The notes below the pieces were generated by a model. It made no database searches. It had not been told where the DNA came from and worked only from the letters and a program-made list of their open reading frames with translations. The position numbers and the translations under genes were made by a program. Shown here in pieces: positions 1 to 22,733 of a stretch of 22,733 bases of DNA. Location of the stretch: contig CAXTTL010000056.1 of NCBI GenBank assembly GCA_964247135.1, positions 1-22,733 of the forward strand. Reading direction: 5' to 3'. This stretch comes from an uncultured Deinococcales bacterium (lineage in GTDB: Bacteria > Deinococcota > Deinococci > Deinococcales > JAAFIG01). Positions within the stretch are counted from its first letter, which is position 1. The number at the start of each line of letters is the position of its first letter.

Positions 1-277
1 TTTTCTGGGCGAAGGCAGGGCTTGAAAAGCAGAGCAATGCCAAAAAAAACAGGATGAATCTCGAGAAACCATGATTGGGATTTTGCTTTGGGCTGGTGGG
101 CGGCAAGGGCAGGGCGCAGCTTCTTGATCCCAAAACGCACCTTCGGGCGGGATCGCTAGCAGCGTCCCTACATTCAACCGAAACAATTTCAGGAGCGACA
201 CGATTTAAGCCATTGTTCTCACGCGTTTGGGGTTTCTCGAGCATCATGTTGTGATGGTTTTGTTCGGTCAACTTCAT
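1..277 (-). CDS. Partial (runs off the window) exported protein downstream of lptF/G; possibly LptD/OstA-like
   Basis: Manual translation gives an open frame from ATG at 277 (3 nt after the upstream stop): MKLTEQNHH...GFSRFILFFLALLCFSSPAFAQK, ending in a signal-peptide-like segment with an AFA cleavage motif. The true start may be further downstream. The product is guessed from context only. Confidence 0.5.
   Translation of the reverse strand, partial: MKLTEQNHHNMMLEKPQTRENNGLNRVAPEIVSVECRDAASDPARRCVLGSRSCALPLPPTSPKQNPNHGFSRFILFFLALLCFSSPAFAQK
109..171. repeat. REP-like nested imperfect inverted repeat
   Basis: GCAGGGCGCAGCT (109-121) pairs with AGCAGCGTCCCTAC (158-171), GATCCC (126-131) pairs with GGGATC (149-154), and there is an inner C-TTCG-G loop. 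The minus strand begins GTAGGGAC. Confidence 0.5.
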
Positions 278-280
278 GCG

Positions 281-1435
281 TTAACGTCGCCGTGCCATTG
301 CGAGAAGGGCGACACCCGCTCCGGCGTAAAGCAGGTCGGGCGTCCAGGCGGCGAGCACGGCGGGAATCGCGCCGCTTTCGCCCATGACGTTAAAAACCGT
401 CCAGGTGGCGTAATAGAAAAATGTTAAAAACATCACGCCAACAAAGCCCAGGCTTTGATTGCTGCGCAGCGTGTAAAGCGACAAGGCAATGCCGAACAGG
501 GCAAACGCCACCGACGCGAGCGGTTTGGCAAATTTTTGGTTTAAGGCGGTCAGCTCGCCGTTGGTCCTAAACCCCTGGCTTTGATAACTTTTGATGCGCT
601 CGAGTAGCGTCGGCAAGGGCAGGTCAATCGGTTTTTGTGACAAATTCGCGCCCTGCTGCAAATCCTTGATTGGAATGACCGCCCTGGCAAAATGGGCAAT
701 CGTGACTGGGCGGGCGTCGCCGGAACGGTAGGTGATTCTCGAGCCGTTGGTCAGTTCGATTGCGCCCTCGTCAGGTAAAATCTTGCCGTTTGGGGCTTTC
801 ATGATTGACAGCGGCACTTGCCCTTCGGAGCCTTGCATGATTGTAATGTTCTCGAGGATTCCGCCGGCTTTCAAGCCGCCGTCGGGAATGTAAATCACTT
901 GATTTTGCGCGTCCTTAAAAAATTGCCCCCCGGTGAATGCGACCCTGGGGTTTGAGATGATGATGTCGCGCAAAACTCGGCTGGCGTTTTCGATGCCTCT
1001 GGGTTGCAGGGTTTCGGCGTTGATGAACGCCAGAAGCGCCACCACCGCACCAATCACCAGCACCGGCATGGTCAAGCGCGTCGGGGAGATGCCCGCCACC
1101 ACGGCGGCTTTGAGTTCCGAATCTTGGGTTAGCCTCGAAAGGCTCATGAGCACCGCAAACAACAGCGCTATCGGCAAGCCGAGCGAAAGCATCTCGGGCA
1201 ACCTGAACGCCAGATATTGTGCCACCAACAACGGGTTTGCGCCTTTGGCAAGAAACGCCCCGATGCGTTCAAACAATGCGCCCATCACCAGCGTCACAAT
1301 CACGATCAGCAAACCGCCAGCCAGCATCGGCAAGACCTCACCGACAATGTACATGTCGAGCAAGGTGATTCTGGGACGGGTACGCTCGAGTTTGGCAGGT
1401 GGCACGGTGGGTGTGCTGATGTGGGGCGTGTTCAT
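281..1435 (-). CDS. LptF/LptG family LPS export permease
   Basis: LDMYIVGEVL start, 3 TM segments, SRLTQDSELKA..AGISP motif, soluble middle domain, then 3 C-terminal TMs and AAWTPDLL. The ATG at 1435 overlaps the upstream stop (ATGA). Confidence 0.9.
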   Translation of the reverse strand: MNTPHISTPTVPPAKLERTRPRITLLDMYIVGEVLPMLAGGLLIVIVTLVMGALFERIGAFLAKGANPLLVAQYLAFRLPEMLSLGLPIALLFAVLMSLSRLTQDSELKAAVVAGISPTRLTMPVLVIGAVVALLAFINAETLQPRGIENASRVLRDIIISNPRVAFTGGQFFKDAQNQVIYIPDGGLKAGGILENITIMQGSEGQVPLSIMKAPNGKILPDEGAIELTNGSRITYRSGDARPVTIAHFARAVIPIKDLQQGANLSQKPIDLPLPTLLERIKSYQSQGFRTNGELTALNQKFAKPLASVAFALFGIALSLYTLRSNQSLGFVGVMFLTFFYYATWTVFNVMGESGAIPAVLAAWTPDLLYAGAGVALLAMARRR

Positions 1436-2493
1436 AGCAGCCTCCGCAAACCAAAGAGTGCGCCGATGCCAAAGATGGCGCTGGGCAACCAAGCCGCCAA
1501 CGGCGCGGCAATGGCTTGAGCCGAGGCGAGGTTAAAACCAATCTGCCACAAGCCCCAGTACACGGCAATCAAACCAATCGTTCCCGCAAAGCCCCAGGCG
1601 CGGTTGGAAATGGTCAAACCCAACGCCCCGCCGACAATTGCCATCAGCATGGCGGCAAGTGGATCGGAAAATCGCCTGTGAAGCTTAAATTGCGCATCGT
1701 AACGTTCGGACTGTGACAAGACTTTACTCGAGGCTCGAGCCATCAAATCTGGCAGCGGCAGGGCTTCGGGGGGTATCAGGTCGGGTTCGACGGGCAAGGT
1801 GAATGGGAAAACGCGGCGCACTTCGGGGTCGCTGACCGCCTGGGTTTCGGTATCGGTGGTGTGATAGACGTTGTACAACTCCCAGGTTTTGGCGTTCGCA
1901 TCCCAACGCCCTCGGGTGGCGGTGTAAATGCCCTCGGGCGTGGTGATCATCACCCCCGAAAGTTCGGCGAGTTGCTTGTTGTCCTTGTCTGGCAGAATTG
2001 AACCCGCATGATACAGAATGCTTTCGTCTTCGGAGGCATAGGATTTAAGCGCCTGAACCCTCGGCGGCTCTGAATGCCAAATCGCGTAATACGAGGTTTT
2101 AAAGCGCTGATCGGCAACCGGACGCCAGATGTTCTCGTTGACCCAGCTAAAACCCGTTGCCAGCAGACCCACGAATAAAATTGGGGCGAGCAAGGTGATT
2201 GGACGCACGCCGCTCGAGTAAACTGCTTTGAGTTCCGAATCTTTGGCGAGCCGTCCCAAACCGACCAGCACCGCAAACGCCAGACTGGGCGCAATCATGT
2301 ATGACAAAAAGAACGGCATTCTGTCTAAGAGTGCCCGAAACATGACATCGATTGAAGTGTGATAATTAATAAAAGACGCCGCCAGAAACGCGAAAAAGTC
2401 GATCATCAGCAGCATCAAAATTGTGACCAATCCGACCAAGTACAGTGGGACAAATTCGCGCAGAAGGTAGAAGGGAAGTCGGCGGGCTAACAT
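1432..2493 (-). CDS. LptF/LptG family LPS export permease
   Basis: YLLREF start, GRLAKDSELKAVYSSGV motif and AAWLP C-terminal motif; tandem with its paralogue. Confidence 0.9.
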   Translation of the reverse strand: MLARRLPFYLLREFVPLYLVGLVTILMLLMIDFFAFLAASFINYHTSIDVMFRALLDRMPFFLSYMIAPSLAFAVLVGLGRLAKDSELKAVYSSGVRPITLLAPILFVGLLATGFSWVNENIWRPVADQRFKTSYYAIWHSEPPRVQALKSYASEDESILYHAGSILPDKDNKQLAELSGVMITTPEGIYTATRGRWDANAKTWELYNVYHTTDTETQAVSDPEVRRVFPFTLPVEPDLIPPEALPLPDLMARASSKVLSQSERYDAQFKLHRRFSDPLAAMLMAIVGGALGLTISNRAWGFAGTIGLIAVYWGLWQIGFNLASAQAIAAPLAAWLPSAIFGIGALFGLRRLL

Positions 2494-2683
2494 GAGACTT
2501 TAAGCCTAACCAGCAACCATGAGAGGCACGCAAGGATTGAACCCAAAGCCATGAATTACAGTTGATACTTTGGCAGCTCGAGTAACCACTTTCAGAATCA
2601 AAAGTTTTACATGTGCAAGTGAATCTATCGCTCGAGATTCAAAACTTGAACCCCAGCGTAAATTTGATGCTCGAGATTTTACC

Positions 2684-3223
2684 CTAACGTGCGCCGAGCC
2701 AAGCGCCAGGGGATTGATCGGGTAATTTCTCGCTCTCGGTTTTTTGGGCGAAGATTTTAAACCCTCGAGCTTGATAATTTGGCAGCGCTTGCGAACCGTC
2801 CAAACTGCAAGTATGCACCCAAACTCGAGTTGGCTTGAGTTCCCAAGCCCTGGCAATACAGCGCGAAAGCAGCACGCCGCCGATGCCCAGACCGACAAAT
2901 TTGGGAATCAAACCAAAAATCGAAATCTCGACGCTGTCGCCTTGCCGCTCGAGTTCAAAATAACCCGCCACCGTGCCGGAAAGGTACGCCAGCCAAGTCT
3001 CGAGTTCGGGACGCTCGAGCCAGGTCTGCCACTGGGCATACGTCCATGACAGCCGATCAATCCAAAAGTAATCGCCGCCAACCGCCGTGTACAAAAAGCG
3101 GTTCAGTTCGGGCAAGGGTATTTCGGCGCGTTTGATCTCGAGGTTGGGAATGTGGCGAGATGATGGTTTGAACTCGCTTTGGTCGCGCATCTCGAGTGAA
3201 GTTGTGGTGACATTAACAAGCAT
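2684..3223 (-). CDS. GNAT family N-acetyltransferase
   Basis: FGLIPKFVGLGIGGVLL acetyl-CoA binding motif A and VWVHTCSLD..ALPNYQARGF motif B. Confidence 0.9.
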   Translation of the reverse strand: MLVNVTTTSLEMRDQSEFKPSSRHIPNLEIKRAEIPLPELNRFLYTAVGGDYFWIDRLSWTYAQWQTWLERPELETWLAYLSGTVAGYFELERQGDSVEISIFGLIPKFVGLGIGGVLLSRCIARAWELKPTRVWVHTCSLDGSQALPNYQARGFKIFAQKTESEKLPDQSPGAWLGAR

Positions 3224-3431
3224 GAAGAGCAGTTTAACGCGATTTGAGATTGCCCCAAGCAGTTTTGGATCGATGATGCTGTTTTTTACGGAAAATATTC
3301 GTGGATAAACCTTGGCACGATATTTAGTTTTTGACGAAATACGATACGTTGGTTATGCTGAAACTCGAGGCGAAAAGACGGACCAATGTTGGATTGTCTT
3401 AAGAACGAAATTTACCCTCAAGGAACAACCA

Positions 3432-3932
3432 ATGAACATTTCCCAAACCTACGATTACCTTGTTCGCGCACGTCGGGATTTGTGGAGCAGGCTCGAATCG
3501 GTACCCGATGAGGTTTTATCGCGCCCGCTGCTGAAAGGCGAACGATTTCGCTGCATCAAAGACCTGGTGTTTCACACGGCGGCGGTCGAGGACGGCTGGA
3601 TTCATTACACCATTTTGTGCGACGAGCCTGTCGAACATTCGTTTCCCGTCTTAAAAGGCACCCAGGACGCCTCGAGCATTGCGCTTGGGTTATTGCTGGA
3701 TTACTGGCGGGCTGTGGAGCAAAGCACCCTGACTTATCTTGGGGCGCTGACCGATGAAGATTTAAAACGGATTGTGGACGATTCGCCAACTGAACGTTAT
3801 GCGCTCGACGGTCTACTATGGCACATCATGATTCACGAAATACGGCACACCGCCCAGATTGCCGCGCTGCTGCGTACCCAGGGCATCAAGCCGCCGTCGC
3901 TTGACCTGCTGTTTTACTTGCCGACCCATTAA
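3432..3932 (+). CDS. DinB family protein
   Basis: IKDLVFHTAAVEDGW and WHIMIHEIRHTAQI supply the His triad. AAGGA RBS lies upstream of ATG 3432. Confidence 0.9.
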   Translation: MNISQTYDYLVRARRDLWSRLESVPDEVLSRPLLKGERFRCIKDLVFHTAAVEDGWIHYTILCDEPVEHSFPVLKGTQDASSIALGLLLDYWRAVEQSTLTYLGALTDEDLKRIVDDSPTERYALDGLLWHIMIHEIRHTAQIAALLRTQGIKPPSLDLLFYLPTH

Positions 3933-4057
3933 AGATTTCTCGAGAATATCTTCCCTCAGCCAAACTCAGACGGCTTTAAAGATTGCTGCTCGAGTCCTAT
4001 CATGGCATTGGGGTTTGAAGCATTTTGCGTCTGAGGATTTGCGTCGTAAAATAAACC

Positions 4058-4537
4058 ATGCAATTTGAAGGCAGTCCCAACATTAGCAATGAAACCGTCG
4101 AACAGTATTTTGGCGAGTACGGTTGGACCTTTGAAACCCTACAAGATGGCGTCTGGCGCACGGGTTTTCGCGGCGAGAACGGTTTTTTCACGATTTTTAT
4201 TCGCCTCACCGACGCCTGGTTGTACATGACCATCAGCCCCTTTGTGCCCGCCCCAACCGACGAAACCTGCAAAATCCAGGCTTTTGAAGCCATGCTGCAC
4301 TTCAACCGCGACATGAATTTGGCAAAATTCGTGCTCGACGAGGACGAGGACATCACCTTAACGGTTGAATTGCCGATTGCCGCGCTCTTGTACCCCGTGT
4401 TTGCCGAAGGCTTAACCGCCCTGGCATATTACGCCGACGATGTTCACGACGAAATGCTCGAGATCAGTACCGACAGGACAGCCATCTCGAGGTTTAAGGG
4501 TTTGGGTGGTGTGGTCGGCAAAACCATTCGCGCATAA
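4058..4537 (+). CDS. YbjN-like / T3SS-chaperone-fold protein
   Basis: 159 aa acidic protein with MLHFNRDMNLAKFVLDEDEDITLTVELP, a pattern typical of the YbjN family. Confidence 0.7.
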   Translation: MQFEGSPNISNETVEQYFGEYGWTFETLQDGVWRTGFRGENGFFTIFIRLTDAWLYMTISPFVPAPTDETCKIQAFEAMLHFNRDMNLAKFVLDEDEDITLTVELPIAALLYPVFAEGLTALAYYADDVHDEMLEISTDRTAISRFKGLGGVVGKTIRA

Positions 4538-4540
4538 GTT
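4531..4540 (+). repeat. Left direct repeat CGCATAAGTT flanking the ATPase/TOPRIM cassette
   Basis: Identical 10-mer at 6401-6410; AAACC also recurs 10 nt upstream of both copies. Confidence 0.6.
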
Positions 4541-4588
4541 CGATTTGCCTGTGAAGTTCAACTGAATGTTTTGTATTAGACTGCTGTC

Positions 4589-5815
4589 ATGCCCAGTCAT
4601 ATCCCATCCAACTCGTCAAGCGTATTTTTGCGGCGGGTTGAAATGAAAAACTATAAAAGTATTGGCTCGTGTGATGTTCGTTTGTCACAACCCTTGACCA
4701 TATTGGTTGGACCAAATGGGGCAGGGAAAAGCAATTTTCTTGACGGTCTTCGCTTCATTTCAGATGCGCTTGAAAGTGGATTAGACAATGCCCTTCAGGT
4801 GCGTGGCGGCATCAATGAAGTGCGTCGTCGTACAGGAGGACATCCCACTCACTTTTCAATTCGACTGGAGTTTGCCGTGCCAAATGGTGATGCCTTTTTT
4901 AGTTTTCGAGTTGGAGCACAACAAGGGGGTGGGTATACCATCCAAAAAGAGGAATGCCATATTTCTACGCGTGATCAGCCTCCCAAAGAGCATTTTTATG
5001 CTGTTGAAAATGGTTTTGTTCAAAAAAGCTCAATCAAAACACCACCTGTTGCTCTTAATGACCGTTTTTATCTGGTCAATATATCCGGTTTTCCTGAATT
5101 TCGTGCTGTCTATGATGCACTGTTGGGAATGAGATTTCATAATTTCAATCCAGAATTGATTAAAACACCACAAAGACCGAATCCAAAGGATTATCTCGAG
5201 CGAGATGGACATAATGTTGCAAGTGTTCTAGGCAATCTCGAGAAAAATTCTGAAGAAACGTTACAAAAAATATGGGAATTTTTAGAAAAAGTTGTACCTG
5301 GTGTTAAACGTGTTGAAAGGAAAGTCCATGGAAGTTACGAAGAACTTATATTTCGGCAATATGTTGCAGGACAAAAAGACCTTTGGCGATTTCCTGCAAT
5401 AAATATGTCCGACGGTACATTGCGAGTTCTAGGGATTTTAGTAGCATTATTTCAAGCTGCGGGCAGTAGTAAACCAGTGCCCTTGGTTGGAATTGAAGAA
5501 CCCGAAACTGCACTCAACCCTGGCGCAGCAGGTATTTTGCTTGATTCTTTGCGTGCTGCCAGCCAGAGTACCCAAGTTCTTGTTACGAGCCATAGTCCAG
5601 ACCTATTGGATGATAAAAATATTCATCCGGATTCAATTCTTGCTGTTATTGCCCACGAAGGGAATACACAAATTGGCGCAATAGATCAAGTTGGTCGGAC
5701 TGCCTTAAAAGATCATTTGTATACTGTTGGAGAACTGTTGCGTCAAGATATGATACGACCGATCATTCCTAAAAAACGTCAAATCACCCAAACGCAACAA
5801 TTATTTGAGGCGTGA
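4589..5815 (+). CDS. ABC/SMC-like AAA family ATPase (AAA_15/AAA_21 type)
   Basis: MKNYKSI N-terminus, Walker A GPNGAGKS, signature MSDGT, Walker B IEEPE and H-loop TSHS. Confidence 0.9.
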   Translation: MPSHIPSNSSSVFLRRVEMKNYKSIGSCDVRLSQPLTILVGPNGAGKSNFLDGLRFISDALESGLDNALQVRGGINEVRRRTGGHPTHFSIRLEFAVPNGDAFFSFRVGAQQGGGYTIQKEECHISTRDQPPKEHFYAVENGFVQKSSIKTPPVALNDRFYLVNISGFPEFRAVYDALLGMRFHNFNPELIKTPQRPNPKDYLERDGHNVASVLGNLEKNSEETLQKIWEFLEKVVPGVKRVERKVHGSYEELIFRQYVAGQKDLWRFPAINMSDGTLRVLGILVALFQAAGSSKPVPLVGIEEPETALNPGAAGILLDSLRAASQSTQVLVTSHSPDLLDDKNIHPDSILAVIAHEGNTQIGAIDQVGRTALKDHLYTVGELLRQDMIRPIIPKKRQITQTQQLFEA

Positions 5816-5819
5816 TTCG

Positions 5820-6407
5820 ATGTCCATGATTATTTCTGTGGTAGAAGGGTATGGTGAAGTAACAACTGTTCCTATATTGTTACGACGCATTGCAACCAGA
5901 CTGGAAATCCACAATTTCAAATTTCCCAAAGCCATGCGGATAACCAAGGGACGCTTAGTAAAGGATGAACTTGCACGTATTTTGAATCTAGCAAGTATTG
6001 AATTCCAAGCAGAAGGAATGAGTGGGGGAGTCCTGATCGTTCTTGATGCGGATGACGATTGTCCAGCAGATTTAGGAGTTCTTCTCCGTCAGAAAGCCCA
6101 AGAAGCTCGACCCGATATTCCTGTAGTAATTGCTGTTGCAAACAGAGAATTTGAAGCTTGGTATTTGGCTGGAATCCAGTCGTTGCAGGGAAAACATGGC
6201 TTACCTGATTTAATCACTCCACCAACGAACCCAGAAAACATTCGGAATGCCAAGGGTTGGTTGGGTCAACAAATGGGCAGTTACAGTCCAACAATTCATC
6301 AAGAAAAATTTGCTGCTGTACTTGATTTACAACTCGCTCGTCAATCTCAATCTTTTGCTCGATTTTATGATCGAGTGAGTCAACTGTTTCAAACCCTAAA
6401 CGCATAA
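5820..6407 (+). CDS. DUF4276-like TOPRIM-fold putative nuclease
   Basis: VVEGYGE and LDADDD TOPRIM-like acidic motifs and REFEAWYLA. It starts 4 nt after the ATPase stop, with a GAGG RBS. Confidence 0.75.
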   Translation: MSMIISVVEGYGEVTTVPILLRRIATRLEIHNFKFPKAMRITKGRLVKDELARILNLASIEFQAEGMSGGVLIVLDADDDCPADLGVLLRQKAQEARPDIPVVIAVANREFEAWYLAGIQSLQGKHGLPDLITPPTNPENIRNAKGWLGQQMGSYSPTIHQEKFAAVLDLQLARQSQSFARFYDRVSQLFQTLNA

Positions 6408-6410
6408 GTT
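6401..6410 (+). repeat. Right direct repeat CGCATAAGTT
   Basis: Identical to 4531-4540; both copies contain the TAA stop codon of the preceding gene. Confidence 0.6.
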
Positions 6411-6418
6411 TTATCGCG

Positions 6419-7789
6419 CTAAGCCGTCTGTAACGCAATTTGCACACTCGTCCCACGCCCAAGCCAACTCGAGGCTCGAATTGCGCCGCCATGCAATTCG
6501 ACGATGCTTTTGGCTATCGCCAAACCCAAACCCGTGCCGCCGTATTCGGCGCTGCGGTGCTGGTCGGCGCGGTAAAAACGTTCGAAAATGTACGGCAGTT
6601 GATCTTGCGCAATGCCAACACCCGTGTCGTTGACCTCGAGTAACAATTGTTGCTCGAGATAACTGGCGCTGATGGTCACGCTGCCGCCGTTTGGGGTGTG
6701 ACGAAGCGCATTGCTGATGATGTTGCCCAGCACCAAACGCATTCGTTCAAAATCGGCTTCAATCTCTGGCAGGTGCGCTGGATACTCGAGCTTGAGGCTG
6801 ATACCTTTGGAGTTGGCGTCGTTGATAAAGGCGTTGCGGCTGGCTTCGAGCAATTGCGCGGGTTGAAGTTTGTTTTTTGAAAGGCGCAACTCTCCAGCGT
6901 CGGCAAGGGAAAGCAATCGCAAGTCTTCGATCAAATTCCTGAGCAGTTTTAATTCGTCCTGCATGGTTTCCAAACGCTCTGGGGTGGCTTGCAGTTTGCC
7001 GCTTTGGATACTTTGCACATACCCCGAAACCACGGTCAGCGGTGTGCCAAGGTCATGGGCAATGTCGGCGGTCAGTTGCTTGCGTTGTTTGTCGGCTTGC
7101 TCGAGTTTTAAACTCATCTGATTGAACGCCGTTGCCAGCACACCGAGTTCGTCCTGCGTCTCGAGTTTGACCTGATGCCCAAGTTGCCCGTTCGTCAAGG
7201 CTCGAGTGCCGTCGGTCAACACTTTTAAGGGTTTGGTCAGGATGCGTGACACCAGCACGCCAATCAGGCTGGCGCTGGCGAGGGCGACAATGGCGGTCAA
7301 CCAGACTGTAAATTGCAAACCCTTTTGAAAAGAGATTTGATACACTGTTAAACTGCTCTCAGAAGGCGTTTCGATCACCCAACCGACCACCCGTCCACTC
7401 ACCATGACAGGACTTTTGGTGTAAAGATTGATATTGATGGTTTCTCGAGGTTTGAACGGTTTGCCAGCCACGATCACAGTGCCGTTCGGGTCGGTCAACG
7501 AAAAGGGCGTGTCGCCGCGAGGAGGCATTGGGGCAGCTCGAGGTTGCCGATCTTGTTCGGGCAACGGTGCTCCCTGACGGGGGATGTCATTTTCCAAGCC
7601 ATCCCAAGAACCCGTTCTGGCGTAATGGTCTGTCACCAACTTTAAAAATCCGCTCGAGCGTTGCTGATACACTGCCTGATTAAAGGCGTTTGTGCTGAGC
7701 GTCTGTCCAAGCCAAAGCGTGGTCAGCAAGCCCAGCAAACTGACCAGCACCATTGCCGCCGTCAACTTCCAACCTAAACTTTGCCTCAT
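6419..7789 (-). CDS. BaeS-like sensor histidine kinase (TM-sensor-TM-HAMP-HisKA-HATPase)
   Basis: Two TMs, HAMP (DELGVLATAFNQM), H-box AHDLGTP, N-box NIISNALRH, DTGVGI, FERFYR and GTGLGL. Confidence 0.95.
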   Translation of the reverse strand: MRQSLGWKLTAAMVLVSLLGLLTTLWLGQTLSTNAFNQAVYQQRSSGFLKLVTDHYARTGSWDGLENDIPRQGAPLPEQDRQPRAAPMPPRGDTPFSLTDPNGTVIVAGKPFKPRETININLYTKSPVMVSGRVVGWVIETPSESSLTVYQISFQKGLQFTVWLTAIVALASASLIGVLVSRILTKPLKVLTDGTRALTNGQLGHQVKLETQDELGVLATAFNQMSLKLEQADKQRKQLTADIAHDLGTPLTVVSGYVQSIQSGKLQATPERLETMQDELKLLRNLIEDLRLLSLADAGELRLSKNKLQPAQLLEASRNAFINDANSKGISLKLEYPAHLPEIEADFERMRLVLGNIISNALRHTPNGGSVTISASYLEQQLLLEVNDTGVGIAQDQLPYIFERFYRADQHRSAEYGGTGLGLAIAKSIVELHGGAIRASSWLGRGTSVQIALQTA

Positions 7790-8463
7790 GCTGTCCTCAA
7801 ACGATAACCGATGCCAAACACCGTCTCGAGCAGCACGGGATTGCTCGGGTCAAGCTCGAGTTTTAGACGCAACTTGCGGATGTGAACGTCCACGGTGCGC
7901 TCAAAACTGTCCAAACCGCCCTCGAGTGCGAGCAGCAAGTCTTCGCGGCTGAAGACTTTGTTGGGCGATTGCATCAAACGCGTGATGATCGCGTACTCGG
8001 CGGGCGTCAAGCTGACCGCCTCACCGTTTCGGCGCAGCAAGTATTCGTCGGTATATAACTCGAGTTCGCCGACCCGCAAGACGCTCGGGCTTTTTTGCAA
8101 CGGTTCGCTGCGGCGCAACACGGCTTTGATTCGCGCAGAGAGTTCCTCGAGGTCAAAAGGTTTGGTGATGTAATCGTCTGCACCCAGCCCAAAACCTTCT
8201 AACCGATCATCTTTTTCGTGCTTGGCGGTCAGTAAAATCACGGGCGTTTGCGCCTCTCGCCTGAAGGTTTTTAAGAACGTGTAACCGTCCATTGTCGGCA
8301 TCATGACATCGAGCAAAATCAAATCTGGCTTTTCGTGGCGAGCCGTGTATAGCGCATTCAAACCGTTGTCGGCGATACAAACCCTGTAACCGTCCGCGCT
8401 CAAATATTCTTGCAGCATCCGCGTTAAACTCGCTTTGTCATCGATCACCAAAATGCTTTTCAT
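7786..8463 (-). CDS. OmpR/PhoB family response regulator
   Basis: Receiver (VIDD, LLDVMMP, KPF) and winged helix (RTVDVHIRKLR, TVFGIGY); overlaps the kinase start (ATGA). Confidence 0.95.
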   Translation of the reverse strand: MKSILVIDDKASLTRMLQEYLSADGYRVCIADNGLNALYTARHEKPDLILLDVMMPTMDGYTFLKTFRREAQTPVILLTAKHEKDDRLEGFGLGADDYITKPFDLEELSARIKAVLRRSEPLQKSPSVLRVGELELYTDEYLLRRNGEAVSLTPAEYAIITRLMQSPNKVFSREDLLLALEGGLDSFERTVDVHIRKLRLKLELDPSNPVLLETVFGIGYRLRTA

Positions 8464-9263
8464 ATCGGATGCACTTTTCCTGAAAGCACGGTCACACTGA
8501 TCGCGTTGTTAAAGTTTCGCAAGACCGTCATGCTGCGGGTAAATTCGGAATCGGATTCAAACTCGAGATTGTCAAATAAACCGTTCAAGTGCTGCGTAAA
8601 TTTCACGCGAATTGGGTCAGCACTGATGCCAACATGAACCACGCCACTCGAGTTAAACAACTTGTGAACGTCACCAAAGGCATTCTCGCTCGAGATTGAA
8701 AATGATTTTTTGATGCCATTTTTAGAAAAAGTGCCGCGCAAAAAAAGACTCTTTCCAAGTATGTTCACATTCAAATTTTTGCTGTGCGGCGTCGCTCGGG
8801 TTGCCACAAAATACCCCTGGCAGTAATTGGGTTCGTGCACGACTACCGCCTTAAAACCGGTGGCTCGAGGCTCGAGCAAGTTCTGGATTGTATTGGCTTG
8901 CAACGCCGCAGGGTCTTGCCCTTGGGTGTGACCCGCCAACGCGACGCCAGACACCACCTCTAGCCCCGCCAGCAGCGACTCGAGCCACGAATGGGTGTGC
9001 GGGCAGGACATCAACTGCAAGCCGTAAGCGTTGATCAAACCCTGCTCGAGCCTCACGCTGTAACCAAGATTGGTCTGAAATACCAAAGCCTTGCCATCAC
9101 GTTTTACGCCAGAAGTGTCCCACGCCAGCAAATAGTTTATTGCTCCACTCGAGATGGTTTTTGGACGCAAGAACTTATACGCGCCCAAAGCCACGGCTGG
9201 CACGAAATAGACCAGCACCAAAGCGAGCAAGATTTTTTTGATGACACGCGATTTTGGAGTCAT
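8460..9263 (-). CDS. Hypothetical membrane-anchored protein with Cys/His motifs
   Basis: N-terminal hydrophobic helix, SCPHTH, LAGHT and NYCQG; ATGA coupling to the response regulator. Confidence 0.75.
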   Translation of the reverse strand: MTPKSRVIKKILLALVLVYFVPAVALGAYKFLRPKTISSGAINYLLAWDTSGVKRDGKALVFQTNLGYSVRLEQGLINAYGLQLMSCPHTHSWLESLLAGLEVVSGVALAGHTQGQDPAALQANTIQNLLEPRATGFKAVVVHEPNYCQGYFVATRATPHSKNLNVNILGKSLFLRGTFSKNGIKKSFSISSENAFGDVHKLFNSSGVVHVGISADPIRVKFTQHLNGLFDNLEFESDSEFTRSMTVLRNFNNAISVTVLSGKVHPI

Positions 9264-9278
9264 GGTTCCCTCAAAAAT

Positions 9279-10088
9279 TTAAGGACGAGGCAAGCGCGGC
9301 AAGTTTGGCGTACCAACAAAGCAACCCACAAAATACGGAAAGCTGTCTGTCGCATAATACGCGTAACCGGCAGCCGTTTTCTTGCCGTTGCATTTGTCCA
9401 AATCGCCAGTGCCAGCCACAAACTCATGCACCTGCCAAGCGTTGCCCGCTCGAGCATCCTGCCCAGGTGTAACGCGCCAACTGCTGACCAATTTCTTGGT
9501 GGTTTTGCAAGTGCTGTCCGCGCAAACATAAGGACTCAAAATTGGGAAGCCATCGAGGGCGTAAGCCAGCACCGTCCCCACTTTTTTCGTGCCTTCAATG
9601 CAATCGGGACGCGCATGAAAGTGATAATCGCCGCGAGGGGCGGTATGACCGTTGCAATAATCCAAAATTCCGTTCAGATACGGGTCTTTGAAACCGTCTT
9701 GCGGGGCTTCGGTTGGACCAAAAATGTACAAACCGTTGACCGTCACCGCAATCGGACCACCCAATGGCGCAGCCGTGACGCTCGAGGCGAGCGCGGGTTT
9801 TAAAGCCAGCTCGAGGTGTAAGTTTTGGGCTTGTAAGGGGTTGGGTGTGGTTTGCACAAATTCAAAATTGGGAATGTTGTTGGAATCAATGATCACGGTG
9901 CTGCTCGAGCAAGTCACAGATAATTTGGGGTCGGGATACCCTTTTTGTTTGTTCTTGGCGTTTGCCGTGACTTTAACAAAACTCGAGCCGCAAGTTGCAG
10001 CGCTTTGTGCTGCGGGTAAAAGTTGATTGAAACCGATCAATCCTGACCCGATCAAAAGACTGGCGAAGAAAACTTGTTTCATCTGCAA
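9279..10088 (-). CDS. Secreted YHYH-domain protein
   Basis: Signal peptide, GPIAVTVNGL, LDYCNGH, DYHFHA, YALDGFPI, DLDKCNG, YAYYAT and FPYFVGC. Start is TTG 10088 or ATG 10082, with a GAGGAG RBS. Confidence 0.9.
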   Translation of the reverse strand: MQMKQVFFASLLIGSGLIGFNQLLPAAQSAATCGSSFVKVTANAKNKQKGYPDPKLSVTCSSSTVIIDSNNIPNFEFVQTTPNPLQAQNLHLELALKPALASSVTAAPLGGPIAVTVNGLYIFGPTEAPQDGFKDPYLNGILDYCNGHTAPRGDYHFHARPDCIEGTKKVGTVLAYALDGFPILSPYVCADSTCKTTKKLVSSWRVTPGQDARAGNAWQVHEFVAGTGDLDKCNGKKTAAGYAYYATDSFPYFVGCFVGTPNLPRLPRP

Positions 10089-10104
10089 TTGCTCCTCGAG
10101 CTTT

Positions 10105-10135
10105 AAAGTACCGAAAAGTTGTTAACGGGTTGTTG
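10105..10135 (-). promoter_or_regulatory. Direct-repeat regulator box plus -10 element
   Basis: Coding strand reads CAACAACC-cgt-TAACAACT-tttcgg-TACTTT; same layout as 14858-14888. Confidence 0.7.
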
Positions 10136-10157
10136 CGAGGCGTCATGTTCGAGACTT

Positions 10158-11090
10158 TCAGTAACACACTTTGTTTTTGCCAGACTTCTTGGCTTGATAC
10201 AGTTTTTCATCCGCACGAGTGACCAGGGTTTGCAAGTCTGTTGTTGATTCAAATTGACTGACGCCCATGCTGATGGTCACGTTCAAATCGCTGTGAACCT
10301 CGAGCCAGTTGTGATGCTCGATTTGTTCGCGCAGCAGGTCACAGACTTTCACGGCATCGAGCATATTCGTGTTGGGCATCAAGAGCACAAATTCTTCGCC
10401 GCCGTAACGTGCCACAAGGTCGGTGGCTCGAGTGTTGACCTGAAAAACTTTGGCAACCTCTCGCAAGACCGCATCGCCGATACCGTGACCGAAAGTGTCG
10501 TTGATGCGTTTGAAAAAGTCGATGTCGGCAATCATCAAGCTGATATGTTGCGGGTTGCGTTTGTTTTGCTCGAGCAAGAAACCCACTTGCTGGTTGAAAT
10601 GTCGGCGGTTGTGAAGTTTGGTCAGTTCGTCCCGAATCGAGAGTTCTTGAATGGTGCGGTTGGCTTCCTCGAGCGCCAGAACTTTGGCGCTCAGCTCGCG
10701 TTGCAGGCTGGACAACCTTAAATGCGTCCCGACCCGTGCCAGCACCTCGGCTTCTTCAAAGGGTTTGGAAATATAATCCAAGCCTCCTACCGCAAAGGCT
10801 TTGACTTTGGAGCCAATGTCGTCGTTTGCAGAAATAAACAAGACGGGTGTCCGCTGGTGCTGCGGCATGGTTTTGATGCGTTCGCAGAGTTCGTAACCGT
10901 CCATCACGGGCATCCGAATGTCCAAGAGCATCAAATCCGGTTGATGGTTCTCGAGCAGTCTCAACGCCTGAGCGCCGCTCGAGACGGGTAAAACTTTGTA
11001 CGCCGCCGCGTTTAAGACGTTGCCCAGAATCGTCAGGTTTGAGGGCAAATCATCGACGATCAAAATTTTTTTGGCAGAATCAAAACTCAT
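10158..11090 (-). CDS. REC-GGDEF diguanylate cyclase (PleD/WspR-like)
   Basis: Receiver (VDD, LLDIRMP, KPF), coiled coil, DELTKLHNRR, DIDFFKRINDTFGH, RATD I-site and GGEEF. Confidence 0.95.
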   Translation of the reverse strand: MSFDSAKKILIVDDLPSNLTILGNVLNAAAYKVLPVSSGAQALRLLENHQPDLMLLDIRMPVMDGYELCERIKTMPQHQRTPVLFISANDDIGSKVKAFAVGGLDYISKPFEEAEVLARVGTHLRLSSLQRELSAKVLALEEANRTIQELSIRDELTKLHNRRHFNQQVGFLLEQNKRNPQHISLMIADIDFFKRINDTFGHGIGDAVLREVAKVFQVNTRATDLVARYGGEEFVLLMPNTNMLDAVKVCDLLREQIEHHNWLEVHSDLNVTISMGVSQFESTTDLQTLVTRADEKLYQAKKSGKNKVCY

Positions 11091-13246
11091 GCCGCTGCCA
11101 AGCTCGAGATGGCATCATATTGGTACTGCCCGATCAATTGCCGCAAACCCGCCGCGATGCTTGGATGCTGGGCGTCAATCACCTCGAGCAATCTTTGCAA
11201 CCTAAAATAATCGGCGTCTTGGCTGGCATCGAACAATTCTTGACGCAAGTTTTGGGAGAGTGGCTCGAGGTTGAGGTCTTGATGTGGCGAGGTTTTGCTG
11301 GGTTCTTGATATTGGTATTTGATGCCGAGGTGTTCCGCCATGCGTTCAAACAGCACGTGTTCTTGAAAGGGTTTGCGCAGGAAGTCGTCAAAACCCTGCG
11401 AGCGCACGTTGGCTTCGTCCTCCTGAAAGACGCTGGCGGTCAGCGCAACAATCACAGTCTTGCGGTTTTCCTCGAGTTCTCGAATGCGTTTGGTGGCGGC
11501 GAAACCATCCATCACGGGCATTCGCAAATCCATCCAAATCAGTTCGGGTTGGTGCTGTTGCCATGCCTCAACCGCGAGTTCTCCGTTGCTGGCTTCAAAG
11601 ACCGTAAAACCGGTGATGGTCAACAAGCGTCCCAGCAATTGACGGTTCTCGAGGCGGTCATCGACCACCAAAATTCGCGGTGAACGTTCCAACACGCCGA
11701 TCACTTGACGCTCGAGAATCAGACTTGGTTTGGCGCTGGCGGCATTGGCGTTGACCGTAAAGAAAAACGACGTGCCAACCCCGACCTGGCTTTGCACGCG
11801 AATGCTGCCGCCCATCAGTTCAATCAAGGATTTCGAGAGCGCCAAGCCCAAACCCGTGCCGGCTTTGCTGTCGATGCCGCTTTGGGTTTGCTCGAAGGTG
11901 GCAAACAGTTTCGGCAGTTCTTCACCCGAGATTCCAATGCCAGTATCGGCAATTTCAAATTTGAGTCGATTCGGCTCATCAAAATCGACTTGCAACGAAA
12001 TGCCGCCCGAATGGGTGAACTTCACCGCGTTGGAAATCAGGTTGATGATGACCTGGCGCAACTTGCTTTCATCCGTCTCGAGGTGCGTTGGTACGTTTGG
12101 ATGCAACTCGAGTTCGACCCGAATGCCTTTCTTGGCGACTTCAAGCTCGAACATCAAAATGATGTTGTGCAGCAGCGCCCGAATGTCGCAAACCTGCCGG
12201 CTCAGTTCGGTTTTGCCCGCCTCAATTTTTGCCATGCTCAGAACGTTGTTGATCAGTTGCAGCAAATGCTCGCCGCTCGAGGACACGACTTGCAGATTTT
12301 CTTTGTCGCTGGCGTTCAAGTATTGATTGCGCTGCATCAACCTCGAAAAACCGATAATCGCATTTAACGGCGTGCGCAGTTCGTGGCTCATGTTGCTTAA
12401 AAACACGCTTTTGGCGCGGCTGGCAGATTCGGCAGAATCTTTGGCGTGCTCGAGTTCGCTGTAAGCGGAAGATAGTTTTTCGCTCATCAGGTTAAAATTC
12501 TTGCCCAGATTGGCAATTTCATCGCTTCCCCGCACCAACACCCGTTCGCCGAGTTTGCCCGCGCCAAACGTGGACAAGGCGCTCGAGAGTCTGCGGATGG
12601 GCTGCGTGATCCAACCGCCCCAGAAAAACCCGAACAACCAGGTGATCGGCAGCGTGATGGTCAATGCCAAACGAAACGCGGCGTTCAGTCCTTCAAGGTA
12701 TGCCAAGTCTTGACGGCTCAGTTCGGGAACGCCGTCGGGCAGTGCATAACCGATGATTTTATCCCCAACCTTCAAGGCGTTGTCTTTAGGGAAACCCTCG
12801 AGCCTCTGCCCTTGCTGAAAATCAGGCAAAATCACCGTGCCATTTTGACTGACCACCCGAAATCGAATCAGCCGCACCCCATCTCGAGGTTGAGGGGCTT
12901 GCGGGCGTGGTGGCGGATTTCCAACTTGGCTTGATGCCATCTGATCTTGTGGCGGAGGAGGGTTTAAGCCGTCCATGCCACCTGGTGGCGGATTTGGATT
13001 GTTGCCTCGAGTGCCGCCCGTGCGGCTGGAAAACATCGGGAACGTCTCTGAGCGCTTGGCGTTTTCAAACGAACCATAGCTGTTGTAGTAATTCAGAACA
13101 TCTTTTTGATAGTTGACAAATGCCTGTGCCACGATGGTTTGGGTAAATTGGCTTTCGATCAGGTTTTTGGCAATGGCACTGATGATGATGGCGGTCAGCA
13201 AGCTGGCAACCAACAACGCCAAAGTGATTTTAGAACGCAAGGACAT
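11087..13246 (-). CDS. Hybrid sensor histidine kinase with C-terminal receiver
   Basis: Likely start ATG 13246 (GAGG RBS). Two TMs, HAMP, SHELRTPLN, NLISNAVKFT, GTGLGL and receiver WMDLRMP. Confidence 0.95.
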   Translation of the reverse strand: MSLRSKITLALLVASLLTAIIISAIAKNLIESQFTQTIVAQAFVNYQKDVLNYYNSYGSFENAKRSETFPMFSSRTGGTRGNNPNPPPGGMDGLNPPPPQDQMASSQVGNPPPRPQAPQPRDGVRLIRFRVVSQNGTVILPDFQQGQRLEGFPKDNALKVGDKIIGYALPDGVPELSRQDLAYLEGLNAAFRLALTITLPITWLFGFFWGGWITQPIRRLSSALSTFGAGKLGERVLVRGSDEIANLGKNFNLMSEKLSSAYSELEHAKDSAESASRAKSVFLSNMSHELRTPLNAIIGFSRLMQRNQYLNASDKENLQVVSSSGEHLLQLINNVLSMAKIEAGKTELSRQVCDIRALLHNIILMFELEVAKKGIRVELELHPNVPTHLETDESKLRQVIINLISNAVKFTHSGGISLQVDFDEPNRLKFEIADTGIGISGEELPKLFATFEQTQSGIDSKAGTGLGLALSKSLIELMGGSIRVQSQVGVGTSFFFTVNANAASAKPSLILERQVIGVLERSPRILVVDDRLENRQLLGRLLTITGFTVFEASNGELAVEAWQQHQPELIWMDLRMPVMDGFAATKRIRELEENRKTVIVALTASVFQEDEANVRSQGFDDFLRKPFQEHVLFERMAEHLGIKYQYQEPSKTSPHQDLNLEPLSQNLRQELFDASQDADYFRLQRLLEVIDAQHPSIAAGLRQLIGQYQYDAISSLAAA

Positions 13247-13254
13247 GCTTGACC

Positions 13255-14850
13255 TCAAGGTTTTGGGATGATTGGCGTGCCTTTGTAACAACCAATAAAG
13301 TACGGAAACGCATCGGTCGCCACGTAAACATACGTGCCGTCGCCTCGAGTATAGCCATTGCATTGATCCAAATCGCCCAAACCCGACACGAACTCGTGGG
13401 CGTCCCAAGCATTGCTGGTTTTGGGGTCTTTGCCCGCCACAACCCGCCACGAACTGGTCAATTTTTTGGTCGTCGTGCAGGCGGCATCGCTGCAAACGTA
13501 AGGCGAGATCATGGCATACCCGTCAAACGCATAACCCAAAACTTGCCCAACTTTGGTGATGTCGGCAATGCACTCGGGATGGGCTGAACTTGGCGAGGCG
13601 TGAAAGTGGTAATCGCCTTTCTGGGCTGGATGTCCGTTGCAATAATCCAAAATGCCGTTGATATACGGGTCTTTGTAACCATCGTTCGGATTTTCGGTCG
13701 GTCCAAACAAAGGCAAACCATTGATCGTGATTCCGATTGGACCCCCAAGCGGAACAGCCGTGGTGCTGGCGGCAAAGCTTGGATTGCGCGGAATGTTAAA
13801 CGAATAGTTTTGGGCTGCCAAGTTGCTCGGGTTGGACATCACAAATTCAAACGTCGGAATGCCGTTGGATGCCACCACAAAACTTGAGTTGCTGCAAGTG
13901 GCGCTCAGGCTTGGGTCTGGATAACCTTTGGCTTTGTTCTTGGCGTTGGCGGTAACTTTGACAAAGTTATCGCAAGGGTTTGCCGTCACCACGGCGTTGA
14001 CGGTCACGTTAAAACTGGTGCTGACCGACAGATTCCCGATGTCTTTGCCCGTGGCGGTCACGCCAGCAGTTCCAGCCGAGCCAAAACTTAAACTCAACAC
14101 GCCACTGCTCACACTTGTACTGACGACGCTCGAGTTGGAACTGCTAGCAGAATACGTGAGGTTCGTGCCATCTTCGGCGTCGTTGAATTTGGTTTTCAGG
14201 TCAATGGTTTGGCTGGCTGCACCCTGCGAAACAGTTACATCCGCGATACTCGAGACGGTGGGCGTTTGATTGGTATTGGCTGGTGTGACCGTAACCGTCA
14301 CGGTTTTGTTGACAGTGCCACCCGAATTTTGAGCGGTCAACGTGTAGGTTGTCGTGCTGGCTGGCGTCACGACTTTGTTCGTGCCAGTGACGACGCCAAT
14401 GCCCTGATCCAAACTCAGCGTGACCCCAGAACCCGTGACCGTCCAAGCCAAATTGCTCGAGCTTCCAGCGTTAATGCTGCTGGGTGTCGCCGTGAAACTC
14501 GAGATGACTGGTGCGCTTGGTGTGGCTGGTGTGACCGTGACTGTCACGGGTTGCGTGACTGTTCCAGCCGAATTTTGCGCGCTCAGAATATAGGTTGTGG
14601 TGACGGTTGGTGAAACGGTTTTACTCGAGCCTGTGACCACACCAATGCCCTGATCGACGCTGAGCGTCACACCGTCACCCGTCACCGTCCAACTCAGGGT
14701 ACTCGAGCCTCCAGCGCTGATGCTGTTTGGTGTGGCGGTAAAACTGCTGATGACAGGAATTTTGGTCGAGGGTGTGGTCGGACAGGCTGTGAGACACAGC
14801 AGAAATCCCAGAATTAGCCCTTGCCGAAAGGGAAAAAGAAAATCGTTCAC
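13255..14850 (-). CDS. Lipoprotein with Ig-like repeats and a C-terminal YHYH domain
   Basis: Lipobox LTAC (Cys23), two PVISSFTATP Ig-like repeats, a cadherin-like domain (FNDAEDGTNLTYS) and a YHYH domain (LDYCNGH, DYHFHA, DLDQCNG, FPYFIGC). Confidence 0.9.
   Translation of the reverse strand: MNDFLFPFRQGLILGFLLCLTACPTTPSTKIPVISSFTATPNSISAGGSSTLSWTVTGDGVTLSVDQGIGVVTGSSKTVSPTVTTTYILSAQNSAGTVTQPVTVTVTPATPSAPVISSFTATPSSINAGSSSNLAWTVTGSGVTLSLDQGIGVVTGTNKVVTPASTTTYTLTAQNSGGTVNKTVTVTVTPANTNQTPTVSSIADVTVSQGAASQTIDLKTKFNDAEDGTNLTYSASSSNSSVVSTSVSSGVLSLSFGSAGTAGVTATGKDIGNLSVSTSFNVTVNAVVTANPCDNFVKVTANAKNKAKGYPDPSLSATCSNSSFVVASNGIPTFEFVMSNPSNLAAQNYSFNIPRNPSFAASTTAVPLGGPIGITINGLPLFGPTENPNDGYKDPYINGILDYCNGHPAQKGDYHFHASPSSAHPECIADITKVGQVLGYAFDGYAMISPYVCSDAACTTTKKLTSSWRVVAGKDPKTSNAWDAHEFVSGLGDLDQCNGYTRGDGTYVYVATDAFPYFIGCYKGTPIIPKP
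14284..14757 (-). repeat. Two tandem Ig-like coding repeats (246-bp offset)
   Basis: PVISSFTATP...WTVTG.GVTLS.DQGIGVVTG...AQNS.GTV..VTVTV starts at 14757 and at 14511. Confidence 0.9.
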
Positions 14851-14857
14851 GCTGGAA

Positions 14858-14888
14858 AGGATATGAAAAAGTTGTTATCAAGTTGTTA
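14858..14888 (-). promoter_or_regulatory. Direct-repeat regulator box plus -10 element of a probably leaderless gene
   Basis: Coding strand reads TAACAACT-tga-TAACAACT-ttttca-TATCCT-7 nt-GTG. Confidence 0.7.
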
Positions 14889-14953
14889 ATGGATACAGTC
14901 GTTTGTAAAGTCATGCGCCAAACAAAGCGCGGCAAATCTCGAGCCAAACCCGA

Positions 14954-15277
14954 TTACTCATTCACCTCGAGCCGTTTGCCCTCCCAAACATCAATAAAAC
15001 TCGAGCCTGCCATCACTACGGCGCTGTGCGGCACACCCGCTGGAATGTTGTAATGCTCGCCAGTTTTCAGGACGTGCAGCACGCCGCCTATCGTCAGCTC
15101 CACCGTGCCTTCGATCACCACGCCCCACTGACCGGCGTGGCTGTGCTCAGGGACAAGAATGTCTTGTGTGGCATGAAAAAAACCGACTTGTCCCGACTTG
15201 CCCGTCAAAACGTTGGCGTTTAAACCGTCCCAGACTTCGACTTTGGTGAATTGACCGATCCAATCTGCGAATGCCAT
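14954..15277 (-). CDS. Cupin domain protein
   Basis: PEHSH..QWGVVIEG and IPAGVPHSA cupin motifs; AAAGGAG RBS. Confidence 0.9.
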   Translation of the reverse strand: MAFADWIGQFTKVEVWDGLNANVLTGKSGQVGFFHATQDILVPEHSHAGQWGVVIEGTVELTIGGVLHVLKTGEHYNIPAGVPHSAVVMAGSSFIDVWEGKRLEVNE

Positions 15278-15555
15278 GTTGACTCCTTTTGATGCTCGAG
15301 CATCTCGAATTTTAAGGGTTGAAGTTTAAACTGTGGTGTTCGTTAAAATGATGCCGACATGATTAAAGGTCAAGATTTCACATTCTACGGCTCGTGTCTG
15401 GCTCGAGCTTAAGCTTTTAAAATGTGAAGTATTATGCTTAAGGTTCTCATACGCTCATTTGAATGAGTGGCTTCTATGAGCCACATCAGGATTTTTTCAC
15501 GTTGATCGAAAGCTGCGAACGTAGCCTCCAGGAGCAGGTAAATTCGGAGGTTCTT

Positions 15556-17643
15556 ATGCAAAAACACGTTGTCAAGGCGCTCATCGTTACCGCTCTGGGA
15601 CTCGGCGTCCCCGCGATGGGGTTCACCATCGCCAAAATTGCTCAATCCCGTTTTCAGGACGTACCTGCCGGACATTGGGCGCAGGAAGCCGTGGATTACG
15701 TCACGGCAAAAGGTTTGATCACCGGTTTCCCCGACGGCACGTTCAAAGGGCAGCAAACCTTATCGCGTTATCAAGCCGCACTGATCTTTTACCGGTTGTT
15801 GCAATCTGGCGCCATGAACACCGTTGATGCCAACGGGCAAGCGGTCATCAACAAAGGCATTGACGATGTCAAAGTCGAACTGGACGGTTTAAAAACCCAA
15901 CTTGGGGCGCTGGAGACCACCAACACCAACCAAGATGGACGCCTCGGCACGCTCGAGGAACAACTCAAAGCCCTCTCAGCCCAACCAGCCGCCACCGCTG
16001 GCACAGACTTGGAGCCACGGGTCAAGTCGCTCGAGGATTTGCTGGCAACCCTCAACACCAAACTCGAGTCGCAACAGGCGGCTGGAAGTGTCGATCCTGC
16101 GCTTCAAGCCAAAGTGACCGACCTCGAGACCCAACTGGCAACCTTGCGCACCGACCTGACGGCGGCTGCACCAGACGCCCAACAATCGGCTCGCATTGCC
16201 GCACTTGAAGCCGACATCGCCACCTTAAAAACCCAGGCTGGCACCGCGCCAACCACCGACCAAGCGACAAAACTCGCCGAACTCGAAACCAGCCTCTCCG
16301 AATTGCAAGACCAAGTTTCTGGACTTGACAACACCGAACTCGCAGACCGTGTGAGTGCGCTCGAGGATCAAGCCAAAGCCGTGGCTGCCCCAGTGGCAGT
16401 CGCCGATCTAACCCCTCAAGTCACCGCGCTCGAGGCTCGAATCGCCAAACTCGAGGCGCAACCCGCCCCAACCGGCACAGACCAAAGCGCCCAAGTCACG
16501 CAATTGCAAAGCGACTTGAAAGCCTTACAAGACCAAGTTCAAGGCATTTCCAGCGCCAACCCAGCCAGCGCCGCCGCAGCCGATCAGGGCGCTCGCCTTG
16601 GGACACTCGAGACGCAACTCAAAGACCTGAGTGCGCGGGTCGATGCGATCAAACCTGCCGGTACAGACCCAGCGCTTCTTGACCAGATCAAAGCCCAAGA
16701 AACCAAACTTGCCGATTTGCAAGCCAAAGTCGATGCGCTCAAACCAGGCACGGTTGATCCAGCCCTGTCTGACCAGATCAAAGCCCAGGACGCCAAACTT
16801 GCCGATCTGCAAGCCAAAGTTGACGGTCTTAAACCAGGGGCGACAGACCCAGCGCTTCTTGACCAGATCAAAGCCCAAGACGCCAAACTTGCCGATTTGC
16901 AAGCCAAGGTTGACGGCATCAAACCAGGCGCAACCGACCCTGCGGTGCTCGATCAACTCAAAACCCAAGACACAACGATTAAAGCACAAGAAGAACGCAT
17001 TGCCGCCCTCGAGGGTCAAGTCAAGGACCTTGCCGCCAGCGTGACCGAACTTTCAGACAAAATTGCGGCACAACCAACCACCCCAACGACAACAACTCCG
17101 ACCACACCAGTCGAGACCACGCCGACCACACCCACCACACCCACCACACCAGTTGACACCACACCAGTGGTCACGACCCCAACCACCGATGTTACTCCCG
17201 TGCCTGTTGTCACCCCACCCAACTTTTATGTCGGCATCGGTGGACGTTACGGGATTCTTCCATCTGGTGCGGCAAACGACAACATTGCCATCAGCGTCAT
17301 GATCGGCTTCAAGCGTTTTATTGGACCGATTGGCTTTCGCATCTCGGGCGATTACCTGGCATTTGCCACCGCCCCAAACTCGACCAACCCAAGCCTGCAA
17401 GCCAAGTACTTCAGCGTCAACCCAGCACTGGTGCTTGACCTTGGAACGTTCTACGTCGGCGCCGGCGTGGGTGGCGATTTCGGATTGCAAAACAGCTTGT
17501 TCATCAACGGCATCGTCGGTCTGAACATCGCTTTCAGCAACAACTTTGGTTTGTTTGTCGAAGCTGACCCGCGTTATTACCTCAATCAAACCACGGACAA
17601 ACTGCGTTTTGGCATTCGCGCCGGTCTTAAATTCGGGTTCTAA
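15556..17643 (+). CDS. S-layer homology (SLH) protein with long coiled coil and C-terminal beta-barrel (SlpA/OmpM-like)
   Basis: GGAGG RBS before ATG 15556, signal peptide, SLH FQDVPAGHWAQEAV..GLITGFPDGTFKG..SRYQ, heptad repeats, PT linker and amphipathic strands ending in Phe. Confidence 0.88.
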   Translation: MQKHVVKALIVTALGLGVPAMGFTIAKIAQSRFQDVPAGHWAQEAVDYVTAKGLITGFPDGTFKGQQTLSRYQAALIFYRLLQSGAMNTVDANGQAVINKGIDDVKVELDGLKTQLGALETTNTNQDGRLGTLEEQLKALSAQPAATAGTDLEPRVKSLEDLLATLNTKLESQQAAGSVDPALQAKVTDLETQLATLRTDLTAAAPDAQQSARIAALEADIATLKTQAGTAPTTDQATKLAELETSLSELQDQVSGLDNTELADRVSALEDQAKAVAAPVAVADLTPQVTALEARIAKLEAQPAPTGTDQSAQVTQLQSDLKALQDQVQGISSANPASAAAADQGARLGTLETQLKDLSARVDAIKPAGTDPALLDQIKAQETKLADLQAKVDALKPGTVDPALSDQIKAQDAKLADLQAKVDGLKPGATDPALLDQIKAQDAKLADLQAKVDGIKPGATDPAVLDQLKTQDTTIKAQEERIAALEGQVKDLAASVTELSDKIAAQPTTPTTTTPTTPVETTPTTPTTPTTPVDTTPVVTTPTTDVTPVPVVTPPNFYVGIGGRYGILPSGAANDNIAISVMIGFKRFIGPIGFRISGDYLAFATAPNSTNPSLQAKYFSVNPALVLDLGTFYVGAGVGGDFGLQNSLFINGIVGLNIAFSNNFGLFVEADPRYYLNQTTDKLRFGIRAGLKFGF
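16651..16971 (+). repeat. 90-bp (30-aa) tandem coding repeat, about 3.5 copies
   Basis: Units start at 16651, 16741, 16831 and 16921: KP(A/G)..DPAL.DQIKAQ..KLADLQAKVD. Confidence 0.95.
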
Positions 17644-17656
17644 ACCAATACTTTTT

Positions 17657-17690
17657 CAAAAGACGTGCCATTACGGCGCGTCTTTTTTGT
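17657..17690 (+). terminator. Rho-independent terminator
   Basis: AAAAGACGTGCC-atta-CGGCGCGTCTTTTTT hairpin with T tract after the S-layer gene. Confidence 0.85.
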
Positions 17691-17737
17691 TACTCGAGGT
17701 ACATCAAAACCTGAAGCCACGGGGTTAAGCTGCGACC

Positions 17738-18448
17738 ATGAACAATAAAACAGCATTGGTCACTGGCGGCTCCAAAGGCATCGGTTTGGCAATCGCGGAG
17801 GCGCTGATCGCCAAGGGTTACAACGTGGTGATTACCGCCCGCAACGAAGCCGAAGTGCTCGAGGCGGCACACAACCTGAACGCTTTCGCCCCAGGTCGCG
17901 CCGTGGGGATTCAAGCCGACGCTCGAGATTACGCCGCCCAGGAAGCCGCCGTCGCGCAAGCCGTCAATTCGTTCGGTGGTTTGGATGTGCTGGTCGCCAA
18001 TGCTGGCGTCGGGGTTTTCAAACCCGTGCAGGACTTGACGCTCGAGGATTGGGATTCGGTGATCGACACCAACCTGACGGGCGTGTTTTACAGCGTCAAA
18101 GCCAGCATCCCCGAACTCGAGAAGCGCAAGGGTTATGTGCTGACGATCTCGAGCTTGGCTGGTAAAAACCCGTTTGAGTTTGGTGCGGCTTATAATGCCA
18201 GCAAGTTTGGCTTGAACGGTTTTTCCGAAGCAATCATGATGGATTTGCGCAAACTGGGCATCAAAGTCAGTTACATCATGCCTGGGTCGGTGGCGACGTA
18301 CTTTAACGGTCACACGCCCGACGAGAAAGACGCCTGGAAAATTCAACCCGAAGACATTGCCCAGCTTGTGCTCGACCTGCTCGAGATGAATCCGCGCACC
18401 TTGCCGAGCCGTGTCGAGGTGCGTCCAAGTCAACCTCCGCGCAAGTAA
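17738..18448 (+). CDS. SDR family oxidoreductase
   Basis: TGGSKGIG, ANAG and catalytic YNASK. Confidence 0.95.
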   Translation: MNNKTALVTGGSKGIGLAIAEALIAKGYNVVITARNEAEVLEAAHNLNAFAPGRAVGIQADARDYAAQEAAVAQAVNSFGGLDVLVANAGVGVFKPVQDLTLEDWDSVIDTNLTGVFYSVKASIPELEKRKGYVLTISSLAGKNPFEFGAAYNASKFGLNGFSEAIMMDLRKLGIKVSYIMPGSVATYFNGHTPDEKDAWKIQPEDIAQLVLDLLEMNPRTLPSRVEVRPSQPPRK

Positions 18449-18450
18449 AA

Positions 18451-19890
18451 TCACTTCCGAATTGCGTAAGGTTTGCCTTCGAGCGAGAGGCTCATGCCGT
18501 TTGATGTTGGTTTGAACTCGAGTTTGAGGTTTAAAAAACGCCAGTCGAATTCTCCAGCGTCAACAACTTGAAAAACGTTTTGTTTGATCGCCTCGAGTTT
18601 CAGAATCGCATCGGATTTTTGCAGCTCGAGTTGATTTTTGGCGTTGACGCGAACTTCAATCTTGCCCTCGCCCGAGGTGTAAATCCCTGTGAACGGCTCG
18701 GGTTTTGTGGTGGTTTTTGCAACTCGAGCCGAACTTGGAACGGGCAGAATCGCGCTTTCATCGCCACGCAAAAAGTCCAGCAAGCCCAAGGCAAGCTCGA
18801 GATCAAGCCCTTCAACCTCGAGATTCCATAAGATTGCCACGCCCAGTTTTTGATCTGGCGCAAGCAAAAACATTGAACCCATTCTTCCAACCGTACCGTT
18901 GTGCGCGAGCAAATTCAAACCCCTGGACTCAAACACGCGCCAACCGAAACCGTATTTGATCTCGTGCTTCAGGTTGTAGGTGGCAATTCCAAAATGGTAA
19001 TCCACCTGCGGTTTTTGCGTCTCGAGCAAAGATTTTGGGCTGATGATTTTTCGCCCATGAAACTGCCCTTGATTGAGTTCCATGATGAGGTAGTTGCCGA
19101 TGTCTCGAGCGCTGGAAGATGTCAAAGAACCCGCCGGAACGCCCAAGCGCCCCAATTGCCGTGGCGTTGCCTTGAACGAACCTCTTGGCGTTCCACGGTA
19201 GCCCTGCGCCAAGCCCAATTCGCTGGCAGTTTGCGGGTCGAGGGTGGTGCGTTGCATCTCGAGCGGCTTGAAGAGATTTTCGTTCAAGTACGTTTCAAAC
19301 GTTACGCCTGAAACTTTTTGCACGATCAAACCGAGCACCGCATAACCGAAATTGGAATACTTGGTTTTTGTTCCAGGCGCGAACATCAATTTGGAATGCT
19401 GAAAACTTCTCACCCAGCGCTCGAGCGCCAAATCGTCCAGCGCCGCGTCGTGAGGAATGGATTCGTCCGAGAGTCCAGACGTGTGCGTTAAGCATTGCCG
19501 CAACGTAATTTTATCCGAGAGCTTGTTGCTGTCGCCCGTCTTAAACCACGGCAAATAATGCACCACGGTTTGATCCAACTCGAGTTTACCAGCCTCTACC
19601 AACTGCATGATTGCCAATGCCGTCATGCTTTTGGTGGTTGACCCAATCTCGAGCAGTGTGGCATCGGTCATGGGTGTTTTGGTTTTGATGTTCGCCAAGC
19701 CGTAACCGTGGCTGTAAACGACAGCATCGTTTTGCACCATCACAATAGAAATCCCTGGGACACCCGCCAAAACGCGGCGTTCTTCGATAAAACGGTTGAT
19801 GCGCTCGAGTGGCAAAGTTGGCGTGGTGGCATTTGCCGAAATGCTCGAGGTGAGTGTGAGGATTGCGGCAAACAGAACACGGCTTTTCAT
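18451..19890 (-). CDS. Secreted serine hydrolase (beta-lactamase/class C-like family)
   Basis: Signal peptide, SxxK (STTK), LTHTSG, YSN and HNG motifs. Confidence 0.92.
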   Translation of the reverse strand: MKSRVLFAAILTLTSSISANATTPTLPLERINRFIEERRVLAGVPGISIVMVQNDAVVYSHGYGLANIKTKTPMTDATLLEIGSTTKSMTALAIMQLVEAGKLELDQTVVHYLPWFKTGDSNKLSDKITLRQCLTHTSGLSDESIPHDAALDDLALERWVRSFQHSKLMFAPGTKTKYSNFGYAVLGLIVQKVSGVTFETYLNENLFKPLEMQRTTLDPQTASELGLAQGYRGTPRGSFKATPRQLGRLGVPAGSLTSSSARDIGNYLIMELNQGQFHGRKIISPKSLLETQKPQVDYHFGIATYNLKHEIKYGFGWRVFESRGLNLLAHNGTVGRMGSMFLLAPDQKLGVAILWNLEVEGLDLELALGLLDFLRGDESAILPVPSSARVAKTTTKPEPFTGIYTSGEGKIEVRVNAKNQLELQKSDAILKLEAIKQNVFQVVDAGEFDWRFLNLKLEFKPTSNGMSLSLEGKPYAIRK

Positions 19891-19935
19891 TGAGGCTTAA
19901 TCTACTCGAGTTTTCAAAAGACTTGACAAAACGCC

Positions 19936-19967
19936 TACCTAGGTTAACTGTATAGTTAACCTAGGTA
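19936..19967. promoter_or_regulatory. 32-bp palindromic operator, likely a PadR site
   Basis: TACCTAGGTTAACT-gtat-AGTTAACCTAGGTA between the divergent hydrolase and padR genes; TTGACA at 19923-19928. Confidence 0.75.
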
Positions 19968-19979
19968 CTAAGGAGCATC

Positions 19980-20318
19980 ATGAATCAAAACCTTGACCCC
20001 AACCTCTTAAAAGGCAACCTCGACTTAATCCTCCTCACCATTCTCGAGGAAGGGGAGATGTACGGACTCGAGATCATCCAAGAAGCCCAAATCCGCACAA
20101 ATGGCTATTTTGATTTCAAAGAAGGCAGCCTTTATCCAGCCCTGCACCGACTGACGCAGGCGGGCTGGCTGACCAGCGAATTCCGCGAAAGTGACCTGGG
20201 CGGACCAAGGCGCAAATACTACACGCTGACCGAAAAAGGACAGCACACGCTGGCGAAAAAACGCAACGACTGGAAACAATTCTCGAGCGCCATCGATCAG
20301 CTTCGGGGTGCAAAATGA
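19980..20318 (+). CDS. PadR family transcriptional regulator
   Basis: LKGNLDLILL, MYGLEI, GSLYPALHRL and RRKYYTLT; AAGGAG RBS. Confidence 0.95.
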   Translation: MNQNLDPNLLKGNLDLILLTILEEGEMYGLEIIQEAQIRTNGYFDFKEGSLYPALHRLTQAGWLTSEFRESDLGGPRRKYYTLTEKGQHTLAKKRNDWKQFSSAIDQLRGAK

Positions 20319-20914
20319 CCAGCCTCGAGCGATACTTAAACAATGCCACACGCGATATCTGGGGAAAACGCAAACTCGAGATTCGTGAAGAACTCGAGCA
20401 GCATATTCTCGAGCGCAGCAAAAAATACGAACTTGAAGGTTTTTCTCGAGAAATGGCGATACTTCAAGTCCTCGAGCAACTGGGAAACCCGCAAAAGCTT
20501 TCGTTCGGTTTCTGGGAGGTGTACATGACGATGCACAAGAATTTGATGATGGGTTCTTTGGTAGCAGTATTGATGATTGGCATCGCAACCTGGCAGATGA
20601 CTTTGCCACGAAACCTTACATTTTCTTGTTCCAATTCGGATCATTCAAAATGGATTGAAGGAACGACCAGCGCAACGTGGTTTGGTGTTGTTGGTGTGGC
20701 TCGAGAACTCGAGAAACTCGATTTTACGGATTACACGTTGCAACAATTCAAGGACACCATGATGGATTCAGAAAACGGTATGACCATTCATTCTGAAGCC
20801 AAATCTGGGCAGTTTAAAGCCAGCAATCAAAAATACATTACCTTGCAGAATCCAAAGCTCACGGTTCAACCCTCGACAACATCAACATCAGACGAACTTC
20901 ATTGTGTCTGGTGA
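20315..20914 (+). CDS. Permease-prefix-domain (HAAS-like) single-pass membrane protein
   Basis: LERYL...EIREELEQHI...LGNPQKL N-terminal domain followed by one TM; ATGA coupling to padR. Confidence 0.75.
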   Translation: MTSLERYLNNATRDIWGKRKLEIREELEQHILERSKKYELEGFSREMAILQVLEQLGNPQKLSFGFWEVYMTMHKNLMMGSLVAVLMIGIATWQMTLPRNLTFSCSNSDHSKWIEGTTSATWFGVVGVARELEKLDFTDYTLQQFKDTMMDSENGMTIHSEAKSGQFKASNQKYITLQNPKLTVQPSTTSTSDELHCVW

Positions 20915-20937
20915 GATGCCCCAAAACCTCGAGCAAC

Positions 20938-20968
20938 AAAAAACACCCCAAAACGGGGTGTTTTCTTT
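20938..20968. terminator. Bidirectional terminator
   Basis: AAAAAACACCCC-aaaac-GGGGTGTTTTCTTT between the convergent CDS and tRNA-Gly. Confidence 0.85.
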
Positions 20969-21042
20969 TGGAGCGGCTATTCGGATTCGAACCGAAACGA
21001 AGACCTTGGAAGGGTCACATGCTACCGTTACATCATAGCCGC
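20969..21042 (-). tRNA. tRNA-Gly(TCC)
   Basis: GCGGCTA/TAGCCGC acceptor stem, CTTCCAA anticodon loop, TTCGAAT T-loop and encoded CCA. Confidence 0.95.
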
Positions 21043-21093
21043 AGCACAACTATTGTACTACAAACTCGAGTTTATGGGATGCTCGAGAAAAAT

Positions 21094-21171
21094 TGGTCGG
21101 GGCAGCAAGATTCGAACTTGCGACCCCCTGGTCCCAAACCAGGTGCGCTAGCCAGGCTGCGCTATGCCCCG
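21094..21171 (-). tRNA. tRNA-Pro(TGG)
   Basis: CGGGGCA/TGCCCCG acceptor stem, TTTGGGA anticodon loop, TTCGAAT and CCA. Confidence 0.95.
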
Positions 21172-21203
21172 AACCGTCGAACGCTCTCGCGTCTCGAGGG
21201 GAG

Positions 21204-21254
21204 AGTATAACGGCAATTGCTGATCTTGACAAGCCCTGTTTGGGGCGATACACT
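21204..21254. promoter_or_regulatory. Divergent sigma-70-type promoters with overlapping -35 elements
   Basis: Plus strand: TTGACA(21226-31)-17 nt-TACACT(21249-54). Minus strand: TTGTCA(21232-27)-17 nt-TATACT(21209-04). Confidence 0.8.
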
Positions 21255-21280
21255 TCTTCACGCTGCGAGAGCAGTGCTTG

Positions 21281-21356
<76 letters not shown>

Positions 21357-21359
21357 AAT

Positions 21360-21398
21360 AAAAAACACGAGATTCTTAACCAGAGTCTCGTGTTTTTT
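21360..21398 (+). terminator. Rho-independent terminator after tRNA-Lys
   Basis: AAAAAACACGAGATTCT...AGAGTCTCGTGTTTTTT. Confidence 0.85.
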
Positions 21399-21525
21399 GC
21401 AACATTCAGACTGGCTCGAGTCAATCCCTTTCGCTTGGTGAATTTGTGCCGAGTTCAGATCATCCTTTTCATGCTCTTGTATGCGAAGGTTGCCCCAAAG
21501 AGGTTGCTCGAGATTGGAGTTGTTG

Positions 21526-22221
21526 ATGGATTTTTTGACCTTACTTAAAGGTGGCGGACCGGTCGCAGTACTGTTGCTGCTGGTGTCGGTTTATGCCGCT
21601 TTTGTCTTCTTTTACCGCTATCAGGTTTTTGCCAAAGCCACCACCAGTCCAGTCAAGTTGTATGCGCAAATCAAAGCGGATTTGCTGGCTGCCAATGTGC
21701 GCTTGGCGCTGGCGGATGTGGCTCGAGAGGATTCTCCCGCCGCCAAGGTTTTAACTGCCGGTTTGGAACGCGTTCAATACGGTGCTGATGCGGTACAGGC
21801 TGGGGTGCAGCAAGCCATGTTGCTCGAGGAGGAACGTTTTGGGCGAGGTTTGGGGACGTTGGCAACCATTGCGCAGGTTGCGCCGATGCTGGGTTTGTTG
21901 GGCACGGTCTTTGGCATGATTCGGGCGTTCACCGTGTTTTCGCAGGTCAGTCAGCCCTCGCCCAATCAATTGGCTGGCGGCATCAGCGAGGCGCTGGTTT
22001 CGACTGCGGCTGGTTTGATCGTGGCGGTCTTGTCGCACGTTGGTCACAGTTTTTTGACCAGGCGTTATGATTCGCTTTTAAACGCTTTGGATCACAGCAA
22101 AGAATTTTTGACCACCACCCTGATCGAGGCAGGTTTGTACACAACAGATTCCTATCAAAGTGCCAAAATGGAATCGCTCGAGCCTCCAAAAACCCTGCAA
22201 CCCAGCCTTTCGAGGGGATGA
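21526..22221 (+). CDS. exbB: MotA/TolQ/ExbB proton channel protein
   Basis: APMLGLLGTVFGMIRAF and LAGGISEALVSTAAGLIVA; GGAG RBS before ATG 21526. Confidence 0.88.
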   Translation: MDFLTLLKGGGPVAVLLLLVSVYAAFVFFYRYQVFAKATTSPVKLYAQIKADLLAANVRLALADVAREDSPAAKVLTAGLERVQYGADAVQAGVQQAMLLEEERFGRGLGTLATIAQVAPMLGLLGTVFGMIRAFTVFSQVSQPSPNQLAGGISEALVSTAAGLIVAVLSHVGHSFLTRRYDSLLNALDHSKEFLTTTLIEAGLYTTDSYQSAKMESLEPPKTLQPSLSRG

Positions 22222-22625
22222 ACATGCGTCGCCGCCGATCACGCCCAGCCGCCCCAATATTTACCTTTGCGCCGATGGTGGACATTGTGCTGCTGCTCTT
22301 GATTTTTTTCATGACCACCACCAGTTTTTTAAAGTCCGAACGAGGCTTGAAAGTGGATTTGCCAAGTGCCAGCCAAGCCTCGAGCAGCCAACCTTCGCCC
22401 GAGGTGATTTTGACCAAAGACGGGCAAATTTTGTTTGAAAAACGCGTGAACTTGACGCCCTTGCAACTCGAGCAAGCCCTCAGAACTGTCTTTAAGGGTG
22501 CGCCGAGCGCCGTGTCTTTGCGTGCCGACCGTGACGCCCGTCATGGGCGGGTGGTCGAGGTGATGGATGCCATCAAACGCGCTGGGGCGACGCGCTTGGC
22601 GGTGGCGGTGCAGGAGCGACCATGA
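22218..22625 (+). CDS. exbD: ExbD/TolR biopolymer transport protein
   Basis: APMVDIVLLLLIFFM, VDLPSA and LRADRDARHGRVVEVMD. Confidence 0.9.
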   Translation: MNMRRRRSRPAAPIFTFAPMVDIVLLLLIFFMTTTSFLKSERGLKVDLPSASQASSSQPSPEVILTKDGQILFEKRVNLTPLQLEQALRTVFKGAPSAVSLRADRDARHGRVVEVMDAIKRAGATRLAVAVQERP

Positions 22626-22733
22626 CCAATGTGTGGCAAAGTTTGGACTTGTCCGATCCGATCAAGCGCAAAGCCGTGTTTGCGAGTGTTTTGTTGCATG
22701 GTTTGGTGCTGGCTGGCATGGGTTTTTATTTGT
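22622..22733 (+). CDS. Partial TonB/TolA-like energy transducer
   Basis: ATG 22622 overlaps the exbD stop. MTNVWQSLDLSDPIKRKAVFASVLLHGLVLAGMGFYL has the S-x3-H TM pattern typical of TonB anchors. Confidence 0.65.
   Translation, partial: MTNVWQSLDLSDPIKRKAVFASVLLHGLVLAGMGFYL

Follow-up and report, generated by a model that had tools for sequence, protein, structure and literature searches.

Why does one six-base palindrome, CTCGAG, recur so densely in this stretch of Deinococcales DNA, and what maintains it there? In the window, by which we mean the whole stretch of 22,733 bases, we counted 141 exact copies, one per 161 bases. The zero-order expectation, scaled from the genome-wide value, is ~6.1, so that the figures given in an initial annotation (about 140 copies against about 6 expected) proved accurate. 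Shuffling the window with its dinucleotides preserved (n = 100) yielded a mean of 3.73 copies and a maximum of 9, and none of the 100 shuffles reached 141. The following features were defined from exact positions, with shuffles and per-ORF reading frames added for the first of them:

1..22733, no strand: 141 CTCGAG palindromes
1727..1739, no strand: CTCGAG pair with a spacing of 7 (1727/1734)
8864..8876, no strand: CTCGAG pair with a spacing of 7 (8864/8871)
20700..20713, no strand: CTCGAG pair with a spacing of 8 (20700/20708)

The annotation had also placed copies in coding and intergenic DNA and in all three frames. This was confirmed by the 127 sites inside the 23 listed ORFs, which divide into 77 read as CTC GAG, 19 as xCT CGA Gxx and 31 as xxC TCG AGx, and by the 14 sites in the 1,680 bases outside them (8.3 per kb). 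Its third observation, that copies occur in tandem, holds for the three pairs at 1727, 8864 and 20700, but does not characterise the word itself. Across the genome, pairs are depleted to 0.38x, 0.05x and 0.51x of the random expectation at spacings of 7, 8 and 9, respectively, and none has a spacing of 6, because such a pair creates GAGCTC, of which there are 0 copies in the genome.

The excess is not confined to this contig. The whole genome (5.09 Mb in 386 contigs) carries 33,925 copies, or 6.7 per kb and about one per 150 bases, which makes CTCGAG the commonest of the 4,096 hexamers. All 297 contigs longer than 5 kb are enriched, each with at least 2.56 copies per kb (median 6.77, expected 0.27). 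The observed count exceeds expectation 24.8x under a zero-order, 35x under a first-order and 14x under a second-order Markov model. The neighbouring words do not share in this: the remaining words of the forms NTCGAN, CNCGNG and CTNNAG stand at 0.04-1.8x, flat among themselves, and half of the other palindromic hexamers are nearly purged from the genome. The fixation bias reads the entire hexamer. A small bias of this kind, favouring every exact CTCGAG, would both create and keep the word at the level of DNA. In practical terms, CTCGAG dominates the k-mer signatures used in binning these metagenome-assembled genomes (MAGs), and this DNA would be cut by XhoI at intervals of about 150 bases and not at all by SacI.

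Could codon and dipeptide usage, or a mobile element bearing the word, produce such numbers? CTC GAG is an easy codon pair for Leu-Glu, 63% of genic sites lie in that frame genome-wide (16,773/3,854/6,094 across the three frames), and high-GC relatives likewise hold 1.7-2.9 CTCGAG per kb. However, the 26,721 genic copies contrast with 3,669-3,778 after synonymous shuffling within genes, leaving a 7.2x excess, and with 1,522-1,608 after shuffling codon order. Density outside called genes is equal or higher (6.79 against 6.62 per kb), the reverse word GAGCTC, which would encode Glu-Leu, is absent, and the excess recurs in 19 assemblies, one of them closed. Nor is CTCGAG a repeat family, since its flanks carry little information (G at -1 in 39% and C at +1 in 38% of sites) and the commonest 10-mer around it occurs only 478 times in the genome. 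The synonymous shuffle, the flanks and the intergenic density thus refute an origin in codon usage or repeats, and we regard an artefact of either sort as extremely improbable.

The word has instead left its mark on the genes. Among 21,602 Leu-Glu pairs, 16,773 (77.6%) are written CTCGAG; away from such pairs, Leu is encoded by CTC in 15% of cases and Glu by GAG in 33%. No dipeptide is more over-used than Leu-Glu (2.37x), while Glu-Leu stands at 1.01x. The bias acts in all frames and between genes, held back only by coding constraint, and it reshapes codon choice and, beyond that, the amino-acid sequence itself.

Density is also lower in foreign-looking DNA, ranging from 4.9 copies per kb in windows below 45% GC to 6.8 per kb in those of 52-55% GC. 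The bias is weaker in recently acquired DNA. A site-poor island lies within the window analysed here:

4589..6407, + strand: low-GC, site-poor island with two genes that match HEC-01A and HEC-01B, a candidate defence pair in PADLOC

It holds 2 CTCGAG in 1,819 bases (1.1 per kb) at 42-43% GC. The matches have E values of 1.2e-150 (HEC-01A) and 2.1e-62 (HEC-01B), an AAA_21 domain was also matched, and no counterpart was found at the same place in five congeners.

A comparison among relatives showed the excess to be family-wide, with 4.3-6.8 CTCGAG per kb in all 18 family members sampled and 23,515 copies in the closed genome among them (G011). The bias is old enough to be common to the whole family. 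A genome from another Deinococcales family, G253, is likewise of the hexamer type (24,536 copies), and other families of the order use an octamer dialect, GCTCGAGC. This octamer accounts for 84% of CTCGAG sites in G027, 53% in G249 and 33% in G300 and G220, compared with 12.5% in the present genome.

Conservation was measured in 319.6 kb aligned with a congener, G005, at 86% identity. CTCGAG was conserved at 82.5% of its sites, against 45.9% for all hexamers, ranking first of 1,682 words; the corresponding values were 80.2% against a background of 45.3% in genes and 74.1% against 41.5% outside them. Third codon positions were 89.9% identical within CTCGAG sites and 71.8% outside. One-base variants of the word, on the other hand, were conserved at 12-44%, against a background of 46%. 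Turnover is ongoing, with 1,667 sites common to both genomes, 435 present only in this genome (G000) and 274 only in G005. The single-base differences are almost all transitions and are spread evenly across the six positions (122 at positions 1/6, 148 at 2/5 and 125 at 3/4). Selection, biased repair and drive would each account for this conservation equally well.

One form of selection would act on CTCGAG as a binding or phasing site for an abundant nucleoid or chromosome-organising protein, with dense and even coverage being maintained, as in the reading of HIP1, the highly iterated palindrome (HIP) of cyanobacteria, by Xu, Lawrence and Durand (2018), who argue for selection and for periodicity on a scale of tens of kb (PMC5861425). 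The conservation inside and outside genes is in line with this, as is the spacing, which is more even than random: the coefficient of variation of the gaps is 0.96, and gaps occur at 0.11x of the random expectation below 10 bases, 1.2-1.27x at 50-200 bases and 0.71x at 400-800 bases. Lost sites may also tend to be replaced close by, though the signal is weak (23.7% against 17.4% within 100 bases, z 3.5) and confounded by regional differences in rate. Yet no periodicity was found up to 400 bases besides the 3-base coding one, the number of copies per 5 kb is over-dispersed (mean 33.2, sd 7.9), and no protein emerged as a candidate. Nucleoid proteins, moreover, do not usually depend strictly on one exact hexamer at as many as 34,000 places. 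We therefore consider a structural site quite unlikely.

CTCGAG belongs among the highly iterated palindromes. The interpretation in the initial annotation was supported in part: CTCGAG behaves as a HIP-type word, given that the excess is genome-wide, extends to all frames and to non-coding DNA, survives synonymous shuffling, is conserved and spans the family. The guess of Deinococcota also proved correct. HIP1 (GCGATCGC) and the alternate HIPs are, like CTCGAG, short GC-containing palindromes, over-represented 15-300x in cyanobacteria (PMC4390886; PMC5861425), compared with 25x here. HIP1 too is found in every frame and outside coding DNA, is conserved between genomes beyond codon conservation, is lineage-wide with words or lengths that differ by sub-lineage, and resides in genomes otherwise strongly depleted of palindromes. 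The present system differs in its word, its phylum, its hexameric form in this family and a density several times higher. We found no published description of hyper-abundant CTCGAG, which is apparently an unpublished counterpart of HIP1; new here are the octamer dialect, the purge of half of the other palindromic hexamers and the depletion of close tandem pairs.

HIP1 has also been explained by a methylation-coupled repair ratchet (Elhai's HIP model), in which a methyltransferase would mark CTCGAG and repair reading the mark would resolve mismatches towards the word, creating and restoring sites. Several observations favour its extension to CTCGAG, which is the XhoI palindrome and, as a palindromic hexamer, a typical target of a dimeric enzyme of the restriction-modification type. 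Systems of the XhoI type occur in sister families of the same taxonomic order, where R.XhoI adjoins a PF01555 methylase in G021 and G033. Orthologues of this methylase (62-67% identical) stand without the nuclease in G027, the clearest carrier of the octamer, and in G022 and G038. MutS paralogues are present. An orphan CTCGAG methylase has been described in Nocardia (PMC4752239), a preprint gives CTCGAG as a methylated motif in hot-spring genomes (bioRxiv 10.64898/2026.06.24.734251), and cognate methylases accompany HIP1 and the alternate HIPs (Elhai 2015, PMC4390886).

Gene content, however, does not support the methylase-coupled repair bias raised in the initial annotation. In this family, the one with the strongest enrichment, the XhoI-type nuclease (R.XhoI, PF04555) and Vsr were each found in 0 of 19 genomes, and a MutH-like nuclease was confined to 2 of 18 relatives, where it lies beside Dam-like genes. 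Ten or eleven methyltransferase genes were found in this genome, none with a counterpart in all family members; most of these are incomplete MAGs, neither specificity nor methylation is readable from sequence, and one target could be served by different enzymes. The genome lacks a close relative of the XhoI-linked methylases (best match 26-28% identical). No PF01555 match was found in G011 (closed) or G015, nor a PF00145 match in G008 (five genomes tested). The Dam-family gene located on C320 has counterparts in 6 of 18 relatives, and two large methylase-like genes are patchy, with their best matches in another family. Conversely, G022 and G038 carry the orphan methylase without hyper-abundance. 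A further departure from HIP1, whose one-base deviations are biased to the outer positions (Elhai 2015, PMC4390886), is that the variants of CTCGAG are not conserved and deviate without such a bias.

Dcm/Vsr very-short-patch repair in E. coli resembles the present case in that a repair bias on a methylated palindrome shifts word frequencies genome-wide, raising CCWGG and lowering words that contain CTAG; its effect, however, is small and limited to one position, whereas here the excess is 25x and the six positions behave alike. A resident restriction system of the XhoI type would share the recognition word, but its site is normally avoided or protected, while CTCGAG ranks first among hexamers here and PF04555 was found in none of the 19 family genomes. 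We judge a repair ratchet unlikely, though less so than a structural role.

We tentatively favour, as the most likely engine, a molecular drive coupled to recombination or uptake, by analogy with uptake sequences. Under such a drive, a putative sequence-specific factor would raise the chances that word-bearing DNA, when exchanged between kin by natural transformation, is taken up, survives or recombines; an allele with a newly gained site would spread, and one that had lost a site would be replaced. This would match current views of how uptake sequences build up, as well as a role recently put forward for HIP1, and methylation may or may not take part.

The uptake sequences of Pasteurellaceae (USS) and Neisseriaceae (DUS) show a genome-wide excess in both orientations, lie in coding DNA, affect peptide composition and are enriched just past genes; they are evenly spaced, poor in foreign islands, diversified into dialects and explicable by molecular drive. 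Those of Haemophilus and Neisseria share with CTCGAG the effect at the DNA level, the effect on the proteome, the even spacing, the poverty of foreign DNA, and the lineage breadth with its dialects. Enrichment downstream of genes is seen here as well: on crude gene calls, CTCGAG reaches 7.6 per kb in divergent, 9.1 in tandem and 10.3 in convergent short intergenic gaps, and density peaks at 11.0 per kb over the 50 bases that follow stop codons. Thermus and Deinococcus are naturally transformable. The core transformation genes ComEC and DprA were found in all five genomes tested, which says little since the same families match in 10 and 11 of 14 control genomes, respectively. Against the drive, uptake sequences are asymmetric, 9-12 bases long, present about once per kb and served by a known or suspected receptor, whereas CTCGAG is a palindrome of six bases at 6.7 per kb, or one per 150 bases. 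A hexamer is also too short to discriminate well between kin and foreign DNA, and no candidate receptor was found.

The function and origin of HIP1 have been debated for thirty years and studied so far in one phylum only. It would help to have another such system, independent of HIP1 and denser, in a phylum whose cultured members are easy to transform. With hexamer and octamer dialects, a transformable phylum and no evident conserved methylase, the competing models, namely methyl-directed repair, uptake or recombination drive, and chromosome structure, make different testable predictions. It is possible, though we think it less likely than not, that HIPs, far from being peculiar to cyanobacteria and tied to a cognate orphan methylase, are a convergent bacterial device. 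The Deinococcales would then have their own word family, CTCGAG and its octamer, spread by recombination or uptake drive as a watermark of kin DNA that rewrites thousands of Leu-Glu positions. The 2.4x over-use of Leu-Glu shows how far pressure at the level of DNA can reshape proteins.

The window contains 141 exact copies of CTCGAG, compared to a mean of 3.73 and a maximum of 9 in 100 dinucleotide-preserving shuffles. The three close pairs of sites named in the initial annotation were confirmed:

1727/1734, close CTCGAG pair
8864/8871, close CTCGAG pair
20700/20708, close CTCGAG pair

Most of the sites (127 of 141) lie within 23 listed ORFs and are read in all three frames, 77 as CTC GAG, 19 as xCT CGA Gxx and 31 as xxC TCG AGx, while the remaining 1,680 bases hold the other 14. 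The genome assembly as a whole (5.09 Mb, 386 contigs, of which the window forms one, C56; 52.7% GC) holds 33,925 copies, or one per 150 bases, making CTCGAG its most abundant hexamer by more than 2-fold, and the hexamers ranked 2-7 are one-base shifts of it. Under Markov models of orders 1 and 2 it tops the list of 4,096 hexamers. The ratio of observed to expected copies was 24.8, 35.2, 14.4, 3.45 and 1.24 for orders 0 to 4, respectively, the high-order ratios being self-referential since CTCGAG itself accounts for most CTCGA and TCGAG pentamers. Every one of the 297 contigs above 5 kb carries at least 2.56 sites per kb (median 6.77), and no five-kb window among 1,473 has fewer than 8. The excess is therefore not local to this contig, a possibility that had been raised initially.

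Using crude gene calls of our own (3,939 ORFs, 79% of the genome), we found 26,721 sites in genes (6.62 per kb; 16,773, 3,854 and 6,094 in the three frames) and a density of 6.79 per kb in the remaining genome. Shuffling synonymous codons within each gene, which keeps both protein sequence and codon usage, left 3,669-3,778 sites in five runs, and shuffling codon order left 1,522-1,608 in three. The enrichment thus persists under the codon and dipeptide control that the initial annotation had proposed as the way to make it vanish, and an artefact of composition or coding can practically be dismissed. Of the 21,602 Leu-Glu pairs, 77.6% are encoded as CTCGAG, while away from such pairs CTC accounts for 15% of Leu codons and GAG for 33% of Glu codons. 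Leu-Glu is also the most over-used dipeptide (2.37x), with Ser-Ser at 1.63x and Glu-Leu at 1.01x. The pressure for CTCGAG has altered both codon choice and protein sequence in this genome.

The full hexamer is the sole enriched word, as other words of the forms NTCGAN, CNCGNG and CTNNAG occur at 0.04-1.8x. Its flanks are weakly informative (39% of sites have G at -1, 38% have C at +1, and the figure for A at -3 and T at +3 is 37%), and the commonest 10-mer centred on it has just 478 copies, so that CTCGAG is not a dispersed repeat. The octamer GCTCGAGC, which contains the hexamer, makes up 12.5% of the sites where independent flanks predict 14.9%; there is therefore no extended palindrome or hairpin in this genome. 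The 18 one-base neighbours of CTCGAG have a mean of about 1,245 copies, 27-fold fewer than CTCGAG itself. They range from 0.08 to 1.73x and the transitions are the commonest, as would be expected of decay products, with no single-position sink of the kind that Vsr-type repair would leave. A ratio of 27:1 would correspond to a fixation bias of ln 27, or about three scaled selection or conversion units per site.

We then compared the genome with that of a congener (G005), from which 400 kb were taken and 319.6 kb aligned at 86% identity. CTCGAG is conserved at 82.5% of its sites, compared to 45.9% for all hexamers, and ranks first among the 1,682 words that occur 150 times or more. This holds in called genes (80.2% versus 45.3%) and outside them (74.1% versus 41.5%). 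Per-base identity is 0.93-0.95 within the sites and 0.79-0.89 in their flanks, and third codon positions are identical in 89.9% of cases within sites versus 71.8% elsewhere. Turnover is nevertheless ongoing: 1,667 sites are common to both genomes, 435 are found in the genome under study and 274 in the congener alone, with single-base differences that are almost all transitions, spread evenly across positions. A site private to the congener lies within 100 bases of one private to the studied genome in 23.7% of cases versus 17.4% (z 3.5), a modest excess that could reflect compensatory turnover but that regional rate differences could also give. One-base variants of CTCGAG are conserved at just 12-44%, in contrast to the variants of the cyanobacterial palindrome HIP1, which are conserved according to Xu et al. 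(PMC5861425).

Protein searches retrieved close relatives whose records bear the title "MAG: Deinococcales bacterium". The 40 nearest genomes include 18 of the same family, spanning five genera and with one closed genome among them, and each of these 18 holds 12,028-35,442 copies of CTCGAG, about 4.3-6.8 per kb. The six genomes of genus g7 contain 128-942 each, and those of other families 0.6-2.9 per kb, in raw densities that do not factor in GC. Across 301 genomes of the phylum, GCTCGAGC numbered 1,420-4,225 copies in the family, at most 199 in all 100 genomes of g7 and at most 56 in all 31 of g9. One of the 301, G265, is marked as unpublished, and none of the conclusions draws on it. It reached 500-5,616 copies in many genera of family f2 and in g13, g18 and g19 of f5, where the reversed control word is often very rare. 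In one carrier of this octamer dialect (G027) it accounts for 84% of CTCGAG sites (2,645 of 3,131); a sample from that genome had it at 69 of 87 sites, 50x expectation, with the bare hexamer not enriched. Its share was 53% in G249, 33% in G300 and G220, and 13.6% in G253. The last is labelled as another family and is of the hexamer type (24,536 CTCGAG in 3.5 Mb). Its partner under the same genus label, G197, has 683 copies, but no gain spectrum could be drawn from this pair because it is too divergent despite the common label, its DNA being just 66-71% identical and no nearer than that of G253 to the genome under study. Two g9 genomes (G022 and G038) have just 5 and 10 copies of GCTCGAGC, yet about 2,000 of CTCGAG.

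Along the DNA, close pairs of sites are depleted (0.11x below 10 bases, 0.72x at 10-25 bases), gaps of 50-200 bases are over-represented 1.2-1.27x, and those of 400-800 bases are under-represented (0.71x). Up to 400 bases, we found no short or helical periodicity other than the 3-base coding period. By the crude gene calls, density is flat along gene bodies and reaches 11.0 per kb within 50 bases past stop codons; in short intergenic gaps it is 7.6 per kb when these are divergent, 9.1 when tandem and 10.3 when convergent. A selected structural site would fit both the conservation and the spacing of CTCGAG, but no candidate protein was found for it, and we regard this explanation as improbable. 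Sites are also fewer (4.9 per kb) in windows below 45% GC. One region of the studied stretch is of this kind, with 2 sites in 1.8 kb and a GC content of 42-43%:

4589-6407, plus strand, HEC-01A and HEC-01B, a candidate defence pair by PADLOC (HEC-01A, an AAA_21 ATPase, E 1.2e-150; HEC-01B, E 2.1e-62)

The pair is absent from the same place in five congeners, and the region is a recently acquired defence island.

The initial annotation had offered a methylase-coupled repair bias as one of three possible bases of the palindrome, beside an uptake signal and a chromosome-organising site. Ten or eleven methylase-like genes were found in the genome:

C5 methylases, 2 genes
PF01555-type methylases with SPPY or SPPF motifs, 4 or 5 genes (two contig-end pieces may be one gene)
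HsdM-like gene, 1
large gamma-type methylase genes, 3
Dam-family (DPPY) methylase, 1 gene, 277 residues, overlapping a downstream 370-residue ORF without an assigned family, the two together on contig C320, 1064-2994, minus strand

None of them was found throughout the family, where absences mean not found in the genomes searched, mostly incomplete MAGs. Searches for a PF01555 methylase gave none in the closed genome (G011, 23,515 CTCGAG) or in G015, PF00145 (C5) was not found in G008 among five genomes tested, and gamma-type matches vary between genomes. The large methylase-like genes on contigs C192 and C21 have their closest matches in another family. The C320 gene is present in 6 of 18 family relatives, with an identity of 84% in G011, from another genus, 93% in one congener (G003) and 76-78% in the other three congener carriers. 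Identities so out of step with relatedness suggest that the methylase and the adjacent ORF, possibly its nuclease, form a mobile restriction-modification unit.

Neither an XhoI-family nuclease nor Vsr was found in any of 19 family genomes, and MutH was found in 2 of 18 relatives, adjoining Dam-like genes; MutS paralogues are present. Outside the family, an XhoI-family nuclease adjoins a PF01555 methylase in G021 and G033, and G031 has a broken nuclease gene. The closest match to these methylases in the genome under study is 26-28% identical, while orthologues (62-67% identical) with no nuclease found occur in the octamer carrier G027 and in two genomes that show no enrichment, G022 and G038. 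Gene content, which itself reveals neither the specificity of a methylase nor methylation, does not bear out the methylase-coupled reading: in the genomes searched, no methylase, R.XhoI, Vsr or MutH is common to the family, nor are relatives of M.XhoI, the C320 gene and its ORF, or the C192 and C21 genes. A methyl-directed repair ratchet that creates or maintains CTCGAG would suit the palindromic target and the orphan XhoI-type methylase of G027, but with the required genes not found in the family genomes searched it appears rather doubtful.

Other palindromes are purged: 32 of the 64 palindromic hexamers fall below 0.15x expectation (35 of 64 in the G005 sample). GAGCTC has 0 copies, GGGCCC 1, CGGCCG 3, AGGCCT 4, CGTACG 5 and GGATCC 7, GGCC stands at 0.02x and CTAG at 0.07x, and each of the four GRGCYC words has at most 6 copies. 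This fits heavy, changing restriction-modification pressure in a genome with that many methylase genes. Within the family, GAGCTC is most frequent in G008, G010 and G015 (568, 161 and 114 copies), the remaining members having 0-25. G008 is the sole one of the five tested genomes without a C5 methylase, which hints that GAGCTC avoidance is driven by a C5-type system whose target is GAGCTC or GRGCYC.

At least 120 loci with three CTCGAG within about 70 bases were found on viral contigs, and most of those listed are high-GC contigs also rich in GAGCTC. A single putatively viral IMG/VR contig among the matches listed (L205, 9.7 kb, GC 64%) bears the host-clade signature, with 57 CTCGAG (5.9 per kb) and 0 GAGCTC; because just 1 of its 9 ORFs has a PHROG match, and a weak one, it carries no information on phages.

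Two further features of the window were recorded:

15463-17643, plus strand, 726-residue protein, SLH domain at the N terminus and long coiled-coil-like matches after it
about 8141-8208, 8283-8332, 20010-20166 and 21092-21173, short segments for which numerous other contigs of the genome and its congeners have 70-88% matches

The first is probably an S-layer or envelope tether protein, and the short segments resemble small dispersed repeats or parts of conserved domains. Positions 16001-18000 show a strong strand skew (GC skew -0.15, AT skew +0.19).

We found no paper joining CTCGAG with the terms iterated, over-represented or palindrome, none describing HIP-like words for Deinococcus or Thermus, and none joining CTCGAG with Deinococcota terms save a hot-spring methylome preprint (bioRxiv 10.64898/2026.06.24.734251). 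The text of Elhai 2015 (PMC4390886) mentions neither CTCGAG nor Deinococcus or Thermus. The literature considered also includes PMC13756078, where orthogroup presence was related to HIP1 with phylogenetic correction, Blow et al. 2016 (PMC4752239), which tabulates methylated motifs of cultured Deinococcota, and bioRxiv 2024.09.10.611283. HIP1 is now reported to raise transformation, and a role in DNA uptake as a signal has been put forward for it.

All five genomes tested contain ComEC and DprA. Uptake sequences occur in all frames, are more frequent after genes, are evenly spaced, affect the encoded peptides, leave islands poor in sites and form dialects. The anatomy of CTCGAG resembles theirs in each of these respects, but it is a palindrome of six bases and lies far more densely than known uptake signals do, and no candidate receptor was found. 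Across the lineage, exact CTCGAG is favoured by a fixation bias that acts at the DNA level. This bias would be modest at each site and act everywhere, and as its engine we tentatively favour a recombination- or uptake-coupled drive, which may account for it.

Follow-up and report, generated by a model that had tools for sequence, protein, structure and literature searches.

Two adjacent YHYH-led operons of an uncultured Deinococcota bacterium: a candidate envelope metal module with transcriptional and c-di-GMP branches

The locus and its gene products

The window (the whole stretch of DNA analysed, 22,733 nucleotides) belongs to the 5.09-Mb assembly, 84% complete, of an uncultured Deinococcota bacterium. 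The window carries seven closely spaced genes, all on the minus strand, that fall into two units, and the first gene of each unit encodes an exported YHYH (PF14240) protein. Unit 1 (operon 1) reads long YHYH lipoprotein, hybrid kinase and REC-GGDEF protein, and unit 2 (operon 2) reads short YHYH, the 267-residue protein P267, OmpR regulator and BaeS-like kinase. The features are, in order of position:

6419..7789, minus strand: BaeS-like sensor histidine kinase (HAMP, HisKA and HATPase_c by Pfam; two transmembrane segments by eye; Pro-rich periplasmic part)
7786..8463, minus strand: OmpR-family response regulator (REC and Trans_reg_C by Pfam)
8460..9263, minus strand: P267, a 267-aa membrane-anchored protein outside any Pfam or NCBIfam family, with an MbnP-like predicted fold
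9279..10082, minus strand: short secreted YHYH (PF14240, E 2.5e-33; ATG at 10082, alternative in-frame TTG start at 10088)
10118..10134, minus strand: direct repeat AACAAC-N5-AACAAC, putative OmpR-type box, 35-52 nt ahead of the start of short YHYH
10158..11090, minus strand: REC-GGDEF diguanylate cyclase (Pfam GGDEF 9.8e-46, REC 1e-29)
11087..13246, minus strand: hybrid histidine kinase (BaeS-type N-terminus; HAMP, HisKA, HATPase_c and REC by Pfam)
13255..14850, minus strand: long YHYH lipoprotein with tandem Ig-like repeats (PF14240, E 3.6e-36; GTG start)
14871..14887, minus strand: second AACAAC-N5-AACAAC box, putative, 21-37 nt upstream of the long YHYH GTG start

From the coordinates, 4-bp overlaps join kinase to regulator, regulator to the P267 gene, and REC-GGDEF to hybrid kinase. 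The P267 gene lies 15 bp from short YHYH, long YHYH lies 8 nt from the hybrid kinase, and the units are separated by 69 bp, with no terminator called between them in a consensus scan. The hybrid kinase start was set at 13246 because the listed ORF, which reaches 13495, overlaps the upstream gene. Gene calls and Pfam matches bear out the original prediction of two consecutive minus-strand units, each headed by an exported YHYH paralogue, with one transcriptional and one c-di-GMP branch, an OmpR regulator being the output of the one and a GGEEF cyclase that of the other.

The two YHYH proteins share 59% identity across 252 residues (E 5e-110), score 116.1 and 125.4 bits against PF14240 (gathering score 25 bits) and are the only matches to this family in the assembly. 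The three YHYH motifs quoted earlier, including GDYHFHA, are present in both paralogues, and both read YHFH at the name motif, the variant that had been noticed. H148, H156 and H158 are invariant across 66 YHYH sequences, likewise D135, D143 and D179 (short YHYH numbering), and short YHYH has the conserved His triad with an acidic residue that forms a predicted metal site. Iyer et al. (2021, PMC7824862) predicted the His triad and Asp of phage-tail YHYH domains to be a Zn hydrolase site. The signal peptide of short YHYH and the lipobox LTAC of long YHYH were judged by eye, as were two tandem repeats of ∼84 residues in the latter, for which Pfam gives a weak I-set match (E 0.0072). Long YHYH is 70% identical to the protein P0010, which has the same architecture. 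Short YHYH had no match among PDB sequences, and its AF2 model (pLDDT 90.6) reached a best Foldseek E of 0.38 against solved structures and no chain at Z ≥2 VIA-wide; an unmatched model does not establish a new fold. The YHYH family is widespread, occurring in bacteria, phages and diatoms, and a 2026 preprint still terms it uncharacterised.

The best NCBIfam match of the BaeS-like kinase is BaeS_SmeS (NF012163) at 290.6 bits, which misses the cut-off of 500; the BaeR model NF007982 gives 172.1 bits (cut-off 380, missed) and the heavy-metal two-component models TIGR01386/TIGR01387 give 193.2 and 169 bits (cut-offs 292.55 and 279.2, missed). On this kinase the BaeS (envelope stress) model thus outscores the heavy-metal kinase models, each staying below cut-off, and the OmpR regulator matches no NCBIfam equivalog at cut-off. 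The periplasmic part of this kinase holds a single His and lacks Cys, which gives no evident basis for sensing a metal directly. Over their N-terminal 60 residues the hybrid kinase and the first kinase share 28% identity (E 2e-5), and no HPt domain was found in the hybrid kinase. In the REC-GGDEF protein, the GGEEF motif is preceded five residues upstream by RATD (RxxD I-site), as read from the sequence. Orthologues of the unit 1 trio (70% identity for long YHYH, 60% for the sensor part of the hybrid kinase, 70% for REC-GGDEF) appear to share one 49,746-bp JGI contig in another assembly, and shared contigs are likewise apparent for orthologues in three other assemblies; co-residence was judged from equal contig size and source only.

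Partners of YHYH genes

P267 had been described as a Cys/His membrane protein, which agrees with its 2 Cys, 9 His and N-terminal helix (residues 3-32 in the model); its role as a conserved YHYH partner had been missed. It matches no family in Pfam or NCBIfam, and with 346 representatives it defines a second uncharacterised family that has no Pfam model, in which W48, C87, H112 and C148 are conserved and W48 is invariant. Scans of 96 family members against Pfam and NCBIfam gave scattered single matches, no family and no match to the MbnP model (TIGR04052 / PF20243), and the P267 profile returned chance-level rows only from PDB sequences. The top Foldseek match of its AF2 model (pLDDT 92.5) is MbnP 7L6G (E 1.2e-4, probability 1.0), and the nearest named ESM Atlas cluster is also MbnP (0.82). 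In VIA, MbnP aligned over 179 residues, the widest coverage listed (Z 7.2, rmsd 4.7). A TM-score of 0.35 and a VIA tie with the fimbrial protein 3sy6 (Z 7.3) make this a middling fold match. By hhalign against nine Deinococcota MbnP-like proteins, no sequence homology was detected (6% probability), and the WxW motif of MbnP is absent from P267, which has two Trp. The window contains no MbnH (CCP_MauG) gene, the two CCP_MauG genes of the genome lying on other contigs, and no canonical MbnP was found in 83 loci with a narrow model built from Deinococcota sequences.

Structure prediction suggests that YHYH and P267 form a heterodimer. The predicted complex has a median ipSAE of 0.78 (best of three controls, 0.01), at least 76% of contacts in common between runs and partner pLDDT of at least 85, and its interface takes in the invariant D143 of YHYH and the nearly invariant G197 of P267. 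Of 157 solved complexes, 116 attain the ipSAE mark, as do 2 of 215 mismatched pairs, counts that apply roughly to this pair because our own alignments were used.

We then surveyed 80 related YHYH loci. YHYH has a P267-family gene as an immediate neighbour in the same orientation in 19 of these, which come from Chloroflexota, Myxococcota, Binatota and Pseudomonadota; a DUF305 gene directly follows YHYH in another 19, with no locus in common. A metagenome scan with a narrow P267 alignment recovered three loci, with YHYH upstream in two and the third too short to tell. In both Binatota loci a cytochrome c domain comes after P267: L063 has the two fused, and in L071 the domain was read just downstream. 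DUF305, of which the window contains no gene, is the family of CopM, the periplasmic copper-binding protein of the copMRS operon (PMC4335983). The metal theme of the original prediction fits these partner families, one with an MbnP-like predicted fold and the other that of CopM. Sulfatase genes were seen near 8 of the 80 YHYH genes, together with one ASST-YHYH fusion and, at some loci, carbohydrate-binding neighbours; the sulfatases and the fusion point to other chemistry, which a copper reading leaves unexplained. In the literature on YHYH we found no published link to copper, MbnP, DUF305 or two-component systems.

The direct-repeat box, two-component linkage and competing readings

Exact AACAAC-N5-AACAAC occurs five times in the 5.09-Mb assembly, three times inside ORFs and twice upstream of YHYH starts, the latter being its only intergenic copies. 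Similarity between the regions upstream of the two YHYH genes is confined to the box and the TTTT...TA after it, and the consensus scan called no promoter at either box. In two other YHYH-regulator-kinase operons (L020 and L021), YHYH is preceded by the repeat TTAnCn-N5-TTAGCn, again of 11-bp period; L005 matches in gene order and its regulator is 55% identical, yet the AACAAC box is absent. The evidence for the box itself is two sites in one genome. When up to one mismatch was allowed, 69 matches were found in the genome, 15 of them intergenic; five downstream genes (dioxygenase-like, outer-membrane efflux, TPR, threonyl-tRNA synthetase and DUF4886) gave no convincing regulon. The operon of the outer-membrane efflux gene looks non-RND.

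Direct-repeat operators with an 11-bp period are usual for OmpR/PhoB regulators. An OmpR-type box before both YHYH genes is indicative that these genes are outputs of the putative regulator, and since the same box precedes operon 1, the transcriptional branch probably also controls the second YHYH and the c-di-GMP output. The explanation we favour, to which we give about an even chance, is by analogy that of a copMRS-like autoregulated, accessory envelope metal module, in which the metal is probably copper and the regulator also drives the operon of the second YHYH, hybrid kinase and diguanylate cyclase. Short YHYH would be a secreted metalloprotein with a His3/Asp site and P267 its membrane-anchored, MbnP-like partner in a heterodimer. 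The two-component system of operon 2, along inferred phosphotransfer routes, would switch on its own operon by binding of the regulator to the 11-bp-spaced direct repeat over the -35 region, and would control operon 1 as well. The YHYH proteins are proposed to be regulated effectors; by analogy with copMRS and MbnP/MbnH, their most likely task is to bind periplasmic copper (or another transition metal), to oxidise it or to hand it on, possibly with feedback on the kinases.

The association between YHYH and two-component genes is real. Such genes lie within 1 kb of YHYH at 15 of the 80 loci, as the predicted co-occurrence would have it, and their density is ∼13-fold higher at 0-2 kb (27 matches in 279.6 kb) than at 3-10 kb (5 in 674.7 kb). 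The linked regulators are of both OmpR and NtrC types, and the linkage requires at least 11 changes on the YHYH tree (shuffled mean 15.7), scattered over at least 11 separate lineages. One alternative is that each YHYH binds the periplasmic domain of its adjacent kinase and is the true receptor for a metal or redox signal. Consistent with this, each kinase follows its own YHYH paralogue, orthologues of the unit 1 trio all come from what appears to be a single contig in another assembly, and the neighbour that two-component genes constantly have is YHYH, not P267 or DUF305 (8 of the linked loci have YHYH alone, 3 have P267 and 4 have DUF305, these 4 of the 19 YHYH-DUF305 loci having an adjacent regulator-kinase pair). 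Both kinases also share the BaeS-type N-terminus, without obvious metal ligands, and the N-terminal regions of YHYH-linked kinases from four phyla are weakly alike; this similarity, however, includes HAMP and may reflect only the broad BaeS/CusS class. Against such a receptor, adjacent two-component genes are absent at 65 of the 80 loci, and a genome of the same genus (G005) retains short YHYH and P267 although its kinase is missing and just 35 residues remain of its regulator. At most loci, then, YHYH works without a dedicated two-component system, and the boxes upstream of both YHYH genes mark them as targets of the regulator. We consider this receptor role unlikely, and it would be compatible with the favoured metal module if YHYH feeds back on the kinase. 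Of the signalling interpretation originally offered, the two-component linkage, the metal theme and the two outputs hold, whereas an obligate accessory sensor does not; the effector role, named then as the other option, fits better.

Another alternative, rather improbable in our judgement, holds that YHYH hydrolyses the cell wall or a surface polymer in a Zn-dependent manner and is tethered or restrained at the membrane by P267, and that the BaeS-like system answers envelope damage and not metal. The His triad and Asp of the predicted hydrolase site (PMC7824862) are invariant here, envelope-stress models give the best scores for the kinase and the regulator, and short YHYH is unanchored with an anchored partner while long YHYH is a lipoprotein without one; the sulfatase, ASST-fusion and carbohydrate-binding neighbours of some loci also agree with it. 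However, the YHYH model matched no known hydrolase fold in the Foldseek and VIA searches above, the alternative partners belong to metal-binding families (DUF305/CopM and MbnP-like) and are not inhibitors, and no cell-wall genes are conserved around the cassette. That the two units are unrelated neighbours, joined in a variable island without common function, is very improbable: the island does vary within the genus, G005 having neither unit 1, nor the kinase, nor the neighbouring HEC-01 pair, and P267 is held by only 3 of 31 genomes searched (that of the window and 30 relatives), but stop and start codons overlap within the units, both units carry the box, two-component genes are enriched with repeated independent linkage, and orthologues apparently share contigs in the three other assemblies.

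Beyond the favoured copMRS-like module, we put forward tentatively, as possible rather than probable, that YHYH proteins constitute a new periplasmic copper family (enzymes or chaperones) with interchangeable small copper-binding partners (canonical MbnP/MbnH, the haem-less, MbnP-like P267 family or CopM/DUF305) that has repeatedly been wired to dedicated sensors, and that in this lineage connects envelope copper status to transcription and c-di-GMP. Copper-tied alternative partners, a confident predicted heterodimer and repeated recruitment of sensor-regulator pairs point the same way and make this a concrete hypothesis. An orphan family thereby gains a testable context, several of its carriers, among them Salinibacterium amurskyense and Pseudoalteromonas sp. 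C2R02, being cultured organisms, and the locus suggests a design in which a transcriptional and a c-di-GMP branch may both be under one OmpR regulator.

Comparison with known systems

HbpS sets the activity of SenS, and LpqB that of MtrB. As in HbpS-SenS-SenR and LpqB-MtrAB, an exported protein here shares an operon with a kinase and a regulator; to our knowledge, those accessory proteins occur only with their kinases, whereas YHYH mostly occurs with no kinase beside it (65 of 80 loci). The likeness to BaeSR and CusRS-CopRS lies in domain order, best model matches, likely target genes within the operon and a direct repeat of 11-bp period; all equivalog and subfamily cut-offs are missed, however, the targets here are YHYH genes and not efflux pumps, and we know of no published box of these systems that resembles the present one. 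The cyclase is like the WspR/PleD type in having REC and GGDEF with an intact motif, with one REC where PleD has two.

MbnP/MbnH of Methylosinus trichosporium OB3b (7L6G) is likewise a periplasmic gene pair that sets a ∼250-residue beta-rich protein beside a metalloenzyme-like neighbour. MbnP binds copper at a site composed of His, Met and a kynurenine that MbnH produces from Trp (PMC11951088). In contrast, the partner of P267 is YHYH and not a dihaem peroxidase, and P267 has an N-terminal membrane helix, no WxW and no match to the MbnP model. The copMRS operon of Synechocystis sp. PCC 6803 (PMC4335983) places the exported metal-handling CopM first, with the OmpR-type CopR and the membrane kinase CopS that control it. 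Operon 2 similarly puts a putative metal-protein gene with an OmpR regulator and a kinase, joined by 4-bp overlaps. YHYH and P267 stand here in the place of DUF305, no copBAC-like efflux target was found, and the second operon with its c-di-GMP output is a feature of the present locus that has no counterpart in copMRS.

Two YHYH-led units and their flanks

The source assembly (84% complete, 5.09 Mb), from an uncultured family of Deinococcota, holds two PF14240 matches only, both in the window, and the two YHYH domains are 59% identical. Each YHYH gene leads one of two units; their seven genes, all on the minus strand, are flanked by a cupin gene (14954-15277) on one side and a candidate defence pair on the other.

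Genes of the two units
13255-14850, minus strand: long YHYH lipoprotein, 531 aa (unit 1)
11087-13246, minus strand: hybrid kinase (unit 1)
10158-11090, minus strand: REC-GGDEF protein (unit 1)
9279-10082/10088, minus strand: secreted short YHYH protein, 267-269 aa (unit 2)
8460-9263, minus strand: P267, a 267-aa protein without family match (unit 2)
7786-8463, minus strand: OmpR-type regulator (unit 2)
6419-7789, minus strand: BaeS-like kinase (unit 2)

Genes within a unit overlap by 4 bp or are spaced by 8-15 nt, and 69 bp separate unit 1 from unit 2. Gene order, spacing and YHYH paralogy therefore bear out the original prediction of twin YHYH-led units, and the YHYH motifs quoted in it are correct. 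As for the flanks, the AAA_21 ATPase and DUF4276 genes at 4589-6407 (plus strand) match the PADLOC candidate defence pair HEC-01A/HEC-01B (E 1.2e-150 and 2.1e-62); GC content drops to 0.40 in this region (5001-6000), and the pair is missing from the syntenic site of a same-genus relative (G005). On the other side, a 726-aa protein with an SLH domain and a long stretch resembling a coiled coil is encoded at 15463-17643 (plus strand), with strong strand bias at 16001-17000 (GC skew -0.18, AT skew 0.33).

An alignment of 66 relatives of the YHYH domain shows invariant D135, D143, H148, H156, H158 and D179 together with five invariant cysteines (C60, C145, C163, C233 and C256), and C33, C189 and C194 are nearly so. 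The AF2 model of the short YHYH protein is confident (pLDDT 90.6); searches of the PDB by sequence and by fold returned no match to YHYH. Iyer et al. (2021; PMC7824862) predicted a Zn hydrolase from the His triad and an Asp, a 2026 preprint (10.64898/2026.10.18.759936) describes the family as without metal-binding or enzymatic characterisation, and a diatom survey just lists it.

P267 and two-component genes as neighbours of YHYH

No Pfam or NCBIfam model matches P267. A search of 1.84 billion representatives with an E limit of 1e-3 returned 346 relatives; in the family W48 is invariant, and C87, H112 and C148 are nearly so. In the model (pLDDT 92.5), residues 3-32 form an N-terminal helix, and there are two beta-rich lobes. 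P267 is a conserved partner of YHYH: by the P267-family HMM, 19 of the 80 related loci have a homologue directly adjoining YHYH in the same orientation, and in the reverse survey from P267, YHYH lies upstream in two of three loci, the third being too short to tell. On a tree of 82 YHYH domains the P267-linked genes are scattered, with 13 changes, at least seven of them forced by supported branches. In two Binatota loci we noticed a cytochrome c domain fused to a P267 homologue (L063, 4357-6099) and a CxxCH motif just downstream of one (L071, about 11808-12737), the latter in a different reading frame and so belonging to a separate gene or reflecting a frameshift.

Structure prediction of the YHYH-P267 pair gave a median ipSAE of 0.78, against 0.01 for the best of three controls, with at least 76% of contacts agreeing between runs and partner pLDDT of at least 85. 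Among solved complexes, 116 of 157 reach the ipSAE mark, compared with 2 of 215 mismatched pairs; these counts are only rough here because the author's own alignments were used. The predicted interface involves V78-P84 and I141-Y144 of YHYH, including the invariant D143, which stands two positions ahead of C145 and five ahead of H148, and, on P267, the strands flanking C87 and C148 plus an AFG motif. The model supports, rather than shows, binding of YHYH to P267.

The link between YHYH and two-component systems is real. With the kinases and regulators of the window as tblastn queries, a two-component gene was found within 1 kb of the YHYH cassette in 15 of the 80 loci, and hit density was about 13-fold higher at 0-2 kb (27 merged hits in 279.6 kb) than at 3-10 kb (5 in 674.7 kb), the loci being the best-scoring relatives and not a random sample, with related rows not independent. 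This neighbourhood survey upholds the co-occurrence expected from the original prediction. Among the linked regulators, those of Chloroflexota, Actinomycetota and a Methylococcaceae genome belong to the OmpR type, and those of three loci (L012, L023 and L049) to the NtrC type. Linkage requires 11 changes on the YHYH tree (mean of 15.7 and minimum of 12 in 200 shuffles) and therefore does not go back to one inherited event.

A shared upstream box and the likely role of YHYH

The direct repeat AACAAC-N5-AACAAC precedes both YHYH genes on the coding strand, 35-52 nt before the start of the short one and 21-37 nt before that of the long one. Five exact copies of this box occur genome-wide, against six for a reversed-pattern control; three of the five are within ORFs, so the sole intergenic copies are those upstream of the two YHYH genes. 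Outside the box and the TTTT...TA that follows it, the two upstream regions do not align, so the motif is no mere leftover of a duplication. The same-genus relative G005, which is without the regulator, has a decayed version, and a TTAnCn-N5-TTAGCn repeat, likewise of 11-bp period, occurs in two YHYH-regulator-kinase operons (L020 and L021). Operators of the OmpR/PhoB family are typically direct repeats spaced by one helical turn, and we infer that the OmpR-type regulator of unit 2 binds the box. On contig C30 of the source assembly (15626-17187), a gene for an outer-membrane efflux protein has a one-mismatch copy of the box (AGCAACCTTCAAACAAC) 48 nt ahead of it; two more same-strand genes follow this gene, and a likely regulator-kinase pair is upstream on the opposite strand. 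This copy may well be chance.

The boxes bear on the role of YHYH, for which the original prediction offered accessory sensor or effector. Its interpretation is partly supported. The signalling link and metal theme stand, and accessory sensor is the less likely of the two options: adjacent two-component genes are missing in 65 of the 80 loci, and the box in front of both YHYH genes favours a target role. The relative G005 points the same way. Its syntenic site holds the cupin gene, short YHYH (82% identical), P267 (79%), a 35-residue regulator remnant (L086, 11602-11706, after the P267 orthologue), YbjN and DinB, and lacks a kinase, unit 1 and the defence pair; the remnant records deletion of the two-component genes in this relative. 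In favour of a sensor, YHYH is the constant element beside kinases, whichever partner is present; both window kinases have a BaeS-type N-terminus, the periplasmic part of the BaeS-like one having a single His and no Cys; and unit 1 is seemingly kept as a trio. Both readings, sensor and target, could hold if the periplasmic protein, once induced, fed back on its own kinase.

Relatives of the YHYH proteins, the hybrid kinase and REC-GGDEF were placed together by best matches from three separate protein searches that agreed in contig size and source, so that the adjacency of the genes on these contigs is presumed. For a JGI contig of 14,595 bp the identities are 88% (short YHYH), 86% (hybrid kinase) and 89% (REC-GGDEF). 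For an NCBI contig of 30,226 bp, with one protein of the same YHYH cluster, they are 87% (kinase) and 85% (REC-GGDEF). For a JGI contig of 49,746 bp they are 70% (long YHYH), 60% (sensor part of the kinase) and 70% (REC-GGDEF), and the long YHYH protein there matches that of the window in its lipoprotein and Ig architecture. Relatives of the hybrid kinase and of REC-GGDEF share three more contigs, of 8,058, 289,538 and 5,863 bp. All genomes drawn in the phylum-level sample were of the same order as the source genome, and the sole matching control in that search was Deinococcus radiodurans. The YHYH subfamily of the window is intact only in the source genome and G005, and P267 was found in two of the 30 relatives, G005 and G010. 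A G010 contig (L087, 10749-12115) ends with a P267 homologue (59-61% identical) and, behind it, a regulator orthologue (75%); no YHYH gene was found upstream of it, and YHYH fragments with in-frame TGA stops lie on other G010 contigs. On the YHYH tree, three Thermoflexus (Chloroflexota) sequences group with both YHYH proteins of the window in a clade with a support of 97, a hint of transfer between Chloroflexota and Deinococcota. A Thermoflexus locus, the closest Chloroflexota relative (L007, 10001-11846), has two YHYH genes in tandem.

Proposed circuit and likeness to copper systems

In the most likely scheme, the BaeS-like kinase would respond to a cue in the periplasm (probably a transition metal, copper or another, and possibly envelope stress), and the phosphorylated regulator would bind the box over the -35 region and switch on its own operon, supplying secreted YHYH and membrane-anchored, MbnP-like P267 as a complex. 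The same box would switch on unit 1, with its surface-tethered YHYH protein and hybrid kinase. Coupled to this kinase, the REC-GGDEF protein, which retains an intact GGEEF motif and RxxD site, would make c-di-GMP. Since a domain scan of the window found no HPt domain, the route from hybrid kinase to REC-GGDEF would be direct or via a protein encoded elsewhere. In this scheme we infer the metal, what YHYH does chemically and every phosphotransfer step.

The copper reading leaves some neighbours unaccounted for. In 8 of the 80 loci (L004, L022, L024, L036, L045, L054, L067 and L073) sulfatase genes occur no more than a few kb away from YHYH, directly adjoining it in several, and Pseudoalteromonas sp. 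C2R02 (L026, 8330-11521) encodes a 789-aa arylsulfotransferase (ASST) with a C-terminal YHYH fusion, followed by a P267 homologue. This fusion may account for the 'arylsulfate sulfotransferase' label of some relatives in one source.

New here are the P267 partner family and its predicted complex with YHYH, DUF305 as an alternative partner, the quantified and repeatedly evolved two-component linkage of YHYH, and a shared box, a putative operator, tying units 1 and 2 together. In comparison with known systems, the top Foldseek match of P267 is MbnP (PDB 7L6G; E 1.2e-4, probability 1.0, TM-score 0.35), which is also the closest named ESM Atlas cluster (0.82, a lead only). VIA-align gave MbnP Z 7.2 over 179 residues, tied with a fimbrial protein at Z 7.3 over only 115. 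Profile comparison with nine Deinococcota MbnP-like proteins gave no homology (probability 6%), P267 is without the WxW motif of MbnP, and no MbnH gene lies nearby; we therefore describe P267 as MbnP-like in fold, not as belonging to the MbnP family. The gene after YHYH encodes DUF305 in 19 other loci, with zero overlap with the 19 P267 loci (Pfam calls in L064, L065 and L075; an HMM from these three found the remaining 16), and on the tree of 82 domains the DUF305-linked genes group in a single well-supported clade (3 changes). Cultured organisms with the YHYH-DUF305 pair include Salinibacterium amurskyense DSM 16400, Demequina aurantiaca and Microbacterium aquimaris. CopM of Synechocystis (PMC4335983) is a DUF305-family periplasmic copper-binding protein encoded by the first gene of the copper-induced copMRS operon.
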